Position numbers and translations under genes: made by a program. A model generated the notes under the pieces. The model worked only from the letters and a program-made list of their open reading frames with translations. It was not told where the DNA came from and ran no database searches. 64,000 nt of DNA from a virus: the IMG/VR virus record IMGVR_UViG_3300045988_089178; one strand, given 5' to 3'. Below are positions 1 through 64,000 of this stretch, one piece after another (within the stretch, counting starts at the first letter, position 1; the number at the start of each line of letters is the position of its first letter).

Positions 1-940
1 AGCAGATTATTTAGTTCTATGTATGGAAAAGCAAGAGAAGAAAGAAAAGAATATATTAACAGATAATAGAATGGCTACTGTTAATAAAAGAGAATGTTCT
101 TTCGAAGGGCTTGCGTCATAGATGGAAAATGGCGAGGATGGCATTTATGGTTTAATGTCAGAAAATAAAAATGTTATATTTTAGCCAAAGATTTCTATTA
201 CACAGAAAGATTTAGATACTATACCATGTTTAAAATAGTTGAGAGAAACCATTAATGTCTGGGAGGGCGCTTTAAAACGCGCTGCTGGGACAAAATAGGC
301 ATATATGATGAAAAAAGCATTAATAGAGATGCGAAAAGATTAGTATATCATTAAGCAAGCATATTAGAAACCTATTATACCATGTAAATTAACGAGATCC
401 GTAAGAACTCATATTCCTCTTGATGATTAGAGTTATCTTAATGGACAGGAGGTAGTAGTAAAGGGTATTTCGCTAATGGACGCCAATGTTGTTTCTGCTA
501 TTTTATGCAATTATTCAAAATTAAAAGAGGATAGTTATGATTAGTTTGAGGGAGATACATGGTATTTAATTCAATCATTTGAAGAAATATGTGATAAAGC
601 TCTCAAAGACTTTCCAATCTATTTACGAATTGTTGAACTCAAAATTGATAAAAAGTAGAATAACGAAATATAGGAAATATTAAAAAATGAGTTTGGTAAA
701 ACATATAGCGTTGAATATATTTCTAGTCTATGGAGAAATAAGATTCCTAAACTCATTGCGGAAGAGGCTTTAGAAGATTTTTTACGTTGGTAGTATAAAC
801 AAAAAGGATACCCAATGAAAAAATGTTCTAAGTGTGGGCAATTAAAGCCAGCCCATAATCAATTCTTTTCAAAGAATAAGACAAGCAAAGATAACTTATA
901 TAGTATCTGTAAGCGCTGTCGCAATAAGAAAAGAGGTTGA
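1..940 (+). CDS. hypothetical protein, 5'-truncated at window edge; C-terminal CxxC...CxxC zinc ribbon; read through at least 12 in-frame TAG codons
   Basis: One reading frame (phase of nt 2) stays open from nt 2 to TGA at 938-940 if TAG is sense. The standard-code track shows only fragments (e.g. 815-940 MKKCSKCG...). Confidence 0.4.
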
Positions 941-946
941 TTATAA

Positions 947-2116
947 ATGAGCCATTATTGTAAAAAATGTGGTAAAACTATGGATGATACATAGTTTTAT
1001 ACATCAAAAAATTTAGAGAAGTATCCTCCAGATGGAAAGATGGATATTTGTAAAAAGTGTCTTACTATGCACGTAGATAACTGGGATCCAGAAACTTATA
1101 AATGGATTTTATAGGAGATTGACGTTCCATATATTAAAGAAGAATGGAATGGTTTATTGGAGAAATATGGAAAAGATCCAAAGAAAGTTACTGGATTAAC
1201 TATTATTGGACGCTATTTATCTAAAATGAAATTAAAGCAATGGAATAAATACGCTTGGGCAGATACAGAAACGCTAGAGAAAGATTCCATTGATAAAAAA
1301 GTTCTTAATATGAAAGCTCAAGGATTTACAGAAGATGAAATCCAAGAGCAGTTGTCTATTGATAGAACTCCTCCAAAACCAAAAGAATTAGAGGATGTTT
1401 AGGCCCCTGTAGGAACTCCAGAATATGAAGATCCAGAGGAAGATGATGATTTTGGTGATTAGCTAACCGAAGAAGATAAATTAGTATTACGTCTTAAATG
1501 GGGCCGCGGATATTCTTGGGAAGAAAGAGTAAGAATGGAGCAGCTTTACAATGATATGATGAGTTCTTATGATATTCAAGGAGCAGGCCATAAAGATACT
1601 CTTATTATGGTATGTAAAGCTAGTTTAAAAGCAAATTAGTTAATTGATGCTGGAGATATTGATGGCTTTTAGAAGATGCAAAAAGCCTATGATAGTTTAA
1701 TGAAAAGCGGCAAATTTACGGCTGCTTAGAACAAAGGCGAATCCGGTGAATTTGTAGATTCAATAGGTGAATTAGTAGCCCTTTGCGAAAGAGAGGGTTT
1801 TATTCCTAGATATTATACGGAAGGACCCCAAGATAAAGTAGATAGAACTCTTTAGGATTTATAGCAATATACTCATACTCTAGTTACAGAGGAAATGAAT
1901 CTTGGTAATATGATCGAAGCTTCGTTAAGAGAAATAGTTAAAGACAGAGAACGCGAGGCAAATATTGATGTTGAAGATAGCGATGAGGATGAAGATTTAT
2001 TTAATTACGAGCATCCAGAATTAACAGAAGAAGATTATCAAGAGTATGAAGATATGAAAGAGTAGGAAAGAGACAAAGATGAGGAAATGTTAAATAATAT
2101 ATTAAAGGAGGTTTAA
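947..2116 (+). CDS. putative small terminase / DNA-packaging protein (N-terminal CxxC zinc ribbon, acidic C-terminal tail); about 13 in-frame TAG
   Basis: ATG 947 to TAA 2114-2116, four nt upstream of the terL start. Track ORF 1157-1402 is an internal fragment. Position immediately 5' of terL. Confidence 0.35.
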
Positions 2117-2119
2117 TAT

Positions 2120-3865
2120 ATGGCATTAAAAGATTTATTAAACCTTTCAAATAATAATAAGAAAATTGGTCTTTCCGAAGAAAGAGTTCGTGCGATAATT
2201 CCAGCAGCAAGATAGTATATAGCTTTTTGGAGAGAATATCCAGATATGTTTATTGACTTTTTGTAGACCGGCGGAGACGAGACAAGAAAAAAAGAAATTA
2301 ATTTTTATTTTTATTAGAGAGTTTTCTTGCGGGCGGCCATGAGATATAAGTATGTATACATGGTATTTCCCCGTGCCTATTCTAAGTCATTCTTATCAGT
2401 AATGGTGCTTATGTGTAGATGTATATTATATCCTGGATGTAAGCTATTTATTACTTCTGGTGGAAAAGAACAGGCAGCAGGTATAGCAAAAGAAAAAGTC
2501 TAGGAAATTTGTAATGCGATTCCTGCACTTTAGAGAGAGATTGATTGGCGAAGAGGTAAGACTTAGGAAGGAAAAGATTATTGTAAGTATATCTTCAAAA
2601 ATGGATCTTATTTTGACAACGTTGCTGCTAGAGAATCTTCTCGTGGTAAGCGTAGACATGGAGGATTAATTGAGGAGTGCGTTGGTGTAGATGGAGATAT
2701 TTTAAATGAAGTTTTAATCCCTCTAATGAACGTTGATAGAAGATGTTTAGATGGATCTGTTCATGAAGAAGAAACACTCAATAAATCCTAGATTTATGTT
2801 ACTACTGCGGGGTGGAAAAATACATTCCCATATAATAAGTTGATTACTTTGCTAGTGCGCATGATACTAGAACCCGAAAAGAGTATTGTAATGGGCGGAA
2901 CATGGAGAATTCCTGTGCTAGTGGGATTACAATCCCGCAACTTTGTATAGGAGTTAAAACAAGATGGTACATTTAATGAAGCATCATTTGATAGAGAGTA
3001 TGAATCTAAATGGAGTGGCACCGTAGAAGATGCCTTCTTTAATGGTGATGCTTTTGATAGAAGTAGAAAATTGCTTTAGCCTGAATATGAATCTTCCGGG
3101 CGCTCTTCTGCTCAAGCATATTATGTTCTTTCTGTTGATGTAGGAAGAAAGAAATGTCAATCTGTTGTATGTGTATTTAAAGTAACCCCTCAGTCTCAAG
3201 GACCAGCGATTAAGTCTCTTGTTAATATATATACTATGGATGATGAACATTTTGAAGATTAGGCAATTAAGCTAAAAAGATTATATTATGATTATAAAGC
3301 TAAAATTATTGTTATTGACGGTAATGGACTTGGTGCTGGATTGATGGATTATATGGTTAAACCACAAATAGTGCCAGATACCAATGAAGTTTTTCCTGAT
3401 TTTGGTGTAGCTAATGATGAGGATGGAGAATACAAACGATTTAGAACAGATAATACAGAATATGATGCTATTTATGAAATTAAGGCAAATGCGCCAATTA
3501 ATACCGAAGCCCATAGCAATGTTTAGACATAGTTGCGGGCTGGAAAGTTAAGATTTTTAATCGACGAAAAAGTTGCTAGAAATAAATTACTTGGTACCAA
3601 GAAAGGTCAAGCCATGAAACCAGAAGAGCGGGCAGAATATTTAAAACCATTCACTTTAACTTCTATATTAAGAGAAGAAATGCTAAATTTGCGAGAAGAA
3701 AATGAGGGTGTAAATATTATTTTAAAACAGGCAAATAAGTCTGTGCCCAAAGATAAATTCTCTGCGCTTGAATATGGATTATATTATATTAAATAGGAAG
3801 AAGATAGTAAACGCAAGCGTAAAAGTAGAAGATTTTCAGATTTTATGTTTATGAGTGAGGTGTAA
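2120..3865 (+). CDS. terL: terminase large subunit (ATPase plus RNaseH-like nuclease), about 7 in-frame TAG
   Basis: SD AAAGGAGG plus ATG 2120. Motifs KRRHGGLIEECVGVD, VTTAGWKNTFPY, IVIDGNGLGAGLMDYM. Track ORFs 3341-3526 and 3533-3796 are same-frame fragments. Stop TAA 3863-3865. Confidence 0.75.
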
Positions 3866-3868
3866 GAT

Positions 3869-4225
3869 ATGAAGGCCAGTCGTGGAGAAATTAAAATTCA
3901 TGAGATATTAGAGCAAAATGGCATGAACTTTAAAGAAGAGTATGAGTTTCCTGGGCTGAAAGCACCAAGTGGCAGGCCACTTCGTTTTGATTTTGCTGTT
4001 TTTGATGATGATGGAAATCTTGATTTTTTAATTGAGTATCAGGGTAAATAGCATTATTAGGCTGTTAGTAAATTTGGTGGAAATAGAGGATTATACCAAT
4101 AGAAATATAATGATAATCAAAAGCGTAGATTTTGTGCATTAAAAGGTATTACCCTCATTGAAGTTCCCTATACGGAGGAAAATATCATCTCTTATGATTA
4201 TTTAATGAGTAAAGCTGGATATTAA
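3869..4225 (+). CDS. DUF559/Vsr-like PD-(D/E)xK endonuclease-like protein (possible homing endonuclease), 3 in-frame TAG
   Basis: Motif DFAVFDDDGNLDFLIEYQGK(Q)HY resembles the DUF559 xIVEVDGxQH core. Track ORF 3869-4051 continues in frame to TAA 4223-4225. Confidence 0.5.
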
Positions 4226-4242
4226 CACCTGGAGGTGATATT

Positions 4243-5868
4243 TTGTTAAAACGTCGATAGGAAGAAATAAGAGCTAAAGGTTTTGATCTACTAGATCGAG
4301 GTATTATTACTCGTTATCAATAGGAAGAAGATTTTTTGAACTATGATACTGTTGATTATGCAAAAATGCGAGTTGGATTACGGTCTGTGGATGATGCGCT
4401 TATTAATCTAGGCACATATAAAAAGATAAATAGAAATTATGGAGATAAAAAGTTTGTATTAAATGCTATTTATAAGCATGATTACAAGACTTTAAGAGAG
4501 ATTTCTAATTACTTTTATGAAAGTAGCGGTATTTATTATAGATTATGTAAATATTTAGCCTTCTTATATAGATTTGATTGGTATATTACTCCATACACAG
4601 TAGATGCGTAGAAAGATAAAGATAAGCTATTGAAAGATTTTTCAAAGGTCTTACTTTACCTTGATAAATCTAGTGTGAAGAGAATGCTTGGAAATATATC
4701 ATTAGATATTATTAAAGAAGGAGCTTATTATGGTGTAATTGTTGATTTTGGAGATAGATTTGCAATTTAGAAATTACCAGCTTCATATTGCAGAAGTAGA
4801 TATTTCTAGGGCCCTAATCCAATAGTAGAATTAAATCTTTAGTTTTTTGACACTTATTTTGCCAATCCGCAATATAAAATCTAGATATTAAAGATTTTTC
4901 CACAGGATATTCAAAAGGCATATATTCTTTATAAACAGGGAAAATTAAAAGGGGATTATCCAGGTGATACTACTGTATGGTATCCACTAGATCCTAGTAT
5001 TTCTGTAAAGTTTAGTCTAAATGATAATGAATTTCCTTTTCTAGCTGGGGTTATTCCTTCTATTATTGATTTGGATCAAGCACAAGAATTAGATCGTCAA
5101 AAGACAATGCAACAATTATTAAAAATTATTATTTAGAAGTTGCCTCTTGATAAAAATGGAGATTTGATTTTTGATGTTGATGAAGCAAGGGATATTCATA
5201 ATAATGCTGTAACTATGTTAAAACGAGCTATTGGTGTAGATGTATTAACAACTTTTGCAGATATTGAAAAAATTGATACAAAAGATAATAATTCTAATAC
5301 AACGACAGACGATTTGGAAAAAGTTGAACGTACAGTTTATAATAACTCAGGTGTAACTCATAATTTGTTTAATGCAGATGGCAATATTGCAGTTACAAAT
5401 TCTATTTTGACAGATGAATCTAGCGTAAGAGATATTCCTCTCATGTTTACAGATTTATTAAATCGAGTAGTAGAGAAATTTAATCGCAAAAATCATTATG
5501 AGTTTAGAGCGGAAATGTTAGAAACTACCTAGTTTAATTATAAAGAGTTATCTAAATTATATAAAGAGCACGCTCAACTGGGTTATTCTAAGATGTTGCC
5601 GCAGATTGCTTTAGGTCACTCTCAATCAAGTATATTAGCTACATTAACATTTGAGAACGAAGTATTGAATTTAGCAGAAATTATGATTCCGCCTATGAGT
5701 TCTAATACCAGAAGCGGAAAAGATTTGGGTAATAATAATTAGTCATCTAAAACTAATTCTTAGAATAAGTAGACAAGTTCAACTAATACTGATGGAGCCG
5801 GCAGGCCCAAAAAAGAAGATGGCGAAAAGTCAGATAAGACAATAGCTAATCAAGAAAGTTCGTCATAA
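4243..5868 (+). CDS. portal protein, about 14 in-frame TAG
   Basis: SD GGAGGTG plus TTG 4243. Track ORFs 4336-4611 and 5140-5532 are same-frame fragments. Size and position after terL; stop TAA 5866-5868. Confidence 0.6.
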
Positions 5869-5882
5869 AGGAGGGATTAAAC

Positions 5883-7142
5883 TTGCATATTAGTGTTCCC
5901 ATTTTAAATACGATGGAATATATTTAGAACACTTAGATTTCTCCTCTAGTTAGTAAAGGTGTCTGCAAAGTTTGCTACGTTGGGTAGCAACCTAACCGCA
6001 ACCATACTGTAATTACCAAAGAAGTGGCCGCGGAAATGGGACGTAAACTACCAGGAAGTCCTATTGTTGGATATTTTAATCATGAAATAAATGATTTTGA
6101 AGGCCACAACAGAGAAATTATTGTTCGAGATGGTAAGTTTGCTATTGTTGATACTACAAGACCATATGGATTTGTTCCTACAAATGCAAATGTATGGTTT
6201 TAGAAGTTCAATGATGAAGGCGTAGAAAGAGAATATCTTGTGACAGATGTATACATTTGGACTAGCGTTTATCCAGAATCTAAAAGAATCCTGGAGAATG
6301 GCAATAACCATTCTATGGAATTGAATGAAGAAAATCAATCAGGATTTTGGACAAAAGATGATAAAACAAATGAAAGAATCTTTATCTACAATGAGGCATT
6401 GATTGAGAAATTATGTGTTCTCGGAGAAAATGTTGAGCCTTGTTTCGAGGGAGCTCAATTTAGTTCTCAATTTTCTTTGGAGAATAATCAAGAGTTTTAG
6501 AAACTTAAAACTATGATGTATTCTATGATGGATCAATTAAAAGAAACTTTAAATAAAGGAGGCTCTCAAGAACCTATGGAGAATGAGAAGAAAGTACCTA
6601 CTGATTTCGAGAAAAATACTCCAAATCCAGAGGAGGATAAGAAGAAAAAGACTTCTGAAAATCCTGCTCCAGCCCCAGAGGGAGAAAAAGAAAAGAAAAA
6701 GGATGCTCCTCAAGGTAAGAAGTACAATCTTGAAGAAGTAACAGAATATACAGAGTTACTTACAAAGTTTACCGATTTAGAGACTAAGTATTCTGCTCTT
6801 GAGCAAGAAAAAACTAATCTAGATAATGAAGTTACAGCACTAAGAGAATTTAAACTTAATGCTGAACGTCAAAGTAAACAACAAATGATTGATAGTTTCT
6901 ATATGTTAAGTGATGAGGATAAGAAAGATGTCGCTGAGCATATTGATACTTATTCTTTAGATGATATTGAAGCTAAATTATCTATTCTTTGTGTTAGAAA
7001 TAAAGTAAATTTCAATCTTGAAGAAAAGCATAAAGAAGAAGATAATACCCCAAAGGGACTTTTTAATTTAAATAATCCAGAAACTGACAACGTTCCTGAT
7101 TGGGTAAAAGCAATTCGTGAAACTGCTAAAAGCAGTATTTAA
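5883..7142 (+). CDS. putative prohead protease fused to scaffolding domain (Glu/Lys-rich coiled coil C-terminal half)
   Basis: SD AAAGGAGGG plus TTG 5883. Track ORFs 6240-6500 and 6513-7142 are same-frame fragments separated only by TAG. Scaffold-like EKEKKKD / coiled-coil C-terminus. Confidence 0.45.
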
Positions 7143-7155
7143 GGAGGATTAAAGA

Positions 7156-7845
7156 ATGGCTAAGAGTTCTAAAAGATTAGGTAATGCCACTTTTGTCCAG
7201 TATGGATATGGTCAAGTGGAGCCAAACCATCTTTCCGCTCCAAGAAATGGTCAAGTATATGCTCAGCTTCCCGCAGCTAGCACTATTGAGATTCTTGAGA
7301 ACGGTCAATTTGTAAAGTATAATTATGCAAAAGGCGTATGCGATTTTAGTACAGAAGCTACTTCTGGCGCTTGGATGATGGTGTTTAATGAAGTAAAGAT
7401 TTATAGAGATCGCGAAACTGACGCTGATTTTGCTATGATTAAGGATAATTATAATGCTCGTGTATATAGTCCAATTGGACAAACAGTTTCTACACTTGCT
7501 ACAATAAGTGATTATACCGGAGAAGCTGTACGCGAAGGTAGTGATGTAGCATATAAGAAAAATATGGAGACATTTACTTATCCTGCATTGATGCCAGAAG
7601 GAACTAAAATGGTACCTCGCGTAATTAAGATTAGTATTGGTGATATTTGGACTACTAATACCATTAAGGCTAATGCTGGAGAACTTGCAGTAGGCGATCG
7701 TCTAAAGATTGATACTGATGGATATTTAACTAAAGATACTGAAACTTCTGCTAAAGGTGGAGATTTAGATCCTATCTTTGCAGTAGTAAAAGTGTATACT
7801 ATGCCAGATCTTCAACCTGGTGTAAAAGTACAGCGTGTAGGTTAA
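7156..7845 (+). CDS. hypothetical head protein (decoration-protein position between scaffold and MCP); no TAG
   Basis: Intact 229-aa track ORF with SD AAGGAGG; gene order as in lambda C-Nu3-D-E. Confidence 0.4.
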   Translation: MAKSSKRLGNATFVQYGYGQVEPNHLSAPRNGQVYAQLPAASTIEILENGQFVKYNYAKGVCDFSTEATSGAWMMVFNEVKIYRDRETDADFAMIKDNYNARVYSPIGQTVSTLATISDYTGEAVREGSDVAYKKNMETFTYPALMPEGTKMVPRVIKISIGDIWTTNTIKANAGELAVGDRLKIDTDGYLTKDTETSAKGGDLDPIFAVVKVYTMPDLQPGVKVQRVG

Positions 7846-7864
7846 TTGGAAGGAGTGAAGAAGA

Positions 7865-8917
7865 ATGTTAGATAAAGCTAATTTACTTAGTTTAATGAAA
7901 ACTGTCGCTAATGCAAATCCTTCTGGTACCTATAGCTATCAAGGAGAGTCTTTTAGCTATGACGCTTTAAATACCACTTTGCGTAATGAGCTAAATGAAT
8001 TTGTTGGCACAGATGAACTTTATAGAGAAAATAAAAATACTCTATTCTCTTTAATTGAGCAGACTATGGATGAAGTTGTTCCTAATCGTTTACTCAATTC
8101 TTATGGCAATTTTGCTGAGATTAGAACTTTCGCACAAGGCGACAAGCCTGTATTTACTCGTAGAACTGGACTTACTCGCGCTAAGCAATTCATTACTCGT
8201 GTGGGGCTTGCTGGTGTGTATGAGACCTTTAAGCTTGGTTCTGAGAGCTTCGAAGTTGGAACAAGCGCCATTGGTGGAGCTGCTCGTATCGGATTTGAGG
8301 AGTTCCTTGATGGAAGAGTAAACTTTGCAGAACTTACTCAAATTGTAACAGAGGGTATGCAAGAGCTTATTTATAGAGAGATTGCTCAAGCTCTTATGGG
8401 TTCTATCAATCAGCTTCCCGCGGCAAACCGTTGTGCTGTTGCTGGTTTTGACGAACCAACTATGGATTATCTTGTAAATACTGCTACTGCTTATGGTCAA
8501 CCAACTATTTATTGCACTCGTGAGTTTGCAGTAAAAATGATTCCAGATAATGATGCTTGGATTTCTGACAATATGAGAGATTAGTATTGGGGAACTGGTT
8601 ATCTTGCAAATTACAAGGGAACTAGAGTGGTAATTCTACCTCAAACTCTTGAAGATGAGACTAACTCCAAAAAGATGATTGATCCAGGTTATGCTTGGAT
8701 TATTCCTGGTGGAGCTGAGAGCCGTCCTGTAAAAGTTGCTTTTGAGGGTACTACCCACGTGCGCGAACGCGATGATAATGACGACTGGTCTCGTGATATT
8801 CAGGTTTACCGTAAGGTTGGTGTCGGTGTAATGATGGCGAATAACATCTTCTCTTATGTTGATACTGAACTTCAAGGCGAGCTTGATAATACTAACCCAA
8901 ATCCAAATAATGGTTAA
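7865..8917 (+). CDS. major capsid protein (lambda gpE-like), single in-frame TAG at 8582-8584
   Basis: Track ORFs 7865-8584 and 8627-8917 share a frame and are joined by one TAG; about 350 aa; followed by a strong terminator. Confidence 0.6.
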
Positions 8918-8922
8918 TTGAC

Positions 8923-8958
8923 AGGGGATAGGGAAATATCCCTATCCCCTTTTATTTA
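8923..8958 (+). terminator. rho-independent terminator after MCP gene
   Basis: 11-bp stem AGGGGATAGGG/CCCTATCCCCT, loop AAATAT, then TTTATTTATT. Confidence 0.7.
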
Positions 8959-8981
8959 TTGAGAAAAAGGAGATAAAAATT

Positions 8982-9515
8982 ATGAAAAATAGTTGCACTG
9001 TTTATAATAAGAGCGCAGGTCGTGTTGTATATAGATTGCCTGAATTGGGCGTGCGCCGTATGTTTTACCCTGGAGAACACAAGGAACTTGAAGTATCTGA
9101 ACTAGAAAAGCTAGTACAAACGCCTGGAGGCCGCAAATTAATTTATAATTACTTACTTGTAGATGATAGAGAGATTGTTGAATATCTTATTAATGGTAGG
9201 GTTGAACCAGAGTATTGGATGAAAGAAGAAGAGATTGATTCTTGGATGAATACGTGTTCTTTAGATGAATTTAAGGATGCTCTTGATTTTGCTCCAGAAG
9301 GCACTAAAGATCTGATTAAATCCCATGCTATTTCCCTTCCTTTAAATGATATGTCTAAAAGAGATGCTTTGGAAAAACAATTAGGATTTAATGTTACTAA
9401 AGCATTAGAATTAACAGCAGATGATAAAAAGAATCCTAAGGAAGAGAAACCTGTAAGAAGAGTGTCAACTACAAGTGAGGATGCTCCAAAACGCAGAGTA
9501 GCTATTTCTGATTGA
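8982..9515 (+). CDS. hypothetical protein, no TAG
   Basis: Intact 177-aa track ORF with SD. Confidence 0.5.
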   Translation: MKNSCTVYNKSAGRVVYRLPELGVRRMFYPGEHKELEVSELEKLVQTPGGRKLIYNYLLVDDREIVEYLINGRVEPEYWMKEEEIDSWMNTCSLDEFKDALDFAPEGTKDLIKSHAISLPLNDMSKRDALEKQLGFNVTKALELTADDKKNPKEEKPVRRVSTTSEDAPKRRVAISD

Positions 9516-9534
9516 TATAAGGGAGGTTATAGCC

Positions 9535-10077
9535 ATGGATAATAAGAAATATCCAATTTAGGGCGATCCGACCCCCTTTGAAGAAATTTATGATAGATTT
9601 TTTGGCAAAATTACTGATGATATGTATATGGAATGGACATAGGAAGATACTGAAAAAGATTTGTATAACATCCTAATGGATGCACTTCCTGGTTTTGAGT
9701 TCCCTCGTTTTCCATTATACAGTTTTACCAATATAGAAAATAATGATGAAGAGACTGGAATAGCAACTATTATTCCAGCCTTTTCTGCACATTTAACGAT
9801 AGAAGAAATAAATATTCTTGCTATTCTAATGTATAATACTTGGTTACAACGCCAGGTGGCTTCAATAGAATAGACGAGAATGAAATATTCTGGAACAGAT
9901 TTTAAAATGACTTCCTAGGCCAATCATTTAGCCAAATTAATAGAGTTGAAAAAGGAAGCAGAACGTCAAAGTCATCATATGCAGCGTCTCTATAAAAGAA
10001 GAAAACTAATTGATAATCAAGGCTCTTATAAATCAAACTGGTCAACATTAAGAGAGATGAGTGTTTTTGATGGATAA
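9535..10077 (+). CDS. hypothetical head-tail joining region protein, 3 in-frame TAG
   Basis: SD GGGAGG plus ATG 9535. Track ORF 9661-9873 is a fragment; stop TAA 10075-10077. Confidence 0.35.
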
Positions 10078-10378
10078 ATATGATATTAATTTCCCATTAG
10101 AAACAAAAGAGTAGGATTTAAAGAGATTGATTAATTAGTTATGGAAGTTAATTCCAATGAGAGAGAATAATGAAGACTGGGTAAATCATTTGAATGTAAT
10201 AACAGAAGAAATTAGTGGATTAGTTAAAATGTATAAAGATAGAGTTGAGGGACTTATTTTATTGTCTAAACTGGAAGGGTTATCTTCAAATGTCTGTAAT
10301 GATTTTATGATTTATCGAAAAACAGTCTTTAGATGTATTGATTTGTTGGCGTAGGTGATTAGAGATGACGAATCTTGA
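10070..10378 (+). CDS. hypothetical protein, 3 in-frame TAG; ATG overlaps upstream stop
   Basis: Track ORF 10157-10354 extended in frame on both sides through TAG; stop TGA 10376-10378. Confidence 0.35.
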
Positions 10379-11357
10379 ATTAATGCGAAAAAGATTTGAA
10401 TGGTAGGGTGGTATTCACTAGGAAGATAGAATGATCAAAGATAAATGGAGAACTCTTTAGAAAGCATTATTATATTCTTATCAAGCCTGTACTGTTCAAT
10501 TAGTCTAGAAGTCAACCTAGGTTTTAGATGCAACGTTAGATGCTGTTGATCCAGATATGAATATTTATCCTATGTGTCGTGCGCTTATTAATCCAGATAA
10601 AGTGAAACAGGACTATGATGATAAGATAATCTCCATAGATCATATTAATCAATATGAGCCTGGAGATGTCTTTGAGTGGAAAAAAACTGGCACTCATTGG
10701 ATAATTTATCTTGAAGAAATAACTGAGGACGCTTATTTTAGAGGGGAAATAAGACGTTGTAGATATAGAATTAAGTTTAAAGATTAGGAAGGGAATTGGT
10801 GTTAGACTTGGGCTGCGATTCGAGGTCCAGTTGAAACCCAAATCGAGTCTATTTAGAAGAATCAAGAAAGATTGGATAAACCTAATCTTAGCTTAAACAT
10901 ACTTATGCCAAGAAATGAAAAAACTATTCATGCTTTTGATAGATATAGTGAATTTTTGTTCGCTGGAAGATGTTGGAAAGTTTAGGCTCCAGATGATATA
11001 AGTATGAAGAATGTAATTGAAGTGAGTGCAGAAGAAGATTATATAAATAGAGATACTGATGATATAGAAAATAGTATGAAAGATGGTTTAATATTCGAAC
11101 CAGAAGATCCTACTCCAAATAGCGGGATTATGGGAGAGACTTTTATTAAACCAATGATAGAAGAATCTTATTCTGTAGAAGAAGCTAATGGAGCTTGGTC
11201 AATATTAGAAAAGAATGTTCCTGTAACTTTATGTCCAAATGGAAATAAATCTGTTTAGTTGGTGTGGAATAAAACTACTCATGGTCAATTCACTCTAGTA
11301 TGGAAGAAGGATAATACTGTACTGGAAAAAGTTATTGTAGTAGAATCTTTATTTTAA
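10365..11357 (+). CDS. hypothetical structural protein, about 9 in-frame TAG
   Basis: Track ORFs 10557-10787 and 11004-11258 are same-frame fragments; stop TAA 11355-11357. Confidence 0.35.
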
Positions 11358-11372
11358 GGAGAGTGAATTGAA

Positions 11373-11909
11373 ATGAAAAAAAATACTTATGAGTATCCTA
11401 AATCTAGTTTGTTAGGTATGTAGAAAGATGCTTCTCTGATTATGGAAAGAATACTTTCTAATTAGAATGTTTTGAAATTATTAACTTATAATACTAGAGA
11501 TTGGAAAAGTAAACCGACCGTTACAGGAGATATGATAAAGGAAATGATTGATACTAAGTAGATTTCTGCTGTTCCTAAGATAAAGGTTGATAGACCAGAA
11601 AAATCTTATTTAAGATTGATTTATGGCACTATGGTTAGAAATTCTACAAATCCTGAATATAGAGATAATACATTTGGTATTGATATTATTTGTCATTATG
11701 ATAATTGGGATTTGGGAGATTATGATTTACGACCTTATCGAATTGCGGGAGAGATAGATTCAATGCTTGATGGAACTCATTTAACGGGTATAGGAGAGCT
11801 AGAATTTGTATCAGCTACGCCATATATATATGATGAAGAATTTGCTGGTTTGTCTCTAACATATCTTGCTATTCGCGGAAATGAAGATAAGGTAAATCCG
11901 CTTGCTTGA
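11373..11909 (+). CDS. hypothetical protein, 3 in-frame TAG
   Basis: SD AAGGAGAG plus ATG 11373; track ORF 11616-11909 is its C-terminal fragment. Confidence 0.4.
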
Positions 11910-11925
11910 TTATAGATTAGCTTTA

Positions 11926-12651
11926 ATGGCCGGAATTGATATTCCCATTCCTGAATTACAACTTACTATTCACGTTCCCGTCATTAAAGAGATAGCTCTT
12001 ATGGGAGAGACAAAATTTTTTATGGCAGTTCAATATTTATGTTTAGATAAAGAATCATTAATATAGGACGAAACTCTTTTATCATCATTAACTAATTTTC
12101 AAGTATTGATGAAGGTGTTAGAATAGTCACAGGATAAAGATAAAAAAAATGCTGTTATTATGCTACTTACATTATTATTTCCTGATTATATACCAGTAAT
12201 AACTAGAAATTCAATAATTTTAACTAAGCAAGGAGAAAATTAGCCTTTGTTAATAGATGATAATAACTTTGATATTTTTCAAAGCGTACTAAAAGAGATT
12301 TTGTGTGTAAACAGTCTATTTTAGGGAAATAATGTTATCTATAATCCAGCTAATGACCGAGCTAAAGAAATTGCTGAAAAGTTAATGCGCGGTAGACGAA
12401 AAGTAGCAGAAATCAAAAGCAAAGGAAATAATGAGAGTGTTCTAACACGCTATATATCTATCTTGACAATCGGATCTAATACAATGAGTTTAGAGGATTG
12501 CTTAAATCTAAATATGTTTTAGATATTTGATTTGATGGAAAGATATAATGCGTTTATTGAATGGGATGTTGACTTGCGGGTTCGTCTTGCGGGCGGCAAA
12601 CCAGATAAACCAGTTGAATCATGGATGCGAGATATACATCCTAAAAATTAA
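11926..12651 (+). CDS. hypothetical protein, 5 in-frame TAG (alternative TTG start at 11902)
   Basis: Open frame ends TAA 12649-12651, immediately followed by SD AGGAGG of the next gene. Confidence 0.35.
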
Positions 12652-12665
12652 GGAGGAATTAGCTC

Positions 12666-14057
12666 ATGCGTTTTGGTATTCGTGAGATTTGCGATGTAGT
12701 ACTTCGTGCCAAAAGCTATCAGACTTTAGGTAATCGTAAGTTCTATAAAAATGAACCAGTTTTGTACTTTGACACTTTAAGAACCTCTACTCTTGAAGGT
12801 GCTGCAACAACTGTATACGCACAGGGCGGACGTGGATATACTAGATTGATTGCTTGGGAAGGTGAGCGTACTCTAACATTTACAATGGAAGATGCTTTAC
12901 TTTCTCCAGAGAGCTTCTCTATTCTTTCTGGTGCAGGTCTGCTTGATGCAACAAAAGAAGCTCCAATTTACGTTCATCAAACTTCTCAGGTAGAAGTTGA
13001 AACAGCTAACACTATCGTGATTCCTGATAAAGCTTGCTGGAATGGATTTGCAGATCATGAAAATGAAATGTATCATCGTTCTGCTGACATTTTTGTAATG
13101 GTATTAGGAGATGATGGTCAAGTTAATGCTGAACCATGCATTCCTGTTTCTGTTTCTTATACAGAGGACGGAAAATCAACTTTAACTTGCTATTCTCATG
13201 CGGGAGTGCTCCCATCTGGTACTATCGTTTTAGTTGACTATTATGTAAAGCGCACTGGTGGCGCCCAGATGATTGAGATTACCGCTGATAAGTTTGGTGG
13301 AAATTATTATCTTGAAGCTTCTACTCTATTCCGCCGTGAGAGCGATGGCGTAGATATGCCTGCTGAATTTATTATTCCTAACTGTAAGGTTCAGAGTAAC
13401 TTCACATTCAGCATGGCTGCTAACGGTGATCCATCTACCTTTACATTCACAATGGACGCTTTCCCAGACTACACTAAGTTTGATCAAACTCATAAAGTTC
13501 TTGCCGCTATTCAGGTAATTACTGATGAAACTGGGGAAACCGAAGGATCTCGTGAGCCATGCTCTGAGAATGTTGGTACTTATGAGAGTGAAGCTGCTGA
13601 TGTAACTGTAAATTTTGTTTCTAACAGTGCCACAGAGGCGGAACTTGATGTAACTGGTACTGTAACAGGAAAGGCTTATGATACTGAGGCTTATGGAGAT
13701 ACAATTCCAGAAGCCGCACAAATTAGCCTCCAAATTCCAGTAGAGAGCGATAGTACCAAGTATACTGTAGTAACAACTAATCCAGCATATGAGAAATACT
13801 TCTCTACTGATGACCGTATTGAGGGCAATACAAAGACTCAAACCGTAGATGGCGCAGAATTGGCAGATGGCCTATTAGTAATTCTTACTAAGGAGAGTAA
13901 TACAACTCCTATTACAGCTAAGATTACTAAGATTAACGGAGACTTTGAGAAGAGTTATACTATTAATAACAAGCTCAGTTTTGCAGAAAGCACAAGCACT
14001 TATTCTGGCGCAAAAATGCGCAATAAGTTAGTCTCTGTTAGCGATGACACCATTTAA
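12666..14057 (+). CDS. major tail protein (tube or sheath-like, C-terminal Ig-like region); no TAG
   Basis: Intact 463-aa track ORF with strong SD; TAG-free inside a TAG-dense operon; followed by strong terminator; position between neck genes and tape measure. Confidence 0.5.
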   Translation: MRFGIREICDVVLRAKSYQTLGNRKFYKNEPVLYFDTLRTSTLEGAATTVYAQGGRGYTRLIAWEGERTLTFTMEDALLSPESFSILSGAGLLDATKEAPIYVHQTSQVEVETANTIVIPDKACWNGFADHENEMYHRSADIFVMVLGDDGQVNAEPCIPVSVSYTEDGKSTLTCYSHAGVLPSGTIVLVDYYVKRTGGAQMIEITADKFGGNYYLEASTLFRRESDGVDMPAEFIIPNCKVQSNFTFSMAANGDPSTFTFTMDAFPDYTKFDQTHKVLAAIQVITDETGETEGSREPCSENVGTYESEAADVTVNFVSNSATEAELDVTGTVTGKAYDTEAYGDTIPEAAQISLQIPVESDSTKYTVVTTNPAYEKYFSTDDRIEGNTKTQTVDGAELADGLLVILTKESNTTPITAKITKINGDFEKSYTINNKLSFAESTSTYSGAKMRNKLVSVSDDTI

Positions 14058-14063
14058 TTTTAA

Positions 14064-14098
14064 GGGAGGACTTAATAAAGTCCTCCCTTTTTCTTTTT
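14064..14098 (+). terminator. rho-independent terminator
   Basis: Stem GGGAGGACT/AGTCCTCCC, loop TAATAA, then TTTTTCTTTTT. Confidence 0.7.
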
Positions 14099-14116
14099 AT
14101 AAGGAGATATAGGAGT

Positions 14117-15559
14117 ATGGATGTTAATATTTATGATTATGTATAGCGTTGGTCTTTAAATTATATTGTTTATCATAGTAGTCATTTAAGAGAATATGGA
14201 GATGTAGAGTCCGCAAATATTCTCTTTAGTGGATAGTATCAAGAGGCAATGAGTAAAATGAAGACTGCGGGAATTGAGACTTAGATTGCATCAATTCAAG
14301 AATAGATGCAATCTAAGGGTCCAGTTGCCGCGAGCGGATTGAGAGTTTTAAGTGATTTATAGATTGGTACCTTATTGGATTCTACTCTTGATTAGATCGC
14401 GGCAGGTATCAATGAAGGAATTGAATTAGCCGGTGGATAGGTAAATTTTGAGAATTATAATACTATATTACAATAGGCTGGCAATTTTAATAATTTGTTG
14501 GCTAATGGGGCACCTGATATAAAAAGAGTTAATGATTTTTTTAGATTATTGATATAGGCTCTTATGAAAGCCAATATGATAAATGTCAATGTTCTTGATG
14601 CTTTAGCCTAGATAGGAAGATCGCTAATTGGTACTAGTTTTTAGATAGATAATTCTTAGCAGCACTATGTTATGTCCATTGAAGATGGGGATATCAATGT
14701 AGCGAAAGAAGTAATAGATTCGTTGAGTAGAGCGGTTTCAAGATTAAATGAAGGTGGAAGTGTAAACTCTAGATCTTTTGCTAATACAATATCATATATT
14801 TTTAGAAAAGTTATTGGAAATTAGATTAGTCAAGCTATAGTCGCAGAAGGTATATCTATTGGAATTAATACTGCGGATAGTATATTAGATACTGCTATTA
14901 AGTAGTCTGGTGGAAAATTAAAGTGGGTTGATAGAGGATAGAATACTACTTCTGACAATGGAAGTAGAGGTGCTGTTAAAGTTTTTAATAATGATGTTTT
15001 TAATTTGTCAGTAACTAAGGGTAATCAAGTATTTAATATAGAAATTAGTGCTAATGTTAATGCAAAGTGGTAGAATAAAAAGAAATCTGCAAATAGAATT
15101 TAGGTTTTTTCAAATATGAATGTAGGGGATTATTTTTCTGGTTAGCCAGAAAAATATCTTGCTTATAATATGATTGCTCATAGATTCACTGGATCAGATT
15201 TTGAAGAATCTTTTAATAATATTCGTGCATCGGTAGCCGCCTCATTTTTTAATGAATGGGTTTCTTCTGGCGGTCTAGCTTCTTCTAAAGGACATCTTGG
15301 TCAGTTACTTATTGTTAATGGTAAAGTTTTTTCTATTTAGCGTATTATAAATAATATTTGTGATGACATAGTTCGCAATAGCGGTCATGAAATAGTTTCT
15401 ATTGGGGGAGAAAATTCTACTGGTAATAAGTGGTATGGAAATACTGGTCCAAATGTATTAGACGCTTTAACTCGTAGTAATATAGTTAATGAAGTTATAA
15501 GTAAATTAACAATTTCTGCTACATTAAACAATAATATATTGTCTAAATACGCATATTAA
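14117..15559 (+). CDS. hypothetical structural protein, extremely TAG-dense (about 38 in-frame TAG in 480 codons)
   Basis: SD AAGGAGATATAGGAG plus ATG 14117; single frame open to TAA 15557-15559 only if TAG is sense. The track reports no ORF of 60 aa or more here. Confidence 0.4.
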
Positions 15560-15563
15560 AAAC

Positions 15564-15592
15564 TTGACAATAGTTAATTTTTCTAGTATAAT
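15564..15592 (+). promoter_or_regulatory. consensus sigma70-type promoter TTGACA-17 bp-TATAAT
   Basis: TTGACA at 15564-15569, 17-nt spacer, TATAAT at 15587-15592, 32 nt upstream of ATG 15625. Confidence 0.65.
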
Positions 15593-15624
15593 AAAAATAT
15601 AAATGAGATAAAGGAGTTTTTACA

Positions 15625-16164
15625 ATGAGTGAAATTACTTTTAAAGATTTGGGTTTGGAGCCTAAAATTAAATATACAGAAGTAAAAATTGGAGAAGATA
15701 AGATTTTATCTGTGGTTAATTATCTTCCGATTGCAGATAAAACAAATCTTATTACTTTTGTCGCAGATTTAGCGATAGATGAGATGACTGGGTGTTTTAG
15801 TCCGGTAAGAGTAGAAACTTATTTTGCTATTGCTATTTGCAGATGGTATGGTGGAATTGTTTTTGAGCAAGAAGATGTGCATGAAAATATTGCCAAAACT
15901 TATGATACACTAGAGACTAATGGTGTTATTGATGCAGTTAGAAGTGCTATTCCAGTAGATGAATTGTCTTTTATTGAAGACTTAGTTAGAGATACTTTAA
16001 GCGATATAGCAAGATATAATAACTCTGCCGCAGGCATTATCCAAATGATGAATAAAAATGCTTCTGGATTAGATACATATATTACTGATATAATGGAAAA
16101 AATTAAAAATGGTGAGAATCTTGAAACTTTATCAGTAATTAAAGATGTGGTTGGAAAAGATTAA
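15625..16164 (+). CDS. hypothetical protein, TAG-free, own promoter and terminator (moron-like; occupies tail-assembly-chaperone position upstream of tape measure)
   Basis: Intact 179-aa track ORF with SD AAAGGAG; flanked by the consensus promoter and a strong terminator. Confidence 0.6.
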   Translation: MSEITFKDLGLEPKIKYTEVKIGEDKILSVVNYLPIADKTNLITFVADLAIDEMTGCFSPVRVETYFAIAICRWYGGIVFEQEDVHENIAKTYDTLETNGVIDAVRSAIPVDELSFIEDLVRDTLSDIARYNNSAAGIIQMMNKNASGLDTYITDIMEKIKNGENLETLSVIKDVVGKD

Positions 16165-16203
16165 TAAATCTAATATAATTTACAAATTAGATAGAGAATT
16201 AAA

Positions 16204-16244
16204 AGGCTCTTGAGATATAATTCTCAAGAGCCTTATTTGTTTTA
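16204..16244 (+). terminator. rho-independent terminator
   Basis: Stem GGCTCTTGAGA/TCTCAAGAGCC, loop TATAAT, then TTATTTGTTTTAT. Confidence 0.7.
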
Positions 16245-16269
16245 TGGGTGATAAAGGAGGAAAAGGATT

Positions 16270-19200
16270 GTGGCTAATAATAGAAGATTAAATTATTAGA
16301 TTGGGTTTGATGTTGATACTGCTGAACTTTACAGAGCAGTAAACGAGGCAGTTCAATCTTTAAATAAAATCAGTGCCGGTTCTAAAGTTACAGCAGAATT
16401 GCGACAAGCTTCTTAGTCTGCGCTAGAGTTATCTACTTATATGCATTAGGCATTTAATCAAGGGACTGGAAAGTTAGATTTAGTAGCTTTTGAAAATAGT
16501 TTAAAATCTAGCGGAAGAACTCTTAAAGATTATGCCAACTCGTTAATTTCGATTGGTACCGAGGGGCAAAAGGCTTTTTTAAATGTAGCAACAGCGATTC
16601 AAAAAGCGGAGCTTCCAGCATTGCGCACTGGCAAAATATTTGATTAGTTATGGATTACTATGAAAAATACTATGAGATGGCAGATTACCTCCACCGCGTT
16701 AAATAGTTTTGTGGGAACCATAGAATCAGCTTATGGGTATGCACAAGATCTAAATGAATCATTAACAAATATTCGTATAGTTACTGAAAATTCTGCGGAA
16801 GACATGGCTAAATTTGCTCAATAGGCAAATGAAGCAGCAAAAGCATTAAGTACAACTACTGTTGAATATAGTGATGCTGCTTTGATTTATTATCAATAGG
16901 GTCTTACTGAATAGGAAGTTTTAGATAGAACTGAAACTACTATTAAAATGGCTAATGCCGCAGGAATTAGTGCATAGACCGCTTCGGATCAGCTGACCGC
17001 AGTTTGGAACAACTTCTATGATGGAAGTAAGAGTCTTGAATATTATGCTGATGTAATGGTGCGTTTAGGCGCCGATACAGCGTCTAGCTCTGATGAAATT
17101 TCAGAAGGTATCCAACAATTTGCCTCTGTAGCAGATACAGTTGGATTAAGTTACGAATATGCTGCTTCTGCTCTTGCTACTGTCACTGCTACGACACGTG
17201 AGTCTGCTAATGCAGTAGGTACAGCATTTAGAACTTTATTTGCTCGTATCCAAGGCTTAAATCTTGGAGAAACTCTCGATGATGGCACTACATTAAATAA
17301 ATATTCTAAAGCTCTTGAAAAAGTGGGTATTGATATTTTTGATGTTAATGGTGAGATTAAAACTATGGATACCTTACTTGATGAAATGGGTTCAAAATGG
17401 GAGACCTTATCTAATGACTAGTAGATTGCTTTGGCTTAGACCGTAGCCGGAGTTCGCCAATATACTCGTCTTATTGCACTTATGGATAATTGGGATTTCT
17501 TTTAGGAGAATTTAGCTAGTGCTTATGGAGCAGAGGGATCTCTTTAGGAACAGGCAGATATTTATGCTGAATCTTGGGAAGCTGCTAGAGATAGAGTAAA
17601 AGCATCTGCTGAGGATATTTATGATAGTGTCATAAATCCAGATTTGTATATAAATGCAGATAATGTCTTAACTCCATTTTTATCTGGTATTGCAGACGCC
17701 ATTGATGCAATGGGAGGGTTAAATGGTATTTTAGCTAGTACCGCTTTGTTGATTAATGGGATTTATGGAAATAAGATTGCTGAATCAATGCGTTCTATGG
17801 TGGCTAATATAAAAGTTCTATCTGGATTAGAGTAGAATAGAGCGAGAAATTTGTAGGCATCAGCGGCTGAGATAGCAACTCAATTAGGCTTAACAAACTC
17901 TATGTCTTAGGCTGAAAAAAATCTTTTTAATATTATGGTTGACTAGGCTAATATATAGGGCCAAATAAATAGTAACTACGACGCGATGGATGCTAATGGT
18001 CGTAGATTAATTTAGACAGAACAGTTAAAATTAAGTATTTTGCAAGATTAGTTAAAGACATATTCTTAGTAGTAGATTTAGTCTAGGGAAAATGTATTAA
18101 ATCTTAGAGATACTATTTATTTTAATATAGGAATAAAAGATGGCTGGCAAGAAGAAGTTAAAGCAGAAATAAATAAATTTAATAGTAGAAATAAAAGTAA
18201 TCAAATTTAGTTAAATATAAGAGCTAATAGTAACCTTGATAAAATTTATAATGATGTTACTACTTAGTTAACTAGTTTAATTTAGCAATCTACAAAACTT
18301 GATACAGTGTATCAAGAATTTAAAAAACTTGAAAGCGCTGGAACTGCGACTAGAGACAGCCTTCGTAATTTATTATCTAGTGTTACGGGCAAAGAACATA
18401 ATTATGCTTAGATTGAATGGCTGACTTAGCAATTAGAGGGGTTAAAAAATTAGTCTCAAAATGCAAAATTGCAAATTCGTGAACTTGGGACTATTTTATA
18501 GACTATGGGAGCCGATCCAAGAGTAGTTACTTCTTATATTAATGAATTAACAAAATTGGAGTCTGTTACTGCAAGAACAACTGAACAAGAGGCTCGATAT
18601 TAGGAATTGTTAGCGAAGTTCCCTAGTGTAATTACAAAAGCATTAATACCAACGAGAGATTGGGCTACAATATTGGTTTAGGTTGGAAGTTCTCTTTCTA
18701 GTTTAACTATGATTATGAATGCTTTTTAGAGCATTGGAAGAATTTTTTCTGATGAAGATATGACTTCAACTGAAAGAATTGTAGCTTTGTTTACTTCTCT
18801 TGGTATGTTACTACCCTCTATTATTTCTGTTTATAAAACTTTAAATATGTTAACTACTGCTCATGCTGTTGCAGCAGCGGCGGACGCCGCGGCAACATCA
18901 GTAGAGGCTTTAGCGACAGAATAGCTTGCTATGGCGAAGCAGAAAGCCGCTATGGCTTCCGGCATCTTAACTGCTGCAATTATGGTAGCAATAATAGCGA
19001 TTACTGCAATAACAAGTGCTATAAAAGCATAGCATGAAGCAACCTTGGCTGCTGCTTAGGCCTCTATTGATGCGGCAAATGCAAAAAAAGAAGAAGCACA
19101 AGCGAATAGAGAGTTAATTCAATCTACTCAAAATGCCTTATCTACTTATCAAGAAACTGGGGATGGAAAAGAAGAGTTAGATGATTTAACTCGTTAGTTG

Positions 19201-22200
19201 GCTGAAGCGTATGATTTAGAAGGCAGTGCATTAGCTAGACTAAGTGGATAGTATGAAGATTATAATAGTGTTTTAAAAGCTGCTCAAGAAGCTCAAAGAA
19301 GAGAACTTTAGGAAACTTTGTAGTCCCAAGAAGAAGCGTTACGTGCGAATGAAACTCTCATTCTTGAAACCGCGAGAGAGGGCGTGGGCCACGTATATTT
19401 TGGTGGAAATTATGAGGGGTCTTTTACTGGTTTTAATGATTTTTGGAATGGCACCGAAGAAGATACTGCATCTAATATTCTTCTCAATAATGTGGACGCT
19501 TTATATAGTAGTTGGAATGACAATGTAATTGGCGGAAGAAGAAACTTAGCTTTTTCTATAGACCCAAATAATACAGAAGAATTAATTAATTTTTATGATC
19601 AATTAAATAATGCTATTAATTTGATGAATAATAGCATGACTGTTTCGGAAAGAGGAGCATCTGGACTTTACAATGCTGCTGTTGAGTGGCGAGATAAAAT
19701 GGAAGAGGTTGTCACTCAATATAAAGAAACTAAAGAGAGTATAAATGCTATTCGGGTATAGCTTGGAGAGTTTAATAATTAGACTATTACCGATGATCAA
19801 GTATCAAGTTTAGCGTAGTATAAAATTTGGGTTAACGAAGTTACAGAGGCGCTCACTTCTGCTGGATATGAAGGCGAAGAATTAAACGATATAATCAATG
19901 ATTTAGTATCTACTTCTCTGAATCCTGATATTAGTGGCTTTAAAGATATTTATGACGCAATTTTAGAGGTTGAAGAATTAGTCAATGATGAAGAATTAAA
20001 AAGTAATCTTGAATCTATTTTTACAGATGAAAATTATGATACTTCTGTATTAAATTTATTAAATTGGGGTGCTTTAACATAGGAGACTTTTTAGGATGCC
20101 TATGACAGTGCTAAAAAATATACTGATGCTATTTCCGAAGTTGAAAACGCAACAGAATCTTTAACTACTGCACAATCTGCCTTAGAAACTCTTGGAGATA
20201 GAGATTTAGATCGAGAAGGATTAGAATCACTTTCTAAAACTGTTGATTGGGGAAATCAAGAAAAAGGAATTATTGATTTTAATTAGTTCCTTGCTATGAC
20301 TTTAGTTGAACAATAGAGTTATTTATAGAGGATTATAAATGAGTCCTATTAGGCTGTCAATAATGGATTAATAGATTAGATTAGTGAAGCAAAAAAGAGA
20401 ATAACTGAGCAATAGGATATTTTAAATCAATATAGCGATTCTGAATTAGAACGTGCAGAAAAAGTTGTTTATGCTTGGGAACAAGTTCGAGAAGCGTATA
20501 ATGATTATCAAGGTAGCTTAAATGGCGGAGAAGAATTTAATCTTGATAATTATACGATTGATTGGGATTTGTTAGGTGAAAATTTTGATTGGGAATCTTT
20601 TAAAACCGAAACTGCGGATAACGTAGCTAGTGCATTTGAGTATGGGACAAAAGAAGCTCAAGATAAAATTGATACTGTAACTTTAGCAGAGTAGCTAATT
20701 AGTAGTTTATAGGATGATATAGATTCTAGCACAGCTTAGTTACAAATAAATGCAGAATTAAATTTTTAGAATCAATTAGATTAGATTGAAAATTCCGTTG
20801 ACGGAATTGTAAGTGTATTCGATGCTATTTCTGATGGAGTAAGCTAGACTACCAATGAAGCTGGAGAACAAGTTTGGAGTTTTAGTAGAGAAGCAGCTAA
20901 GGCTATTGAATCTATCTATCCAGGTTTTATAGCTAACGCGGAATTATTAAGGGATGGTACATTTGCTTTAACAGATGAGATGTATCAAGCATTTTATAAT
21001 AGTTCTTAGGGGCAATTAGCTGTTGATGCTGATACCAAATCTAATATGCTTCAAAATCTTATTTCTCTTTTAGAGGCTAAACGAGGAGAGGCTGAAGCTT
21101 CGCTTAAGATCGCTGATCAGCTAGCTTCTGGAGAATTAACTATAAACGAATTATCAGATGAGCAGAAGAGAACTTTATTAGCGGGATATGTAAATGCTTA
21201 GAATCTTGCTAATGGAGAAATGTTAGATGATTAGGTCAATAGTTTAACCGCACAAGATACAAATTAGTAGACTTTATGGACTAATGTTAGCGAGTATTCT
21301 GCTTAGGGCGCGCAGAACATGAGTACTAATGTATAGTTAAATACTCAAAATGTTCTTGCTAATCTTGAAAAAATTAGAGATGCGGCATATGCTACTGGAA
21401 TTCAAGTATCTCAAATAGGAACTGATAATGTTACTAAGCAAGATTTTGATACTTCTGCTGTTTCTTTTGATAGTTCGGCTGCAACAACAATAGATACGAG
21501 TAACGCTAATGATTTCTTAAATTCTTTAACTGCAAATTTAGATGTAGAACCTGTAACCGCAGACGATTTAAATATTTATGGTGATGCTAGTGAGGCACTT
21601 GAAGCTAAGCAATCTTAGGCAGTTGGAGAAGCGCTAAGGGCCATTTATTAGGGGAGTATTGATGGGTATAATGAGGCTATAGCAGCAGCAAAAATAGCCT
21701 AGAGCAAATTATTAGATTCTATTGATGGAGCTATAGAAGGGGTAAAGGGAAGTTCAAGTGGCGGAGATAATGAAGGCACTAAGTATGACGAAGAAGATGA
21801 AAAGACTCTAAAGGATATTGAAGATAGATACCATGAAATAACTCGCGAAATTGAGAATTAGAACGATTTATTAGATGATATTGGAAATAATATAGATAGA
21901 GCCTATGGCGCCAATAAACTTCAAGCATACTAGAGAGAACTTCAAGAATTAGAGAAATAGCAAGCTAATTATAACAAACTACTTAATGAAGCTGAAACTT
22001 ATCTTACAAAAGACTAGGCAGATCTTCAAGGGTTGTTTAATAATTCTCTTATTTTTGATGAAAATGGAGAAATTGAAGGTTATCAAAGTGTTCTTCAATC
22101 TATAATAGATGATTATAATAATAATTTCTTGGCAGATTATAATGCTTTTTTAGTTACCTTTAGTAATCTTACTAAAGATGAATAGGAAGCTAGATAGGCA

Positions 22201-24996
22201 GAATATGATAGTTGGCAGTTACAAAAGGAAGCTGCTGATGAATTATTCCAAGCTCGTTAGGATGCTCTCGCCCAATATGAAGAAACTCTTGACAAAATTC
22301 AAGAAGTAAAGGATGAATAGGAAGAACTAGAGAGAAGCATCGCAGACAATAGATTGAGCTAGATTGAATATAAACTTGAAGTTGTAATAGAAATAAAAGA
22401 TGCTAAAGATGCTGTTCGTGAATTAACTAAAAAGATTGCAGAATCATTTGGCGATGAATTAACTCATGGTATTGAAGTCGCTCGTATTGATGAAAATAGT
22501 GTGAACGAAAATATAAAAATAATCAAGGATTATGAAGAAACACTTAAAAGTTATCAAGAAGAATTGGCTAACGCAACGGATGCGACTGATATTGATGGAA
22601 TTATAAGTAAAATATCTGATTTATAGGGTAAAATAATTTCTACCGCAGAAGCTCTACTTGATTGGGTAGAGGGTCTTGAAGAAATGTTGCCAAATGCATT
22701 AGACGCTGCATCTGAAAGATTCGCTGAATTTACTGATCAACTTGACCATAATGAATCAGTTCTTGGACTTATAAAAGAATTGTATACACTTTAGGGGGTT
22801 ACATATAAAACCGAAGAAGGATTTGAATAGCTCCAAAAAGTAAGCGAAGAAACAATGAAAGCTCAAATAGCAAATGCGCAGTTAAATAAATAGTGGTACG
22901 ACGGTATTAAATAGGAACTTTTAGAAGCTTAGAGTGCGTTAGATGCGTTAGACGGCGATGAAACAGATCCGGCATATGATGGTTTAAAAGCTAATCGAGA
23001 TGCATTATTAGAAGAATATAATGAAGCTCAATAGGCGATGTTAAGTTCCGCGCAAGCCGCTATGGAAACTGCACAAGAGATGTATACTTAGGCTATTGAA
23101 AGAGCCGTATACGAATTTGGATAGGCGGTTTCTGGCGGAGTTGGCTTAGATTTGCTACAAGACAAGTTCGATCATTATATTGAGCAAGAAGATAGATATT
23201 TAGATAAAGTAAATGAAGCATATGAAGTATCTTCTTGGTATAATAAACTTCAATAGGATATTGATAAAGCCACTAATTCTAAAATGAAAGATTAGTTGAA
23301 ATAGTTACAAGAAGAAATTGATATTCGTAGAGAGAATAATACTTTATCTGAATATGATCTAGAAATTCTTGAAGCTAAGTATAATGTTCTTTAGGCTTAG
23401 ATGGCTCTTGAAGATGCTCAAAATGCAAAGAATCAACTTAGATTAGTAAGAGATAGTCAAGGTAATTGGAATTATCAATATACCGCAGATGCGAGTTAGA
23501 TAGCAGATGCGGAATAGAATTTACTTGATGCAGAGAATGAATGGTATAATATAGCTAAACAATAGGTTGAAGATGTTACTGGAGAAATTATTTCTACTTG
23601 GCAGGAATGTCAGGATAAAATAAAAGAGATTTATTCTGATATGACCTTGACTGATGAGGAAAGATCTGCCCGCGCGCAAGAAATCTATTCTTATTATACG
23701 CAGAAGGTTAAGGATCTAGAGAACGAAAAACAGATCGCTATTTAGGATATGACCGAAGCCGGTAATAAAGCCTTAATTGATATGGCTATTGTTGCGGGAG
23801 ACGAGGTAAGTGATCTAACTGGAATTACAAGTCAAGAAATTCAGGATATTATAGCCAACTCTGGCTCTAGTATTATTGATTTGTTATTATCCGATAATGA
23901 ATAGATTCAAGATATAGTTGGAAGTAATACAAAACTTATTGATTTATTTGATAATGTTTTTGCAAAAGATCTTGCTAATATGACTTCTAATGCTGGAAAT
24001 TTTGAAGATTTTCTATCTAAAGCCATGGACGAAGCAAGTGAAGCAATGGAAGATTATCAAACTACTGTCTCTGGAGTGGCTGATTAGACTGGAACAAGCC
24101 TTGATGATTTAGAAGGTTATCTTGATGATGTTACAACTTCTACAGAGTTATGTTCTGATGCGGGATCAGAAGCTGTCACTTAGATGTTAGAATAGATAAG
24201 CACTATTCAAGATTTAAGTCAAGAATATTTAGACATGGCTGAATCAGTTAGAGAATATATAAGGGCTCTTGAGGAGGCTGCTAGAGCAGCTGGAAATACA
24301 ATAGAAAGCGCTGGAGGAATAGATAAAGATGATTTACCTCCCGCTAATTCAGATCAATCTTCTGATAATAACTCTAGCAATAGTAATAGCGGATCTTCCA
24401 GTGGAGGGGCTGGAAGTGGCAATGGAATCCCAGAAGTAGGAGACGAAGTCATTTATACTGGTGGAACTTATTATCATGATTCTTATGGCACAGATCCAGC
24501 AGGTAGACGTGGACCCGGTAAGAAAGTTAAAATAACTAATATAGCTAAAGGCAGACCATATCCGATTCATGTATAGTCTAATAATTCTGCATATGGCTGG
24601 TTAAAAGAAAGTCAAATAAGCGGATTTGATACAGGAGGTTATACTGGAGAATTTGATAATGCTAAATTAGCTTTCTTACACGAAAAAGAGTTAGTTTTAA
24701 ATCAAGAAGATACGAAAAATATTCTCGCGGCGGTTTCTGCTATAAGAGCTTTTGAACCTAGTTTTATAGCTTCTATAGAGAAAGCGCTTGATGGAAATGC
24801 ACTATCTATTTCTAATCTTATGGCATCAAGATTAGGATCTAATACTTAGATTACTCCAGCAGATAACACAGTTGAACCGTATATAAATATTGAGCGAGTT
24901 GAGTTCCCAAATGCGACATCTTCTGATGAAATTCAAGATGCTATTCGTAGTTTAGCTGATGATGCTACTCAATGGGCAAATAGAAGAAAGGGATAA
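16270..24996 (+). CDS. tail tape measure protein, about 2908 codons, with roughly 150-250 in-frame TAG
   Basis: Track ORFs 17056-17421, 17644-17835, 19384-19761 and 24235-24576 all lie in one frame that stays open from GTG 16270 (SD AAAGGAGG) to TAA 24994-24996 when TAG is sense. Ala/Gln/Glu-rich coiled-coil composition with a hydrophobic segment near 18.8-19.0 kb; 12 TAG in a sampled 160-codon stretch. Confidence 0.65.
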
Positions 24997-25023
24997 TAGG
25001 GGAGATTTCCTCCCCTATTATCC
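24991..25023 (+). other. perfect 13-bp stem hairpin overlapping the tape-measure stop codon
   Basis: GGATAATAGGGGA-gatttcc-TCCCCTATTATCC; no downstream T-run. Confidence 0.5.
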
Positions 25024-25047
25024 CTATGAGAAAAAGGAGGATAAATA

Positions 25048-28000
25048 ATGAATACTGCTTCTGAATCTATCTTTTAGACGATAGATATTCTAGTTGATAA
25101 AGCACTATCAAAATTAACTTATGATAAGACTATTTCAGCAGAGATTAGTAGTATTGTTAATCTTGATAGCGGAGAGTATAAAGTTAAATATTCTGGAAAT
25201 ATAGTTTCTGCTTTTGCGGATGATGTAAAAAAGCAGTATAAAGTAGGGGATACTGTATATGTTACTATTCCCCAGGATGATTTATCTGCAAGAAAAAGAA
25301 TTGTTTGTAAGACAAATGAACAATCATTATCATATGGAGAGATGCTGTCGCTTTCTAATTCAATAATAGAAAAAAGCCCAACATTTGATACAATGTATAA
25401 TTATGACAAAGATGCGGAAAGGGGCGTCGTAGCAGGCGCACCAGCAGATAGCGATTTAAGTTAGTAGATTATTTATAGTGGTAATGAAGAAGGATATCAT
25501 GGACTATTCCAATAGTATGCAAATAACAATGAGCTTATTAGAATAAAAGCCTCTTTCTTAACTACTTTCCATTGTGAACACACCAAAGGAAATTATGGTT
25601 TAGATATATAGTTCTTTACAAAAAGTGGAGATATAGTTTCTTATAAGCTTGATTTAAGTTCTTTTAATGGAGACCCCTATCGCTTTTAGGTCTACAGCCC
25701 GCAATCTGTGGTTATTAAGGCTCAAAAAAATTATTTAACTGGACTTAAATAGATTAAGTTATTTGAAGAAAATTTTGTCTATGATCGTTATGTGGAATCT
25801 GGTGTAGTTACAGATAAAGAGAATAGAACTGTACCTAACATTTTTGTAAAGGATATAGAGATTTAGTTTGTTGAACAGAAAGATTTAACAGATAATTTAT
25901 ATTATTTAGATATTTCGACCCCGCAAGGAAATTCATTTACCAACGAGATCTCTTCTCTTGATTTAGTTGGTCGATTAATTTATTAGGGCGATAATATAAT
26001 AGATGAACAAACTTGTAAATGTAAGTGGTTTGAGCGAGATGTAAGTGTTTTGTTAGGTAGCGATTCTTACGATAAAAATGGTGGTGTAGGATGGGCTCCC
26101 GTCACAGCGTCCGAGAGCAATACGATGACACTTAAAGCTGAGCAAGTGAAACATTAGAAGTAGTATAAATTAGTGGTTATATATAATGATAGCGTAACAT
26201 TGAGTGCGGAAGTAATGATATATAATTTAACAAGTAACTATGATTTTTAGCTTAAACAAACAACAGTAGGAGAAGATATCATCATTCAAGTTTAGAACAA
26301 TGCGGATAACACCGTTCTTATTGGAGATTGGTATATGCTTTATCCAGATGGAAGCTATACAGCAGTTGGATTATAGCAAAATTCCATCACAGTTACTAAT
26401 TTGTTATTGTACTCTTCTGTCACTTTTATTTGTGGAGTTTATAATAAAGAACATACCGAGATTATCTCTGTATTAGAACATCTTGTCACAAATAGCTCTT
26501 CTGAAGAAGATGTAACAATTACTTATAATGGAGAAGATACATTCAGATATGATGCAAATGGAGATATAGCTATTGAAGACGCTGAAAAAGAACGTACTCT
26601 TCAAGTTGTTTTAACTTGGAAAGATGGTGTAGGAACTTCTTATAAAGTAGAATGGATTGGTCCAGATGGAAAAGATATTACTAATTCAAGATATAATCCT
26701 AGCGAGTCTATGATTGAAAACCTCTGGGTTGACAATAGTAATATTTTACATTATACTATTAAGTAGAAGTATAAAGTTAATTTTAACAATAATACTATCT
26801 TAGTTCGTATAATTACTATGGATGAGCAAGAATATTCTTTCCGAAAAGAAATTCTGTTCTTAAAAGATGGTGATTAGGGTACGAACGGTACTACGTATGT
26901 AAGTGCTATTAGACCATTTGATCCTGACACTGGATTGAAACTATCTGGATTAACTCCATTAGTTTATAGAGATGAATCTTGGGTAAATGAATTACCTATA
27001 AGATGCTATGTATATAAAGATGGAGAATTAATCAATAATAATGGTAATTACACCCTATCTTATAAATGGACTGGTGTTAATATTGAATTGCGGGAAGGCG
27101 AGAATGATGACCGCAAAATAGCAAGTGGTACAACATAGTTGATCTCAAATCCCGCAGGTGGATATGTAAAAGTTTAGGTAACTATTAATGACAATAAGAA
27201 TAATAGAGCCTATGAAATTTACTGTAATTACCCTATTGATGTTGCTGTTAATTTTAGTGATGATGAATTAAATAATATTGATATTAGTTCTATTCCTTCT
27301 TATATTAAATATACTGCGTCTGGTGTTAATCCATCCTTTTATAGCAATAACATTGAATTTATTGTTAATAATTAGGATTATAGTCGCAATATTTCTTCTC
27401 TTGTAAAAGAAATTTTAACAGTTGAAGAAAAAGATAATCTTTATTATCTTGAACCTGTATCTAGTTTTATTTTTGAAGATAATAGTATTGCTTTATTAAA
27501 ATGTGAATACGAAGGAAAATATATCTACCATCCCGTTATTTTATATCTTGATACATATGGCAATGAGCTAATAAATGGATGGGATGGCACATAGCTACAA
27601 ATTGATGAAGAAAATGGTTAGTATATCTTAGCTCCATAGATTGGAGCAGGAGAGAAAGATAGTTTTAATCGTTTTACTGGTGTAGTTATGGGAAAAGATA
27701 GCGTTCAAGATAAAATAGGTTTATATGGTTATAAAGCTGGAGTTAATACTTTTGGTTTAATGGAAAATGGAACAGCGTTTTTTGGAGCTAAAAGTGGTGG
27801 AGGATAGATCATTATTGATGGAACTTCAGCGAAGATTTATGGTGGAGGGAATTCTTCAGAAGAGGGTGGGGATGCCTCTAATGGAATGACTATTACTCTT
27901 GCTGATCTTAAAGCAGATGGATCTACCGAAGCTATAAAGATTGGCGGAGGAGCTTTTACAGTAAAATATAATGGAACTGTAAAAGCCACCAATGCAGAAG

Positions 28001-28962
28001 TTTCAGGGACTATTTACGCCTCTTCTGGTAAAATTGGAGGAACGAAAACAGGATCTAATGGTTGGACTATTGAAACCAATAGACTATATAGCGGCTCTGG
28101 CTCAACGAGAGTTGAATTAAATAGCCAATCTCCAACCAATACTTCTACTCCTACTAATAATAATGATTTTGCTATTTGGGCAGGAAGTGCTACAGCATCA
28201 AGTGCTAAATTTTCTGTTTCTAAAGGCGGATTAATTACTGCTAAATAGGGAAATATTGGAGGTTGGATTCTTTCTTCTAATAAGTTAACTAGTGATAATT
28301 ATAGAACTGGAATAGCGAGCTCTGGTACTTATCGTTTTTGGGCAGGAGCTAGTTCTAGCAGTACGGCAGATAGACCAGTTTTCTCTGGATCTTCTTACTT
28401 TTATGTTACTAGCTCTGGAGAAATGTAGTGTAAAAATGCAACGATTAATGGTTCAATTTATGCAGATGACGGTGAGATTGGTGGCTGGATCATCAGTTCA
28501 AATAGAATTTCTGGAGGAAGAACTACACTATATTCAAATGGTAGAATTGTGTGTGATGATTTTGAATCAGACAATGTAGATATTAGCGGAGATATTAATG
28601 CAACTACTTTGACTTGTGATAATGGTGAGATTGGTGGCTGGATCATCAGTGAAAGCGGATTGGAAAATGGTGCCACAAGACTATATAATGGTTTAGTTTA
28701 GACGAATCAAGTAGATATATTTTTAGATAATCGTTGGAGAAATAAGCTGGGAACTTTAGGATATGTTGAAGGAGAAGATAATTATGGTCCTACTGAGAAT
28801 ATTGGTATTCTTACTGAACGAGGAGATCATAGTATTATTTTAAAATCTTCTAGAAACATAGCTCTACGAACAGAAGGTGGCGGAATATGGATAACTGGAG
28901 GAAGTCTAAATGTAAATGTTTCTAAAGAAAATTAGCACGGTATCTATGCCCAATTTGCGTAA
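25048..28962 (+). CDS. large distal tail protein (Tal-like minor structural protein / tail fibre), 1304 codons, many in-frame TAG
   Basis: SD AAAAAGGAGG plus ATG 25048. Track ORFs 26401-26766, 26935-27138 and 27886-28248 share its frame. Repeated GxIGGW(T/I)I motifs; stop TAA 28960-28962. Confidence 0.5.
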
Positions 28963-28976
28963 GGAGTTGATAGTAT

Positions 28977-29717
28977 ATGGGTTCTGTAACTTTACATTCT
29001 CCTTCTTACTCTAGTGTTGGATAGAGATATGCTTCAATAAGTTGTACTGCGGTAGGATGGGTGTATCCAAGTGATTCCGGAACGACCACTACTGGAGATA
29101 GTAAAAATGGTTCTAGAACTACTATTTCTTATAGCAATACAGTATGGAGTTGGAGCTTTAGCGATGGAGGCAGCTCTAGTTCAAAAGAACCAACTCATAA
29201 TTTTACTGGCTTAACCGCGGGAAGGGCAAACACAGTTAGAGGTACATTAAGTGCTAGATGTACGAAAACTACTACTGTAACTCGATGGTCTACCCATAGA
29301 GAAGAAGTAGGAAAAGACGAAAATGGGAATCCAATATATGAAGATGTAACAACAACTACTGGGCCAACTACGTCTAGGACAACAGTTAGTTTAGGATCTG
29401 CATCTGATAGTGTAACTGTATATACGCAACCAACTAGCTTTTCTTTTGGATGCAGTCCTGGAGATTATATAGCAGATTATGCTACAGCCAGCAAATGGAA
29501 TTAGTTAGCTGACTAGGTTGGTAAATATAAAAGTTGGAGAAACTAGTCAAATCAGTATTCTTCATACAATAATTTAAAAGTTTCTCGTGGTGATTGGATA
29601 ACTGCGAGTGTTTATAATTCTATGGCATCTGCTTGCGGGACTTCAAGAGTTACCGCAGATAAAACTTTGATTAGTGCAGCTTTATTTGAAGCTTTAGCAG
29701 ATGCGGTTTCACCATAA
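28977..29717 (+). CDS. hypothetical tail protein (Ser/Thr-rich), 4 in-frame TAG
   Basis: Track ORF 29061-29504 extended in frame; stop TAA 29715-29717. Confidence 0.4.
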
Positions 29718-29737
29718 GAGAAAAAGGAGTCTTAATT

Positions 29738-30070
29738 ATGAAAATGTTAAACAAGGATATTTTGGAAGCAGTTGAGAATTTAAATTCTACAATACAAGAT
29801 TGCTCACTTCTTCCCGCGAGTGTATCATATGCAGTAATAAGAAATTTTAAAATTCTTTCTCCTATTGCTGAGGATATTTATAACGAACGAAAAAAGATTA
29901 TTGAAAGATATGGAGAAAAAGTTGATGATATAACCTATTAGATTTCAGAGGAGAAAAGGGAAGCGGCTAATCAAGAATTAAATGCTTTATTGGCGGTTAA
30001 TACTAGCGTTCCATTAGCGACTTTTTCTATTGATATTTTATAGGGGTATGATATTCCTTTAAAAGTTATG
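29738..30070 (+). CDS. hypothetical protein, 2 in-frame TAG
   Basis: SD AAAAAGGAG plus ATG 29738; track ORF 29738-29941 continues to TGA 30068-30070. Confidence 0.4.
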
Positions 30071-30090
30071 AATACTCTATATTTTATGGT

Positions 30091-30135
30091 GGAGGCTGAC
30101 GAGGAGTAAAACTCGTCAGCCTCTTGGCCAATTAT
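30091..30135 (+). terminator. rho-independent terminator
   Basis: 12-bp stem GAGGCTGACGAG/CTCGTCAGCCTC, then T-containing tail. Confidence 0.6.
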
Positions 30136-30194
30136 ATTTATAAAAAATATAAGATTTTTTAAATATTTTAGATGAGAAAAAGGAGGCGTTAATT

Positions 30195-32984
30195 ATGCCA
30201 ATTAGTATTTATCCGCCTACTTTGTAGAGTACATAGCCAGCATTTCTTTCTAGCGTGAACGTATATTAGATAAATTTTACGCTATAGCCAATTACGTCTT
30301 TTAATGACATAGGTCATGTACAAGTGCGGCTAGTTCGTTAGTCTAATAATAAAAGTATTGTAAATACAGACCAATATCCAGATGGAACTATTTATAAAGC
30401 TCCTTCTGCGATAGGGTCTTTAGGAAATCAATATTTTGTATCAATTAATAGAAGCGAATTAGCCGAATCTTGGTAGCCAGGCTATTTATACAAAGTACAA
30501 ATGCGTTTTGGTATAAATCCAATGTATACTTCGTTATCAGAATTTGCCACTTGGAAACAATAGCAGATAGATGCGGGAGCCTTTTCTGAATGGTCTACTG
30601 TAATGATAATCAAGGCTATAGATACACCAATTATTAAAATAGAAAACGATGAAGCTAAACGAGAAGATGTTATATCTACTGAAAGAATAGAGGCAACTCT
30701 TACTCCTTTGTTTATAGGAAGCTTTAATATTAGCTCTGCTAGTAATGAATTATTGGATAGATATAAATTTGATTTGTATGAAGGAGCCTCTAAAGATCCT
30801 AATTATTTACTTGAAACATCTGGATGGTTATAGCACAATGGTTCTATTAATAATACCGATACTTATAGATTTAAAACCGTGTTAACCAATAATAAAAGCT
30901 ATACAGTAGTCTACTCTATTATTACTATCAATGAATATGAAGGAGAATCAGAGCCTTATAATTTTTCAGTTAATAGGACCTATTTGGGAGATTTAGAGAG
31001 AGTATCTATTAGAGTTGAAGATAATGATGTATATTGTCGAGAAAATGGTTGTATAAAAATATTTTGTACCGCTAAAAATGGACTTAGTGGTAGTTATGTA
31101 ATAACAAGAAGTTCTGAAAAAAGTAATTATTAGATATGGGAAGATTTAAAATATCTTAAATTTTCTAATCAAGTATTAAATGATTCAGTTATTCATGTTG
31201 ATTTTGCCATTGAAAGTGGTATAAGATATAAATATGCCATACAATAGGAAAATTCAGCAGGGTTGCGGACTTCTTAGGTATATGATACAAGTAACCAAGG
31301 TAGAAGTGTTGATTTCCAATATAGCTATATTTATAGGGATAATATATAGTTAAAGTTATCTCTTAATTAGACATTATCCAGCTTTAAACATACTACTTTA
31401 AGAAGTAAACAAGATACCTTAGGAAGTAAATATCCTCATTTGGTTTAGAATGGTAAGGCTTATTATGCAGAGTTTCCAATTTCTGGATTAATAAGTTTTT
31501 AGATGGATGAAGATTAGACATTTTTCTCTTTAAAAGATGATGGACTTTATTACAATAATGAATTAGTAATTCCCAAAGACAAATTTATTAAAAACAATGT
31601 AACCAGAGGAAAATGTCAAGAGAAGTAGGAAACTTATTCTGAAGTTTCTACAGATGAAAATAAATTATCTATCTCAACTAGTTTAACAAATGATAATATT
31701 TTTATTGAAAGAATATTTAGAGAAAAAGTGGAAGAATTTTTAAATGATTTTAATTATAAGCTCTTTAAATCTTCTACCGAAGGAAATATAATTATAGGCT
31801 TGCTGAATGTATCTTTGACTCCGAATAATACGGTCGGCCGCATGATTTACTCTTTTTCTGCTACTGCGTATGAAGTTTTAGAGAATACCATAGAAAATTT
31901 AAATGAAGTTAATATAATAAATATTGGTAAATTTGAAAGTTTGGCTAGCGAAGATAGAATAAATTCTTTCGGATAGTTAAGTGGAATTTATGGCAGAAAT
32001 ATAGATTTATATGCAAAGATAAGAGAGCAGGAAGAAGTTAGTATAGGCGGAGGATATAAACTTAATTTAATTCAAGTTACAGATATTTAGATTGAGCAAT
32101 ATCCAAAAATAGATTTGACTGCACGATTACTAGAATTAGAAGCTCTTAAATCTGAAGCCGCGGGAGATGACGAGGATACTTCTGAATATGATAGACAGAT
32201 TTAGGAATGTAAAGATTTGATTCTCGCTCTTGATGGCCCTGAATCCGCGACTATCGAAATTAATGTTAATGGTTCAAGAATTTTAGTTGCTCCAAATAGA
32301 GTTTATCATTTAAATGAAAATGTAAATTCTTTATCTTTGTCCGCATCTAGCGTTCCTATTATTGTAAATTATGTTTGCTAGTTGAATTAGGTTGAGGACG
32401 TTTCTGTTGGAGTCGTTTCTGCTATTGATGCTTCTCGCATTTGGGGATAGATTTCTGGAATTTTTACTGGTACAGATGGAGTTTTAAAATTCTATAATTA
32501 CGATTATAGAAACAGTGAAACTTATCGTATATTTAGTAATGTTCCACCAAATATGGAAAAGTTTTTAGTCAAGGATAAATAGGGAGATACTATTGTTGAT
32601 AATACAACCTTTAATCTATATAAAACCATTAATATTTACGAGATAATAAAAGAAGAGACATAGAAACAAGTTGAGCTTATATACAATACTCATTTTGAAT
32701 TAAATGATGATGGATAGTTGACAGATGGCGAGATTTATTATACTTTTAGTGATATTGTTTTACTTGACATTGAGGCAGATGAAGGAACTACCCTTTTAAT
32801 TAGTTCTAGTCCAGATGGAAGTGATCCGTCTATTATAAAGATTGGCTCAACTGGAAGGTATACTCTTAATCCATTAGATAATATGGTTAAATATATAGCT
32901 TTAGAAAGTGCTTAGTTTTGTGTAATAAATTATAAATGTTTAACAAATCAAATGCGCATGAAGGTGGAATAGTATTATGTTTGA
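30195..32984 (+). CDS. large baseplate/tail protein, 929 codons, many in-frame TAG
   Basis: SD AAAAAGGAGG plus ATG 30195. Track ORFs 30603-30833, 30879-31133, 31728-31976 and 32718-32915 are all in one frame; stop TGA 32982-32984. Confidence 0.45.
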
Positions 32985-34881
32985 TTATTTAAATGATATG
33001 GATTTCCTTATAGCTCTTGATAAATTAAATATTAAAACTCATTACGCAAAAATTATTTTACTTTCTTTTGATGAAAAACCTATTAGAGAAATATAGGGTA
33101 ACATAACTGCTGGTAGTTTAAGTGTTAATGGATCGTCCTCTGTTCGTAGAACAATTAACCTAACTATGTTGGCTAATGAGAATAATAGCGATATTGAAAA
33201 TATAGATAATGAGATTTCAATAAACAAGAAAGTTAAAGTTTTTGTTGGATATAATAATCCCTTAAAATCTTATGCAAATTATGGTGACATAATTTGGTTT
33301 CCTTGTGGATTATTTGTTTTATCTAACGCATCGGTAGCAAGATCCACTTCTGGATGGACAATCTCTATAAGTGGAAAAGATAAAATGTGTTTACTTGATG
33401 GAACCGCAGGAGGGACGTTTCCAGGCTCTATAACCTTTCATGAAAGTTATATATAGAAAAAAGATGGAGATATAGAAATTGTATATCCAACTATCTTTCA
33501 AATTATATATGAAGCAGTCAACCATTGGGGCGGAGAAGCTATAACAAATATTATTATTACTGACATAGAAGAAACTTGTAAGATGTTAGTTAAATATATA
33601 GGAGATAAACCCATATATTTTAGCAATAATTATGAAAGTATGGACTTTTCTCCAAGCGCTGATTTTCCTCATATGGTAAGTTATGGATAGGATGCTGGAT
33701 ATAGAGAAACTGAATTTACTTATCCGGGAGAATTAATTTTAGATGCTGGAGATACTGTAACTACTCTATTAGATAAAATAGTTGAAGTTCTTGGAAATTT
33801 TGAGTATTTTTATGATATAGATGGTCGCTTTATCTTTTAGGAGATAAAGAATTATCTTAATACTGGAAGTCCTTTAACAGAGTTATCTCCAGAAAATTAT
33901 GTAAAGAGCTATAATAATGCTAAGTTTTTATACTCTTTAACCGATCTTGATACTACTACAGCCATAACCCGCAGTCCAAAGTTTGATAATATAAAAAATG
34001 ATTTTTATGTTTGGGGAAAGAGAACCACTACATCTGGAATAGAAGTTGATATTAGGTATCATCTTGCTATTGATACCAAACCAATAATTGACTTAGCAGG
34101 ATATTATATGTGGGCTGTGAGTGATAAAGAGACGGGATTAATTATAAGATATGATTTTAATAATATATCTTCTGATTATTCAATATCAGGATATGAAGTA
34201 GAATTAGTTGGATCTCCGTGCGATGAGTGGAGAGAGGAATTATATCGTAGAGCATTAAACGCACAAGTAACAAATAGTGTATATGATAATTACTATGACT
34301 CTGAATTAATCGCCGAATGGCGCAATTTATATAATCCACTAAATGAGAAATGGGATGAATATAATCATTGGAATCCAGATGTATTTAATAATCCAGGAAA
34401 TTTAAACTATTGGCTAGATTTTATAGATACCGGTTCAGAAATTGGAAAATATTCAATAAATGAGATAGGTAGAAGGACTAAAGTAATTAATAGTTCTGAT
34501 ATAACTTCCGTATATAATATAGAAGCTCCTGATATTATATTTATTGAAGGATTAGACCAGGGTTTGATAGCAGAATATAGAGGAATTGGTTAGAGATTTT
34601 TTGTTCTTACTTCTGAGTATTATAATTTATTTTCAATAAGCTCCACAAATGCGAGTTGTTTTGATAAAATTAGAGAAATGTTGTATTAGAATTTAAATTA
34701 TAATACAACTATATCCATTACTTGTTTACCAAAATATTATATGGAACCAAATAATATTCTTTATGTTGAAGATAAAGACAGTGGACTTAGTGGAAATTAT
34801 TAGATAACTCAATTCACTTTACCTCTTTCATATAATGGAACTATGAGTATTACAGCCACGGAAGTATTAACAAGAGTATAA
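32977..34881 (+). CDS. baseplate/tail protein, 634 codons, about 7 in-frame TAG
   Basis: SD AAGGTGG; ATG overlaps upstream stop. Track ORFs 33166-33456 and 34108-34593 are in the same frame; stop TAA 34879-34881. Confidence 0.45.
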
Positions 34882-34897
34882 GGAGGAGTAGGAGATA

Positions 34898-35488
34898 ATG
34901 CCAACTGTTGGTCAAATATATTATAATGTAATAGATAACAACAGTGGTAGTTATGTTTCTAGTGGGTAGAATATATTCAGTGATATTGTTGTCCAAGTGG
35001 GGGCCTCTCAATTTAATAAAGTTGGAGTATAGGCTCCTGCTGGGACCAAGATAGTTATGAATGAATCAAAAACTATTATGGTTGGTAGAACTGGAATATA
35101 TGAACTAGATGATGACATAGCTATTACTAATATGTATTTTATTAGACCTAGAAAGTATGAAAAAGACGAAGAAGCATCTCAGTAGGCTATTGAACAAGGA
35201 ACTGCGGGAATGCAAGCCGCAGATAAAAAAAGGAGTGAAGATTTGGAGAGATTTTATAAAGAAAATCCAGATATGCCAGATCAAGATACCGATCCAGAAG
35301 GGTATAAGGCTTATTGGGACGCATATAATAATATTCAGACTGTTTATATAGAGGCTTATTAGACAGCATTAAGCTTATATAATCAGGGGGTAAATGGCAT
35401 TTATGTACTACCAAATCCTGATAATGTTGATGCTCCAGAAAATTATTAGGATTTATATAATGTCATTATTGACTTTATTTATGTATAA
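34898..35488 (+). CDS. hypothetical tail-associated protein, 5 in-frame TAG
   Basis: SD AGGAGGAGTAGGAG plus ATG 34898; stop TAA 35486-35488. Confidence 0.4.
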
Positions 35489-35502
35489 GGAGGTGTCAAA
35501 CT

Positions 35503-37413
35503 ATGGAGAGTTTCTATGGAGGACCTAAAGGTATAGATTTTGAAATTAAGCAAATCTTTACTAGTAAATATTAGATGGATAGAGATTTAACAAAGGGTTG
35601 GACATCTTCTATTTTCCCTGGAGATTTCGTTATTGTATCGTATGGTTTGCCAAGTGATGCAAATTATGATATTTATAAGAATGAAGATTTATAGAATTAT
35701 GGTAAAAGTTATAACTCTACCCTTTGGAAAAAAGTTTTTAATGATAAAGATGGAAGTGGGTCTGCGGGCGGCCTAAGCTATGAGATGCAGGCTTCCATGA
35801 CAGGAAATACACCAAGAATTAGCCTACATGATACGGAAGTTCTTGATGCCGATAAAGATCCAAATGTAGTTTGGGATAATACAGATTTAGATAGATTGTG
35901 GCTAACTTTTTAGTTACCTTAGAGTCAAAATATTCAATTAGGTGAAACAACCGTTCTAGATTGCAATAAAAATCCTAGTGTGAAATTAGATACAACAGAT
36001 ATAAATAATCCAAGTTTAAAATTATCTTTGCCACAATCACAAGTTATTGAAACGGCGCTAGTTGAATTATTAAATGTTGGAGAGGAACCTACAGTATCCT
36101 TAGAAACGTCTGGTTCTTATTCTATAAATAGACCGGCAATTAAATTCCAATTACCTGTATCTCAATCATTATAGGAAGGAACTACAACAGTTCTTGATTC
36201 TAATGAAACACCATATTTTGAGATAAATTTTGATGATATAAATAATCCAGTTATTAATTTCTTTTTACCTCAAAGCTAGGTAATGGGAAATCCAGAGACT
36301 ATTATTGTAGGTCCAGAGGAAAACCCATCAGTTTAGATAGATAATGCTAATATTAATTCTCCGGTATTAAAATTTAGTTTACCAGAATCTATTAAGTTTT
36401 ATTATGGTGAATTATTAGGAGAAAGAACTGCTGGAACTTATGAAGAAACGAATGAAGCTTTTGCAGATTATAATATTGGTGATTATTATATTAATGCACC
36501 GACCGGTTTTATTTACAAGGTAACAAAGAAGTCGGGTACAACTTGCACTTTCCAATATGTTGCTTGTATTTAGTCTCCATTACCTGAAATAGAAGTAACA
36601 AAATTAGACCCTTATACAAATGGTGGTAGCGGGTATGAACCAACTGCACCTACTGTAGTAAGAGAATTTACTAATACGGAAGAAACCGCTTGGAAACTTG
36701 TCTTTGGGCTTCCATCCGCGGTTAAATATGGAGTTTCTTTTGATTTTATAGGAATTGATGAAGAGGGATCTGTCTCTAGTAAGATTATTTCTTCTGATAC
36801 AGTAAATTTTGATTTCTAGATTCCAAGAGGATCTAAATTATTTGCTGGATTAGCTGTTTCTGATACATCTTTAAATGTTACTATTGATGGAGCTAAAACA
36901 GGAGATTTGTATTTAAATACTGATACAGGAGATATTTATTCATTAAGCTCTAATGGAACATGGGTTAAGAATAAAGGAAACTTAAAAGGTCCTGTTGGAG
37001 AAGCTCTTAAAATAGTTAAAAGTTACACTATTAACGAAACTGAAACAATTAAGGATTCTTTATAGAATGGCGTAAATTACATCGAAGAAAATTACGATGG
37101 AGAAATCAGCGCAGAGGATATTTTCTCTATTACTTGGGTTGAATATGAGACTAATTAGGAAACTTCTTATTGGTATTATAAAGCAGCCGATGGAGTATGG
37201 GGAAGAGTTCAACTAACCGGAGGTATTGCTAACCTTATTGATAATGATTATAATAATGAAGATGGTGGAGAGGTAACAAATAAAACTTATAGTGTTCATT
37301 ATATCAACACTTTAATCGGTGGAGCTATTACAAATAAAGATAGATAGACATATTCTGCCGAATAGATAGAAGAGTTGTTATCTTGGGGAAGTTTTAGTGA
37401 TTTAATACCTTAA
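35503..37413 (+). CDS. tail fibre protein with four internal N(N/S)P(S/V)xK(L/F)xLPxSQ repeats, about 15 in-frame TAG
   Basis: SD AAGGAGGTG plus ATG 35503; track ORF 35980-36174 is an in-frame fragment; stop TAA 37411-37413. Confidence 0.5.
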
Positions 37414-37446
37414 TTTATATTTAGAGAGTATAAAGGAGGGCCTAAA

Positions 37447-38229
37447 ATGGCTTTATTTAAGATTTTTCGAGGACCAGAAGATAATTTGAATAGTGTACCT
37501 CTTCATGAAGGATACGCTTATTTCACAGAAGATAAAGGAAATCTCTTTATTGATATTAGTAATGAAGAAGGTGGGCGTTTGCAGGTAAATGCCTATGCTG
37601 CTCAAGTTCTAAAGAATGATATTACTGAGATTGATATTGATGATATTTTTCTTAAAAATATGACTGCCACTGTAGCTCAGGGCGGAACTGGACATAATAG
37701 TCTAACTGTAAATGCTTTATTAATTGGTAATGGAACTAATGCGGTAAAGATGGTTGAAATTGCGGCCGGTTAGGTTGTTATCGGAAATAACGAGAATGGT
37801 GTAACAGGATTGCAAGGAACTGGCGCTTTATTTGCCGCTACAGCTGGCGCTCCGCAATTTGGAACGCTTCCAATTTCAGTTGGTGGAACTGGGGCAATTA
37901 ATGCAGCAGGGGCGAGAACTAATTTAGATGTGTATAGCAAATTGGAAACAGATAACTAGATTAGTGGAAGTACTACGGCAGCTTATCCAGCAACTCTTTC
38001 TGCATCAGGTTGGGTATTAAATGAAGATATGTATACATATACTTATTCCAATACTTCTTTAACTTGCGGAAAAGCAGGTAATGTGCCACCTATTATTAGT
38101 TATACTTCTAATCTTGAAGAGTATAGTAAAATTGATCACGCTGATGCATCAGTTGGGGTTGGAATTACCTTTTATACAAAAGAAAAACCAACAAATGATA
38201 TTGCTATTATTATCATTGATGTAAAATAA
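37447..38229 (+). CDS. tail fibre protein (conserved MALFKIFRG N-terminus; PISVGGTGAINAAGARTNLDVY motif), 2 in-frame TAG
   Basis: SD AAAGGAGGG plus ATG 37447; track ORFs 37447-37773 and 38029-38229 are in the same frame; stop TAA 38227-38229. Confidence 0.6.
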
Positions 38230-38277
38230 AAAAAATGGGGAGAACCTTGAAATTAAGGTTCTCCCCATTTTTTTTAT
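38226..38277. terminator. bidirectional rho-independent terminator between convergent + and - operons
   Basis: A-run, 12-bp stem ATGGGGAGAACC/GGTTCTCCCCAT, T-run. Overlaps TAA of the + gene (38227-38229) and TAA of the - gene (38274-38276). Confidence 0.75.
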
Positions 38278-38732
38278 TTCTCGCAAGGAGGTTTACTATA
38301 TAAATGATAATGCGGTTTTTCTTCTCCAAACCATTTCCATCTTAGGTAGTCGTCTAATACTATTGCCAAAAGGCTTAAAAAGAACCAGGCGATAGAGAAT
38401 GGTAAACAAATCTACCCCATAAAATTCAATGGAACGTGAGAATAATCCCAAATACCTAAGCCTAGTTTTACATTTAATACTAGACCAAAGATTAATTCTA
38501 AAGCAGTTATGATTAAAGAGCCTTTTACTCCTTGAGTAAGAATAGATTCTTCCCAAAGAACGTTCTCATTCATTAGTCCTATTAATAAAAAGCATAAGCC
38601 GCCCAATAAGAACATAGACCAATGACAAGTTCCAAAGCTGATAAAAGTTTTATAGAGGAACTCTATACCGTAATATAGAGTTCCTCCAACTGCAAATAGA
38701 ATTATATTTTTACTCACTGTCGGTATCTTCAT
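38274..38732 (-). CDS. multi-pass membrane protein (about 4 TM), 1 in-frame TAG at 38412-38414
   Basis: Track ORF 38412-38732 (MKIPTVSKNIILFAVGG...) continues through TAG to TAA 38274-38276; last gene of the DGR-containing - strand operon. Confidence 0.45.
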
Positions 38733-39372
38733 AGTTTAATTCAATAGCTTTTAATTTATCTATTGAATCAGCTTCGAATATCTAAGTTTTATATTCTTGC
38801 ATTAAATGATATTTGGGATATACCACATTTAAAATAGCTAAACTTAGAGCGGATAATTGCTCTAAACTCCATGGCACACATTCTTCGTGTCGAGCGTGCC
38901 ACTCAAGCGTAGGATTTTCTACTTCAGCCGCGAGAGCGACTTGATATTGATTGAGATTTAAGCTAATCTCAGACTGGTCCTCCTACGTAATTCCATATTC
39001 TTTTCCATCAACCCAAGTTAGTGGGTGGGTAGCAAGATACTCTGCGAATAGTTTCTTGTTTTCCTCTTGTTTGTCATACTTTGCCTAATCTAAATCAGAA
39101 GTGAATGTTCCATCTTCTTGATTATATATTGAATAATTAGGAGTAACATCTGATGGAATTGTTTCTATCTCTAATACTTTTACAGCATTAGATTGATTTA
39201 ATACATCGGCTTTAATTAGAGTATAATGTGTATCTCCATTTGAGCCGATAACCCCAGTTCCCTCTTCTTCCTCGCAGGCAACGACAATACCATTTGAGGA
39301 TTGCAGTTTAATGTAACGTGCTTCTGAAAGAATATCAACTACTACATTCTCTCTATTTAATAGAATATACAT
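38713..39372 (-). CDS. hypothetical protein, 3 in-frame TAG
   Basis: SD AAAGGAG plus ATG 39372 forming a TAATG overlap with the extended RT stop; track ORF 39085-39372 continues through TAG 39085-39087 to TAA 38713-38715. Confidence 0.4.
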
Positions 39373-40589
39373 TACTTTATTTCAACTCCTTTAAATAATG
39401 AACGAAAATAATTGTCCATATCTTGAATTATATAAAAACAAGTTCCTTTAGAAATATGTGCCCTCCAACCTTGATAGGATTTCTAAATTTCATCTGTTGA
39501 AATTTTACCCTCTAGCCATAGCGCTTGCATTTTCTTTAACTTTCTGCGCTAATGAGCCACTTTCTTTTTAAAAGGAATTTGTATTATATGATTAGTGTCT
39601 GTGAGATAAAAGTTCCACTTTAAGTATTTTAATGGAGCGTGACGTTTGCCGTCCGCGTGAATAGGAGAGATTCTAGTAATAGTAGTCTTTTTCTTATTCA
39701 TCTTTAATCCTTGCTTATTTAAGCGAACTTCTATTCTCTTTTCACATTCGGCTAAGTATTGACTGTCATTGTGGAATAAATATAAATCATCCATATAACG
39801 ACCATAATACTTAATATGTAACTCTTCTTTGATGAAGTGGTCAATTTCGTTCAATGCTAGCAATGCGAATAATTGTGATGTTTGACTTCCTAATCCAAGA
39901 CTTTTATTATCATATTCATAGTATTTGCGGCCAGGCTTGAAATTAGTGGTATTAATTCTCGTGTATTTGTGCCGTTTACTAATATAATAATCTTTCCCTG
40001 GTATGGGAGAGGAATCTTTTGTTAGCTTAAAAGAAAATGTATCTATTAAATAACAGCATAGCTGATAAATTCTTTTATCTTTTATCAAACGTTTAGCCGC
40101 TTTCTTTAAAGATTTATGGTCAATAGAATCAAAATATTTTTGAATATCAATTCTTAACCCATAAAAATCTTTTCCTAATCCATATTCTCTATGAGCTTGT
40201 TGAAGGTGTTTCTTTACTCTTTTTAAAGCAAAGTCTATTCCTTTTCCTCTTAAAGTCGCACAATTATCGTAGATAAATCTAGGAGTTAATTCTGGTAATA
40301 AAACTTGTTCACATAACGCATTTTGTACCAGTCTGTCGTTGATATGACACGCTCTTATGTCTCTTGGTTTGCCTCGTTCGATTATCGAAAAACAACTAAA
40401 CACAAGCTATTCGTATTCACACGCTCGCAGATCAGCTTCTGTTTTTAAAATTGTTTCTATCCTATTCTCTTCAAAATTAATTGTACTATCTTTCCATCGA
40501 ACGTTTCGACATACCTTATAAGACGCATCATACATAGCGTCAAAACTACAAAAACGCTCGAAAGCAGTATCTTGGTTTATTTCAGACAT
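39372..40589 (-). CDS. diversity-generating retroelement reverse transcriptase. Contains an internal TAG (40407-40409) and a TAG at 39549-39551 that, if read through, extends the protein 58 aa to TAA 39372-39374
   Basis: RT motifs: KPRDIRACHINDRLVQNAL (motif 1), FIYDNCATLRGKGIDFAL (motif 2), GSQTSQLFALLALNEIDHF (motif B), YGRYMDDLYLF (motif C, YxDD). Track ORFs 40407-40589 and 39549-40403 share a frame and are split only by TAG. SD AAGGAG before ATG 40589. Immediately downstream of the TR. Confidence 0.85.
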
Positions 40590-40895
40590 ACTTTCTCCTT
40601 ATCATGTAGCTATAGTGGTAGCTACTCGAGCTCCACGTCTACAGTCTTACTTTATCCACTTTTTCAGTGAAATGGTTAAGTTCTCCTTAGATGAAAAGGC
40701 AGATCTACCTATAGTATATTATTCGATAGTTGTAGAGCAAAGCTCTTTAACGGTCTCTCAATCTCTTCCCCACATAGTGGGTGCAATCCAGAGTAAACCT
40801 TAATTAGATGGATAATAATATACTCCGGGGTACTATTTAGGCGTTGCTCGTTTGCGCTGCTCCGCAGCTTAACTCGCAACATGATAGCTCCATCT

Positions 40896-40998
40896 AAGCC
40901 GGCGCCAGCCCGTTGCTGTTGTTGTAGTTGTTGTTGTTCGCAGATCCATCGTTGTTGACATTGCAAACGTTGTTCGAGTTGTTGTAGTTACGGGACCG
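40896..40998 (-). repeat. DGR template repeat (TR), about 103 bp, AAC-rich on the - (sense) strand; non-coding
   Basis: Matches 41619-41721 at 88-90 of about 101-103 positions; every mismatch sits where the TR has A on the - strand. In the VR reading frame it reads RSRNYNNSNNVCNVNNDGSANNNNYNNSNGLAP (13 AAC codons); lies between avd and RT. Confidence 0.85.
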
Positions 40999-41028
40999 AA
41001 AGATACAGAACTTAACCGCAGAAAAATA

Positions 41029-41523
41029 TTATCGACCTCTCCTATGGGTTTTAGGAGCCGAATATCTATGCTCGACTATAAGTTTATCTCTATTTTTTCT
41101 ATCTTGGATTGATTCTTTTACTTTCTTAGTCAATCTAGCTAGATGTTCAAAAGATCTTCTTTTCTTTTTGCTGTTTTGAGCATACTAATAAATACATAGG
41201 TCGATTTGTCGAAATATACTATCACAATATTCAATCGCTTTATTGTGATATTCATTTCTTTTTGTAAGGGTTTCTTTATCTTTTAAGTTTATCTTACACG
41301 CCTCATAGCAGCAAGCATGTATACCCTTTCCGCATTTAATTATATCGTACCCGAACGCTTGAAGAGGTTGACCCTCTCCAAGCAGTCCAGGTTTGCAGAT
41401 TTGTTTTCCATCCTTATCAAATTCTCTAGGACGAGTTAAGACTAAAATGTAGCCAACCAATTCACGGGCTTTATAAAGACAGTCTTGTTTTGATAGGTGT
41501 CTATCCTTTACTTTTACAGACAT
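41029..41523 (-). CDS. avd: DGR accessory variability determinant (Avd-like small basic helical protein). 112 aa to TAG 41185-41187, or 164 aa if TAG is read through to TAA 41029-41031
   Basis: Small basic ORF (track 41185-41523) located between target-VR and TR exactly as in canonical DGRs. The extension ends 31 nt before the TR. Confidence 0.6.
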
Positions 41524-41604
41524 TTAAAATTTCCCTCACTTGAATATATAATTTTTTTATTGGACAATTTAACCTTAACTGTCCCGAATTGTTATTTTGC
41601 TGTA

Positions 41605-43362
41605 TTATCCAATGACGAAAGCCGGCGCCAGCCCGTGGCTGTTGTAGTAGTAGATGTTGTTCGCAGACCCATCGCTGTAGACAAAGCAAACGTAGACCGA
41701 GTTGTTGTAGTAACGGGACCGTTCCCAATACCACATCGTTGAACTCGTCAACGAACCATTGGCGTTCATCTGGTATTTAACTCTAGTAGAGTTACTTGTA
41801 TAGTAACTATAGGCCGTCTAACTTCCTCCAACAGTCCACTCCTAATAAGAACTAGCATAGCCGCTAGAGCTAGTAAATCCCATCTCACATTCAGAAGGTA
41901 GCCAACATTTTGCAGTTGTTTGAACATCCGCAGTATTATTCTAATTACCATTACTAGCAGAACTTGTCTTCTTAGTAACAGATTTAATAGAAGCGGTTGC
42001 GCTACATCTATTACCAAAGTCATTGCATAAGGATTGAGCGGTTGAACCATTCCATAACGCGTTACTACCAAATGTTGTAGTATTAGGTAAAGTTCCCGCA
42101 GTCTGGAAAGTTAATGTTCCAGTTCCGTCCTAATCAGCGCCAATACAAATCATTGTAGCGGCGTTGGCGCCAAGTACCGCACTAGAAAGACTTACAAGTT
42201 TCTTTTTACCTACACATTTCTTTCTTTCACTGGAAGAAGCCTTAGCTGCCCAAGTCTTTAATCCAGCCCACCACTTAGTATCACCAGTAGCAGTTTCAGA
42301 ACCCCACTCCCAATAGCTTGCTGTTACAGTAACAGTTTTGTTACCTGGAGCAGTATGGTTAGTTCCAGCCGCGACTTTAATAGTAATCGTGGTAGAAGAA
42401 ATAGCCGTACTGCCATCACCTTTAATAGTAAGAATATTACCACTTAAAGAGAGGGTAAGACCGGTAACACTAGTTGGAGTATAGCTAATAGCTCCATCTC
42501 CCGCGCGAGTAATAGTAACTTTAACGCCAGCATTATAATTATCTCCATCAAGAGCAACAGAAGTTGGATTTACAGTTAAACTACCCGCGGCTTTATTAAT
42601 AATCCAGTTTACATCAAAGTTATCGGTTGTCTTATCAGCCCATCTATAATTGCTCTTTAGAGTAAATGTAGCTGTATAAGTTCCTGCATTAGTAGCGGAA
42701 GTAGTTCCGCCAATCGTCATATAAGTGGTATTGAAATTATTCCAATAAGAAGTTCCACTTACTGATTGACTATTACCTGTATAGGTAAGATTACTTTTCC
42801 AGGTTGGTTTAGCGACAGATTTACGCTCAACAGTTACCGTAAATTTCGCAGATTGAGTTACTTCATTCTCTGTATAAGAAACAGTAATTTGCTAGCTGCC
42901 AACTGTAGTTAAGGATGTTGGTGAGCACGTATAACCTGTAACAGCCGCGCTTTTACTATCAGAGTAACTTGCTGTAACTACCATTCCTGTTGTTTGAAGA
43001 GTGTCGCCATATTCATAGGTCATCTTAGTTGGATTAGTAATAATCTAAATACTAAGAAGTTTATGAATAACAGTTACCTTCTAGGTAGTTTGACAAGTTT
43101 CACCGAGTTCTGAATAAGTAATAGTTACTTCAGTAACTCCATCTGTTAAAGGACTGGGAGTAACTTGATATCCAGTTACTTCTGCTGTTGTTACAATAAC
43201 GCCATCCACGCCGTAAGATGCGGTAACTACCATTCCAGCAGGATTAAATGTGTCACCAGCAAGATAGCTTGTTTTATTAGGGGGAGTGGTTACTTCAATT
43301 TTTACAAGAGAAAGAGAGCCTCCACCTTTTCCACCCTACTCAGCTAAAATACATTTAGGCAA
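41605..43362 (-). CDS. DGR target protein, about 585 aa. N-terminal tandem bacterial Ig-like repeats (xTYxYGDTLxTTGMVVTASY), C-terminal C-type-lectin/FGE-like fold (CWLPSECE motif) ending in the VR; 8 in-frame TAG
   Basis: SD AAGGAGG plus TTG 43362. Single frame open to TAA 41605-41607 when TAG is sense; track ORF 42130-42720 is an internal fragment in the same frame as the VR. Confidence 0.7.
41619..41721 (-). repeat. DGR variable repeat (VR) at the 3' end of the target gene
   Basis: Near-identical to the TR except at 13 (14 counting the boundary) positions, all corresponding to TR adenines (sense strand). Encodes RSRYYNNSVYVCFVYSDGSANNIYYYNSHGLAPAF, 14 codons before the target stop. Shared GC-rich 3' end CGGGCTGGCGCCGGC (IMH-like). 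Confidence 0.85.
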
Positions 43363-43482
43363 ATTGTTTACCTCCTTCTATCTAGCTATTGCTATAAACA
43401 AATCTAAATTACTAGATAGAAGGTCGAGGATGGAAGCGATCTTCGCTCCAGTCTTTTAGAAAGTCATTAACAATTTCCGAGA

Positions 43483-43498
43483 AAAAGTACACTTTTTA
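43483..43498. promoter_or_regulatory. 14-16 bp motif AAAAAGTACACTTTTT in the divergent intergenic region; its reverse complement recurs at 43643-43657
   Basis: Inverted pair about 145 bp apart between the DGR target start (43362, -) and the tail fibre start (43688, +). Confidence 0.35.
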
Positions 43499-43687
43499 AC
43501 AGGAAAAATACTTCTTCTGTCTAGATAATAAAAAATTGGGAAAAGGGTAAGAAACCCTTTTCCCAAAAGTGAGTATCTTACTCTTTTCAAATATATATGA
43601 AAGAAAGAGTAGATAAATTATATATAGTTGACCAAGTTCAGTAAAGTGTACTTTTTTAAAGATTTTAGATGAAAGGAGAAAATATCT

Positions 43688-44326
43688 ATGGAATGTATTT
43701 TAACTGGATAGGTTAAAAATCAAAATGCTATTACCGTACCAGGCGGCGGTAGCGCAGAAATGGGAGAAACATTAGGGTTAGGGCCTTATACTATTGAATT
43801 TGATGAAGAAGATAATGAAAATCTTACTGCATCATCAATAGAATATAATAATGAAGCTTCAAGTATGAAAGCCACTAATGTTCAATCAGCTATTGATGAG
43901 CTTTTTACCGATGTCAGTGAGGGCAAAACCCTAATAGCGACCGCAGTCACTGACAAGGGAGTAGAAACTGCGGCAACCGATAGTTTTTCAACTATGGCAG
44001 ATAAGATAGGATAGATTACAACAGAAACCCCTATAGAAACAGTAGATGTTATATTCGAGTCATTGAGAGGTATAAGTGGAGGTACAGTGATAATAGAATA
44101 TGAAAATGCACCAATGTCAGTATGGGTAATGCAGAAAAATAATTATAAAGTAATAAAAAATAGCATTTTAACTATAAATGCCGGTTCTTCTTCAGGGCTC
44201 AAAATTACTCCCCAGTCTGCATATGAAAGTTTGGGGGCTATATTAATAAATAATAATTATCAAGTTATAGCATATAAAATTATTGGTCCCGCTACAATTA
44301 CTTCTACTGGAGGTAATATTGATTAA
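43688..44326 (+). CDS. tail fibre / receptor-binding protein (motif SMKATNVQSAIDEL), 2 in-frame TAG
   Basis: SD AAAGGAGAAAA plus ATG 43688; track ORFs 43760-44014 and 44063-44326 are in the same frame. Confidence 0.5.
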
Positions 44327-44348
44327 ATTTAGGAGGTAGTATTATACT

Positions 44349-44723
44349 ATGATAAAAGTAAATGGGAAAAAGGTTGCTGGAATAGGGTAGCCTGGATTAA
44401 ACGGCAAATCTGCTTATGAAACAGCTAAAGAAGGAGGGTTTACTGGAACTGAAAAGGAGTTCAATACTATATTAGCAAATTCTGCACTTAAACCTATTAT
44501 TAAATTGATAACTCTATATTCATCAGCTTGGTCTAATAATACTCAAACAGTAAATATAATTGGAGTATTGAGCGATGAGGGCAAATAGATAATTTGTCCA
44601 ACTCCAACAATAAAAGATATAGATATATATAATAATTCAGGCATTTAGTGTATAAATCAACAAGAAAATAGTTTAACTTTTAAAGCCCAAAAAATTCCAG
44701 AAAATGATATATAGATATATATA
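44349..44723 (+). CDS. tail-fibre-associated protein with collagen-like/GxPGLNGKSAYE motif, 3 in-frame TAG
   Basis: SD AGGAGG plus ATG 44349; open to TAA 44721-44723. Confidence 0.4.
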
Positions 44724-44743
44724 ATTTTGTAGGAGGTGCGAAC

Positions 44744-44992
44744 ATGATTATTAACCAAACTTTTCAGACGGAAAAGTATTCAATAATAGATAAAACAAGC
44801 CTTCAATATGGCTATCCAGTAAGAGCAACCCCTGGGGAAATTGTTTACAGCAGTCCTATGAGTGCAGGAATATCAGATAATGTATATTTAATAAAAGATG
44901 GAAGCTCTATTGATAATGTTTATTCAGATGGTAGATATAAATTTATAATGCCAGAAGGTGATGTTTTGATTGCTAGAGATTATCCTTGGTAA
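44744..44992 (+). CDS. hypothetical protein, no TAG
   Basis: Intact 82-aa track ORF with SD GGAGGTG. Confidence 0.5.
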   Translation: MIINQTFQTEKYSIIDKTSLQYGYPVRATPGEIVYSSPMSAGISDNVYLIKDGSSIDNVYSDGRYKFIMPEGDVLIARDYPW

Positions 44993-45026
44993 TCTTATAT
45001 ATATTATATAATAAAATTTTATATAA

Positions 45027-45734
<708 letters not shown>

Positions 45735-45785
45735 AGTTAAATTATCTTCCTATTGTTTTATATATAATATAAAGGAGGAATTAAT

Positions 45786-46175
45786 ATGCCTGAAATTGTT
45801 ATTCAAATATTCTAGCTTTGTATTCTTCCTCTGCTTGGTATTTTAACAAAATATCTCATAGATTTCCTCTCTGCTAAACGAGATGAGTTAAATTCTAAGA
45901 CAGAGAATGAAACAGCTTAGAAATACACCACTATGATATTTGATACTATTACTAAATGTGTAATAGCTACAAATCAGACTTATGTTAATAGCTTAAAAGA
46001 ACAAGGTGCTTTTGATGCTGAGGCTCAAAAAATTGCATTTGATAAGACTATGGAATCTGTATTAGAGATCTTATCATCTGATGCAAAACAATATATTATT
46101 GAGACAACTGGCGACTTAAATACTTACCTAACTAATCTCATTGAAGCCGCGGTTAATGAAAATAGAGCATCATGA
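45786..46175 (+). CDS. putative holin (LL-H-like: single N-terminal TM then amphipathic helices), 2 in-frame TAG
   Basis: SD AAAGGAGG plus ATG 45786; track ORF 45933-46175 is the in-frame C-terminal fragment. Confidence 0.4.
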
Positions 46176-46204
46176 TATAATGGGGTTACTATGCCCCATT
46201 ATAT

Positions 46205-46270
46205 TTTTATACTAAAATTGGCAAAAATTTTGGCAAAATAGTAAAATTATCTTTGCCAAAATTTTATATA
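46205..46270. promoter_or_regulatory. second cluster of TTGGCAAAA / TTGCCAAAATTTT motifs downstream of the holin-like gene
   Basis: TTGGCAAAAATTTTGGCAAAAT at 46217-46238 and TTGCCAAAATTTT at 46253-46265; related to the 45040-45100 cluster in direct and inverted orientation. Confidence 0.4.
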
Positions 46271-46311
46271 ATAATGAAAGGCCAAGGGAATATTTTAAAG
46301 GAGGTAAAACT

Positions 46312-46737
46312 ATGGCAGTTAATTATCCATACTATATACCACAACAATAGCAACCTTAGTATGCGGCAATCCCTTATGCTCCGCAACAAAGAATGCCCTA
46401 TGTGGAATAGCCCTAGATTGGAATTAAAGGTCGCCCAGTTTCTTCAATAGAAGAAGTAAAGGCAACTAGCATTGACTTTGATGGTTCTGTATTTTTCTTT
46501 CCTGATTTAGCTAATAAAAAAATATATACAAAATAGATAAATTTAGATGGAACTTCAACACTTAATGTTTATGAATTAAAAAATATTCCGATTGAAACAG
46601 TTGTCAATCCTTCTTAGTTTGTTACTAGAGAAGAATTTGAAACCGTACTTGCTCAATTAAAAGAAAAAATTGCGCCATAGGCAAATAAATAGCCTACAGC
46701 GCAATAGCAGGAATCAAAGCCAAAATTAGATTTTTAA
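46312..46737 (+). CDS. hypothetical protein, about 11 in-frame TAG
   Basis: SD AAAGGAGG plus ATG 46312; stop TAA 46735-46737. Confidence 0.35.
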
Positions 46738-46749
46738 GGAGCCGATAAA

Positions 46750-46983
46750 ATGAATCCAATGTAGTTAATTCAAATGATTAGGAATGGATAGAATCCTCAA
46801 TAGCTAACTCTAAATATATTAGAAAGTTAGATGGGGAATAATCCGTTTGGAGCTAATTTGTTAGATCTTGCCAAATAGAATAAAACCGAAGAGATTGAAC
46901 AAATAGCTAGAAATCTTTTATCCCAAAGAGGATTAAATTATGACAAGGAGTTTGCTGACTTTAAGAAAATGCTCGGCCTTTAA
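46750..46983 (+). CDS. small hypothetical protein, 5 in-frame TAG
   Basis: SD AAGGAG plus ATG 46750; stop TAA 46981-46983. Confidence 0.35.
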
Positions 46984-47008
46984 TAATTTTCTTAAAGGAG
47001 GAACTTAA

Positions 47009-47446
47009 ATGTTCAATTCTAACAATGGATACTCTTTAGCTGATATTGCTGCTGCTACAGGTGGCAATGATCGTAACAATGGCGGAATTTGGAACGACGG
47101 AGGAGCTTGGTGGATTATAATTCTATTCTTATTCTGCTTCTCTGGATGGGGAAATGGATTTGGCGGTTTTGGTGGATATGGAGCCAACAGTAATGGTCTG
47201 GGTTCTCCTTCTGGTCAAGGTTGGGCAACTCGCGCAGACATTAATGAAGGTTTTGCTTTCCAAAATCTACAGTCTGGAATTAATTCTATCCAGTAGGGAA
47301 TCTGTGATAGCACATATGCTTTAAATAATGCTTTAACAAATGGTTTCCATGGAGTAGACAACGCAGTATGCAATCTTGGATATCAGACACAGCAAGGTTT
47401 CAATAGCACTTATATTATAATGAGAAAGAATTTCCAATGGATTTAA
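47009..47446 (+). CDS. Gly-rich membrane protein (one TM), 1 in-frame TAG
   Basis: SD AAAGGAGG plus ATG 47009; track ORF 47009-47296 continues to TAA 47444-47446. Confidence 0.4.
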
Positions 47447-47673
47447 GAGATTCTCGCGAAGGTCGTAGTCCTATGATGCGTCGGATGTATATGGAATCAA
47501 AAGAGCTTCATAAAGATAAAGAAATAAAGATGAAAGAATTAGATAAATACATGAAAGAATTAAGCGAAGATTTAGTTGAAATGATTGATGACGCAAGCCC
47601 AGAAGAAAGATAGTTATTAGAAAAGAAAATTTCTGCTCTTGCTACAAAAATATCTTCTTTAAACCATGTTTAA
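47437..47673 (+). CDS. small hypothetical coiled-coil protein, 1 in-frame TAG
   Basis: ATG 47437 overlapping the upstream gene end; stop TAA 47671-47673. Confidence 0.4.
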
Positions 47674-47992
47674 TATTAATGGAGAAGGATGGAAATTATT
47701 TTTAACTTCTCCAATTCATCCTATGTTAATTAGAAGCGATGGACAATTAACGATAGGAGCTTGTGATAATGAAACTAAAGGTATTTATATTAATGGAGAA
47801 TTATCTCCATTAATGATGAAAAAAGTTTTATGTCATGAGTTAACGCACGCTGCAATGTTTAGTTATGGAATAGAATTGTCTATCGAACAAGAAGAATTAC
47901 TAGCTGATTTAATTGCTACATATGGCTAGGAAATAATAAATATGACTAATTCTATTTTTAATCGCTTAAAGAAGGATGGGGAACTCAAGTGA
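47666..47992 (+). CDS. HExxH zinc-metallopeptidase-like protein (ImmA/IrrE-like motif CHELTHAAM), 1 in-frame TAG
   Basis: Track ORF 47666-47929 continues to TGA 47990-47992. Confidence 0.4.
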
Positions 47993-48008
47993 GTTCCCCA
48001 TTTTTTTT
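47978..48008. terminator. bidirectional rho-independent terminator between convergent operons
   Basis: Stem GGGGAACTC/GAGTTCCCC, loop AAGT, then T8; overlaps the stops of both the + gene (47990-47992) and the - gene (48007-48009). Confidence 0.75.
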
Positions 48009-48438
48009 ATTCTGATCTAATTTCTAATTCCATGGTTTTCTCATAATATTCTTTAGCTTGTCCATTACCACCTAAAGAATGATATAGTTTGTAAAATTCT
48101 GTTAGTTGATCATACTAATCTTGAGTCATATATCCTTGCTTTATATATATTTTACATAGCTAAACAAGTCTGAATCTATATGAAGCTATAATTAATGTTA
48201 AATCTTGTCTTTCTTTATCTTCTATTTTCCGTATATATGTTCTTAATTCTTCAATATCTTCTACTATTGGTTTTAATTTTTCGTCAATAAGTTCTACTAT
48301 ATCATTATTTTCTTTTTCCTATAACATTTTTTTATATGCCATTAACTATTTATATAAGTATCTACAAAAAGCCAACGCTCCGGCGGAAATTAGACCAAAA
48401 AGAATTTCTACTATATGTTCTGTAATAAAAGCAAACAT
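48007..48438 (-). CDS. membrane protein (single N-terminal TM), 5 in-frame TAG
   Basis: SD AAAGGAGG plus ATG 48438; open to TAA 48007-48009 only with TAG as sense; no ORF in the track. Confidence 0.4.
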
Positions 48439-48439
48439 A

Positions 48440-48497
48440 AAATCCTCCTTTCTTAACTTCTCAAATTATTTTAAAGTTAAGAAAGGAGGATTTTTTT
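48440..48497 (-). terminator. 20-bp stem hairpin between RuvC-like gene and the next gene; sequesters the downstream SD; T-run on both sides
   Basis: AAATCCTCCTTTCTTAACTT ... AAGTTAAGAAAGGAGGATTT followed by TTTTTTT. Confidence 0.5.
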
Positions 48498-48510
48498 ATT
48501 TAGACCAATA

Positions 48511-48990
48511 TTACCAAGCGCATTGATGCTATTTAATATGCGCAAGGCCGATACAAACAGCGTCACTTTCATCCTGTGTGGGTTTTTCCCCATAATTATA
48601 AAAAACATAATTCTGAGCATTTTTTTTCTACTCTGGTCGAGTTTTTCCTTTTATACCCAATAAAGATTTCCATGTTACTGCTAAAATAGAAGAATGGGGA
48701 ATTTTTTCTTGTTCTAGTAATTCAGAAACTACCCCATATACTTCTGCTAAAATCTTAAAAGTCTAAACATTATTAGAAATATTATTCTACTACTATATAT
48801 CTTCAAAAACTACTTCATCTATATGATACTATTCAATAAGATCTTTAATCTTCTATCTTATTTTTACTAATCTAGTATCTATATTATTATCTTCAACAGC
48901 AAATTTACCAAAAGTTTTTAACTTATTATCTTCAAAGACCGCATATCCGGTAATCTTCGAACTCTAATCGAGTGATAATAGATTACTCAT
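48511..48990 (-). CDS. ruvC: RuvC-like Holliday-junction resolvase, 8 in-frame TAG in 159 codons
   Basis: ATG 48990 forms an ATGA overlap with the dut stop. N-terminal LSLDQSSKITGYAVFE (RuvC motif I region) and C-terminal PTQDESDAVCIGLAH; no ORF in the standard-code track. Confidence 0.6.
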
Positions 48991-49553
48991 TTAGATGTGC
49001 TTCCGAATCCACCGAGTCTTTCTCCAGTTGCATTATCGTCATCAGTAATTTGATAACTCTTAATAATTCCTTGTCCAATTTTATCTCCACGCTTTAACTG
49101 AATAGCAAAAGGAGATAAATTAACAAGCTGGAAAAAGATCTCTCCTTCATTATCTGGATTATCACAATAATCGGCATCAATAATACCAACGCTATTTCCG
49201 CAAATAATCCAATGTTTAAGAGGAGTAGAACTGCGAACACTTAATTCAAGATATTGACCAGGATTTAAATGACATTTCATTCCTGTTGATACAAGAGTAA
49301 TCTTAGACTTTAATTCTTTAGTAAGATTGGCCATATCATCAAGAGTAAAAGGGCTCACAAATCCATAAAAATCCTTGTCACTATCTTTTTCAAAAATATG
49401 GTCTTGAATTTTAGAAGTTAAAAAATTCATTGGAGGTAGAACTGTATCTTCTGCGACTACGAAATCATAACCTGCGGAATTGGCGGTCGCGCGGGTTGGA
49501 ATAGGTAGATCAATGTCATTAAAGCGACTCACTTTCTCAAAATATACACCCAT
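48987..49553 (-). CDS. dut: dUTP diphosphatase, no TAG
   Basis: Track ORF 48987-49646 with internal SD GGAGG plus ATG at 49553; motifs ANSAGYDF, GIIDADYCDNPDNEGEI; stop TGA. Confidence 0.7.
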   Translation of the reverse strand: MGVYFEKVSRFNDIDLPIPTRATANSAGYDFVVAEDTVLPPMNFLTSKIQDHIFEKDSDKDFYGFVSPFTLDDMANLTKELKSKITLVSTGMKCHLNPGQYLELSVRSSTPLKHWIICGNSVGIIDADYCDNPDNEGEIFFQLVNLSPFAIQLKRGDKIGQGIIKSYQITDDDNATGERLGGFGSTSK

Positions 49554-49554
49554 A

Positions 49555-49797
49555 TTATTCCTCCATAATAGTAATTGGCATAATGCCTTCTGGTTCTTTC
49601 TCGTTGTCAATAGTAATAGTGGCAGTGACGAGTTGATACTCTTCAACTATTTCACCTTTTTGCTTAATATATTTAGTAGTGTATTTAAATGAAGTTAATT
49701 CTCCTACCGAGGTTTTTTCTAACCATTTGCGCAATCTAAGAGCATCTTCTACAGTAGGCACCCTATAAGTATTTGTAGACTTTAAATTATAAAACAT
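49555..49797 (-). CDS. hypothetical protein
   Basis: Track ORF 49555-49854 trimmed to the ATG preceded by SD GAGGGA. Confidence 0.4.
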   Translation of the reverse strand: MFYNLKSTNTYRVPTVEDALRLRKWLEKTSVGELTSFKYTTKYIKQKGEIVEEYQLVTATITIDNEKEPEGIMPITIMEE

Positions 49798-49798
49798 A

Positions 49799-50065
49799 TT
49801 AAATTCCCTCAACTGTAATTTTACTATTTGAATACATATTTTTTTCCAAATCATTTACAAGTTTATTGATTTCTCCTGTTATTGCAAAAGGAGCATGAAC
49901 TTGTATACTATATATTCCATTTCCATAAGCAATTCCTACAAGCGCTTCAGCTAATCCATTAATATCAGAGCATACTTTCATTTGTTTTTGTAGTCCATCA
50001 TCAACAACATATACAGCAGATTCCATAGCAAATGGATCATAATTTACAATAATAGCATTTGTCAT
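49799..50065 (-). CDS. hypothetical protein
   Basis: Intact track ORF. Confidence 0.45.
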   Translation of the reverse strand: MTNAIIVNYDPFAMESAVYVVDDGLQKQMKVCSDINGLAEALVGIAYGNGIYSIQVHAPFAITGEINKLVNDLEKNMYSNSKITVEGI

Positions 50066-50067
50066 AC

Positions 50068-50406
50068 CTATATCACCCCTTTTGTATAATCAAAGAACGC
50101 ATACATATCACATTTCTCTCCATGTAAAATCCAAATTTCTACAATATTTCCATTTATTTCTATTGCCTTGATTTCTCCAAGTGTCTTAGAAACAGAAATA
50201 ATCTCGCTTGCCATTTTATTTTTATTTACATCGTTTTCATAGGTAAATAAAGTAAAATATTTATTATCGTGATTAAGCATCATATAATATCTAGAATCAT
50301 TGGAATCTAAGAATGTGATAATATTTTCTTTAGCTTTCTCTAATTCAGCCTTCGTCATTTTTGGAAGGGAGGCATATCCCGCTTGATTTAGCTCGTATAA
50401 AGTCAT
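50068..50406 (-). CDS. hypothetical protein
   Basis: Intact track ORF with SD AATGGAGGA. Confidence 0.45.
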   Translation of the reverse strand: MTLYELNQAGYASLPKMTKAELEKAKENIITFLDSNDSRYYMMLNHDNKYFTLFTYENDVNKNKMASEIISVSKTLGEIKAIEINGNIVEIWILHGEKCDMYAFFDYTKGVI

Positions 50407-50442
50407 ATCTAGTCCTCCATTTCTTTTAATATAATATCATAA

Positions 50443-50985
50443 TTATTTTATTCTGTCAACAATAATTGCACCAATAGCATTGCCTATTGTAACTACTATT
50501 AAAAATAATACTATATCAATAGAAAATACGCCTGCGGCCAGGGCGTAACAAAGATCGGCAATACAGTGTTCTCCGCCGAATAATATAAAACCTGTTACGC
50601 AGACTGGCACCATATAATCTTTATTTCTTTTAAACGAGGATACTGCTGAATATATAAATATGCCGCAAACTATCCCCTTTAAGAAAACTAAATATAGTGG
50701 GATCGCGATCTTAGCAGAGACTAGAGATAGGGCGGCTGCGTGCGGAAAGGCTAAGATCCCGCACGCTCCAATAATATTTCCTATTAAAATAATGAAGTTA
50801 TCTTTTATATCATTTTTGCTCTTGATATAACCAACTGAACCTGTAAATAATTTAAACTACATATTTAATATAGTCAGTAGGCCAATGGAAAACATAATAG
50901 CTCCAACTATACCTCCAACAGATAAGTAGATATAGCTAGCTATTGCTATCATTAATCCTCCTAAAATACTCTTTACAAAGTTCAT
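50443..50985 (-). CDS. polytopic membrane protein (small transporter / ECF-S-component-like), 1 in-frame TAG; alternative start 50952 with SD AGGAGG
   Basis: Hydrophobic 170-180 aa frame open from an ATGA overlap with the nrdG stop to TAA 50443-50445; missed by the track because of the TAG. Confidence 0.4.
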
Positions 50986-51455
50986 TTTAGATAAATTATT
51001 TTTTGATTGCGGCTTCCTCTAAGAGGTTCCGTAATATCTCTTTCATGTTCAATATATGGCCCATCAATTAGCACATCAACTAATTGGAATATATTCTAAA
51101 TAACTGTATCTGTTGAATTTTTTAAATCTTCATACAAGTATCCAGTCCATAAATAAACCTTTAAATCAGGAATTGTTTCTTTTGCGGTTTGTATTACCAA
51201 ATGAGTTAGAAATGTATTTTCTGGACATAGTGGCTCGCCGCCCATAATACATAGAGTTCTTTTAACTCCATTTGCAGTAAGCCCTTCTAAGATTGAATTA
51301 AGGGTTTCATGGGTAAATTCTTTTCCTCCATTAAAATCCCAAGTCTCTTGATTGTGGCAACCTTGACATCTATGAGGACATCCCTATGTAAAAAAACTCA
51401 AAGACACTCCAGGTGCGGCAGAAAAGTCATTTTTTATAATACCTGCATACTTCAT
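50982..51455 (-). CDS. nrdG: anaerobic ribonucleotide reductase activating protein (radical SAM, CPHRCQGC), 2 in-frame TAG
   Basis: ATG 51455 in ATGA overlap with the nrdD stop; CxxxCxxC cluster; stop TGA 50982-50984. Confidence 0.7.
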
Positions 51456-53665
51456 TCCATATACCCCACGTGTTTAATTCTCGCTTGTGTTTCGGCTACT
51501 TTTCCTTTATTAAAGGCTGTTTTATAATTTCCAGTAAGATATCCTGTTACGCGTCTTAACTGTTGAATATCTTCACTACCACACATTGGACACTTATCAT
51601 TAAATTCACCAGTATAACCACATTTTAAGCAAGTATCATTAGGGACATTAATTGCAAAATATGGAATATCATGATTCATAGCATAATTAACTAAAGTCTC
51701 TAATGCATCAATATTATTCTCCATACCACTATCAAGTTCAACATAAGTGATACAACCGGCAGAAGAGTAGCCAGTTAATTGGGATTCAATATCAATCTTA
51801 TCAAAAGGGGACATTTGTTTCCATACAGGAACATGAATAGAGTTAGTAAAGTATTCTTTATCACTTACATTTGGAATAATTCCGTATTTATTTTTAAATT
51901 TAGTCATAGCTGTATAACATAAATTCTCGGCTGGAGTAAAATATACTCCGAAATTTAGTTGATATTTTTCTTTATACTCAGCACATCTATCTTTGAATAA
52001 TTGCTCAATACGCTTAGCTAACTTCATTCCCTCTTCTGTGGTATGGTCTTTACCAATAAGAATTTGTAGAGTTTCAGCTAATCCAAGTTGTCCCATAGCT
52101 AAAGTTCCATGTTTTAAAGCGCTTCGAGTAGAAATTCCATCATATCCAGCCATTAAGCCGTTTTCATACATGAATTTCGCGGATTCCGCGGGTTGAGAAC
52201 AAATATACTCAAATCTCTCAAGAAGCATATCTTTAGCATCATTTATAGCTTGATCTAAGAAATCAATAAAAGTTTCAACACAAGAGTCGTCTCCGCTTGG
52301 CATGGTTTCCCAATACTTTTTAGCCTCCATAGCCAATGTTGGCATAATAATTGTTACTGGACAAATATTTCCACGACCATCTTTTTGTTGGCCTAATCCA
52401 TTAATGTCGAACCCATTCGCAGTTCTACAACCCATAGTAGAGAAGTATGTCTTAGGATCATTTTTATCATATCCTGCATTTCCGCTCCAATCAACATTGG
52501 CATAATTGGGATATAATCTTAAAGCAGTAGATTTTAAAGCGATTCTGAATAAATCATAATTGGGATCACCAGGAGCTCGATTAATTCCTTTTGCACATTG
52601 AAAGATGCCACAAGGGAAAATAGAAGTTTTGTGAAGTCTACCAAGTCCCTCAATAGAAACTTCAAGTAAAGCCTTAATTACCATTCTCCCTTCTGGAAGA
52701 GTACAAGTACCATAGTTAATAGAAGTAAAAGGTAATTGATTTCCAGATCGAGACTACAAAGTATTTAAATTATGATACATACCTTCAACTGCTTGATGAG
52801 TCTCTCTTTCTGTCATATCTATAGCATATTGATACGCATTTGGGTATTCTTTATATATTTCACTATCAATAGGAAGAGTAGAATTTAATCTATCATCCAT
52901 AGATAAAGTATGTTCAACATAAACAAGTCCATCATTAAAATGTTTATAAAAACTCTTTCGTACATATGGAACCATAGTCCAATCCAAGTGAGTAGCAGAT
53001 ACTCCACCAAATTGTTGTAAACTCTGTAGTTGGAAAATAACTGCAACAAGCTGGAAAGCGGTATTTACAGAACCCGCGGGGCGCACATCAGTTTGTCTAG
53101 TATTAAATCCCTTTTCAAGTAAATCATCGAAAGGAATAGAAAGACAGTTGTGCATACCTACAGCATAAGCATTTAAATCATGAATATAAATTCTATTATT
53201 TTCATGATTTACTCGTGATTTATTAGAAACTAAATAATCAAGAGCATACCTTTTCATTTGTAAATCTGACGCTGCTCCAACTCGTCCGCCAAATGACATT
53301 TCATCTACATTGGCATTTTGGTTTTCAATATCAGAACCTTGAATCTTTGCAGAAAAGGCTTTAATAAAATCATCTTGGCCTTTTCTTGCAATCTCTCTTT
53401 TATATCTATATCTAATATATTCTTTGGCTACGTCTCTACGTTCAGATTTCATAAGATAATCTTCAACCATATCTTGAATTTTTTCAACGGAAACTACATC
53501 ATCAGATGTTTTTACAGCATACTTAATTTCATCTGCAATATCATTTGCTGTATCATCTTCATATAATGCCCCATCAACTTCGATGAAAGCTTTATTTATA
53601 GCGTTAATAATACGCTCTTTATCAAATGGTACTAGGATACCATTTCTCTTTCTTACTTGAAGCAT
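51452..53665 (-). CDS. nrdD: anaerobic ribonucleoside-triphosphate reductase, 737 aa, single in-frame TAG at 52754-52756
   Basis: Track ORFs 52754-53665 (ATP-cone VRKRNGILVPFDKERI) and 51452-52684 (CPMCGS zinc ribbon, RVTGYL glycyl-radical region) are in one frame, joined through TAG; stop TGA. Confidence 0.8.
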
Positions 53666-53733
53666 ATATAAAACAACTCCTTGTATAAAATTTTTAGTTG
53701 AACACTATATATTGTAATTTAAGATATAATTGT

Positions 53734-54279
53734 TTAATAAAATTGTCCAAATATAGTATCAACAGCGACATCAATATCTTCTAAGGTGTCGTTTTTAAGA
53801 GTTTTATATTTTATATCATCAAGGAAATGAAAGTCTTCCGCATCTGCTTTGTATCTTCTAATAATTTCATTTACGTCAGGATTTTCTTCTCTATTTAACT
53901 ATCTTAATAATCTCTATTTACCCGCGGCCCGCACATAAAATACATAAAGCTCAATATTGTCATCTTCTTGCAGACATCTTACTCCTTCAGGGTTAAAGAC
54001 CCCTATATTTATTTTGTCTATTGTTAGACTTTTTCTATCTGTACCATAATGCCAATCATTAAATTCTGTTGCTTCTAGCATATCTCCATTAAGAACTTTT
54101 TTTGTAAATTCATCAATAGATAGAAAATAATAATTAACTCCTTCTTTTTCCCCTTCTCGCGGAGGGCGTGTAGTACAACTGATAATTTCATTGAAATAAG
54201 AAGGATATTTCTCCATAATACTATGGAGAATAGTATCCTTCCCACTTCCTGCTTCACCCATTAACGCTACTATCTTCAT
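53734..54279 (-). CDS. guanylate/deoxynucleotide monophosphate kinase-like protein, 2 in-frame TAG
   Basis: P-loop GEAGSGKDT and TTRPPREGE motif. Track ORF 53914-54306 ends at a TAG and continues in frame to TAA 53734-53736. Start placed at the ATG with SD (overlaps the dnaE end). Confidence 0.55.
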
Positions 54280-57200
54280 CCTCTTCTTCTCCTTGTTTTC
54301 TTTCACTTCTTAAAATTAAGTCTGTACCATTGACAATTTCATCAATGTGATAAAGTTGATGACCTCCAGAACTTGCATATTTCTTTGTTACAAATTCATC
54401 TCCGCGTCTAATTCCCTGCACAACAATCATATTACCTCTATTAAACCATGATTTTTCTATGACCTTTTTTGTGCCATCTTCGTTTCTCTGGAAAGTTTGC
54501 TTATCAAACAACGCGAAGTATTCTTGTCTAAACTTAACCGCTACAACTCCAGTGGTGGTAAGAAGATATACCGTACTTTTTACTTTATTTTTTGCAATAC
54601 AAGTTCCACAAATCTTATGTAGCTTATAGATAGGAATTAATGAAGCACCCTTTTTAAATACCTTATCTACCTGAGGTTCTTCTGGTAAACTAAAGAAGTC
54701 TACAAAACCATACTTACTATTGTTGATATTTGATAATTCATGGTCATGATAATAAAAGCACAAAGATTCCATTTCCCAAGAAGAAATATTACCAGAAGCA
54801 TATTTCTTCCAATCTTCCATAAAGATTGTAGTATTTAAGTCATCTAAAATCTTTTCTTTGTTTTCTGCAATCCATGCTCTAAATACATCCATGTAACTTT
54901 GATAAACCTTATCCCAAGATTTTATATCAATATACCAAATTAAATTATCTGTTTCAAGCAGTTTTTCGCAATCAATTTCAACTAAGAAAGTTATTGCTCT
55001 TTCATCTAGCTTATACTTACCTGCATTATATGGGTCTTTACATTCTGCCTTTAAATATCTATTAAATTCGTAAACTCTTTTGGGCATTACAAATTTTTCA
55101 TCATCAGGAATGAGATTATATCTCATTAACCCAGGTAGATTTTGTAAAGTAATTCTTTTCTTTTTATCACAGGTAATCCATATATATTGAATCATTGCTT
55201 CCATCCTAGGATGAAACTGATCAAATCCTCCGCCCTTAATTAAAGAAATCATTGCTTGTTTATTTGGATGTACTTTATTAAAGAAATCAATTAAAGATAC
55301 ATAGGGGCGATTATCAACAATGGTTTTAATTAAATCATTGTTTACATTAGATAACCCTTTTAAACCAAACAAGATTTGATTATGTTCAACATCTGGTTTA
55401 AAACCAAAATCAGAATGATTAATGTCAACCAAAGACACTTTTATACCAGCATTACGAATTTCTCCAATGGCTTTAGCAATCTTGGTATAATCTGATTGTT
55501 CTCCTTCTTCTTCATTAATGGCACCGCTATTGACAATAAGATATGCTGTATTCCAATATACTGGATTAAAATGGGTAGCAAGATAAAGAGTTTGCATACC
55601 AATAAAGCTATAAGCAAGAGCATGGATAATAGAGAAACTATAGCCCATTTGCGGGCCGATGCCATAATTCCATACATATTGTCCTAATGCTGGAGACTTT
55701 GCAGAATTTAAAACTTTTTCTCTTAATTCTGGAATTTTGTTCATTTGCTTCTTACCAACTATTTTTCTTGCAGTATTAGCTTCAGCTAACGTAAATCCAC
55801 AAATATTTGGGTCTTGAAGCATAGTCATCATTTGTTCTTGGCTGGGAGGCACACCATAAGAACGTAAGAAATGAGGTTCAAGAATTTTTTGTTCTTCTTT
55901 TGTTAAACCCTACTGATCCATTTCTTTATACCAAAGAGAAATATTATTTTTAAAACGAACATACTTCTCCATTGGAGTTTCTGCACCCTTTTCCGCAGTC
56001 ATTAGTCTCATCAATCCATTAGCGTCCGCCATTTCGTGCGGATTTTGAGGCTTAATCTTTTTTGCTGCTTGAGCACCAACACTAGAATCAAATTGGAAAC
56101 AGCCAAGAACATCTCCATTGGCAAGAGCATCCCACATTTTTTTATCGTCTTGTGGGAGGACAGATGGATGGAGGTATTTATTATAGACTTCACGCAATGT
56201 TAAATCTTTTTCAATAGCGCCATCTTTTTGCAATAGCTCAATAGTTTGAATAATAATATCCTGTACTGCTGTAAGCAAGAAATCATACTTGACAGATCCA
56301 GCGGCTTCTTGATCATGAAGATCCCATTGAGTAATTAATGCTCCTTTTGGAGTTCTCATTACTGCGGCTGTATCAAAAATATTTTGATCAAATAAGATTA
56401 CTCCAGAAGCATGACTCGAACGTTTATTTACTAGTCCTTGTATTCTAGTAATAATATCTAATAATCCAGGATACTGATTCACAGTATTTACAAAAACTGT
56501 AACAGGTTTACGACCTTTTTCTGGATTACCATTAACTACATCCTCAATAGGCCATAAGAAACCTCTTTCTTGTGGAATAAGAGAACTCATATATTGAGCC
56601 ATATCTACATCAATTCCATCAGGATAATCTTCTGAACGATAGCCTCGACAAGCTGTTAAAATCGCAGATTTAGTTCCTTCTGTGCCAAAAGTACAAACTT
56701 GTACTAAGCCAAGTTCTCCTCGTTCTTTTCTAATCTCCGCGAAAATCTTTTGAATTTTTGATGGTGCCAAATCTAGGTCAATATCACCAAGTTCAGTTCT
56801 TTCATCGTTAATATAGCGCCAGAAAGGAAGATCCCATTCAATGGGATCTAGTTGAGTGATTCCAAGAAGATAATGGTTCAAAGCAGCACAAGCTGATCCT
56901 CGCCCCGCGCCTACGGTACTTCCGCAATTCCAGAACAAATCTACATAGTGTTTTAGAGTATTTGGATATGCGAACATACAAGTTCCTAGTTTTTCTCCAA
57001 TCACTCTCTTTACTCTTGCTTCTTCTTCTAATCTTTCAAGATATCTAGGATCATTAAATAAACCTTTTTTCTGCAAAGCAATAATACATTCATTTACCCA
57101 ATATCTTTCTTGAATATTATCGCTCCAAATCAAACTAGATAGAACAGGATATTTATCTTCCCACTGATATGGTACAAACCCTTTTTTATAATCTGTTACT

Positions 57201-58135
57201 TCTACTTCTGGAATTGATTGATGACGTTCAAGAGAATAAAATTCAATTTTATCTTTCATTTCGTTTGAGCATTTAAAAATCCAATCAATTATGCCTTCGT
57301 CATAACTCAATCTAAGAAGTTCTCTAGTTTCTTGTTCATCCATCAAATGAGTAAACTCATAGAAACTATCAACCTCTCGTTCTCCACCCTTAGAATTAAG
57401 ATACGCTTTATGAACATATCTATCTTCTTTTGTTAAGTAATGCGCATCTGTTCCAATACACATATTTATATTAAAAGCCTCAGAGATACTTAACATTCTT
57501 TTATTTGCGATAATTTGATCTGGATAAGAAGCGGGAGCACATTCAATGTAAAAATCATCTTTACCAAATACATCAATGCAGAATGTCATAAAATCAACAA
57601 TTTGATTATGGTATCTCTGTGCGTTAATTTCATCTTTAATTTCTTCACAATTATGAAGATTTAAAATGGAACTACCAAGTTCTCCACCAATACAAGCAGT
57701 AGTCCCAATAATATGACCCTTAAATCTCTGCATTACATCTTTAAGCTCAGATTTAAGCAAAGGAACGCGTTCCATTCTACGGTCATAATATCCATTCATC
57801 CAAGCAATAGAGGATAACTCCTTTAGTCCTCTATATCCTTCTTTATCTTTCGCGATTAGGATAAAGTGATAATACTTTTGTCCTAAATCTCTTGTATCAG
57901 TTAAATAAATCTCATTTCCTAATGCAATCGTAAAATCGGGATTTTGCTCCCTAATTTTCTTTGCATATTTATTTACTCTCATATGCGCCGAAAGGCTTTC
58001 GTGGTCTGTGATAGCAATTCCCGTCAATCCGACTTCAATAGCTTTATCAATCAGTGCCTCAGGTTTATTTATACAATCTAGCAAACGCAAGTTACTAAAC
58101 TCCGTATGCGCATGATTGTTAAAGTACATACCCAT
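54254..58135 (-). CDS. dnaE: DNA polymerase III alpha subunit (DnaE-type, N-terminal PHP domain), 1293 aa, single in-frame TAG at 55910-55912
   Basis: Track ORFs 55910-58135 (MYFNNHAHTEFS PHP motif, polymerase core) and 54254-55852 are in the same frame, joined through TAG; stop TGA. Confidence 0.8.
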
Positions 58136-58178
58136 AATTATACCTCTCTTATTTTCTTTATACTTACATTATAGCATA

Positions 58179-59360
58179 TTAATTCTTTAATATCAATGTA
58201 AGTTTTTCAATGGCCCTTGTAACTGTAGTATATATCCATCTAGCGTGTTCAATTTTATCAAATGGAAATGATTCTTCTAATACTAAAACCTTATCCCATT
58301 GTGAACCTTGTGCTCTATGTCCAGTAATTGCATAACCAAAATTAAACTCAATAGGAAGATCTGGATTTTCTTTATTTCTCCTAATTAAATATTCTTGTTG
58401 AGGAGTAAAAAACTTTTCTCCAGTAGTTAAAGCGGTATAGTCAATACCAACTTCTCTATATGTATCATTTGTTGTTTCAATATCTGCAAATAAAACAGGA
58501 GCAGACACTAACTTTCCAGCGAGGATATAATCAATAGATTCCATTCTTTTAGTTTTAATATATCCAACAGAGCCATTTATGAGTGGATTTTCATGTTTTT
58601 CAGAGCAAGTATCCCAACAGTTCCTCAAACAAATAATCTTATCATCTATTTCTGGCTCAAATCCTCTACCTAAATCATCTCTAATATAAGAATTAATATC
58701 ATGCCTACTTTTATTGGTAGATACAAGAATCTAGTCTGCCCAAAAATACATTCCATCGCACAGATCATTTTTCTTAAAAACTTGAGCGTCATGACCGCTA
58801 AAAGGAGATAATCTCTTTCCTTCTCTAATATCCATGCTAAGGCAAATAATATCACTTTCTTTTGCTTGACGCATTACTTCATCAAGAAAAATATGCGGAT
58901 TATCCAAAATATGATTATCTTGTTTCTTATCTATTGGAGGAATCTGAAAAGGATCTCCGCAAGCTATTACATAGATATTATGACTTAAAAGCAAATCCCA
59001 CATATCTTTAGGAAGCATACTTACTTCATCTACAACAATTACTCTATAAGGCTTTTCAAGAACAGTCCTTGGTTTATAGAAAAATTTACCATTTGGCATT
59101 TGCTTACTATAATATAACAATTTATGCGCGGTCATAGCATTATGGCAACCTTTTTCTCGCAATACCTCTGAGGCTTTTCCTGTAAAAGTAATATATGCAA
59201 CTTCTTCTTCTGGATCTACCTCAAGAGCTGCTATAATAAAATTAATCAAGGTACTTTTTCCAGTACCTGCGTAACCCGCTATTACAGTATAGGGCTCGTT
59301 GTGATTATATCTATCTATTGCAATGCGCAATCCTTCCTCTTGTTTACGAGTTAATTCCAT
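58179..59360 (-). CDS. Dda/RecD-like SF1 helicase, single in-frame TAG at 58731-58733
   Basis: Walker A GYAGTGKST, Walker B VVDEVSM and C-terminal ITGHRAQGSQWDKV. Track ORFs 58731-59375 and 58179-58628 are in the same frame. Start chosen at the ATG with SD (the track starts at 59375). Confidence 0.65.
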
Positions 59361-59604
59361 TTTTCCAAACCTCATAACTAATATTTTCTTGAACTCTATA
59401 ACCCTTTTTCCTTAAATAATCAGCAAATTCATCAGAAGTCATCCAATTAAAAACATATCCTTCAAAAATAGGATGATCTTCTAAAAATGCACCATAATCA
59501 TCTTCTATTCTATCCATAATATCATGTATATCCATATAACCTATTATATACTTATCTATTTGAATAGAATCTAAAAATTTTATAGTTTGTTTTAATTCTT
59601 CCAT
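59344..59604 (-). CDS. hypothetical protein
   Basis: Intact track ORF. Confidence 0.4.
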   Translation of the reverse strand: MEELKQTIKFLDSIQIDKYIIGYMDIHDIMDRIEDDYGAFLEDHPIFEGYVFNWMTSDEFADYLRKKGYRVQENISYEVWKNGINS

Positions 59605-59640
59605 ATTTTACCTCAAAAAATAGTAAAACCAATTTTAGTT

Positions 59641-59678
59641 TCTGCGGACGGTCGTCTAGGTTCCGGCCAGCCCGCAGA
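59641..59678. other. GC-rich hairpin (stem TCTGCGG/CCGCAGA with internal GGTTCCGGCCAGCCCG) in an otherwise AT-rich intergenic spacer, followed by a T-rich tract on the + strand
   Basis: Contains CCGGCCAGCCCG, resembling the CCGGCGCCAGCCCG core shared by the DGR TR and VR. Confidence 0.45.
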
Positions 59679-59687
59679 TATTTTATT

Positions 59688-60455
59688 TTAACTTACAAAA
59701 TAATTATATGCGATTATCGCATTATTTTGTCGTACTGTATAACTTCCAGAACCGCATCTTTCATAGCATTTCGCGAACGCTAAAGCAGCATCAGTTATAC
59801 TTGTCATATTTAGAAAATCTTCGTAATCAAACCCTCTCTTATAGGCATGACCGAATGTATTAAACTCATATTCAATAGTATTTTCCAAATAATTGCATTG
59901 CTCTTCTAATGAGGCTCCCCAAACCTCAGAATACGCCTTATTCCATTGACACATTCCATAATATGAAGAATTACCTAATTCATATTGAATGTTCAAGGTA
60001 TTACCACCAACTTCAGTCATTATATTACCAAGTATTCCAGCACAAACTTGATTATTATAACCTAGGTTTTTGAAATAGCTCCATATATATGTTGCTACCG
60101 GGTACTCTTTCTCCTTTTGATGCCAGTGTTCCATGAGGTTATCATATACGTTTTGATAGGATTGTCTTAATTCATTAGCTTTATCATATTCATTTACGGC
60201 TAACTCAATAACATCATGGTTTTCAGAATAACCTAATTGCCTAGCGGCATCAGCCATTTGATGTGCGGCATTCATGTTAGAAATTTGTTCCGCAATAAGC
60301 TCAATCAATGTATCTAAATCATTATAGGTATAACTTGTATTGCTGTTATACTGAACTGAATATGCTGATGCAACAGAAATAAATGGGCTGTTGCAACTAC
60401 ACATTATAGATAATAAAATGATTAAACTTAGTATAATACTCATAAAACGTCTCAT
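59688..60455 (-). CDS. secreted protein with N-terminal signal peptide and lysozyme-like domain (possible peptidoglycan hydrolase)
   Basis: Track ORF 59688-60491 trimmed to the ATG with strong SD AAAGGAGG; signal peptide MRRFMSIILSLIILLSIMCSC; motif GILGNIMTEVGG...YGMCQWN. Confidence 0.4.
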   Translation of the reverse strand: MRRFMSIILSLIILLSIMCSCNSPFISVASAYSVQYNSNTSYTYNDLDTLIELIAEQISNMNAAHQMADAARQLGYSENHDVIELAVNEYDKANELRQSYQNVYDNLMEHWHQKEKEYPVATYIWSYFKNLGYNNQVCAGILGNIMTEVGGNTLNIQYELGNSSYYGMCQWNKAYSEVWGASLEEQCNYLENTIEYEFNTFGHAYKRGFDYEDFLNMTSITDAALAFAKCYERCGSGSYTVRQNNAIIAYNYFVS

Positions 60456-60494
60456 TGTGATTGTTTCCTCCTTTAGTAAGAGGTTGCGCAATCA

Positions 60495-62246
60495 TTAAAA
60501 GTAATACTTCTATCTACTTATAATTTCATAATCTGTAATAATAATTTGTGGTGTCACACTACCGAAGTATCTATTTACTTCTGGTTTACCAATCAAATTT
60601 ATACTCACGCAACCTAATTCGCTAGATAAATCTTCTAGCTCCTCTTCGCTTGATTTAAACTTGATGCAAGTAACTCCATTTGGTAATTGAATCTTCAAAG
60701 TAGGATTCTTGTCTCGTGACATAAGACTAATCATGTCATTTGTTACTGCAACATTTTCTACCGCAATTAGCGGTTCGTCGATATTCTATCCCCAAAGATA
60801 CTTAGAATTGCCTAGTTCTAATATATCTTTAGAATTAATATCTGACATAGAGTAAATAAAATCTACCTTATAGCTTGGCGAAAATTCTATATCTTTTAAT
60901 TGATTGTCTGACCATGTAATAAAATCTTCAAAATCTTTTTCATAAATGCCAAAGCCAAAAGCATTTGCGTGCCCCTCAGCTAAAAAGACTAAATTTGAAT
61001 CTCTTACAAATTGTCTAAAATCATTTAATTTAGACTTTTCGTATCCTCTAGCTGATCCTTCCCAAGCATCTTGTTCATTGTTTACAGTCTTTGATAAGAG
61101 AATAACGGGGCGCTTATACTTACTCATTAATTCATTAGCAATTAAACCAGTAATACCTCTATCAACCTACATATCTTCTAGTTTAATTACTAAAAGTTTA
61201 TGCTATAATAGATTTTTTTCTTGAATAATATTCTCTATTTGTTCAACTTCGGCATCTCTAGTTCTAGTCTAACGATTCTTAACATTAGTGCAAACTCTTA
61301 ATGCTTGCTCTAATCTAGTTTCCTCTTGCCCTTTACATCCTCGTTTAGTAGAAGGAATAAGATCATATGCTTTCCATTCAAGCATACTTTCAAATAAAAT
61401 CTACTTTTCATCTTGAGTACCCATACGAGTAATGGCATTAACAAGAGGAACAATATAAAACGCTACTCCAATAGGAGATAAATCTCCTCTGCCTAACTAG
61501 TAAGCATTTTTATCAGCCATACCTTTAATAAAAGGATTGCGGAGACTTGACCTCTGTAGCCCCTATTGAATAAGATAATGAGTTTCAAAATCTCTAATAT
61601 CCATCATATCTCCTACAAGACCGGTGGCTACAATATCAAGGTAATTGTCCGCATAGGCAGTTCCGCAAATACTATCCATATACTAACACAATTTATAAAC
61701 TACTCCTACACCAGATAACGATTTTGTTGGATAATCGCATAACTGATTATTAACAACACAGGCGTATTCAGATATTTTATCAGCTAAGTGATGGTCTATA
61801 ACTAATACATCAATTCCGCGATTAGCCAATTCTTCATGCTCTTGATAGTCGTTAGAGCTTGAATCCGGTGCAATAACAAGAGAAATATTATCGGGGATTA
61901 ATTCTGGTTTTATTCCATGAATTTTACCAGAATGGAAGTTATAAACAAACTTGTTAATTGCAGAGGGAAACTGCGCATGAAGATAATTTAGCAATAATGC
62001 AGAAGAGGTGTAACCATCGCAGTCGCTATCTACCTAGACATAGATATAAGAATCGTCTTTTAAAATGTGCTTAATAATTAGCTTAGCAGCGCTTTCAATA
62101 TTATTAAGAAGTAAGGGAGATAAATTATCTTTTTCTGATACTGTTAAATAATGCTATATATCACCATATTTAATACCTCTATTAACTAATACCTACTCTA
62201 AAGCACTATAATCCTAATTTCTTGGGTTAATTAATGAATATTCCAA
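60495..62246 (-). CDS. RecJ-like DHH-family single-strand exonuclease, about 583 aa, about 13 in-frame TAG
   Basis: DHH motif I DSDCDGYTS and motif III VLVIDHH. Track ORFs 61683-61994, 60786-61127 and 60510-60734 lie in one frame that stays open from TTG 62246 (SD AAGGAGAG) to TAA 60495-60497 if TAG is sense. Confidence 0.55.
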
Positions 62247-62249
62247 TCT

Positions 62250-62534
62250 TTAATCACTCTCCTTATTATGTGATAATCCAGTTCCTTTGCAAGCTCTACA
62301 TTTTATATAGTCATTAAGATCGTTTGGATCTGGCCTATCATCTTCCGCGCAAGATCTAGATCTTAAAACATGACCAGTTCCGTTACAGTACTCACATGCT
62401 TGATTAATTTCTCTAAGTTTCTCTAAACTGTCAAAATAGGGTTGTATTCTCTTATTATAATCATCTGCTAATTTTCCTATTTCTTTTTCTATTGCTCTAA
62501 TAGCAGGCACTAGATTTAAAATCTCTTTACTCAT
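62250..62534 (-). CDS. hypothetical zinc-ribbon protein (two CxxC pairs)
   Basis: Intact track ORF; stop TAA. Confidence 0.45.
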   Translation of the reverse strand: MSKEILNLVPAIRAIEKEIGKLADDYNKRIQPYFDSLEKLREINQACEYCNGTGHVLRSRSCAEDDRPDPNDLNDYIKCRACKGTGLSHNKESD

Positions 62535-63630
62535 AAGGAATTATCCTTTCATTTAGTAACTCTTCAAAAATCTGCGGTCCCTTGTCTATAGGACTTGCTT
62601 TATATGGCAAAATCATTCGTTTATCAAAGATAGCAGATATGCGTACATTCTTACTATATTTGTTATATATATGAATTAACTTTGCTTTCAATCTTTTAAA
62701 TTCATCGTCGCTAATTTCGACAAATTGTCTATCAAAAGCAACTATGATTTCATTAACTCCTAAAGATTTGAGTAAATCTATATGATAACTAGATATACTA
62801 CTTCCACAACAAGCTACAGATATATCATTATCGTACCCATAGTAAGACTGATACATAAGACAACTCTTTTCAGATTCAAATATAATTGCAGCTTTTACTT
62901 TTCTTATATTCTCTTTGCTATGGTTTAAATTATATAAATTCATACTTAAAGGATGATTATATAATTGTCTGTTCACCATAAGAGGTCTATATTTTCCGTA
63001 TCTTTCTGCATCTTCAGAAGATAATGTTCTTCCCCTAATTCCTACTAATCTATTATTAATATCAAAGTGAGGAATTGTTATTTGTCCTCCTCCCGGATAA
63101 TACCCAATAAAATTTCTTTTACTAACTTCGGGTAAGATTCCTTCTGCTTCCCATCCAGCAATTCTAGGATAAGAAAATCGAGTAAGAATAATCGGATTAT
63201 ATTCCTTCAAGCAAATAGGCTGTTTAGGTTTTGGTAACTGAATATTATGTCTTTTAAAGATATCCCAATCTTCTAATTCTTTTTCTTCATCTTCTAGTTC
63301 TATTCCATCAAAACCAAAATATCCAGCTATATAATCCATAGCATTATATAGTTCCCACTTTTTACCTTCTTGCTTTTTTTTAACCTTTATACATAAATCA
63401 AATATATCAAAAGTAGGATCTATACATCCAGTATAACATCTAAAAAGTTTTGTATTTTCGTAATAATATAACTTTCTTGATCCCTCTCCTGGAAGATTAT
63501 GACATATAGTTTGGGAGATGAGCCCACCATCTACATATTCAGGCTCACCGCCCCATGCTTCAATTAAATCATAAATTTGTTCTAACTCTAATTTTCCTTT
63601 TAGTTCATCTTTATCATAATAGCGTGACAT
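62527..63630 (-). CDS. DNA primase (zinc-binding CHNL...CYTGC plus Toprim-like region), no TAG
   Basis: Intact 367-aa track ORF; position adjacent to the helicase/RecJ/polymerase genes. Confidence 0.55.
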   Translation of the reverse strand: MSRYYDKDELKGKLELEQIYDLIEAWGGEPEYVDGGLISQTICHNLPGEGSRKLYYYENTKLFRCYTGCIDPTFDIFDLCIKVKKKQEGKKWELYNAMDYIAGYFGFDGIELEDEEKELEDWDIFKRHNIQLPKPKQPICLKEYNPIILTRFSYPRIAGWEAEGILPEVSKRNFIGYYPGGGQITIPHFDINNRLVGIRGRTLSSEDAERYGKYRPLMVNRQLYNHPLSMNLYNLNHSKENIRKVKAAIIFESEKSCLMYQSYYGYDNDISVACCGSSISSYHIDLLKSLGVNEIIVAFDRQFVEISDDEFKRLKAKLIHIYNKYSKNVRISAIFDKRMILPYKASPIDKGPQIFEELLNERIIPYE

Positions 63631-63632
63631 AA

Positions 63633-63854
63633 TTAAGCATCATATATGGAAATATTTGTTACAGTTCCTTTAAGACCAAATTGCTCATTAATTACTTTTG
63701 CAACATAATCTTTAGGATTTTGTTTCTTCTCCGTCTCGCTTCTATCGGCAAGCATAGCATTAAACATTTTTTTACTCATACGATACTCTAAAGATTGATT
63801 GTTTTTCATATTAATTCCTCCAAAATTATTTTTCCCATGCCGCGGGACCTTCAT
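63633..63854 (-). CDS. hypothetical protein
   Basis: Intact track ORF. Confidence 0.45.
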   Translation of the reverse strand: MKVPRHGKNNFGGINMKNNQSLEYRMSKKMFNAMLADRSETEKKQNPKDYVAKVINEQFGLKGTVTNISIYDA

Positions 63855-64000
63855 CTACAATTACTCTAATATCTTCAATACTAATCATTTCATGTCTCCA
63901 ATTAGTACAGAATTGTGGTAATATACGACAAGTGCCTAAATTTGCTGAACACCATAGATAAACTCCCTTATATGATCCTCGTCTATTCTTATAAATAGAT

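Follow-up and report, generated by a model that had tools for sequence, protein, structure and literature searches.

The window analysed here, a 64-kb stretch of DNA, is part of a tailed phage of ~146 kb that is common in human gut metagenomes, carries an SPbeta-like structural module and uses genetic code 15. In most of its genes, TAG is a sense codon and translation is terminated by TAA and TGA only; the codon comparisons presented below indicate that TAG codes for glutamine. The recoding of TAG to glutamine by phages is already established; this lineage has not yet been described, and its gene-by-gene pattern of TAG use is clear. Taken as a whole, the observations are very probably best explained by a code 15 phage that reads TAG as glutamine with its own tRNA(CUA), whose genes fall into two classes of TAG use and whose infection would follow the sequence outlined below.

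The phage genome was rebuilt from public contigs, with the primase-like gene (62527..63630) serving as the anchor for locating the parts outside the window. The pieces of the remainder overlap without sequence conflicts, and the same-phage loci overlapping the window are 97-100% identical to it. Two TAG-free proteins of the phage are present in 403 and 569 blocks of a public assembly index, on contigs of up to 146 kb, and the public gene calls for the phage already translate across TAG. The MAG labels on phage-sized contigs (Oscillospiraceae, Eubacterium and others) reflect binning and are no proof of the host, which is assumed here to use the standard code.

Reading frames and gene ends with TAG as a sense codon

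Stop-to-stop open reading frames with a minimum length of 100 aa take up 42% of the window with the standard code and 96% with TAG as sense, and the longest frame grows from 753 to 2914 codons. A set of 59 non-overlapping genes occupies 94% of the window (~20,100 codons) and contains 362 in-frame TAGs, corresponding to 40% of all Gln codons. By contrast, these genes contain no in-frame TAA and no in-frame TGA, while both triplets are plentiful in their two other frames (762 and 1152 TAA; 259 and 1124 TGA). Fifty-eight gene stops lie inside the window, 44 of them TAA and 14 TGA. Thus, the claims of the first-pass annotation that TAG is a sense codon throughout this phage, that the interruptions are exclusively TAG and in frame, and that the genes end with TAA or TGA are borne out. 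TAGs at true protein ends would have spoken against recoding, but nothing indicates that TAG serves as a stop: a TAG lies five codons or fewer from the gene end in three genes, with about five expected, and the placement of TAG along the genes is uniform (KS p = 0.17). The overlaps between stops and downstream starts that had been described are real as well, namely TAATG for RT/g28 and ATGA for both dut/ruvC and nrdD/nrdG. The genes of the window that are relevant here are the following:

2120..3865, + strand: putative large terminase (TerL), 581 aa, 13 TAG among 23 Gln codons
4366..5868, + strand: portal protein, 500 aa, 10 TAG; phrog_2739, E = 2e-79
7156..9515, + strand: amber-poor block g07-g09 (g07, decoration-like, 0 TAG; g08, major capsid, 1 TAG among 13 Gln codons; g09, 0 TAG)
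12666..14057, + strand: tail tube protein (YomU_Tube), 463 aa, 0 TAG among 12 Gln codons
14117..15559, + strand: gene without assigned function, 480 aa, 19 TAG (4.0% of codons, 70% of Gln codons)
16441..24996, + strand: tape measure protein, 2851 aa, 99 TAG; Pfam match on record PhageMin_Tail
25048..38229, + strand: distal tail and fibre genes g19-g26, 2 to 28 TAGs per gene
48511..48990, - strand: RuvC-like resolvase, 159 aa, 9 TAG among 13 Gln codons; ATGA overlap of its start with the stop of dut
48987..49553, - strand: dUTPase (dut), 188 aa, 0 TAG
50982..53665, - strand: NrdG (2 TAG) and NrdD (1 TAG among 30 Gln codons), with ATGA overlap
54254..59375, - strand: DnaE-type polymerase (1 TAG among 52 Gln codons) and SF1 helicase (1 TAG)
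60495..62246, - strand: RecJ-like exonuclease, TTG start, 583 aa, 13 TAG
62527..63630, - strand: primase-like gene, 367 aa, 0 TAG, without Pfam match

The first-pass annotation had also suggested comparing the completeness of profile matches, and these indeed span the TAGs. Portal residues 34-499 form a single match to positions 59-496 of 501 of phrog_2739 across all 10 TAGs, the Pfam match of RuvC covers positions 2-148 of 148 across nine TAGs, and the match of the RecJ-like protein comprises DHH, DHHA1 and RecJ_OB across 13 TAGs; the latter gene is cut to 394 aa in the public gene calls. Matches also continue across the TAGs of NrdD, DnaE and the helicase. The terminase is named on the basis of its place in the gene order, its walker-like motifs and its full-length homologues, which number in the thousands. 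Its PHROG matches, phrog_15503 on residues 5-218 and phrog_24618 on residues 353-578, neither with an annotated function, are read as half-length families made from fragmented gene calls. For the block at 7156..9515, the Pfam match on record is YonB, the SPbeta capsid family. Profile searches with Pfam and PHROG gave no family match for the gene at 14117..15559. The label "primase" for the gene at 62527..63630 is that of the first-pass annotation.

Uneven use of TAG between genes

As had been claimed, TAG is far from uniformly dense: its number per codon differs strongly between the genes of the window (chi2 = 221, df 58, p = 8e-21), and so does the choice between TAG and CAA+CAG (heterogeneity p = 1e-15). 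Over the 67 genes of the whole genome with at least eight Gln codons each, the TAG share is bimodal, with 21 genes lacking TAG and 25 at 10% or less. In most virion, tail-fibre and packaging genes, TAG accounts for about 50% of the Gln codons, and the same holds for the endolysin and homing-endonuclease-like genes and for RuvC and RecJ-like, which are amber-rich nucleases within the replication module. Genes of replication and nucleotide metabolism, and those of the decoration-like, capsid and tube proteins, have a share of 0-10%. By module, it amounts to 49% in the late genes, 16% in g42-g59 and 18% in the rest of the genome. Which genes count as early, late, abundant or highly expressed was judged from their function. 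Of the individual densities reported previously, those of RecJ-like (13/583 codons), DnaE (1/1293), NrdD (1/737) and the helicase (one TAG) agree with our counts, as does the absence of TAG from the primase-like gene, dut, the 463-aa tube protein and the decoration-like protein. The values for the tape measure (~7%) and the gene at 14117..15559 (~8%) were twice too high, the counts being 99/2851 (3.5% of codons; 49% of Gln codons) and 19/480, and RuvC has nine TAGs rather than eight.

The proposed class of amber-poor genes is real and recurs in relatives (15 for the virion genes, four for dut). The genes g07-g09 are without or nearly without TAG in 15 recoded relatives, in each of which the four virion genes that are likely to be the most abundantly expressed differ from the other late genes (Fisher p 6.5e-10 to 0.016). 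Moreover, the shares of TAG among the Gln codons of RuvC in four relatives are 9/12, 7/14, 10/13 and 3/6, as compared to 0/4, 0/6, 0/5 and 0/4 for dut.

Early in infection, the TAG-free genes would be translated by the standard machinery of the host. Later, the phage tRNA(CUA) would accumulate and, loaded with Gln by a host enzyme, would allow full-length protein to be made from TAG-containing messages. The late, lytic and nuclease functions would then be delayed or limited at translation, even within one operon. Since suppression competes with release factor 1, it is probably incomplete, and selection would therefore strip TAG from the genes whose products are required in greatest quantity. 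Going further, we tentatively propose that the TAG share is a conserved, gene-specific setting, which would gate the translation of late, lytic and potentially toxic nuclease genes (RuvC, RecJ-like, the homing endonucleases and the endolysin) independently of the operon and would be zero in the virion proteins of highest copy number owing to leaky suppression. If this were true, TAG density would encode both timing and dosage, and it could be used to predict the temporal class and abundance of proteins in uncultured recoded phages.

It is also possible, if doubtful, that the uneven density is no timing device. TAG and CAA/CAG would then drift freely, TAG would be purged by its cost according to protein amount, and the contrast between early and late genes would be a by-product of expression or gene history. 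Indeed, swaps of TAG with CAG or CAA are frequent even between strains that are 97-100% identical, the lone TAG of DnaE (at 55912) is CAG in 6/6 other strains compared, and the TAG share in the clade of relatives runs from 0 to ~50%. Furthermore, timing alone fails to explain the pattern because the TAG-free genes of the abundant capsid and tube proteins are late genes. However, free drift does not sit well with a TAG share that is bimodal rather than graded, or with the contrast between RuvC (9/13) and dut (0/6), which is seen despite the ATGA overlap of the two genes and persists down to 44% RuvC identity. Likewise, the endolysin gene, which lies outside the window and has nine TAGs, is surrounded by TAG-free genes, and the replication enzymes are not obviously required in greater amounts than the portal or the terminase.

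It is very unlikely that the phage simply mirrors its host, which would then be devoid of release factor 1 or have TAG among its own sense codons, so that there would be no code switch during infection. The phage has its own tRNA(CUA), nearly a third of the 67 genes avoid TAG altogether, and some close relatives in the clade are fully standard-code. Moreover, where the hosts of recoded phages have been examined, their code is the standard one (bioRxiv 10.1101/2021.08.26.457843; PMC10607447).

Glutamine at TAG positions and the suppressor tRNA

The first-pass annotation regarded glutamine as the most likely residue and held that this could not be read from the DNA. The former view is supported and the latter is not, since strain swaps and the codons of relatives point to glutamine. 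Among 12 strain loci (97-100% identity), 21 TAG sites are variable; at 16 of them TAG alternates with CAG or CAA, in seven cases by the two-base change between TAG and CAA. Opposite the TAGs of the window, three diverged relatives (TerL 75-85% identical) have CAA 59 times, CAG 22 times, TAG 36 times and GAA/GAG 19 times. In the codons of 50 TerL relatives aligned to TAG, CAA occurs 168 times, CAG 45 times and TAG 99 times. An alignment of homologues at the TAG sites, as had been suggested, revealed Gln (CAA/CAG) in 52/91 cells when the 13 terminase sites were compared with seven uninterrupted standard-code TerL homologues. Only true CAA and CAG codons were counted in the homologues, so the test is independent of code 15 translations of the relatives.

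A different residue (Pyl, Tyr, Trp, Glu, Lys or Leu) or an ambiguous reading is highly improbable. Glu is the second commonest residue opposite TAG (13%), the tRNA is labelled "Pyl" by ARAGORN, which gives this name to any CUA tRNA, and relatives hold a second tRNA(CUA) of 90-93 nt with a long extra arm. The latter is missing from this phage, and in the three diverged relatives the fraction of Gln opposite TAG (0.570) equals that opposite true Gln codons (0.568). In addition, the log-likelihood for Gln exceeds that of the next residue, His, by 169 units, with Glu and Lys following, and the two-base swaps with CAA occur inside the species. Pyl genes did not surface in the general course of the analysis.

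The window contains no tRNA genes, and no tRNA(CUA) lies within 10 kb of it. A search of the rebuilt remainder with ARAGORN, as recommended in the first-pass annotation, identified 29 tRNAs, among them a single tRNA(CUA), in keeping with its view that the recoding depends on a suppressor tRNA. This gene is located at positions 130-205 of L061, corresponding to position ~84.66 kb of contig IMGVR_UViG_3300045988_084596, which represents the same phage in a different sample and not the window's own record. It scores 59.8 bits with the Rfam tRNA model (threshold 29) and sits in the 29-tRNA region among genes that lack TAG and share the strand of the replication genes. The tRNA(CUA) is 84% identical to the tRNA-Sup of phage phAss-1. 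Its acceptor pairs 2:71-6:67 are the same as in the phage's own tRNA-Gln(UUG), positions 1 and 72 form a U1-U72 mismatch, and the discriminator base is G73; in E. coli, the identity elements for GlnRS include a weak 1:72 pair and G73. Over its whole length, the identity of the tRNA to the tRNA-Gln genes of this phage is only 54-68%. Many Bacillota lack GlnRS, and if the host were one of these, charging would need GluRS and an amidotransferase accepting the CUA anticodon. For phAss-1, tRNAscan-SE assigns Gln to the tRNA-SUP-CTA gene analysed by its authors (PMC10607447). Which of the three tRNA-SUP copies this was is not named there, and it may differ from the copy compared here.

Finally, the reading of the TAGs as damage in a decaying prophage, in pseudogenes or by assembly errors, which has nothing but the fragmented look under the standard code in its favour, is refuted, since the genes are interrupted by only one stop codon of three, no reading frame contains a frameshift, 719/735 TAG cells (98%) are kept across 12 independent assemblies, and two TAG-free proteins of the phage recur in hundreds of index blocks.

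Comparison with known recoded and SPbeta-like phages

Genetic code 15 phages were reportedly described by Ivanova in 2014. A suppressor tRNA with a CUA anticodon is common, though not universal, in such phages, and some of them possess genes for RF2 and aminoacyl-tRNA synthetases. Here, neither was found among the 17 outside-window proteins (at least 240 aa) that were scanned or in the Pfam matches on record for the window flanks. As in code 15 phages, TAG is the sole stop codon that interrupts genes in frame, the corresponding positions of homologues have Gln, and the phage encodes a tRNA(CUA). Further shared traits are a recoding that is concentrated in the structural and lysis genes and leaves the replication genes largely readable with the standard code, and the presence of standard-code and recoded members within one clade. 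Code 15 phages in which TAG is read as Gln with a phage suppressor tRNA have been described by Borges et al. 2021/22 (bioRxiv 10.1101/2021.08.26.457843), who reported the same bias towards late and lysis genes and proposed the same model, and proteomic proof has been obtained for crAss-like phages (Peters et al. 2022, PMC9523058). This phage differs in that four abundant virion proteins are consistently TAG-free or nearly so; the Borges preprint, in which the word "capsid" is absent, does not appear to mention this.

The phage phAss-1 (OQ749652), for which the genus Phassvirus was proposed (Babkin et al. 2023, PMC10607447), and the NCBI "Caudoviricetes code 15 clade" have much in common with the phage studied here: an origin in the human gut, a genome of 133-146 kb, a tape measure of ~3000 aa, about 30 tRNAs including tRNA(CUA), TAG read as Gln, NrdD/NrdG, NAD-salvage genes and the same capsid family. 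Membership of Phassvirus was judged by a nucleotide identity above ~80% and shared synteny with phAss-1. The capsid proteins are 52% identical, megablast with window positions 1-25000 as the query gave no nucleotide match to phAss-1, and this phage has one suppressor tRNA, which is not beside nrdD, as compared to two or three in phAss-1/Phassvirus. Thus, the phage lies outside the genus.

Virion and replication protein families are also shared with SPbeta-like phages of Bacillota (Bacillus SPbeta and the Enterococcus phage EF1 group). For the counterparts of these genes in public contigs, the recorded Pfam families are YonG, YonD, YonB, YomW, YomV, YomU tube, YorF and YorH; a Pfam scan of the window proteins with X at the TAG sites recovered no Yon, Yom or Yor family. 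The capsid protein is 36% identical to that of EF1. To our knowledge, SPbeta-like phages use the standard code. The Agate clade of large gut phages resembles this phage and its relatives in genome size and in combining several codes, its members being TAG-recoded, TGA-recoded or standard-code (bioRxiv 10.1101/2021.08.26.457843).

Coding capacity and gene content with TAG as a sense codon

Under the standard code, stop-to-stop open reading frames (ORFs) of at least 100 amino acids cover 42% of the window, which has a G+C content of 33%, and the longest ORF comprises 753 codons. By reading TAG as a sense codon, the cover rises to 96% and the longest ORF to 2914 codons, a length free of TAA and TGA that cannot have arisen by chance at the base composition of the window. 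The gain is absent if TGA is taken as the sense codon (50% cover, longest ORF unchanged), and with TAA as a sense codon numerous ORFs appear that are short and spurious, in keeping with the AT richness of the DNA. The 59 non-overlapping genes (g01 to g59), which make up 94% of the window, contain 362 TAG codons but neither a TAA nor a TGA in frame, and they end with TAA (44) or TGA (14). The claim of the first-pass annotation that TAG is a sense codon in this phage was thus confirmed. ORF cover and stop statistics rule out TAG as a terminator, while ORF cover and in-frame counts rule out a recoding of TGA or TAA. A bias of the TAG positions towards the N or C terminus was also considered and ruled out. 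Both start/stop overlaps quoted in the annotation, TAATG and ATGA, are present, and its TAG counts are correct with three exceptions. The densities in the tape measure gene (99 of 2851 codons, 3.5%, instead of about 7%) and in the gene at 14117-15559 (19 of 480 codons, 4.0%, instead of about 8%) had been put twofold too high, and RuvC contains nine TAGs rather than eight.

The gene set falls into three blocks:
2-38229, + strand: packaging, head, tail and fibre genes
middle of the window: diversity-generating retroelement and small genes
48-64 kb, - strand: genes of replication and nucleotide metabolism

Family searches were run on proteins carrying an X at the TAG sites. Residues 34-499 of the portal protein gave a single match to phrog_2739 that extends through 10 TAGs, and RuvC was matched through its nine TAGs by the whole Pfam model. 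The profile matches of NrdD, DnaE, the helicase, NrdG and the guanylate kinase are likewise continuous through the TAGs. The virion proteins gave almost no matches to Pfam but did match PHROGs. The two halves of the terminase match two different PHROG families, which we read as half-length families that arose because the gene was called in fragments in related phages. For the RecJ-like gene (window 60495-62246, - strand; 583 amino acids, TTG start just after the upstream stop), the DHH, DHHA1 and RecJ_OB domains were matched through 13 TAGs. The public gene calls of this phage already read through TAG. However, they start the RecJ-like gene at an internal ATG, giving 394 amino acids, so that even code-aware calls miss the catalytic DHH domain. 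If the phage were read with the standard code, over half of its coding capacity would be lost or fragmented.

The retroelement in the second block (window 38710-43233, - strand) is complete:
39372-40589, - strand: reverse transcriptase
40896-40998, - strand: template repeat
41029-41523, - strand: Avd-like gene
41605-43233, - strand: target gene with Big_3 and DUF6273 domains, carrying the variable repeat
41619-41721, - strand: variable repeat, at the 3' end of the target gene

All 13 mismatches between the two repeats fall on template adenines and, by coordinate arithmetic, the break of the phage's IMG/VR contig lies within the template repeat. Moreover, a homologue of serine recombinases (resolvases) is located at 45027-45734 on the + strand. 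Its match begins only at profile position 55, and the ORF remains open for 77 codons further upstream, where no ATG is present. It may be a truncated gene, or else an invertase located beside small genes of tail-fibre-like type.

The amino acid at TAG and the suppressor tRNA

The inserted residue, which the first-pass annotation took to be most likely glutamine by analogy and considered unreadable from DNA, could be read from codon comparisons between strains and relatives. Among 12 loci of the same phage (97-100% identical), TAG is conserved in 719 of 735 cells. At the 21 variable sites, the other codon is CAG (9), CAA (7) or, once each, TCG, TGG, AAT, GAG and CCA. An exchange between TAG and CAA requires two base changes, and its frequency therefore points to synonymy. 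In three diverged relatives, which are themselves recoded and whose large terminase subunits (TerL) are 75-85% identical, the TAGs of the window stand opposite CAA (59), CAG (22), TAG (36) and glutamate codons (19). Opposite TAG, the glutamine fraction is 0.570, the same as opposite true glutamine codons in these alignments (0.568), and an empirical-profile likelihood places glutamine 169 log units above the next residue. Furthermore, the TerL TAG sites correspond to CAA (168), CAG (45) and TAG (99) in 50 relatives from genome bins, and to glutamine in 52 of 91 cells in seven homologues with uninterrupted standard-code terminase ORFs. Glutamine also appears at TAG sites in protein-level alignments from a large protein collection, which we discounted because these proteins were probably translated with code 15, i.e. 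with TAG as glutamine. The codon comparisons show that TAG stands for glutamine in this phage. The rare TAGs of amber-poor genes occupy no fixed sites but turn over, as judged from strain differences in DnaE and NrdD. For instance, the single TAG of DnaE (window 55912) is CAG in all six other strains (L002-L007), three of which carry a TAG at a different site each, where the window has CAG, while a fourth has a TAG opposite a CCA of the window.

ARAGORN detected no tRNA gene in the window, in its 10-kb flanks or in the first walking steps beyond them. The rest of the genome was rebuilt stepwise from further IMG/VR contigs belonging to this phage. In this way, contig IMGVR_UViG_3300045988_084596 (146,360 bp) was rebuilt between 32,495 and 125,043 from overlapping pieces without sequence conflicts; the window is its remainder in reverse orientation. 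The new 83 kb contain 29 tRNA genes, among them two for tRNA-Gln (UUG, CUG) and exactly one with the anticodon CUA, as the first-pass annotation had proposed to look for. The tRNA(CUA) scores 59.8 bits against the Rfam tRNA model, has 84% identity with one of three suppressor tRNAs encoded by phage phAss-1, and lies among TAG-free genes on the same strand as the replication genes. It shares the acceptor pairs 2:71 to 6:67 and base 72 with the phage's own tRNA-Gln(UUG), has an unpaired U1-U72 and carries G73 as discriminator. A weak 1:72 pair and G73 favour the glutaminyl-tRNA synthetase in E. coli. Over its whole length, the tRNA(CUA) has only 54-68% identity with the tRNA-Gln genes of the phage, so the assignment rests on the codon comparisons, with the acceptor stem as support only.

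Neither a release factor nor an aminoacyl-tRNA synthetase was found among the larger proteins scanned. The following genes are encoded outside the window, in L008 1-2293 and at about 86-110 kb of contig 084596 (loci L061 and L020):
peptidyl-tRNA hydrolase (PTH2), PARG, FolD, Thg1-like tRNA-His guanylyltransferase and PhoH
NAD-salvage set: two members identified by Pfam (NAMPT, a phosphoribosyltransferase-domain protein) and one, NadE-like, by eye only
an 813-amino-acid protein with major-vault-protein domains

The presence of PTH2 and Thg1 suggests an investment in tRNA handling. Another kind of tRNA(CUA), which measures 90-93 nt, has a long extra arm and also carries U1 and G73, occurs in many relatives including phAss-1 (loci L163, L152-L160 and L019, e.g. 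L019 3377-3467) and is absent from the window's phage.

Two classes of genes and proposed translational gating

The TAG share, i.e. the fraction of glutamine codons written as TAG, comes to 40% for the window as a whole. It is 49% for the late module (g01-g26), 16% for g42-g59 and 18% for the genes outside the window, and it is heterogeneous between genes (p = 1e-15). Over the 67 genes with at least eight glutamine codons, the distribution is bimodal, with no TAG in 21 genes and a second mode at 40-60%; at least one spurious antisense ORF from the greedy gene caller (r106) was left out of these statistics. The low class comprises DnaE, NrdD, the helicase, a primase-like gene, dut, gyrase, ligase and the NAD-salvage genes, but also four virion genes, namely those for the decoration-like protein (g07), the capsid (g08), g09 and the tube (g15). 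The terminase, portal, tape measure and fibre genes belong to the high class, together with RuvC, the RecJ-like gene and homing-endonuclease-like genes. The interpretation in the first-pass annotation, suppressor tRNA-dependent recoding with uneven amber use, is thus supported and extended by the tRNA, the glutamine assignment and the relatives.

Our analysis shows that TAG is a sense codon, that it means glutamine, that the phage has a tRNA(CUA) gene and that its genes fall into two classes. As a mechanism, we propose that unmodified host machinery would translate the TAG-free genes, and that the tRNA(CUA) of the phage, after charging by an enzyme of the host, would then allow the synthesis of full-length TAG-containing proteins. 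Release factor 1 would still compete with suppression, which could be the reason why bulk proteins avoid TAG. The main rival, drift combined with selection on expression level and without a role for timing, appears rather unlikely as the explanation of the density pattern. The TAG-free capsid and tube genes do fit it: in each of the 15 recoded relatives compared, g07, g08, g09 and g15 contain little or no TAG (Fisher p 6.5e-10 to 0.016 each). However, gating is the better fit to the contrast between the TAG-rich RuvC and the overlapping TAG-free dut, which is kept in four relatives whose RuvC identity goes as low as 44%, and to the endolysin gene, which is TAG-rich, lies outside the window and is surrounded by TAG-free genes. 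Gating and drift with expression-level selection are not exclusive. Moreover, the next base is A after 38% of the 362 in-frame TAGs and after 28% of CAA/CAG codons (chi2 p = 0.0009), an excess that may reflect selection for efficient suppression. The contrast between dut and RuvC and the TAG-free capsid and tube provide testable predictions on translational gating and suppression efficiency.

Relatives and known recoded phages

Seven relatives from genome bins (L096, L101, L104, L116, L121, L122 and L129; 51-77% TerL identity) have a terminase ORF that is intact under the standard code. Three of them lack TAG in all 12 to 14 alignable orthologous neighbouring genes; standard-code and recoded phages thus coexist in one clade, which is well suited to a study of the origin of recoding. 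The window's phage occurs very commonly in data from the human gut; two of its TAG-free proteins have entries in 403 and 569 blocks of a public collection of assemblies, with contigs of up to 146 kb. Host assignment from the titles of metagenome-assembled genomes was rejected, since contigs of whole-phage size carry names as far apart as Oscillospiraceae, Treponema and Bacteroidales.

TAG and TGA recoding has been described in many gut phage clades, with suppressor tRNAs, a bias towards structural and lysis genes, and single clades that mix recoded and standard members (Borges et al., bioRxiv 10.1101/2021.08.26.457843). In crAss-like phages, glutamine at TAG has been demonstrated by proteomics (Peters et al., PMC9523058). 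Thus, the phenomenon is already established and it is the lineage that is undescribed. Modest additions are the conserved absence of TAG from capsid and tube and the contrast inside one operon, which we did not find in the recoded-phage literature compared and which may be published elsewhere. The closest published genome is phAss-1 (OQ749652; Babkin et al., PMC10607447), placed in the NCBI 'Caudoviricetes code 15 clade'. The window's phage differs from phAss-1 in its capsid (52% identity) and in having a single suppressor tRNA sited elsewhere, and a megablast of 25 kb of the window against GenBank phages gave no match, which places it outside the genus of phAss-1. The proteins of its virion and of its replication belong to SPbeta families. 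The code-15 phages gain an SPbeta-like lineage, which probably infects Bacillota.

What the first reader, a model, noticed from the sequence alone, without database searches (positions are those of the whole stretch)
15560..16245. TAG-free gene with a textbook sigma70 promoter and its own terminator embedded in the TAG-dense late tail operon
TTGACA-17 bp-TATAAT (15564-15592) is a perfect host-type consensus promoter. It is followed 32 nt later by a 179-aa ORF with a strong SD, and then by an 11-bp-stem terminator (16204-16244). The upstream neighbour has about 38 TAG codons and the downstream tape measure roughly 200, yet this gene has none. A self-contained, suppressor-independent transcription unit in the tail-chaperone position looks like a moron or early-expressed gene, for example an anti-defence, superinfection-exclusion or lysogenic-conversion function. 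At the least it is a tail assembly chaperone uncoupled from late regulation. No recognisable -1 frameshift partner (G/GT-type) is evident downstream before the tape-measure start.
Basis: partly seen in the sequence, partly recalled or inferred. Interest (0 to 1): 0.7.

Follow-up and report, generated by a model that had tools for sequence, protein, structure and literature searches.

The report
Self-promoted, TAG-free tail gene cassette
A gut phage that reads the TAG stop codon as glutamine keeps one small tail-assembly gene free of TAG and gives it its own host-type promoter and terminator, probably so that a helper for its giant tape-measure protein is made abundantly whether or not TAG is being suppressed.

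Summary
A 12/12 TTGACA-17-TATAAT promoter (15564-15592), a Shine-Dalgarno site, a 179-aa TAG-free ORF (15625-16164) and a 13-bp terminator hairpin (16203-16234) form a self-contained unit between a TAG-rich 480-aa gene and a 2908-aa tape measure gene. It is not chance. All but the most distant relatives, down to about 37-42% protein identity, keep the promoter, and those whose downstream DNA is on the contig keep the hairpin, with compensatory changes. TAG makes up 3 of 140 glutamine-type codons in this gene, against 47% in the upstream gene and 27% in the tape measure gene.

The gene is not an acquired moron. It is a core gene of SPbeta/EF1-like long-tailed siphoviruses (YomO-like, phrog_30570), with local GC content, no membrane segment and no defence-family match. 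It always lies between the tube and tape measure genes.

The best reading is a frameshift-less tape-measure chaperone or assembly factor. It would be supplied in excess by host RNA polymerase and translated without suppression, and the terminator would insulate the tape measure gene. The tube gene and the capsid gene also avoid TAG, so abundance is as good an explanation as early timing.

The parts
15564..15592 (+). Sigma-70/SigA-type promoter: TTGACA (15564-15569), 17-nt spacer, TATAAT (15587-15592). It starts 4 nt after the upstream gene's stop codon.
   Evidence: 12/12 match. A promoter of at least 10/12, with a 17-nt spacer in nearly every case, is kept in 27 of 28 distinct flanks 25-38 nt before the ATG and in most of the further metagenome lineages. 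It persists where the surrounding intergenic sequence, or even the upstream gene, differs (L084). See alignment A2.
15610..15616 (+). Shine-Dalgarno site AAAGGAG, 8 nt before the start codon.
   Evidence: Read from the sequence. The core AAGGA is invariant and AAAGGAG nearly invariant across the 13 lineages of alignment A2.
15625..16164 (+). 179-aa TAG-free gene of the YomO-like / phrog_30570 family. It is an acidic, soluble, mainly helical protein and the probable tape-measure chaperone or assembly factor.
16192..16199 (+). Invariant TAGAGAAT motif, 3 nt upstream of the terminator stem. Its function is unexplained.
   Evidence: TAGAGAA is invariant in alignment A3 and present in 24 of 28 distinct flanks. 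Most variants are A-to-G only, with one G-to-T exception (L082). GAGAAT is the reverse complement of the invariant ATTCTC in the 3' arm. The motif is not enriched elsewhere in the window.
16203..16247 (+). Intrinsic terminator: 13-bp stem (16203-16234), 6-nt loop, interrupted U tract (16235-16247). It looks bidirectional.
   Evidence: The hairpin is kept in relatives with compensatory stem changes.
14117..15559 (+). Upstream neighbour: a 480-aa gene of unknown function in which 19 of 27 Gln-type codons are TAG.
   Evidence: No PHROG or Pfam match.
16270..24996 (+). Tape measure protein gene: 2908 aa, GTG start, 101 in-frame TAG. There is no promoter of its own between the terminator and its start.
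   Evidence: Relatives carry PF10145 PhageMin_Tail. No promoter match of 11/12 or better lies between the terminator and the start.
12666..14089 (+). Tail tube gene (463 aa, YomU-like, 0 TAG among 12 Gln codons) and its own terminator hairpin (14062-14089). This is the comparison case for TAG avoidance in an abundant late protein.
   Evidence: phrog_2729. (PF27173 YomU_Tube in relatives).. (TAG-free in 9 of 10 recoded lineages examined).

Best explanation
The unit is a conserved, autonomous expression cassette for a core tail-assembly gene of a TAG-recoded, roughly 146-kb SPbeta/EF1-like siphovirus of gut Clostridia.

Shown: a consensus host (SigA-type) promoter, a strong ribosome-binding site, a TAG-free 179-aa gene and a hairpin terminator are kept together across all but the most distant relatives. 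The gene always sits between the tail tube gene and the giant tape measure gene.

Inferred:
1. The protein is the tape-measure chaperone or assembly factor. It would be the functional counterpart of lambda gpG, HK97 gp13 and SPP1 gp17.5, but without a frameshift partner.
2. Many copies are needed per 2908-aa tape measure protein. The phage therefore boosts the gene with an internal promoter read by unmodified host RNA polymerase. It also keeps the gene free of TAG, so its yield does not depend on the presence or efficiency of amber suppression. The tube and capsid-position genes are kept TAG-poor in the same way.
3. The terminator confines promoter-driven transcription to this one gene. The TAG-dense tape measure gene and about 22 kb of distal tail genes, which have no promoter of their own, are reached only by transcripts that read through. 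These would be leaky termination products or antiterminated late transcription.

The net effect would be a pool of chaperone available in excess of, and possibly ahead of, its slowly translated, suppression-dependent client.
For: Cassette anatomy.

Not chance: 2 perfect promoter matches in the window against 0.27 expected. In related loci of 8-12 kb, the only 12/12 promoter is the one before this gene.

Conservation:
- Promoter in 27 of 28 distinct flanks, and in most of the further metagenome lineages.
- Terminator kept with compensatory stem changes.

TAG avoidance:
- 3/140 Gln-type codons in this gene, against 344/730 upstream and 674/2480 in the tape measure gene.
- It holds in lineages that lack the promoter (L039, L092).
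- The tube gene shows the same signature, TAG-free and CAG-enriched.

Core tail-module membership:
- Neighbours are YomX/W/V/U-like plus PhageMin_Tail.
- The homologue lies directly after the tube gene in Enterococcus phage VRE9_2 (hhalign probability 99%).
- SPbeta YomO is the only one of 5 SPbeta tail-region proteins tested to score against the family HMM (19.6 bits).

Chaperone-like features:
- Position immediately upstream of the tape measure gene.
- Size: SPP1 gp17.5 is also 179 aa.
- Acidic and soluble.
- Several weak BFVD hits labelled tail assembly chaperone.

No promoter lies between the terminator and the tape measure start.

HK97 has an analogous layout: tail gene, terminator, chaperone, moron, terminator, tape measure gene.
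Against: The chaperone identity is not demonstrated.
- No Pfam or PHROG chaperone family matches. Only 2 of 140 family members hit Phage_TAC_19, at E 0.02 or weaker.
- hhalign against SPP1 gp17.5 and HK97 gp13 is null.
- Foldseek against the PDB finds nothing.
- The defining -1 frameshift is absent.

A second gene (480 aa, unknown function) also lies between the tube and tape measure genes.

No expression data exist. Promoter activity, timing and terminator efficiency are all inferred. High copy number is inferred only from the codon and terminator pattern. A few relatives do carry one in-frame TAG in this gene.
Confidence: 0.5

Rival explanations
1. The protein is an abundant structural or assembly component of the tail other than a tape-measure chaperone. 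It could be an internal tail protein, a tube-associated protein or a tail-completion protein. It would share the high-expression signature of the tube and capsid genes for that reason.
For: The other TAG-free late genes are the predicted abundant virion proteins. No chaperone family match or frameshift was found. The structural similarity to a chaperone is weak.
Against: The position directly upstream of the tape measure gene and after the tube gene is the canonical chaperone slot. The fold is small, helical and acidic with a low-confidence C-terminal tail. That is unlike the beta-rich tube, adaptor and completion proteins, which are encoded upstream as the YomX/W/V-like genes.
Confidence: 0.2
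2. The promoter is mainly an internal operon promoter that re-starts transcription of the distal tail genes after the strong tube-gene terminator. The hairpin, together with the invariant TAGAGAA motif, would be a regulated attenuator that meters read-through into the tape measure gene. On this view the 179-aa gene is just the first gene of that sub-operon.
For: No other promoter of 12/12 exists between 16235 and 38229. The only 11/12 match lies inside a gene at 26729. The tape measure gene and downstream essential genes must therefore be reached by read-through. The U tract is interrupted. The invariant TAGAGAA is complementary to the invariant ATTCTC at the top of the 3' arm. Two apparently compensatory changes (L037, L086) and three G.U intermediates (L044, L045, L081) were seen.
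Against: A re-start promoter would be expected right after the tube terminator, before the 480-aa gene, not after it. The local 13-bp hairpin should out-compete a 6-7-bp alternative helix unless a factor intervenes. The purine tract can equally pair with the U tract, as in bidirectional terminators. One lineage (L082) breaks the motif.
Confidence: 0.15
3. This is an early or lysogeny-expressed accessory function (moron-like: superinfection exclusion, anti-defence, lysogenic conversion) that only happens to lie in the tail module, as gp15 does in HK97.
For: It has moron-like architecture, with a promoter and a terminator inside a late operon. Its TAG-free coding is compatible with expression before the code switch. 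HK97 carries a moron at the equivalent site. Early-region promoters in the window are of the same SigA type.
Against: The gene is conserved at this position in every relative examined, across a family of 1445 clusters of fairly uniform length, including standard-code Enterococcus phages. Its GC content (30.7%) matches its neighbours. It has no membrane segment or signal peptide and no PADLOC or NCBIfam match. The phage contigs in MAGs are of whole-phage length, about 148 kb, with no sign of integration. TAG avoidance persists in lineages without the promoter.
Confidence: 0.07

Closest known systems
Tail assembly chaperones gpG/gpGT of lambda, gp13/gp14 of HK97, gp17.5/gp17.5* of SPP1
   Different: There is no -1 frameshift site or extension frame. 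There is no detectable sequence or profile similarity. The gene has its own consensus promoter and terminator. A 480-aa gene separates it from the tube gene.
SPbeta YomO (Pfam PF27287) and PHROG families phrog_30570 / phrog_7383, all uncharacterised
   Same: Family profile matches. A precomputed PF27287 hit on relatives of 56-59% identity. The same tail-module neighbourhood of YomX/W/V/U-like genes and the tape measure gene.
   Different: The link to SPbeta YomO itself is weak: 19.6 bits, but hhalign probability 2%. PF27287 is not in the local Pfam copy, so the window protein could not be scored against it. In SPbeta and the Enterococcus phages the gene has no comparable consensus promoter. 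No function is known for any member.
Morons of lambdoid phages, for example HK97 gp15 between the chaperone and tape measure genes
   Same: A promoter-gene-terminator unit embedded in a late operon immediately upstream of the tape measure gene.
   Different: Morons are accessory, patchily distributed and often compositionally distinct. This gene is core, universally present in its clade and compositionally native. This protein is soluble.
Gene-family-specific depletion or enrichment of recoded stop codons in alternatively coded phages (Borges et al., bioRxiv 10.1101/2021.08.26.457843) and the TAG-recoded Phassvirus group (PMC10607447)
   Same: TAG is read as Gln, the TAG codons are concentrated in structural genes, the replication genes are nearly TAG-free, and selection acts per gene family.
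   Different: Those papers stress timing of lysis and late genes. Here the TAG-free late genes are the presumably most abundant ones. One of them also has a conserved host-type promoter and terminator, which neither paper mentions in the passages I searched.

Membership tests
Tail assembly chaperone (gpG/gpGT type) | Gene located between the major tail/tube gene and the tape measure gene | tested here: met
   The order is tube 12666-14057, 480-aa gene, this gene, tape measure gene 16270-24996. In Enterococcus phage VRE9_2 the homologue directly follows the tube gene.
Tail assembly chaperone (gpG/gpGT type) | Programmed -1 frameshift near the 3' end giving a longer GT-type product | tested here: not met
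   Both alternative frames are closed by TAA/TGA at 16136-16211 and 16140-16176. There is no slippery heptamer in the 3' half, and a terminator follows.
Tail assembly chaperone (gpG/gpGT type) | Sequence or profile membership in a described chaperone family (Pfam Phage_TAC_*, PHROG chaperone families) | tested here: not met
   No hit for the window protein. Of 140 family members, only 2 hit Phage_TAC_19, at E 0.02 or weaker, and none hit a chaperone PHROG. hhalign against SPP1 gp17.5 and HK97 gp13 gave probabilities below 1%.
Tail assembly chaperone (gpG/gpGT type) | Chaperone fold (HK97 gp13-like) | tested here: inconclusive
Tail assembly chaperone (gpG/gpGT type) | Binds the tape measure protein, is required for tail assembly, and is absent from the virion | not testable with these tools
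   This needs genetics and biochemistry. The Enterococcus phage homologues are culturable models.
YomO family (PF27287) / phrog_30570 | Significant match to the family profile | tested here: inconclusive
   phrog_30570 at E 2.5e-6 over residues 1-160, and 133 of 140 family members hit it. PF27287 is recorded only as a weak precomputed hit on relatives and is missing from the local Pfam copy. SPbeta YomO scores 19.6 bits against the broad family HMM, but hhalign gives probability 2%.
Moron | Own promoter and terminator inside a late operon | tested here: met
Moron | Accessory gene: patchy distribution, insertion between conserved genes, often atypical composition | tested here: not met
   The gene is present at the same site in all related loci. 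The family has 1445 clusters. GC is 30.7%, against 31-35% in the flanking genes.
Moron | Expressed from the prophage, with benefit to the lysogen | not testable with these tools
   No expression data. No integrase or integration was seen. Contigs in MAGs are of phage length.
Sigma-70/SigA-dependent promoter | -35 and -10 hexamers with 17-nt spacing at the right distance and orientation, under purifying selection | tested here: met
   12/12 match. A match of at least 10/12, with a 17-nt spacer in nearly every case, in 27 of 28 distinct flanks and in most of the further lineages, while the spacer and flanks diverge. Activity itself was not tested.
Rho-independent terminator | GC-rich hairpin followed by a U tract, with the structure conserved through compensatory changes | tested here: met
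   13-bp stem and U-rich tail. At least seven sequence-distinct stems fold alike, at -16 to -25 kcal/mol. Termination efficiency was not tested.

The most novel reading that the evidence does not exclude
In this clade of TAG-recoded phages, TAG density may work as a translational rheostat for virion stoichiometry as well as a timing switch. High-copy proteins (capsid, tube) and the tape-measure helper are purged of TAG. Low-copy proteins such as the 2908-aa tape measure protein (101 TAG) are throttled by it. The helper would in addition be decoupled from the code switch at the transcriptional level, by a host-polymerase promoter and an insulating terminator. That terminator carries a conserved TAGAGAA/ATTCTC alternative-pairing element that could gate read-through into the tape measure gene. 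A more radical version, also not excluded, is that the YomO-like protein has an early role unrelated to tail assembly.
Probability: 0.25. Interest if true: 0.6.

Novelty: new variant of a known kind. Interest (0 to 1): 0.4.

Why it matters
Stop-codon recoding in phages is usually discussed as a timer that delays late and lysis proteins. This locus shows selection acting the other way inside a late operon. One small tail gene, like the tube and capsid-position genes, is kept free of the recoded codon across deep divergence. It has also acquired a conserved host-type promoter and an insulating terminator.

That gives three concrete, testable handles.
- On how recoded phages set protein stoichiometry.
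- On how a 2900-residue tape measure protein is chaperoned without the canonical G/GT frameshift.
- On the function of a large uncharacterised family (YomO / phrog_30570, about 1400 clusters), which also occurs in culturable Enterococcus phages and, distantly, in SPbeta.

If the protein turns out to be an ordinary chaperone with a booster promoter, the finding is a useful annotation but not a surprise.

Tried and rejected
- **Chance promoter.** Rejected by conservation. The second 12/12 match, antisense in the tape measure gene at 20360-20332, is not conserved in L001 and is probably chance.
- **Foreign or moron origin.** Rejected on distribution and GC content.
- **Defence or anti-defence.** PADLOC and NCBIfam gave nothing.
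- **Known RNA family in the unit.** Rfam gave nothing meaningful in 15400-16400.
- **Frameshift partner.** None. The 17-nt yomO/yomN overlap in SPbeta puts yomN in the +1 frame behind its own GTG, which does not have the register of a -1 G/GT-type slip.
- **Sequence links to solved structures.** None. The 'orange carotenoid-binding protein' label on a relative rests on an E 0.66 match and is spurious.
- **Foldseek.** The PDB search was null. The AFDB library was unavailable.
- **Profile comparison with SPP1 gp17.5 and HK97 gp13.** Null. The gp17.5 family was too shallow to build a profile, with only 4 homologues.
- **Homology of the 480-aa neighbour to the 452-aa pre-tape-measure protein of VRE9_2.** None.
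- **A similar conserved promoter before the TAG-free tube gene.** None.
- **TAGAGAAT as a repeated late-promoter motif.** Not enriched: 8 matches against 7.6 expected, and none of the others sits in an intergenic gap.
- **Suppressor tRNA.** None in the window.
- **Literature on YomO or SPbeta tail chaperones.** Nothing found.
- **Metagenome scan with the broad alignment A4.** It was repeated with A1.

Full report
**What the window is.** The window has 33% GC. Its + strand genes from 23 to 38229 become long ORFs only when TAG is read as sense. Standard-code ORFs of at least 100 aa cover 36% of the window length. TAG-as-sense ORFs, summed over all frames, come to 105%. In a relative, an in-frame TAG falls exactly on the family's conserved Gln of the AAGIIQ motif, so TAG means Gln. 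PHROG and Pfam matches give terminase, portal, a capsid-position gene, YomX/W/V-like proteins, a YomU-like tube protein and a 2908-aa tape measure protein. That is the order found in Enterococcus phages EF1/VRE9 and, more loosely, in SPbeta. The - strand half carries replication genes that are almost TAG-free, apart from the RecJ-like gene with 13 TAG (NrdD, helicase, a RecJ-like protein and a 1293-aa protein I read by eye as DNA polymerase III alpha). Related contigs are 140-150 kb long, come from human gut samples, and are binned with Oscillospiraceae or Eubacterium MAGs. The nearest described group is the TAG-recoded Phassvirus group (PMC10607447).

**Checking the observation.**
- TTGACA at 15564-15569, a 17-nt spacer, and TATAAT at 15587-15592.
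- 32 nt from the -10 hexamer to the ATG at 15625.
- AAAGGAG 8 nt before the ATG.
- A 179-aa ORF ending at 16164.
- A hairpin at 16203-16234 followed by a U-rich tract. The stem is 13 bp rather than 11.

The in-frame TAG counts of the neighbours were overestimated about twofold. They are 19 in the upstream 480-aa gene and 101 in the tape measure gene. A 12/12 promoter match is rare here: two in 64 kb on both strands against about 0.27 expected. Neither alternative frame stays open past the 3' end, and there is no slippery site there, so no G/GT-type product can be made.

**Is TAG avoidance meaningful?** In this one copy it is not, because the protein has only two Gln codons. Across the family it clearly is. 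In 28 distinct homologous genes, 3 of 140 Gln-type codons are TAG. The figures are 344 of 730 in the gene just upstream and 674 of 2480 in the tape measure gene. Further metagenome lineages carry 0 or 1 TAG. The avoidance persists in relatives at 25-28% identity that lack the promoter, and in one of them the terminator too.

The same signature is seen in the tube gene in nine of ten recoded lineages: no TAG, with CAG over-represented among the remaining Gln codons. In the window, the capsid-position gene (1 of 13) and a 229-aa head gene (0 of 8) also show it. The late region therefore has two codon classes, and the 179-aa gene belongs with the genes expected to be most highly expressed.

**Is the transcription unit real?**
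- Alignment of the upstream spacer from 13 lineages (42-100% protein identity) shows that the -35 and -10 hexamers, their 17-nt spacing and the Shine-Dalgarno site are the conserved blocks in otherwise diverged sequence.
- Over all fetched loci, 27 of 28 distinct flanks carry a promoter of at least 10/12, 25-38 nt before the ATG.
- In related loci of 8-12 kb it is the only 12/12 promoter.
- In one lineage (L084) the upstream context is entirely different, yet a 12/12 promoter is still present.
- The terminator is kept as a structure. At least seven sequence-distinct stems fold to hairpins of -16 to -25 kcal/mol, with compensatory substitutions.
- There is no comparable conserved promoter before the TAG-free tube gene. 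The promoter is therefore special to this gene. Terminator hairpins, by contrast, also follow the capsid-position and tube genes, and a hairpin without a + strand U tract follows the tape measure gene.

**What the gene is.** It belongs to a large family (1445 clusters at 50% identity), most members about 175 aa long. The family corresponds to phrog_30570 and phrog_7383, both of unknown function. Relatives carry a weak precomputed match to Pfam PF27287 'YomO'. That model is not in the local Pfam copy. A broad family HMM picks out SPbeta YomO at 19.6 bits, while four other SPbeta tail-region proteins score about 0. hhalign against the single YomO sequence does not support the link.

The homologue in Enterococcus phage VRE9_2 (hhalign probability 99%) lies directly after the tube gene and its terminator, without a consensus promoter. 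The protein is acidic (pI 4.4), has no membrane segment and has the GC content of its neighbours. It matches no defence or NCBI family. These facts exclude an acquired moron or a membrane exclusion protein of the HK97 gp15 kind, although HK97 does carry a moron at the equivalent site.

**Is it a tail assembly chaperone?** The position is the chaperone slot, and the size equals that of SPP1 gp17.5. An AlphaFold model built from 38 homologues is confident over residues 1-130 (mean pLDDT 82.5). It shows a beta-hairpin followed by helices, then a long C-terminal helix and a poorly predicted but highly conserved tail.

**How it most likely works.** Shown: a host-type promoter, a strong ribosome-binding site, a TAG-free message and a terminator are co-conserved around a core tail gene. 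No promoter lies between the terminator and the tape measure start.

Inferred: unmodified host polymerase can transcribe this gene at any time, and host ribosomes can translate it without amber suppression. The terminator stops that transcription from running into the TAG-dense tape measure gene. The tape measure gene and the roughly 22 kb of distal tail genes behind it must be expressed from transcripts that pass the hairpin, either by leakage or by antiterminated late transcription.

Because TAG avoidance is shared with the tube and capsid-position genes and survives in lineages without the promoter, its primary meaning is probably yield rather than timing. Each suppressed TAG would cost some full-length product. 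The promoter then adds a transcriptional boost and possibly a head start. A helper needed in many copies along a 2908-residue client fits this pattern. So, less well, does an abundant structural role.

**An unexplained element.** Three to six nucleotides upstream of the terminator stem, TAGAGAA(T/C) is invariant in nearly all lineages. ATTCTC at the top of the 3' arm is also invariant, even though its partner in the 5' arm varies between GAGA and GGGA. GAGAAT is the reverse complement of ATTCTC, so a 6-7-bp alternative helix that would undo the terminator is possible.
- Variants of the motif are A-to-G changes that keep pairing (L044, L045, L081).
- In two lineages the change is matched by a U-to-C change in the arm (L037, L086).
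- One lineage breaks the motif (L082).

Alternatively, the purine tract pairs with the U tract, as in bidirectional terminators. As my own speculation from general knowledge, it could instead mark an RNase processing site just upstream of a stem. The motif is not enriched elsewhere in the window. I could not discriminate between these readings.

**Comparison with what is known, and novelty.** Tail assembly chaperones, morons, partial terminators after major structural genes, and gene-family-specific depletion of recoded stops (bioRxiv 10.1101/2021.08.26.457843) are all known. I did not find the combination described: a core, frameshift-less chaperone-position gene in a recoded phage clade, kept TAG-free and equipped with a conserved consensus host promoter and insulating terminator. 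I rate it a new variant of a known kind, of moderate interest. Its main value is as a clean test case for how recoded phages tune expression, and as a first functional lead for the YomO/phrog_30570 family.

Noticed in passing
window 39372-43401 (- strand): A complete diversity-generating retroelement. The reverse transcriptase gene is at 39372-40589 (PF00078). The template repeat is at 40896-40998. The variable repeat is at 41619-41721, at the 3' end of a 598-aa Big_3/DUF6273 gene (41605-43401). All 13 mismatches between the repeats are A in the template repeat.
   Followed up: partly
window 20332-20360 (- strand): A second perfect TTGACA-17-TATAAT match, antisense inside the tape measure gene. 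It is not conserved in the 75%-identity relative L001 and is probably chance. If it were active, its transcript would run into the bidirectional-looking hairpin at 16203-16234.
   Followed up: partly
window 16192-16199 and 16219-16224; L037, L044, L045, L081, L082, L086: An invariant TAGAGAA motif lies just upstream of the terminator, and an invariant ATTCTC lies in its 3' arm. The two are mutually complementary. Two apparently compensatory variants and three G.U variants were seen. Possible readings are an antiterminator, a processing site or a bidirectional-terminator element.
   Followed up: partly
window 7156-9515 and 12666-14089: The other late genes avoid TAG: a 229-aa gene (0 of 8 Gln codons), the capsid-position gene (1 of 13), a 177-aa gene (0 of 2) and the tube gene (0 of 12). 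The capsid-position and tube genes are each followed by a strong terminator hairpin (8923-8950, 14062-14089). This suggests TAG density tracks expected protein abundance.
   Followed up: partly
L002, L013, L028, L032, L038, downstream of the tube gene: In these relatives the tube ORF is about 313 aa and is followed by roughly 100-170 nt before the next gene (in several cases before a terminator-like hairpin). In the window the tube protein is 463 aa. This may be a C-terminal extension made by frameshift or read-through in the relatives.
   Followed up: no
window 60495-62246 (- strand): The RecJ-like DHH/DHHA1 gene has 13 in-frame TAG, although it sits among almost TAG-free replication genes.
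   Followed up: no
L041 21317-22220 (SPbeta yomO and the ORF downstream): SPbeta yomO overlaps the next ORF by 17 nt. The downstream ORF is in the +1 frame with its own GTG start. This looks more like translational coupling than a -1 G/GT-type frameshift.
   Followed up: partly
window 46176-46311: An intergenic region with repeated TTGGCAAAA / TTTGCCAAAA motifs next to a TATAAT. It looks like an operator.
   Followed up: no
L036, L082-L085: A sublineage with almost no in-frame TAG in the tail genes still keeps the promoter and terminator around the YomO-like gene. Its tape measure region appears split into several ORFs under the TAG-as-sense reading.
   Followed up: no

What the first reader, a model, noticed from the sequence alone, without database searches (positions are those of the whole stretch)
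16270..24996. About 2900-codon tape measure protein in which roughly 7% of codons are TAG
A single frame stays open for 8.7 kb only if TAG is sense; a sampled 160-codon stretch has 12 in-frame TAGs. If the usual roughly 0.15 nm per residue rule holds, this implies a tail of roughly 400 nm or more. It also makes tail (and hence virion) assembly absolutely dependent on high-efficiency amber suppression, the strongest such dependence in the window. The gene ends ...GKKVKITNIAKGRPYPIHV(Q)SNNSAYGWLKES... with a possible C-terminal cell-wall-binding or peptidase-adjacent segment.
Basis: seen in the sequence. Interest (0 to 1): 0.5.

Follow-up and report, generated by a model that had tools for sequence, protein, structure and literature searches.

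The report
TAG-recoded giant phage tape measure gene
This is one real 2,908-codon tail tape measure gene of a gut phage that reads the stop codon TAG as glutamine 101 times, which is striking to look at but belongs to an already described kind of recoded, very long-tailed phage.

Summary
Window 16270-24996 (+) is one open frame of 2,908 codons. It starts at a GTG preceded by AGGAGG and ends at a TAA. It has no in-frame TGA or other TAA and 101 in-frame TAG. That is 3.5% of codons, not 7%; the densest 160-codon stretch has 14.

It is a tape measure protein. Pfam PF10145 matches at 1.3e-29, and two roughly 2,600-residue PHROG tape-measure families match both ends collinearly.

It is one gene:
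- TAG-free stretches have a median of 16 codons.
- Ribosome-site-plus-start signals after TAGs occur at background rate.
- Standard-code relatives carry uninterrupted genes of 2,620-3,124 codons.
- TAG aligns with glutamine exactly as CAA and CAG do.

Forty-four related viral contigs carry tape measures of 2,620-3,241 residues. Published phAss-1 phages have recoded ones of 3,149-3,209 residues. Cultured Lactococcus phage phiL47 has 3,275 residues and a 480 nm tail, which predicts about 425 nm here.

The C-terminus carries an SH3-like insert at a site where relatives carry cell-wall modules.

I found no amber suppressor tRNA in the roughly 120 kb of near-identical genomes I could read.

Verdict: new member of a known kind, modest interest.

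The parts
16270..24996 (+). Tape measure protein gene: GTG start, 2,908 sense codons, 101 in-frame TAG read as Gln, TAA stop at 24994-24996.
16255..16260 (+). Shine-Dalgarno AGGAGG, nine bases upstream of the GTG start.
   Evidence: Read in the sequence.
16297..16299 (+). First in-frame TAG, at codon 10. Without suppression the product is a 9-residue peptide.
16828..17451 (+). PhageMin_Tail (PF10145, TP901-family tape measure core), residues 187-394. It spans several TAG codons.
   Evidence: E = 1.3e-29, 104 bits, profile positions 1-201 of 201.
18775..19038 (+). Two hydrophobic, transmembrane-like segments, residues 836-857 and 891-923.
   Evidence: Kyte-Doolittle scan, window 19, peaks 1.96 and 2.37.
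24427..24627 (+). Variable insert folding as an SH3-like beta-barrel (residues about 2720-2786). It contains the TAG at 24574.
   Evidence: AlphaFold2 model of the 57%-identical homologue P0002 has pLDDT about 90 over this domain. Foldseek gives SH3/PsaE/Tudor folds at E 0.1-1 in PDB. In BFVD it gives a phage '43 kDa tail protein' at 1e-4 and an SH3b protein of Bacillus phage PBC2 at 5e-4. There is a weak match to the C-terminus of endolysin family phrog_20388. No Pfam match.
24628..24993 (+). Conserved C-terminal tape-measure module (TGGYTG...LHEKELVLN..DT.N.L...FP...EI), present in all 37 distinct relatives aligned.
   Evidence: It matches the C-terminal end of phrog_4211 (positions 2507-2601 of 2625).
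16203..16244 (+). Intrinsic-terminator-like hairpin (13 bp stem, 6 GC pairs) plus T-run, between the upstream ORF and the tape measure start.
   Evidence: sequence. Its function is inferred only.
15625..16164 (+). TAG-free 179-residue ORF directly upstream, a possible tail assembly chaperone. A perfect TTGACA-17-TATAAT sits at 15564-15592.
   Evidence: (phrog_30570, unknown function). No frameshift partner ORF was seen. The identity is inferred from position only.
12666..14057 (+). TAG-free 463-residue virion structural protein, the putative major tail protein, followed by a terminator at 14062-14089.
   Evidence: phrog_2729 at 1e-55. Homologues are very abundant and 70-100% identical. The AlphaFold2 model was poor (pLDDT 54), so the tail-tube identity is not confirmed.

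Best explanation
Window 16270-24996 is a single gene for the tail length tape measure protein of a large phage, about 146 kb, probably non-contractile-tailed. It comes from the human gut and uses genetic code 15 (TAG = glutamine) for its late genes.

Shown:
- The frame is one gene.
- It has the TP901-type tape measure core, two membrane-like hydrophobic segments, and a long, proline-poor middle rich in Ala, Glu, Leu and Gln.
- It has the family's conserved C-terminal module, preceded by a swappable SH3-like insert.
- TAG stands where glutamine stands in standard-code orthologues.

Inferred:
- A few copies of the extended protein fill the tail tube lumen. They set tail length at about 0.147-0.15 nm per residue, giving about 390-435 nm.
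- At infection the protein is ejected. Its hydrophobic segments and C-terminal cell-wall-directed insert help the DNA cross a Gram-positive (Clostridia-type) envelope.
- The first TAG is codon 10 and there are 101 in all, so the full-length yield is p^101 for a per-codon read-through of p. A 10% yield needs p = 0.978 and a 50% yield needs p = 0.993.
- The protein can therefore be made only once TAG is almost completely reassigned in the infected cell. The most likely means is a glutamine-accepting tRNA with a CUA anticodon, expressed from the phage's tRNA array.
- This makes tail assembly one of the last and most suppression-sensitive steps of the cycle.
For: Frame statistics:
- 0 TGA, 1 TAA and 101 TAG in 2,909 codons.
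- A TAG-sense ORF set codes about 75 kb of the window, summed over both strands, against 29 kb under code 11.
- All 48 ORFs end in TAA (37) or TGA (11).

Tape measure identity:
- PF10145 at 1.3e-29.
- phrog_4211 and phrog_34405 (profiles of 2,625 and 2,675 positions) match the N- and C-terminal thirds collinearly.
- tblastn finds the tape measures of Lactococcus 949-group phages, Enterococcus phages of about 140 kb, SPbeta YomI and phAss-1.

Single gene:
- No start signals after TAGs beyond background.
- 44 IMG/VR loci carry a homologous gene of 2,620-3,241 codons.
- Five of these loci have uninterrupted standard-code ORFs (L007 2,883; L042 2,620; L026 2,968; L006 and L038 about 3,122).

TAG = Gln:
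- TAG lies opposite Q at 22-28 of about 90 aligned sites. The background is 6-7%, and genuine CAA/CAG glutamines give the same rate.
- TAG exchanges with CAA and CAG between relatives. In near-identical contigs 100 of the 101 TAGs are conserved and one is exchanged for CAG.

Early/late split: TAG is 2.29% of codons in plus-strand genes at 1-38 kb and 0.66% in the minus-strand replication genes.

Length calibration: phiL47 tape measure is 3,275 residues and its tail is 480 nm (PMC3888941).

Precedent: phAss-1-group tape measures of 3,149-3,209 residues are recoded TAG to Gln (PMC10607447). The phAss-1 ORF has 110 TAGs.

C-terminal insert.

Host hint: relatives are binned in Oscillospiraceae, Clostridia and Lachnospiraceae MAGs. 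An anaerobic NrdD is present.
Against: - No tRNA of any kind lies in the window.
- I could read about 120 kb of near-identical contigs. There the tRNA array (26 tRNAs called by ARAGORN in one contig, plus a tmRNA) holds tRNA-Gln(UUG) and tRNA-Gln(CUG). It holds no CUA anticodon. About 24 kb of the genome was not seen, so the decoding agent is unidentified.
- Siphovirus morphology is inferred from relatives and gene length. I found no sheath gene, but the putative tail tube protein could not be confirmed structurally.
- No programmed-frameshift chaperone pair was seen upstream.
- The SH3-like fold was modelled on a 57%-identical homologue, not on the window protein. It has no Pfam match.
- Tail length and translation were not observed.
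Confidence: 0.88

Rival explanations
1. The region is a string of shorter genes, or a decayed pseudogene, separated by genuine TAG stops under the standard code.
For: Public gene callers do split it. All 71 database homologues of the C-terminal 192 residues are fragments of 105-336 residues. The phAss-1 GenBank record annotates its orthologue as many small hypothetical ORFs.
Against: - The median TAG-free stretch is 16 codons and the longest is 148.
- Shine-Dalgarno-plus-start signals after TAGs occur at the random rate.
- There is not one TAA or TGA in 2,908 codons.
- The Pfam domain and the PHROG matches run across TAGs.
- Standard-code orthologues are intact and of the same length.
- 100 of 101 TAGs are conserved in near-identical contigs.
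Confidence: 0.01
2. TAG is read as an amino acid other than glutamine, or ambiguously as several.
For: No tRNA(CUA) was found, so its identity elements cannot be checked. Lys and Glu are the next most frequent residues opposite TAG.
Against: - Gln is the commonest partner of TAG in all five standard-code orthologues, at 4-5 times background.
- The whole substitution spectrum (Q, then K, E, S) is the same as for CAA/CAG glutamines.
- TAG exchanges mostly with CAA and CAG between relatives.
- Code 15 has been verified by metaproteomics in other gut phages (PMC9523058).
- tRNA analysis inferred the same code in phAss-1 (PMC10607447).
Confidence: 0.04
3. It is the tape measure of a contractile-tailed (myovirus-like) phage, or its length does not translate into a tail of about 430 nm. 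The second case would arise if large parts are globular or are cleaved off.
For: - The major tail protein could not be confirmed by structure, and most tail-module neighbours have no annotated function.
- About 190 C-terminal residues are globular modules, preceded by a Gly/Ser-rich linker.
Against: - No sheath or baseplate-wedge family was matched among the 18 neighbouring proteins scanned.
- The nearest cultured relatives by tape measure core are all long non-contractile-tailed phages: the Lactococcus 949 group, SPbeta and the Enterococcus 140 kb phages.
- In phiL47 length and tail agree at 0.147 nm per residue (PMC3888941).
Confidence: 0.07

Closest known systems
Tape measure proteins of phAss-1 and its two relatives (proposed genus Phassvirus, 'Caudoviricetes code 15 clade'; Babkin et al. 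2023, PMC10607447)
   Same: - Human-gut phages of 133-138 kb.
- Tape measures of 3,149-3,209 residues interrupted by TAG read as Gln.
- The phAss-1 ORF has 3,155 codons with 110 TAG, or 3.5%, the same density as here.
- Both have a large tRNA array and replication genes poor in TAG.
   Different: - Only 38% identity over the tape measure core.
- No nucleotide-level match.
- The gene order around the tape measure differs.
- phAss-1 carries three tRNA-Sup(CTA). None was found in the parts of this phage's genome I could read.
Tape measure protein of Lactococcus phages phiL47 and 949 (Audreyjarvisvirus)
   Same: - TP901-type core, found by tblastn.
- Length of 3,275 residues.
- Genome of about 128 kb with low GC (32.5%).
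- Measured non-contractile tails of 480-500 nm (PMC3888941).
- This is the best available calibration for the predicted tail.
   Different: - Standard genetic code.
- About 24% identity over the core.
- Different host group.
Bacillus phage SPbeta YomI, and mycobacteriophage TM4 tape measure (tape measures carrying cell-wall-active modules; PMC1796659)
   Same: They are long tape measures with an embedded domain directed at peptidoglycan. The insert site before the conserved C-terminal module works the same way in this family. Relatives carry NlpC/P60, PG_binding_1 or LysM there.
   Different: The insert here is an SH3-like barrel, so at most a binding module, with no recognisable catalytic domain. 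YomI carries a lytic transglycosylase and TM4 carries peptidoglycan hydrolase motifs.
TAG-recoded gut phage clades of Borges et al. (bioRxiv 10.1101/2021.08.26.457843)
   Same: Recoding is concentrated in structural and late genes. Standard-code relatives sit within the same lineage. Predicted hosts use the standard code and are Firmicutes. Suppressor tRNAs are not always detectable.
   Different: I did not place this phage in any of their named clades. Their paper mentions a tape measure only as a label in a prophage figure.

Membership tests
Phage tail tape measure protein (TP901-1-type core, Pfam PF10145 PhageMin_Tail) | PF10145 domain above Pfam's gathering score | tested here: met
   104 bits against a cut-off of 33.2, E = 1.3e-29, residues 187-394, full profile 1-201.
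Phage tail tape measure protein (TP901-1-type core, Pfam PF10145 PhageMin_Tail) | End-to-end collinearity with known long tape measure families | tested here: met
   - phrog_4211: N-terminal third matches profile positions 500-946 and C-terminal third matches 2507-2601 of 2625.
- phrog_34405: matches at 113-519 and 1996-2394 of 2675.
- The middle third has no match.
Phage tail tape measure protein (TP901-1-type core, Pfam PF10145 PhageMin_Tail) | Position in the tail module, after the major tail and chaperone genes and before the distal tail or fibre genes | tested here: inconclusive
   - The order fits: portal (phrog_2739), then a TAG-free virion protein, then a 179-residue ORF, then this gene, then a 1,304-residue protein and others.
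- One downstream protein matches tail family phrog_1887.
- The neighbours lack firm functional annotation, and no frameshifted chaperone pair was seen.
Phage tail tape measure protein (TP901-1-type core, Pfam PF10145 PhageMin_Tail) | Extended, helix-prone, proline-poor sequence with hydrophobic membrane-like segments | tested here: met
   - Pro is 0.8% and Cys 0.1%.
- Ala, Glu, Leu, Lys and Gln together are 36-51% per 200 residues up to residue 2600.
- Two hydrophobic segments lie at 836-857 and 891-923.
- This rests on composition only. No secondary-structure prediction was run on the whole protein.
Phage tail tape measure protein (TP901-1-type core, Pfam PF10145 PhageMin_Tail) | Gene length determines tail length | not testable with these tools
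   This needs electron microscopy or deletion mutants. The prediction is about 426 nm by the phiL47 ratio.
Genetic code 15 phages (TAG reassigned to Gln) | In-frame TAG in essential genes, with termination only at TAA or TGA | tested here: met
   281 TAGs lie in the 24 plus-strand late ORFs. All 48 ORFs end in TAA (37) or TGA (11).
Genetic code 15 phages (TAG reassigned to Gln) | TAG occupies glutamine positions of standard-code homologues | tested here: met
   22-28 of about 90 aligned TAG sites are Q in five standard-code orthologues. The background is 6-7%, and CAA/CAG give the same rate. TAG also exchanges with CAA and CAG between relatives.
Genetic code 15 phages (TAG reassigned to Gln) | Phage-encoded suppressor tRNA with a CUA anticodon | tested here: inconclusive
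   - None in the window.
- None within the flanks or in the tRNA array of near-identical contigs.
- About 24 kb of the genome was unseen.
- tRNA arrays fetched through homologues of the array's GIY-YIG gene, from related or similar phages, do carry tRNA(CTA) in 14 of 79 loci.
Proposed genus Phassvirus (phAss-1 group) | Nucleotide similarity and shared synteny with phAss-1 (80-86% nucleotide identity among its members, PMC10607447) | tested here: not met
   Megablast of the gene and of 24 kb of the window against 50,697 phage records, including phAss-1, found nothing. The tape measure core is 38% identical at protein level.
Bacterial SH3 (SH3b) cell-wall-binding domains | SH3-like beta-barrel fold | tested here: met
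   This was tested on a proxy. The model of P0002 (57% identical) has pLDDT about 90 with six strands. Top PDB folds are PsaE, SH3 and Tudor at TM about 0.65. The BFVD hit to the SH3b protein of Bacillus phage PBC2 has E = 5e-4.
Bacterial SH3 (SH3b) cell-wall-binding domains | Match to a curated SH3b sequence family | tested here: not met
   No Pfam family at E up to 1. There is only a weak match (2.6e-4) to the C-terminal end of an endolysin PHROG.
Bacterial SH3 (SH3b) cell-wall-binding domains | Binds peptidoglycan or a cell-wall polymer | not testable with these tools
   This needs a binding assay.

The most novel reading that the evidence does not exclude
In this phage family TAG may not be a neutral synonym of CAA and CAG. 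It may act as a throttle that sets timing and copy number.

- TAG is almost excluded from a fixed set of four to five structural genes: the putative major capsid, its two neighbouring genes, the major tail and the chaperone. There the TAG share of Gln codons is 0.01-0.03 (0.16 for the chaperone) across about 30 recoded relatives.
- TAG supplies 37-64% of Gln codons in the neighbouring, presumably low-copy virion genes and about half in the tape measure.
- With 101 TAGs, the tape measure would then be the rate-limiting, last-made virion part.
- The decoding agent may be non-canonical, because no tRNA(CUA) was found in about 120 kb of near-identical genome. That genome does carry a tmRNA and an oddly interrupted tRNA.
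Probability: 0.15. Interest if true: 0.6.

Novelty: new member of a known kind. Interest (0 to 1): 0.3.

Why it matters
- It is a clean worked example of how far stop-codon reassignment can go in one essential gene. There are 101 sense TAGs, so read-through must exceed about 98% per codon for even a tenth of ribosomes to finish.
- It shows that standard annotation destroys such genes. Public protein databases hold only fragments of this family. Two 'unknown function' PHROG families appear to be the N- and C-terminal halves of a TAG-split, terminase-like gene.
- Within one family, relatives range from 0 to 116 TAGs in the same gene. That makes a natural series for studying how a stop codon is captured.
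- None of this changes current understanding. Recoded tape measures of this size and tails of this predicted length are already on record.

Tried and rejected
- Suppressor tRNA hunt. I walked out from both window ends with all 8 viral-contig scans and the one metagenome scan.
  - There are no tRNAs within about 20 kb on either side.
  - A tRNA array starts in contig IMGVR_UViG_3300045988_080502 (L214) and continues in ENA contig OGPH01001010.1 (L217). It has no CUA anticodon.
  - A further walk through an AAA ATPase reached only a 3.9 kb contig.
- Close relatives in the curated phage collection. Megablast found none.
- Context effect on termination. The base after TAG has the same distribution as after all codons (p = 0.73).
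- Programmed frameshift in a chaperone gene upstream. No partner ORF was found.
- Tandem repeats as the source of the length. None of note.
- Pfam and PDB sequence searches of the C-terminal 239 residues, the putative major tail protein and the putative capsid protein gave nothing.
- Structure of the putative major tail protein. The model was too poor to search with (pLDDT 54).
- I considered a crAss-like giant virion RNA polymerase as the identity of the long ORF at the outset. The tape-measure family matches ruled it out.

Full report
**What is in the sequence**

The window is AT-rich (33% GC). It makes sense as coding sequence only if TAG is a sense codon. ORFs of at least 100 codons sum to about 75 kb over both strands with TAG as sense, against 29 kb under the standard code.

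In the finding's coordinates, frame 1 has 0 TGA, a single TAA (the terminal stop) and 101 TAG in 2,909 codons. Every other frame has 85-150 TAA and 14-198 TGA. At off-frame stop rates the chance of such a frame is 1e-62 or less.

The stop-free frame opens at 16255. The only credible start is GTG 16270, nine bases after AGGAGG at 16255-16260. The gene therefore has 2,908 sense codons and ends at TAA 24994-24996.

TAG is 3.5% of codons. 7.1% is the sum of TAG, CAA and CAG.

**One gene or many**

- TAG-free stretches have a median of 16 codons and a maximum of 148.
- An in-frame start with a Shine-Dalgarno motif lies near 6 of 101 TAGs. The same is true for 6 of 90 CAA codons and for 5.5 +/- 2.3 of random codon sets.
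- Codon-position composition is uniform along the whole gene.

Relatives give the strongest evidence. Forty-four IMG/VR loci carry a homologous gene of 2,620-3,241 codons when TAG is read through. In five of them the gene is intact under the standard code: L007 has 2,883 codons and no TAG, L042 has 2,620, L026 has 2,968, and L006 and L038 have about 3,122.

**What TAG means**

I aligned the window protein with the five standard-code orthologues.
- The 101 TAG positions face Gln at 22-28 of about 90 aligned sites.
- The background Gln frequency is 6-7%.
- The gene's own CAA and CAG codons face Gln at the same rate and share the same runner-up residues (K, E, S).

Between recoded relatives TAG exchanges mainly with CAA and CAG. 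Two contigs with 99.5-99.7% identical tape measures keep 100 of the 101 TAGs and have CAG at the other. TAG is therefore glutamine, that is, code 15. This has been shown by metaproteomics for other gut phages (PMC9523058) and inferred for phAss-1 (PMC10607447).

**What the protein is**

- Residues 187-394 match Pfam PhageMin_Tail, PF10145, at 104 bits against a cut-off of 33.2.
- Two PHROG tape measure families of about 2,650 positions match the N-terminal and C-terminal thirds in collinear positions.
- tblastn against 50,697 phage records finds the tape measures of the Lactococcus 949 group, Enterococcus phages of about 140 kb, SPbeta YomI and phAss-1.
- The sequence is proline-poor (0.8%) and rich in Ala, Glu, Leu and Gln.
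- It has two hydrophobic segments at residues 836-857 and 891-923. After residue 2,600 a Gly/Ser-rich linker leads to globular modules.
- There are no tandem repeats.

The gene sits downstream of a portal gene, a TAG-free virion protein and a 179-residue TAG-free ORF. Large proteins follow it, one with a tail-family match. I found no sheath gene. I could not confirm the tail tube protein by structure, because the model had pLDDT 54.

**The C-terminus**

The last 120 residues or so (TGGYTG...LHEKELVLN...FP...EI) are conserved in all 37 distinct relatives aligned.

Immediately before them lies a variable insert.
- A model of a 57%-identical homologue folds it as a confident six-stranded barrel.
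- Its best PDB matches are SH3, PsaE and Tudor folds at weak E-values.
- Its best viral matches are a phage tail protein and an SH3b protein of Bacillus phage PBC2, at E 1e-4 to 5e-4.
- At the same site other relatives carry an NlpC/P60-like sequence (L046), PG_binding_1 (P0043) or LysM (P0068).

No Pfam family matches.

**Tail length**

phiL47 has a 3,275-residue tape measure and a 480 nm non-contractile tail (PMC3888941), or 0.147 nm per residue. That gives about 426 nm for 2,908 residues, and perhaps 390 nm if the C-terminal modules do not count.

Most siphovirus tails are 50-200 nm, and the record holder, P74-26, is close to 1 micron (PMC10034513). The predicted tail is therefore long but has precedent.

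**Dependence on suppression**

The first TAG is codon 10, so nothing useful is made without read-through. Full-length yield is p^101:

| Per-codon read-through p | Full-length yield |
|---|---|
| 0.99 | 36% |
| 0.978 | 10% |
| 0.95 | 0.6% |

By count this is by far the most demanding gene in the window; the next has 28 TAGs. By density it is not. Its TAG share of Gln codons (0.49) equals that of the other late genes. The high count comes from length and from 7.1% glutamine.

TAG is 2.29% of codons in the plus-strand late block. It is 0.66% in the minus-strand replication genes: Pol III alpha, NrdD, a helicase and primase. This fits the published early/late model (bioRxiv 10.1101/2021.08.26.457843).

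**The decoding agent was not found**

- The window has no tRNA.
- Walking along near-identical contigs, I found none within about 20 kb of either end.
- I then found a tRNA array that begins about 17 kb beyond the window start. It has 26 tRNAs called by ARAGORN plus a tmRNA.
- The array includes tRNA-Gln(UUG) and tRNA-Gln(CUG) but no CUA anticodon.
- tRNA arrays fetched through homologues of the array's GIY-YIG gene, from related or similar phages, carry tRNA(CTA) in 14 of 79 loci. phAss-1 has three (PMC10607447).
- About 24 kb of the roughly 146 kb genome stayed out of reach.

The suppressor step is therefore an inference.

**Comparison and verdict**

- The closest described case is the phAss-1 group. 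These are recoded tape measures of 3,149-3,209 residues, and the phAss-1 ORF has 110 TAGs.
- This phage is not a member of that genus. The core is 38% identical and there is no nucleotide match.
- It belongs to a large, mostly unannotated family of gut and rumen phages of 100-200 kb. Their contigs are often binned with Oscillospiraceae, Clostridia or Lachnospiraceae MAGs.

It is a new member of a known kind.

Noticed in passing
window 7153-7845, 7859-8917, 8922-9515, 12666-14057, 15625-16164: Five late genes almost avoid TAG, with 1 TAG among 38 Gln codons. Other late genes use TAG for about half of their Gln codons (Fisher p = 1e-10). The same genes avoid TAG in about 30 recoded relatives: the TAG share is 0.01-0.03 (0.16 for the chaperone-like ORF) against 0.37-0.64 for neighbours. 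These are probably the highest-copy virion proteins.
   Followed up: partly
window 39372-43455 (- strand): RT 39372-40598, TR 40896-40998, VR 41619-41721: A diversity-generating retroelement.
- A reverse transcriptase (PF00078, 1.4e-16) lies next to a 103-base template repeat.
- Its 87%-identical copy lies at the 3' end of a 542-residue Ig-like/DUF6273 protein gene.
- By eye, the differences between the two copies lie at adenines of the template copy.
   Followed up: yes
L217 (ENA OGPH01001010.1) 7933-8247, 10622-10738, 4180-4237; L214 17081-19480: The tRNA array of near-identical genomes holds several odd elements:
- a tmRNA (88 bits);
- a tRNA whose anticodon region is replaced by a 55-base segment (49.8 bits, missed by ARAGORN);
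- a twister-P1-like match (51.7 bits, below the gathering score of 67.2) just 5' of tRNA-Ser;
- a GIY-YIG endonuclease gene inside the array.
   Followed up: partly
window 15564-15592, 14062-14089, 16203-16234, 24989-25025: A perfect TTGACA-17-TATAAT lies upstream of the TAG-free ORF before the tape measure gene. Strong terminator-like hairpins lie after the putative major tail gene and just before the tape measure start. A 17 bp hairpin overlaps the tape measure stop codon.
   Followed up: no
window 2117-3865: The terminase-like ORF (13 TAGs) matches two different 'unknown function' PHROG families: phrog_15503 over its N-terminal 227 residues and phrog_24618 over its C-terminal 226. These families were apparently built from TAG-split fragments. 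Likewise, all 71 database homologues of the tape measure C-terminus are fragments of 336 residues or fewer.
   Followed up: partly
L003-L046 (IMG/VR relatives): The same tape measure gene carries 0, 24, 36, 54-66, 77-84 or 92-116 TAGs in different relatives. This is a graded series from the standard code to heavy recoding within one family.
   Followed up: partly
L049 6874-7386 (- strand), about 3 kb upstream of the window start in contig IMGVR_UViG_3300045988_080502: An ORF resembles peptidyl-tRNA hydrolase of the PTH2 type, judging by its sequence motif only. It lies among auxiliary genes next to the structural module.
   Followed up: no
window 51452-53758 (-), 45027-45734 (+): An anaerobic ribonucleotide reductase NrdD (2e-144) points to a strictly anaerobic host. 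A serine resolvase domain gene lies in the 43-47 kb block.
   Followed up: no

What the first reader, a model, noticed from the sequence alone, without database searches (positions are those of the whole stretch)
39372..43362. Complete diversity-generating retroelement with a clean adenine-specific TR-to-VR mutation pattern
On the - strand the order is target gene ending in the VR (41619-41721), avd (41523 down), TR (40896-40998), RT (40589 down), which is the canonical DGR architecture. TR and VR are identical at about 88 of 101 aligned positions; all 13 differences occur where the TR carries A on the sense strand (T on the + strand as given). The + strand substitutions are T to G/A/A/A/C/C/A/A/A/A/A/C/A, plus one more at the repeat boundary, with zero changes at the other roughly 66 non-A positions. 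The TR is AAC-rich and reads in the VR frame as RSRNYNNSNNVCNVNNDGSANNNNYNNSNGLAP. The VR encodes RSRYYNNSVYVCFVYSDGSANNIYYYNSHGLAPAFVIG-stop, the last residues of a 585-aa protein with tandem Ig-like repeats and a C-type-lectin/FGE-like C-terminal fold (CWLPSECE). Both repeats share the GC-rich 3' end CGGGCTGGCGCCGGC, where an IMH-like element would lie. The cassette sits convergent to, and between, two tail-fibre gene clusters, so the diversified protein is probably a receptor- or surface-binding tail accessory.
Basis: seen in the sequence. Interest (0 to 1): 0.9.

Follow-up and report, generated by a model that had tools for sequence, protein, structure and literature searches.

The report
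Active phage DGR in TAG-recoded genome
This is a real, complete and evidently active diversity-generating retroelement that rewrites the tip of a lectin-type tail protein in a large gut phage; it is a well-known kind of system, and the main twist is that the phage reads the TAG stop codon as glutamine, so every gene of the cassette looks broken under the standard code.

Summary
TR (40896-40998) and VR (41619-41721) on the minus strand are 103 nt long and differ at 13 sites, all at TR adenines (P about 1e-7).

All parts of a DGR are present:
- an RT with the GxxxSQ and YMDD motifs
- a four-helix-bundle Avd-like protein
- a 585-aa target with Ig-like domains and a C-terminal DUF6273 (C-type-lectin-like) domain that ends in the VR
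- a GC-rich 14-mer at the 3' end of both repeats
- a 307-nt covarying structured RNA between the TR and the RT

The element is active in nature. In strains 98-99% identical in the flanks, VRs are only 80-83% identical and vary only at TR-A positions. Sixteen near-identical target proteins carry 16 different VR peptides.

The RT, avd and target genes carry 3, 1 and 8 in-frame TAGs and are fragmented under the standard code.

The phage is a roughly 146-kb relative of the phAss-1/SPbeta-like siphoviruses, probably infecting Clostridia. DGRs with amber-interrupted RT genes and DUF6273 targets are both already published. Verdict: a new member of a known kind, of modest interest.

The parts
41605..43362 (-). 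DGR target gene: 585 aa, TTG start 7 nt after AAGGAGG, 8 in-frame TAG (read as Gln). About four Ig-like domains are followed by a C-terminal DUF6273 (C-type-lectin-like) domain that ends in the VR.
41619..41721 (-). Variable repeat (VR). It encodes RSRYYNNSVYVCFVYSDGSANNIYYYNSHGLAPA, the last residues of the target.
   Evidence: Hypervariable protein columns alternate with invariant scaffold residues in homologues.
41622..41635 (-). IMH-like GC-rich 14-mer (GGGCTGGCGCCGGC) at the 3' end of the VR. VR-specific sequence (CTTTCGTCATTGG) follows it.
   Evidence: Seen directly in the sequence. Conserved in relatives.
41029..41523 (-). Avd-like accessory gene: 164 aa, 1 in-frame TAG, basic. Four-helix bundle with a beta-hairpin insertion and an RRGR tail.
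40896..40998 (-). Template repeat (TR): non-coding, with 35 adenines, mostly in 14 AAC codons plus one AAT. It can specify about 1.1e20 peptides with no stop possible.
   Evidence: TRs are 98-99% conserved among close strains while VRs are not.
40899..40912 (-). IMH*-like copy of the GC-rich 14-mer at the 3' end of the TR. TR-specific sequence (TTAGATGGAGC) follows it.
40590..40895 (-). Structured spacer RNA between the TR and the RT (306 nt): 61 consensus pairs in 9 helices, 25 of them with compensatory changes.
   Evidence: 0/500 shuffles; 94% of cells paired against 32-50% in slid registers
40889..40903 (-). 5' strand of helix 1 (the last TR bases plus GCTTAGATGGA). Candidate template strand of a TR:spacer template-primer duplex.
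   Evidence: helix 1: 14 pairs, 97.6% of cells paired, 2 covarying. Analogy with the Bordetella DGR RNA.
40797..40812 (-). 3' strand of helix 1 (TCCATCTAATTAAGGT). Candidate priming strand.
40843..40880 (-). Stem-loop immediately 3' of the TR (GTTGC..GTT..GCTGC-GGA-GCAGC..AAC..GCAAC) with internal loops. Candidate Avd-binding stem-loop.
   Evidence: Helices 3-4: 13 pairs, 9 with compensatory changes. Compare.
40597..40699 (-). 3' domain of the spacer (helices 5-9). Helix 5 pairs CCTT.TCAT with ATGA.AAGG and so occludes the Shine-Dalgarno sequence of the RT.
39372..40589 (-). DGR reverse transcriptase: 405 aa, with 3 in-frame TAG (the first at 40407-40409). Motifs LGLGSQTSQ (GxxxSQ) and YMDD.
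   Evidence: RVT_1 61.3 bits. phrog_1423 1.6e-83. tblastn to DGR phages. Motifs read.
38274..39372 (-). Two co-directional downstream genes in the same transcription unit: g27 (220 aa, weak DUF4376) and g26 (152 aa, membrane protein, PF06541). Not known DGR parts.
38229..38274 (.). Strong bidirectional terminator (20-bp stem) closing both the minus-strand DGR unit and the convergent plus-strand tail gene cluster.

Best explanation
This is a canonical diversity-generating retroelement of a roughly 146-kb tailed phage, probably infecting gut Clostridia, that decodes TAG as glutamine.

Proposed mechanism:
1. A minus-strand transcript covers target-avd-TR-spacer-RT.
2. The TR and its structured 3' spacer are bound by the RT together with the Avd-like four-helix-bundle protein.
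3. cDNA synthesis is primed in cis from the spacer strand that pairs with the 3' end of the TR (helix 1), and it misincorporates opposite template adenines.
4. The cDNA replaces the VR, directed by the GC-rich IMH-like 14-mer.
5. This rewrites 19 codons (about 1e20 possible peptides, never a stop) on the ligand-binding face of the C-terminal DUF6273 lectin-like domain. That domain belongs to an Ig-domain-rich, tail-associated receptor-binding or adhesion protein.

Because the RT, Avd and (in this genome) the target contain in-frame TAGs, the machinery can be made only when TAG is being read as Gln.

Shown here: the parts, the A-specific pattern, TR-to-VR information flow across strains, hypervariation in natural populations, the folds, the RNA covariation, and the sense reading of TAG. 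Inferred by analogy with the Bordetella phage BPP-1: cis-priming, Avd-RNA binding, IMH-directed homing, and receptor binding.
For: A-specific pattern. 13 of 13 TR/VR mismatches fall at TR-A. 26 related loci carry TR/VR pairs with 13-27 mismatches, almost all at TR-A.

Activity in nature. In strains L001, L002 and L004 the flanks are 97.6-99.4% identical and the TRs 98-99%, but the VRs only 80-83%, and every variable VR column is a TR-A position. Non-A TR changes (L004 GGG>GGA, L005 CTGG>CTCG) are mirrored in that strain's own VR, as TR-to-VR copying predicts. Sixteen cluster members are 97.6% identical outside the VR and 55.5% inside it, with 16 distinct VR peptides.

Proteins. The RT matches RVT_1 and phrog_1423 and carries GxxxSQ and YMDD; its nearest relatives are DGR RTs of Roseburia, Faecalibacterium, Bordetella and Vibrio phages. 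The Avd-like model matches Avd-family structures and Bordetella Avd. The target has DUF6273, and its model matches a solved DUF6273 domain. Papers PMC10743442 and PMC11792537 describe DUF6273 as a C-lectin-like DGR target domain with the VR at its C-terminus.

RNA. The spacer has covarying helices that resemble the TR:Sp duplex and the stem-loop just 3' of the TR described for BPP-1.

Genetic code. Long-ORF coverage rises from 27% to 91% with TAG as sense. TAG aligns mainly with CAA (342) and CAG (221) in diverged relatives.
Against: - No conserved GC-rich hairpin follows the VR, unlike BPP-1.
- No upstream/downstream 'stop' duplex was found.
- No suppressor tRNA was found in the window or within about 10 kb beyond either end in relatives.
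- The target's place in the virion and its ligand are unknown.
- Variation among strains shows past activity in the lineage, not activity of this particular copy. One close strain (L004) has a TGA at RT codon 55.
Confidence: 0.9

Rival explanations
1. The cassette is real, but the target is not a receptor-binding tail fibre. It would instead be a virion-decorating adhesin (Hoc-like Ig domains plus a lectin tip) that binds mucus glycans or other non-host surfaces. The DGR would then tune adherence to the environment rather than host range.
For: The protein consists of about four Ig-like domains plus a lectin-like domain. It has no trimeric fibre or baseplate-attachment domain that any search recognised. 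Papers on related DUF6273 targets raise the same alternative.
Against: The gene lies among tail and tail-fibre-like genes (g25 phrog_1591 and g32 phrog_26419). DGR targets with known function in phages, such as Mtd, are receptor-binding proteins (established knowledge).
Confidence: 0.25
2. This copy is a fossil DGR. The TR/VR pattern records past activity, but the element in this genome no longer functions.
For: A 98%-identical strain (L004) carries a nonsense TGA in the RT. Only 13 of 35 adenines differ here, against up to 27 in relatives.
Against: In this window the RT, avd, TR, spacer and GC-rich 14-mer are all intact, and no non-A mismatch has accumulated in 103 nt. Nearly identical strains each have a different VR, which implies very recent turnover.
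Confidence: 0.08
3. The ORFs are genuinely interrupted. Under the standard code the RT, avd and target are pseudogenes, and the repeat is a decaying duplication.
For: Under table 11 every cassette gene is split by TAG. No suppressor tRNA was found.
Against: TAG read-through restores 91% coding density across 64 kb. TAG positions align with Gln codons, mostly CAA, which is two mutations away from TAG. Interrupted genes are conserved full-length in hundreds of relatives. The mismatch pattern is A-specific. The related phAss-1 group is documented as TAG-to-Gln (PMC10607447).
Confidence: 0.01
4. The RT belongs to another prokaryotic RT system (retron, group II intron, or a defence RT such as DRT or Abi), and the repeats are coincidental.
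For: There are weak NCBIfam matches to group II intron, Drt and retron models.
Against: All those matches are far below their curated cut-offs (for example 73.6 against 300 bits). The motif is GxxxSQ, not GxxxSP. The best tblastn hits are DGR phages. The TR/VR/Avd architecture and the A-specific variation are DGR-specific.
Confidence: 0.01

Closest known systems
Bordetella phage BPP-1 DGR (mtd-avd-TR-brt), the prototype
   Same: - Same gene order: target with a 3' VR, avd, TR, RT.
- Adenine-specific TR-to-VR differences.
- AAC-rich TR.
- GC-rich 14-mer at the 3' end of both repeats.
- Structured RNA 3' of the TR, with a TR-end:spacer duplex and a stem-loop just after the TR.
- Lectin-fold target tip.
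   Different: - The RT is a distant homologue; Bordetella phages are among the tblastn hits but outside the top 25.
- No Avd HMM detects the Avd-like protein, which is longer (164 aa, with a beta-hairpin and a basic tail).
- The spacer is about 307 nt, against about 140 nt in BPP-1 (my recollection of the literature).
- No hairpin follows the VR, and no stop duplex was found.
- The target is Ig domains plus DUF6273, not the Mtd beta-prism/beta-sandwich/C-lectin trimer; a profile of the C-terminal domain has no sequence match in the PDB.
- The genes contain in-frame TAG codons.
DGRs of gut Firmicutes phages with DUF6273 targets (phages nd4/nd12, Roseburia phage Shimadzu, Faecalibacterium phages Lelie, Roos, Pioen, Toutatis)
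   Same: - Closest RTs by tblastn (33-35% for nd12 and Shimadzu, 29% for Toutatis and Lelie).
- Targets built from Ig-like domains and a DUF6273 C-lectin-like domain with the VR at the C-terminus of DUF6273.
- Tyr/Ser/Gly/Asn/Asp/Arg-rich VR repertoire.
   Different: - Those are roughly 30-60-kb standard-code phages or prophages; this is a roughly 146-kb TAG-recoded phage with its own replication module.
- Tentaclins have the lectin domain at the N-terminus followed by Ig domains; here the order is reversed, so this is not a tentaclin.
- There is one target here, not two.
[quoted passage not shown]
   Same: A DGR in a stop-codon-recoded gut phage. The RT gene contains suppressed TAG codons, which hampers automated detection. 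The RT has GxxxSQ, and the target carries a C-terminal C-type lectin domain.
   Different: - Unrelated phage lineage: here there is no crAss-type module, but Pol III alpha, NrdD, primase and an SPbeta-like portal.
- Most zeta-crAss DGRs lack avd; this one has an Avd-like gene.
phAss-1 / 'Phassvirus' group of TAG-to-Gln recoded gut phages (PMC10607447)
   Same: Closest named phage by portal (36%). Genomes of about 136-146 kb, TAG recoding concentrated in virion genes, Pol III alpha replication, human gut origin.
   Different: - Distant relative only; no nucleotide match.
- The phAss-1 paper never mentions an RT or a DGR.
- phAss-1 encodes suppressor tRNAs; none was found in the roughly 84 kb sampled for this lineage.

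Membership tests
Diversity-generating retroelement (DGR) | Reverse transcriptase of the DGR type (RT domain with the [LIV]GxxxSQ motif and YxDD) | tested here: met
   RVT_1 61.3 bits against a cut-off of 29.6. phrog_1423 1.6e-83. LGLGSQTSQ and YMDD are in the sequence. Best tblastn hits are DGR phages. Group II, retron and Drt models fall far below their cut-offs. No phylogeny was built.
Diversity-generating retroelement (DGR) | TR/VR repeat pair whose differences are confined to TR adenines | tested here: met
   13 of 13 mismatches at TR-A and 0 of 68 non-A positions changed, P = 1.4e-7. The same pattern holds in 26 relatives.
Diversity-generating retroelement (DGR) | VR at the 3' end of a target ORF, within a ligand-binding (usually C-type-lectin) fold | tested here: met
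Diversity-generating retroelement (DGR) | Unidirectional TR-to-VR transfer with hypervariation of the VR and conservation of the TR in populations | tested here: met
   Close strains: TR 98-99% identical, VR 80-83%, variable columns only at TR-A positions, and non-A TR changes mirrored in the VR. There are 16 distinct VR peptides among 16 proteins.
Diversity-generating retroelement (DGR) | IMH at the VR and IMH* at the TR (GC-rich element followed by sequences that differ) | tested here: met
   GGGCTGGCGCCGGC is at the 3' end of both repeats, and divergent sequence follows. Its function in homing cannot be tested here.
Diversity-generating retroelement (DGR) | Structured RNA flanking the TR (TR:spacer primer duplex, stem-loop 3' of the TR, upstream/downstream stop duplex) | tested here: inconclusive
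   A duplex and a stem-loop with covariation are present. No stop duplex was found. Equivalence to the BPP-1 elements is by analogy only.
Diversity-generating retroelement (DGR) | Adenine-mutagenic cDNA synthesis and retrohoming | not testable with these tools
   Needs biochemistry or read-level data.
Avd (accessory variability determinant; Pfam PF05635 / 'four helix bundle protein' family; family names from memory) | Sequence match to the family model | tested here: not met
   No hit in Pfam, PHROGs or NCBIfam, nor in a PDB search with a 38-sequence profile at E up to 10.
Avd (accessory variability determinant; Pfam PF05635 / 'four helix bundle protein' family; family names from memory) | Small basic four-helix bundle encoded between the target and the TR | tested here: met
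Stop-codon-recoded phage, genetic code 15 (TAG = Gln) | Coding density restored only when TAG is read as sense | tested here: met
   Coverage is 27% under the standard code, 91% with TAG as sense, 29% with TGA and 50% with TAA.
Stop-codon-recoded phage, genetic code 15 (TAG = Gln) | TAG positions correspond to Gln in homologues | tested here: met
   In relatives below 90% identity, TAG aligns with CAA 342 times and CAG 221 times (Gln 563); the next residue is Lys at 136.
Stop-codon-recoded phage, genetic code 15 (TAG = Gln) | Phage-encoded suppressor tRNA(CUA) | tested here: inconclusive
   ARAGORN finds no tRNA in the window, in the 33 DGR-centred loci, or in about 10 kb beyond each window end in 8 relatives per side. 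About 60 kb of the genome was not sampled.
Tentaclins (PMC10743442) | N-terminal C-lectin domain followed by Ig-like domains, with a C-terminal anchoring Ig domain | tested here: not met
   The domain order here is Ig-like domains first and DUF6273 last.

The most novel reading that the evidence does not exclude
TAG recoding gates the mutagenic machinery.

In most relatives the RT carries 6-8 in-frame TAGs and avd 5-6, as dense as in virion genes, while the target often has 0-1. RT-Avd could then be made only once TAG is decoded as Gln, presumably late in infection. That would confine adenine mutagenesis and homing to genomes about to be packaged.

Together with a spacer RNA whose 3' domain occludes the RT ribosome-binding site, this would be a translational timing layer not described for DGRs.
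Probability: 0.35. Interest if true: 0.5.

Novelty: new member of a known kind. Interest (0 to 1): 0.3.

Why it matters
It adds a clean, population-validated DGR to a lineage of large TAG-recoded Firmicutes phages where none has been described. It also shows concretely why pipelines that call genes with the standard code would fragment or miss such cassettes: the RT is split into pieces, and no HMM detects the Avd-like protein.

The set of about 26 related cassettes gives a covarying model of the TR-flanking RNA. That model could help generalise the Bordetella RNP mechanism to Gram-positive phage DGRs.

It does not change what is known about how DGRs work.

Tried and rejected
1. Invertible promoter. 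The 28-nt inverted repeat covering the first codons of the target and of divergent g32 (43328-43355 / 43692-43719), together with the nearby serine invertase, suggested a switch. All 30 relatives are collinear across 43356-43691, so there is no support.
2. Additional targets. A scan of both strands for sequences matching the TR at non-A positions found only the one VR.
3. Rfam. Nothing meaningful in 38000-46000.
4. BPP-1-like hairpin after the VR. No conserved structure.
5. Upstream/downstream 'stop' duplex. Not predicted.
6. Pseudoknot stem CCGGAGTA/TACTCTGG. It is 90% paired but has only one covarying pair, so it is tentative.
7. Foldseek of the whole target model. Hits were dominated by Ig tandems and uninformative for the C-terminal domain. 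A sequence profile of the C-terminal domain against the PDB found nothing.
8. Suppressor tRNA. Not found in the window or in relatives' flanks.
9. crAss-like identity. Rejected on gene content.
10. Megablast against deposited phages. No match.

Full report
**Observation.**
On the minus strand, TR (40896-40998) and VR (41619-41721) are a 103-nt direct repeat 723 nt apart. They differ at 13 positions, and at every one the TR has A. The TR contains 35 A and 68 other bases, so the chance that 13 random mismatches all fall on A is 1.4e-7. Similarity stops abruptly on both sides, and both repeats end in GGGCTGGCGCCGGC.

**A hidden premise: the genetic code.**
Under the bacterial code the cassette genes are fragments. 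The VR sits in a 54-aa ORF, the RT is split at 40407-40409, and avd stops after 112 aa. Across the whole window, stop-to-stop ORFs of at least 150 aa cover 27% under the standard code and 91% if TAG is sense; recoding TGA or TAA does not help. With TAG read through, 61 tightly packed genes appear.

In relatives below 90% identity, codons aligned to the window's TAGs are mostly CAA (342) and CAG (221). Lys is next at 136. CAA is two substitutions from TAG, so mutational proximity cannot explain this, and TAG encodes Gln.

TAG density is 2.3 per 100 codons in the virion genes, 1.0 in the DGR unit and 0.6 in the replication genes. That is the pattern published for recoded phages (PMC10607447). 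No tRNA gene was found in the window or within about 10 kb beyond either end in relatives. About 60 kb of the genome remains unsampled.

**The phage.**
The window encodes:
- a sigma-factor-like protein, a portal and virion proteins
- large tail proteins, including a 2851-aa ORF
- NrdD-, Pol III alpha-, RecD- and primase-like proteins; these four names are my own reading of the translations printed and were not checked against any family library

The portal's nearest named relative is phage phAss-1 (36%), followed by SPbeta-like and Enterococcus phages. No nucleotide match exists among deposited phages.

Relatives are contigs of up to 148 kb, and one is circularly permuted at about 146 kb. Some are binned with Oscillospiraceae, Eubacterium and Clostridia MAGs, which is only a weak hint to the host. 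It is not a crAss-like phage.

**The parts.**
- **RT (40589 to 39372, 405 aa, 3 TAG).** RVT_1 scores above its cut-off, phrog_1423 gives 1.6e-83, and the LGLGSQTSQ (GxxxSQ) and YMDD motifs are present. The best tblastn hits are phage nd12, Roseburia phage Shimadzu, Faecalibacterium phages and Vibrio VP585; Bordetella phages are also among the matched records. Other RT families score far below their cut-offs.

**Evidence of activity.**
Twenty-six related loci have TR/VR pairs of about 103 nt with 13-27 mismatches, almost all at TR-A. In the three closest strains the flanks are 97.6-99.4% identical and the TRs 98-99%, but the VRs only 80-83%, and every variable VR column is a TR-A position.

Rare non-A differences between TRs (GGG>GGA in L004, CTGG>CTCG in L005) reappear in the same strain's VR. 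That is what copying from the TR predicts.

In 43 homologues, hypervariable columns (2.7-3.1 bits) alternate with invariant scaffold residues. Sixteen proteins of one 741-member 90% cluster are 97.6% identical outside the VR and 55.5% inside, with 16 different VR peptides rich in Tyr, Gly, Asn and Ser.

The TR can encode 1.1e20 peptides at 19 codons and can never create a stop. Only one VR exists in the window.

**RNA.**
The 306 nt between the TR and the RT are conserved and structured: 61 consensus pairs in nine helices, 25 pairs with compensatory double changes. Of all cells, 94% are paired, against 32-50% in slid registers, and 0 of 500 shuffles reach the observed covariation. Three features stand out:
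- **Helix 1** pairs the last TR bases and the following GCTTAGATGGA (40903-40889) with TCCATCTAATTAAGGT (40812-40797).
- **A covarying stem-loop with internal loops** lies immediately 3' of the TR (40880-40843).
- **A 3' domain (40699-40597)** has a closing helix that contains the RT's Shine-Dalgarno sequence.

[quoted passage not shown] That correspondence is an inference. I found no counterpart of the upstream/downstream stop duplex. A possible pseudoknot stem has weak support. No conserved hairpin follows the VR.

**Transcription unit.**
A minus-strand terminator at 43566-43536 precedes the target. A strong bidirectional terminator at 38229-38274 ends the unit target-avd-TR-RT-g27-g26, where it meets the convergent tail gene cluster.

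**Mechanism.**
The best explanation is a standard DGR cycle. The RT and the Avd-like protein bind the TR-spacer RNA. cDNA synthesis is cis-primed from the spacer strand of helix 1 and is error-prone at adenines. The cDNA then homes to the VR, directed by the GC-rich element, and diversifies the lectin-like tip of an Ig-rich tail-associated protein. The steps shown and the steps inferred are listed under Best explanation.

**Comparison and novelty.**
Phage DGRs, DUF6273 targets in gut Firmicutes phages, and DGRs whose RT genes carry suppressed amber codons (zeta crAss-like phages, PMC12386605) have all been published. New here are the host lineage (a phAss-1/SPbeta-like TAG-recoded phage; the phAss-1 paper mentions no RT or DGR), the sequence-divergent Avd-like protein, and the covariation-supported RNA model.

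A standard-code relative (L028/L061, RT 65% identical) carries the same cassette, so the DGR is not tied to recoding. In most recoded relatives the RT and avd carry 5-8 TAGs while the target often has none. This suggests, but does not show, that recoding gates the mutagenic machinery.

**Verdict.**
This is a real, complete, recently active DGR and a new member of a known kind. Interest is 0.3.

Noticed in passing
window 1-64000: The whole window uses TAG as a sense codon, inferred to be Gln. Long-ORF coverage is 27% under the standard code and 91% with TAG as sense. TAG supplies 49% of Gln-type codons in virion genes and 16% in replication genes. A 2851-aa ORF (16441-24996) contains 99 TAGs.
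   Followed up: yes
window 45063-45734 (+): A serine recombinase / DNA invertase (Resolvase domain 9e-28; phrog_125 7.7e-50) with in-frame TAGs, conserved in nearly all relatives. A palindromic site sits at its 5' end: 45015-45077 here, and a perfect 17-nt palindrome in L012 and L016.
   Followed up: partly
window 44024-44996 (g32 C-terminus, g33, g34): This tail-fibre-like segment between the DGR target and the invertase is replaced by unrelated sequence in strains L001 and L002, which are about 97-99% identical on either side. It varies from 0 to about 2.6 kb in other relatives. It looks like a swappable cassette next to the invertase, which would be a second, DGR-independent diversification hotspot.
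   Followed up: partly
window 43328-43355 and 43692-43719: A 28-nt inverted repeat covers the first ~10 codons of the divergent genes for the DGR target (LPKCILAEQGGK) and g32 (MECILTGQVKN), so the two proteins share an N-terminal peptide. None of the 30 relatives carries the segment between the repeats inverted.
   Followed up: yes
L004:8160-8165 (relative, RT codon 55): In a strain 98% identical to the window, the RT has CGA>TGA (R55*). Either the RT was recently inactivated or this is an assembly error. Its VR is among the most diverged from the TR (22 A-site differences).
   Followed up: partly
L028 and L061 (contig IMGVR_UViG_3300045988_145614): A relative with 65% RT identity uses the standard code (ORF coverage 0.89 against 0.90 with TAG as sense). 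It has no TAG in the RT, avd or target, yet it has the same DGR architecture with 21 of 22 mismatches at TR-A. The family therefore spans a genetic-code change.
   Followed up: partly
window 40597-40699 (-): The Shine-Dalgarno sequence of the RT (AAGGAG, 40600-40595) is paired in a conserved helix with CCTT at 40699-40696. An invariant second copy of TAAGGAGAA lies about 90 nt upstream. This may be translational control of the RT.
   Followed up: no
window 43374-43423 (-): A 17-nt inverted repeat (CCTTCTATCTAG...CTAGATAGAAGG) lies immediately upstream of the target's ribosome-binding site and overlaps it. It could be an operator or an RBS-sequestering hairpin.
   Followed up: no
window 38229-38274: A perfect 20-bp-stem bidirectional terminator lies between the convergent tail-gene cluster and the DGR unit. 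It produced only spurious weak Rfam sRNA/miRNA hits.
   Followed up: yes
window 1-64000; L001-L033; L034-L061; L092-L120: No tRNA genes anywhere in the window or in about 10 kb beyond each end in relatives, although the related phAss-1 phages carry 28-36 tRNAs including suppressors. The source of TAG decoding is unidentified.
   Followed up: partly
L122, L123 (CALWOP010000177.1, CALCFD010000051.1): Contigs of 148,971 and 147,780 bp with 86-89% identical RTs are binned into Oscillospiraceae and Eubacterium MAGs. They look like whole phage genomes placed in bacterial bins, which is a weak hint to the host and a possible contamination issue in those MAGs.
   Followed up: no

What the first reader, a model, noticed from the sequence alone, without database searches (positions are those of the whole stretch)
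39372..43362. All three DGR proteins need amber read-through: a suppressor-gated retroelement
The RT reading frame contains an internal TAG (40407-40409), 60 codons after its start. Its apparent terminal TAG (39549-39551) continues in frame for 58 more codons to TAA 39372-39374, whose final A is the A of the next gene's ATG (TAATG coupling), arguing that the extended form is the real one. Avd likewise ends on TAG (41185-41187) and continues 52 codons (basic tail YAQNSKKKEDLFEHLARLTKKVKESIQDRKNRDKLIVEHRYSAPKTHRRGR) to TAA 41029-41031, placing its stop 31 nt from the TR as in canonical DGRs. The target gene has 8 in-frame TAGs, including ones inside the CLec domain just upstream of the VR. Without the suppressor, none of the three proteins can be made full length. 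So mutagenic homing and target expression would be confined to the infection phase when amber suppression is active. Alternatively, partial suppression could give short and long RT/Avd isoforms. I have not seen a DGR with these properties characterised mechanistically.
Basis: inference. Interest (0 to 1): 0.85.

Follow-up and report, generated by a model that had tools for sequence, protein, structure and literature searches.

The report
Working DGR in a TAG-recoded phage
This is a normal, active diversity-generating retroelement in a gut phage that reads TAG as glutamine across its whole genome, so the in-frame TAGs are ordinary sense codons and not a switch specific to the retroelement.

Summary
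The sequence facts are right. The RT (39372-40589, minus strand), the Avd-like gene (41029-41523) and the target gene (41605-43362) are open only if TAG is read through. The long forms are the real proteins.

The DGR is not special in this respect. 45 of 55 ORFs in the window carry in-frame TAG (368 in all), including DNA polymerase III alpha, NrdD, a helicase and a 2908-codon ORF with 101 TAGs. Every ORF ends in TAA or TGA.

In relatives, the window's TAG codons align with CAA or CAG, so TAG means Gln (code 15). A standard-code relative has the same cassette with uninterrupted RT, Avd and target of the long lengths, and Gln at all three RT positions. TAG positions drift between lineages. RT and Avd use TAG less than the structural genes do.

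Eight near-identical contigs carry eight different VRs, and the differences fall at TR adenines, so the element works in nature.

The window has no suppressor tRNA. A Gln-like tRNA(CUA) lies near a large tRNA array in near-identical contigs.

DGRs with TAG-interrupted RTs in recoded gut phages were already reported in 2023 and 2025.

Verdict: a new member of a known kind, of low interest.

The parts
41605..43362 (-). DGR target gene. 585 codons from TTG 43362 (GGAGG lies 8 nt upstream), stop TAA 41605-41607. Big_3 Ig-like repeats followed by a C-terminal DUF6273 / C-type-lectin-fold domain. 8 in-frame TAGs at 43336-8, 43081-3, 43045-7, 42892-4, 42130-2, 41941-3, 41842-4 and 41818-20.
41619..41721 (-). 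Variable region (VR), the last 103 nt of homology at the 3' end of the target gene.
   Evidence: 87% identical to the TR, and all 13 mismatches are at TR adenines. It is the only VR for this TR in the window. It differs between near-identical contigs at TR-adenine positions.
41562..41584 (-). Weak 8-bp stem-loop about 20 nt downstream of the target stop codon. It could be the VR-proximal hairpin, but the evidence is not significant.
   Evidence: DNA fold -3.5 kcal/mol, z = -1.74. Any function is inference only.
41029..41523 (-). Avd-like accessory gene. 164 codons, one in-frame TAG at 41185-41187 (codon 113), stop TAA 41029-41031.
40896..40998 (-). Template region (TR).
   Evidence: Essentially invariant (0-2 changes) in eight related contigs while the VRs differ.
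40590..40895 (-). Non-coding spacer between the TR and the RT gene. By analogy with the BPP-1 DGR RNA it is presumed to be part of the TR-containing RNA.
   Evidence: No credible ORF and no Rfam hit. The function is inferred.
39372..40589 (-). DGR reverse transcriptase. 405 codons, in-frame TAGs at 40407-9 (codon 61), 39549-51 (codon 347) and 39483-5 (codon 369), stop TAA 39372-39374 overlapping the next ATG.
   Evidence: RVT_1 1.4e-16. phrog_1423 covers residues 8-399. The best solved relative is the DGR RT 8ub7_A. The GxxxSQ motif is G234-S238-Q239. In 31 relatives the TAG codons align with CAG/CAA.
38710..39372 (-). 220-codon gene translationally coupled to the RT (weak DUF4376 match). 3 in-frame TAGs. 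Its place in the cassette is conserved.
   Evidence: the same gene follows the RT in the standard-code relative.
38274..38732 (-). 152-codon membrane protein (PF06541-like), 1 TAG, the last gene of the minus-strand operon.
38228..38275 (.). Bidirectional terminator-like hairpin (20 bp) where the plus-strand structural block and the minus-strand DGR operon converge.
   Evidence: (I1).

Best explanation
The window comes from a roughly 140-146 kb tailed gut phage with an SPbeta/phAss-like replication module. It uses genetic code 15, in which TAG means Gln, throughout its genome.

The DGR is a conventional, active cassette on the minus strand: target, Avd, TR, RT and two small genes. It sits inside the tail-fibre region. 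Its in-frame TAGs are ordinary glutamine codons that accumulated by drift after the lineage changed code.

During infection the phage supplies a Gln-like tRNA(CUA), encoded outside this window near a large tRNA array. That tRNA lets ribosomes read TAG in almost all phage genes, the replication enzymes included. Full-length RT (405 aa) and Avd (164 aa, a four-helix bundle) are then made. They copy the TR RNA with adenine-specific errors, and the cDNA replaces the VR in the C-type-lectin-fold tip of the tail protein.

Dependence on the suppressor is therefore real, but the DGR shares it with the whole phage. It is not a control specific to the DGR.

Shown here: genome-wide recoding, TAG = Gln by alignment, the long forms, DGR activity in nature, and the existence of a tRNA(CUA) in near-identical genomes.

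Inferred: that the host uses the standard code, the timing of expression, the RT-Avd biochemistry, and that the window's own genome carries the tRNA(CUA).
For: Genome-wide recoding. ORF coverage rises from 0.455 to 1.17 when TAG is treated as sense, and the longest ORF goes from 752 to 2913 codons. There are 368 in-frame TAGs in 45 of 55 ORFs. All ORFs stop at TAA (42) or TGA (13). TAG makes up 40% of Gln-type codons. Pol III alpha, NrdD, a helicase and a RecJ-like gene contain TAG.

TAG = Gln. In 31 related RT genes, codon 61 is TAG 16, CAG 11, CAA 3. Codon 347 is TAG 25, CAA/CAG 5. Codon 369 is TAG 5, CAG/CAA 23. In some relatives the catalytic GxxxSQ glutamines are themselves TAG. Gln is by far the commonest partner of TAG columns in Avd and the target.

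Long forms are real. Nineteen RT homologues and 20 of the 22 aligned Avd sequences align end to end with the long forms, with conserved extensions. Standard-code phage RTs align to residues 8-403. The standard-code relative L036 has uninterrupted RT (418 aa), Avd (154 aa) and target (594 aa), with Q at all three RT positions. The Avd extension is helix 4.

The DGR is active. Eight contigs with 91-100% identical RTs have eight different VRs. 135 of 138 differences are at TR adenines, and the TR is constant.

Suppressor. A tRNA(CUA) is found at L154:10433-10507 and L157:8046-8121 (ARAGORN; Rfam 59.3 bits). Its acceptor stem and G73 resemble the phage's own tRNA-Gln(UUG). L157 is 99.5% and L154 97.3% identical to the overlapping part of a contig whose RT is 98% identical to the window's.

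Literature. TAG to Gln has been confirmed by proteomics in crAss-like phages (PMC9523058). Recoded DGR RTs whose VRs changed over 3 years are reported in bioRxiv 10.1101/2023.08.07.552389.
Against: - There is no proteomic or ribosome-profiling evidence for this phage.
- The tRNA(CUA) was seen in related contigs, not in the window's own genome. One related contig (L156) lacks that segment.
- RT and Avd use TAG significantly less than the structural genes do (15% versus 49% of Gln-type codons, p = 0.0005). The DGR genes are therefore not a random sample of the genome. Their TAG use resembles that of the replication genes, which might reflect expression timing.
- RT codon 347 is TAG in 25 of 31 relatives. 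This could hint at selection, but those sequences are phylogenetically clustered.
- The host and its genetic code are unknown.
Confidence: 0.9

Rival explanations
1. Selected gating specific to the DGR. On this view the TAG codons in RT, Avd and the target are kept because they confine mutagenic homing to the phase when, or the cells where, amber suppression is on.
For: All three proteins do need TAG decoding. RT codon 347 is TAG in 25 of 31 relatives. The general idea that recoding times late-gene expression is an established hypothesis (bioRxiv 10.1101/2021.08.26.457843; PMC9523058).
Against: - Replication enzymes also need TAG decoding, so the DGR is gated no later than DNA replication.
- RT and Avd are depleted in TAG, not enriched.
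- TAG number and position vary freely between lineages. The target has 8 TAGs here and 0-1 in a sister clade.
- A standard-code relative runs the same cassette with no TAGs in Avd or the target and none within the standard-code RT ORF.
Confidence: 0.07
2. Partial suppression produces functional short and long isoforms of RT and Avd.
For: Natural suppression is rarely 100% efficient, so some termination products are likely to exist (general knowledge).
Against: - Termination at RT codon 61 leaves a 60-aa peptide without the RT domain. Residues 3-60 align with the N-terminus of the 8ub7_A DGR RT, so the true start lies upstream of that TAG.
- Termination at codon 347 removes a C-terminal segment that is among the most conserved.
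- Avd cut at codon 113 lacks helix 4 of the bundle.
- The only 112-aa database entries end exactly at the TAG and look like code-11 gene-calling artefacts.
Confidence: 0.02
3. The TAGs are genuine stops, and the cassette is a decaying, non-functional DGR.
For: Under the standard code all three genes are fragmented.
Against: Only TAG interrupts the frames, never TAA or TGA, over 405, 164 and 585 codons (P about 5e-10 for the RT alone). The same pattern holds genome-wide. The VRs are diversifying at TR adenines between near-identical genomes.
Confidence: 0.01
4. TAG is decoded as an amino acid other than Gln, for example pyrrolysine or Tyr.
For: ARAGORN labels the CUA tRNA 'tRNA-Pyl' from its anticodon alone. 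At some positions TAG aligns with E, K or others.
Against: Gln is the dominant partner (216 of 581 non-TAG codons in RT TAG columns), and it is the partner at invariant Q positions such as the SQ motif. The tRNA shares its acceptor stem and G73 with the phage tRNA-Gln(UUG). No Pyl machinery was seen. Proteomics in other code-15 phages shows Gln (PMC9523058).
Confidence: 0.02

Closest known systems
DGRs of TAG-recoded persistent infant-gut phages (Lou et al., bioRxiv 10.1101/2023.08.07.552389)
   Same: [quoted passage not shown] The VR changes over time, so the recoded DGR is active.
   Different: It is a different RT lineage: the RT sequence printed in that paper is unrelated in detail to this one. 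No Avd is described there. Here a recoded Avd is present as well, and a standard-code sister genome allows a direct comparison.
[quoted passage not shown]
   Same: That paper reports amber suppression in 7 of 18 DGR RT genes, C-type-lectin tail-fibre targets and tRNA-Sup(CTA) genes, and notes that recoding hampers DGR detection.
   Different: This phage is not a member of Crassvirales. It has a Pol III alpha, DnaB, YorF and YorH (SPbeta-like) replication module. Most Zeta DGRs lack Avd.
Bordetella phage BPP-1 DGR (bRT-Avd, Mtd), the canonical DGR
   Same: Gene order of target, Avd, TR, RT. Adenine-specific TR/VR differences. The VR lies at the C-terminus of a C-type-lectin-fold receptor-binding protein. 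The RT's best solved-structure match is 8ub7_A, and the Avd fold matches 8ub7_B and 4dwl.
   Different: BPP-1 uses the standard code. The Avd here is longer (164 versus about 128 aa) and has no sequence-level match to Avd families. The target carries Big_3 repeats and DUF6273.
phAss-1-like / code-15 gut phages (PMC10607447; Borges et al., bioRxiv 10.1101/2021.08.26.457843)
   Same: A genome of about 136-146 kb, Pol III alpha, many tRNAs, tRNA-Sup(CTA), and TAG to Gln in structural genes and some DNA-processing genes. Related Enterococcus EF1-type phages are the nearest cultured hits.
   Different: No DGR is reported in the phAss-1 paper. No close nucleotide match was found in the phage collection.

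Membership tests
Diversity-generating retroelement (DGR) | Reverse transcriptase of the DGR clade with the [I/L]GxxxSQ motif | tested here: met
   RVT_1. The profile's best PDB hit is the DGR RT 8ub7_A, E = 1.3e-17. G234...S238-Q239 are invariant.
Diversity-generating retroelement (DGR) | A TR/VR repeat pair that differs only at TR adenines | tested here: met
   13 of 13 mismatches are at TR adenines. 135 of 138 are across 8 contigs.
Diversity-generating retroelement (DGR) | VR at the 3' end of a target gene, within a C-type-lectin (or Ig) fold | tested here: met
   The VR ends 11 nt before the stop codon. The C-terminal domain model (pLDDT 94.4) matches C-type lectin domains and TvpA.
Diversity-generating retroelement (DGR) | Accessory Avd four-helix-bundle protein next to the TR | tested here: met
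Diversity-generating retroelement (DGR) | IMH-type GC-rich 3' end of the VR/TR plus a downstream hairpin | tested here: inconclusive
   The GC-rich end ACGGGCTGGCGCCGGCTT is shared by VR and TR. In relatives the TR differs from the VR by one base there. The downstream hairpin is weak, z = -1.74.
Diversity-generating retroelement (DGR) | Ongoing mutagenic homing | tested here: met
   There are eight different VRs and a constant TR among near-identical contigs. This is population evidence, not an experiment.
Genetic code 15 (TAG to Gln) phage | In-frame TAG in many conserved genes, with ORFs restored when TAG is read as sense and all genes ending in TAA or TGA | tested here: met
Genetic code 15 (TAG to Gln) phage | TAG positions align with Gln codons in homologues | tested here: met
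Genetic code 15 (TAG to Gln) phage | Phage-encoded suppressor tRNA(CUA) | tested here: inconclusive
   None in the window. One is present in near-identical contigs L154 and L157. It was not shown on the window's own genome, and contig L156 lacks that segment.
Genetic code 15 (TAG to Gln) phage | Peptides with Gln at TAG positions | not testable with these tools
   This needs proteomics. It has been shown for crAss-like phages in PMC9523058.
   TAG share of Gln-type codons: RT+Avd 15%, target 44%, structural genes 49%, replication genes 13%.
   Counts vary: RT 1-11 (3 here; the 1 in L036 lies upstream of the standard-code ORF), Avd 0-6, target 0-8. A standard-code relative has no TAG in Avd or the target and none within the RT coding sequence.

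The most novel reading that the evidence does not exclude
Dependence on the phage's tRNA(CUA) may have a real biological consequence for the DGR. RT and Avd would be made only in cells where the phage's code switch is active. The retroelement would then be silent in any non-productive, carrier or abortive state. It would also be unusable after transfer into standard-code genomes. That would amount to a built-in containment of a mutagenic reverse transcriptase, and selection might favour keeping a few TAGs, such as RT codon 347.
Probability: 0.1. Interest if true: 0.5.

Novelty: new member of a known kind. Interest (0 to 1): 0.2.

Why it matters
The main value is practical. Gene callers using the standard code split this RT, Avd and target into fragments, so DGR surveys will miss or mis-size such elements. 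Translating with code 15 recovers a complete and evidently active DGR in a very common gut phage lineage.

The recoded genome and its standard-code sister, which carry the same cassette, form a natural pair for asking whether recoding changes DGR behaviour. The finding does not reveal a new regulatory principle. The dependence on amber decoding is shared by almost every gene of the phage and is already documented for other recoded phages.

Tried and rejected
- Pfam, PHROGs and a PDB profile search gave no sequence-level hit for the Avd-like protein. Its identity rests on predicted fold and gene position.
- Megablast of the DGR region against 50,697 phage records found nothing. Distant blastn with the Pol III alpha gene found only short matches to Enterococcus and Staphylococcus SPbeta-like phages.
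Database proteins had to stand in for them.
- ARAGORN found no tRNA in the window or in about 30 kb of flanks.
- A tRNA with a 55-nt insertion in its anticodon arm, next to the two tRNA-Gln genes (L153:1418-1534), was considered as the suppressor. It was rejected because it contains no CUA anticodon.
- No HDV-like or theta ribozyme was found beside the suppressor.
- The hairpin downstream of the VR is not statistically supported.
- The hypothesis that the recoding separates a standard-code 'early' set from a recoded 'late' set was rejected as a clean rule. Replication genes, and genes around the tRNA array, also carry TAG.


Full report
**Observation**

On the minus strand, the RT frame 39372-40589 is 405 codons long. 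It has in-frame TAGs at 40407-40409 (codon 61), 39549-39551 (codon 347) and 39483-39485 (codon 369). The frame ends at TAA 39372-39374, and base 39372 is shared with the ATG of the next gene.

The Avd-like frame 41029-41523 is 164 codons long, with one TAG at 41185-41187 (codon 113).

The target gene, counted from TTG 43362 to TAA 41605-41607, has 585 codons and 8 in-frame TAGs.

The DGR is genuine. TR 40896-40998 and VR 41619-41721 are 87% identical, and all 13 mismatches are at TR adenines. No other VR for this TR exists in the window.

TAA or TGA occurs at 0.052 per codon over all frames. Frames of 405 or 585 codons interrupted only by TAG are therefore not chance.

**The whole window is recoded, not just the DGR**

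Treating TAG as sense raises stop-to-stop ORF coverage from 0.455 to 1.17. The longest ORF grows from 752 to 2913 codons.

Of 55 ORFs, 45 contain in-frame TAG, 368 in total. One 2908-codon ORF has 101. All ORFs end in TAA (42) or TGA (13).

The replication genes carry TAG too. Pol III alpha has one at codon 742, NrdD at codon 304, a RecD-like helicase at codon 215, and a RecJ-like gene has 13.

TAG's share of Gln-type codons is 49% in the structural block and 44% in the DGR target. It is only 15% in RT plus Avd, similar to the replication block at 13%. RT plus Avd differ from the structural genes with Fisher p = 0.0005. The DGR enzymes are therefore TAG-poor rather than TAG-rich.

**TAG means glutamine, and the long forms are the real proteins**

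The protein database holds hundreds of full-length relatives, with RTs of about 400-410 aa and Avds of 164 aa. Their alignments run end to end, and both extensions are strongly conserved: YQGWRAH...DMDNYFxSLFKGVEI in the RT, and KKKRxSFxxLARLT...QDRxNRDxLI in Avd.

I checked this at the DNA level in 31 distinct related RT genes from IMG/VR.
- Window codon 61 aligns with TAG 16, CAG 11, CAA 3.
- Codon 347 aligns with TAG 25, CAA/CAG 5.
- Codon 369 aligns with TAG 5, CAG/CAA 23.
- In some relatives the glutamines of the catalytic GxxxSQ motif (codons 236 and 239) are themselves TAG.

RTs from standard-code phages, such as Roseburia phage Shimadzu and Faecalibacterium phages, align to residues 8-403. 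The PHROG RT family covers residues 8-399. The DGR RT 8ub7_A aligns from residue 3, which places the true start upstream of the first TAG.

The most direct evidence is locus L036. This is a 137.7 kb relative with 65% RT identity, and it uses the standard code: its coding density is 0.91 under either code. It carries the same cassette with uninterrupted ORFs: target 594 aa, Avd 154 aa, RT 418 aa, and the same coupled downstream gene. It has Gln at all three positions where the window's RT has TAG.

The target's C-terminal domain model (pLDDT 94.4) matches C-type lectin domains and the DGR variable protein TvpA.

**The element works**

Eight contigs whose RTs are 91-100% identical to the window's carry eight different VRs, and they contain in-frame TAGs in RT where this was examined. 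Their TRs differ by 0-2 bases. Of the 138 VR/TR differences, 135 are at TR adenines, and two of the other three are mirrored in that contig's own TR. Full-length RT and Avd must therefore be produced in nature.

**No sign of DGR-specific gating**

TAG numbers and positions drift between lineages. In the clade with 77% RT identity, the RT has 8-11 TAGs and Avd 5-6, but the target has 0-1. Here the counts are 3, 1 and 8. The standard-code relative has none within these genes.

The replication enzymes also need TAG decoding. Suppression must therefore be active at least by the time of DNA replication. Recoding cannot confine the DGR to a later phase than that. This step is inference.

**The suppressor**

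The window has no tRNA. I walked outwards through near-identical contigs and found an array of at least 30 tRNAs plus a tmRNA roughly 25-36 kb from the window start.

About 6 kb beyond the array lies a tRNA with anticodon CUA, at L154:10433-10507 and L157:8046-8121. Rfam scores it at 59.3 bits. Its acceptor stem and G73 discriminator resemble the phage's own tRNA-Gln(UUG).

L157 is 99.5% and L154 97.3% identical to the overlapping part of an IMG/VR contig whose RT is 98% identical to the window's. I could not show the tRNA on the window's own genome. One related contig (L156) lacks that segment.

**Literature**

- The idea that recoding times phage gene expression comes from Borges et al. (bioRxiv 10.1101/2021.08.26.457843).
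- TAG to Gln was confirmed by proteomics in crAss-like phages (PMC9523058).
- Lou et al. (bioRxiv 10.1101/2023.08.07.552389) describe DGRs in three TAG-recoded persistent gut phages. Their RTs have multiple in-frame TAG codons, the targets are recoded tail proteins, and the VRs changed over three years.
- The Zeta crAss-like paper (PMC12386605) reports amber suppression in seven DGR RT genes.
- The phAss-1 group (PMC10607447) resembles this phage in size, in having Pol III alpha, and in its tRNA-Sup(CTA) genes, but no DGR was reported there.

**Verdict**

This is a canonical, active DGR in a code-15 phage, so it is a new member of a known kind. Its main value is practical (annotation, DGR detection) and as a natural recoded versus standard-code pair.

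Noticed in passing
window 45063-45734 (+), with inverted repeats 45041-45066 / 46211-46236: A serine DNA invertase (phrog_125, E = 4e-53, 6 in-frame TAGs) lies beside the tail-fibre/DGR region. Its gene and the next ORF are bracketed by a 26-nt, 88% inverted repeat. This may be an invertible segment, which would be a second host-range switch next to the DGR.
   Followed up: partly
L036 (IMGVR_UViG_3300045988_145614, 137,669 bp), whole 21 kb locus: A standard-code relative of this phage (coding density 0.91 under both codes) has the same DGR cassette and tail genes with no in-frame TAG. This suggests a code change between related lineages.
   Followed up: partly
L152:4773-13455, L153:1144-6904, L154:836-11547 (related contigs, outside the window): An array of at least 30 tRNA genes includes a phage-encoded tmRNA (L152:11915-12245, 70.9 bits; L153:3902-4222, 76.8 bits). 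The amber suppressor tRNA(CUA) lies about 6 kb beyond the array, between tRNA-Ser(UGA) and tRNA-Leu(CAA).
   Followed up: partly
L153:1418-1534 (-): This is a tRNA-like gene (Rfam 49.8 bits) with normal acceptor, D and T arms but a 55-nt insertion in the anticodon arm. It sits directly after the tRNA-Gln(UUG)/tRNA-Gln(CUG) pair. ARAGORN missed it, and no CUA anticodon or clean intron boundary could be found.
   Followed up: partly
L152:8428-8485 (+): A twister-P1-like ribozyme match (51.7 bits, below the gathering score of 67.2) lies immediately 5' of tRNA-Ser(GCU) in the phage tRNA array.
   Followed up: no
L156 versus L157 and L160: One related ENA contig joins the end of the tRNA array directly to the GyrB/GyrA/ligase region. 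It skips the segment that carries the suppressor tRNA in L154 and L157, yet it still has ORFs with in-frame TAG. The cause could be structural variation or a misassembly. It is unexplained.
   Followed up: partly
window 7156-7845, 8982-9515, 12666-14057, 15625-16164 (+); 62527-63630 (-): A few genes have no TAG at all: a virion structural protein (phrog_2729), three other ORFs in the structural block, and the primase. The putative major-capsid-size gene 7865-8917 has only one. This may reflect avoidance of TAG in the most highly expressed or earliest genes.
   Followed up: no
window 16270-24996 (+): A single 2908-codon ORF with 101 in-frame TAGs sits in the structural block. It is far larger than a usual tape-measure protein.
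   Followed up: no
window 50062-50406 (-): This ORF has a TAG at its penultimate codon, followed one codon later by TGA. It may be a case where TAG still acts as a stop, with a back-up stop just behind it.
   Followed up: no
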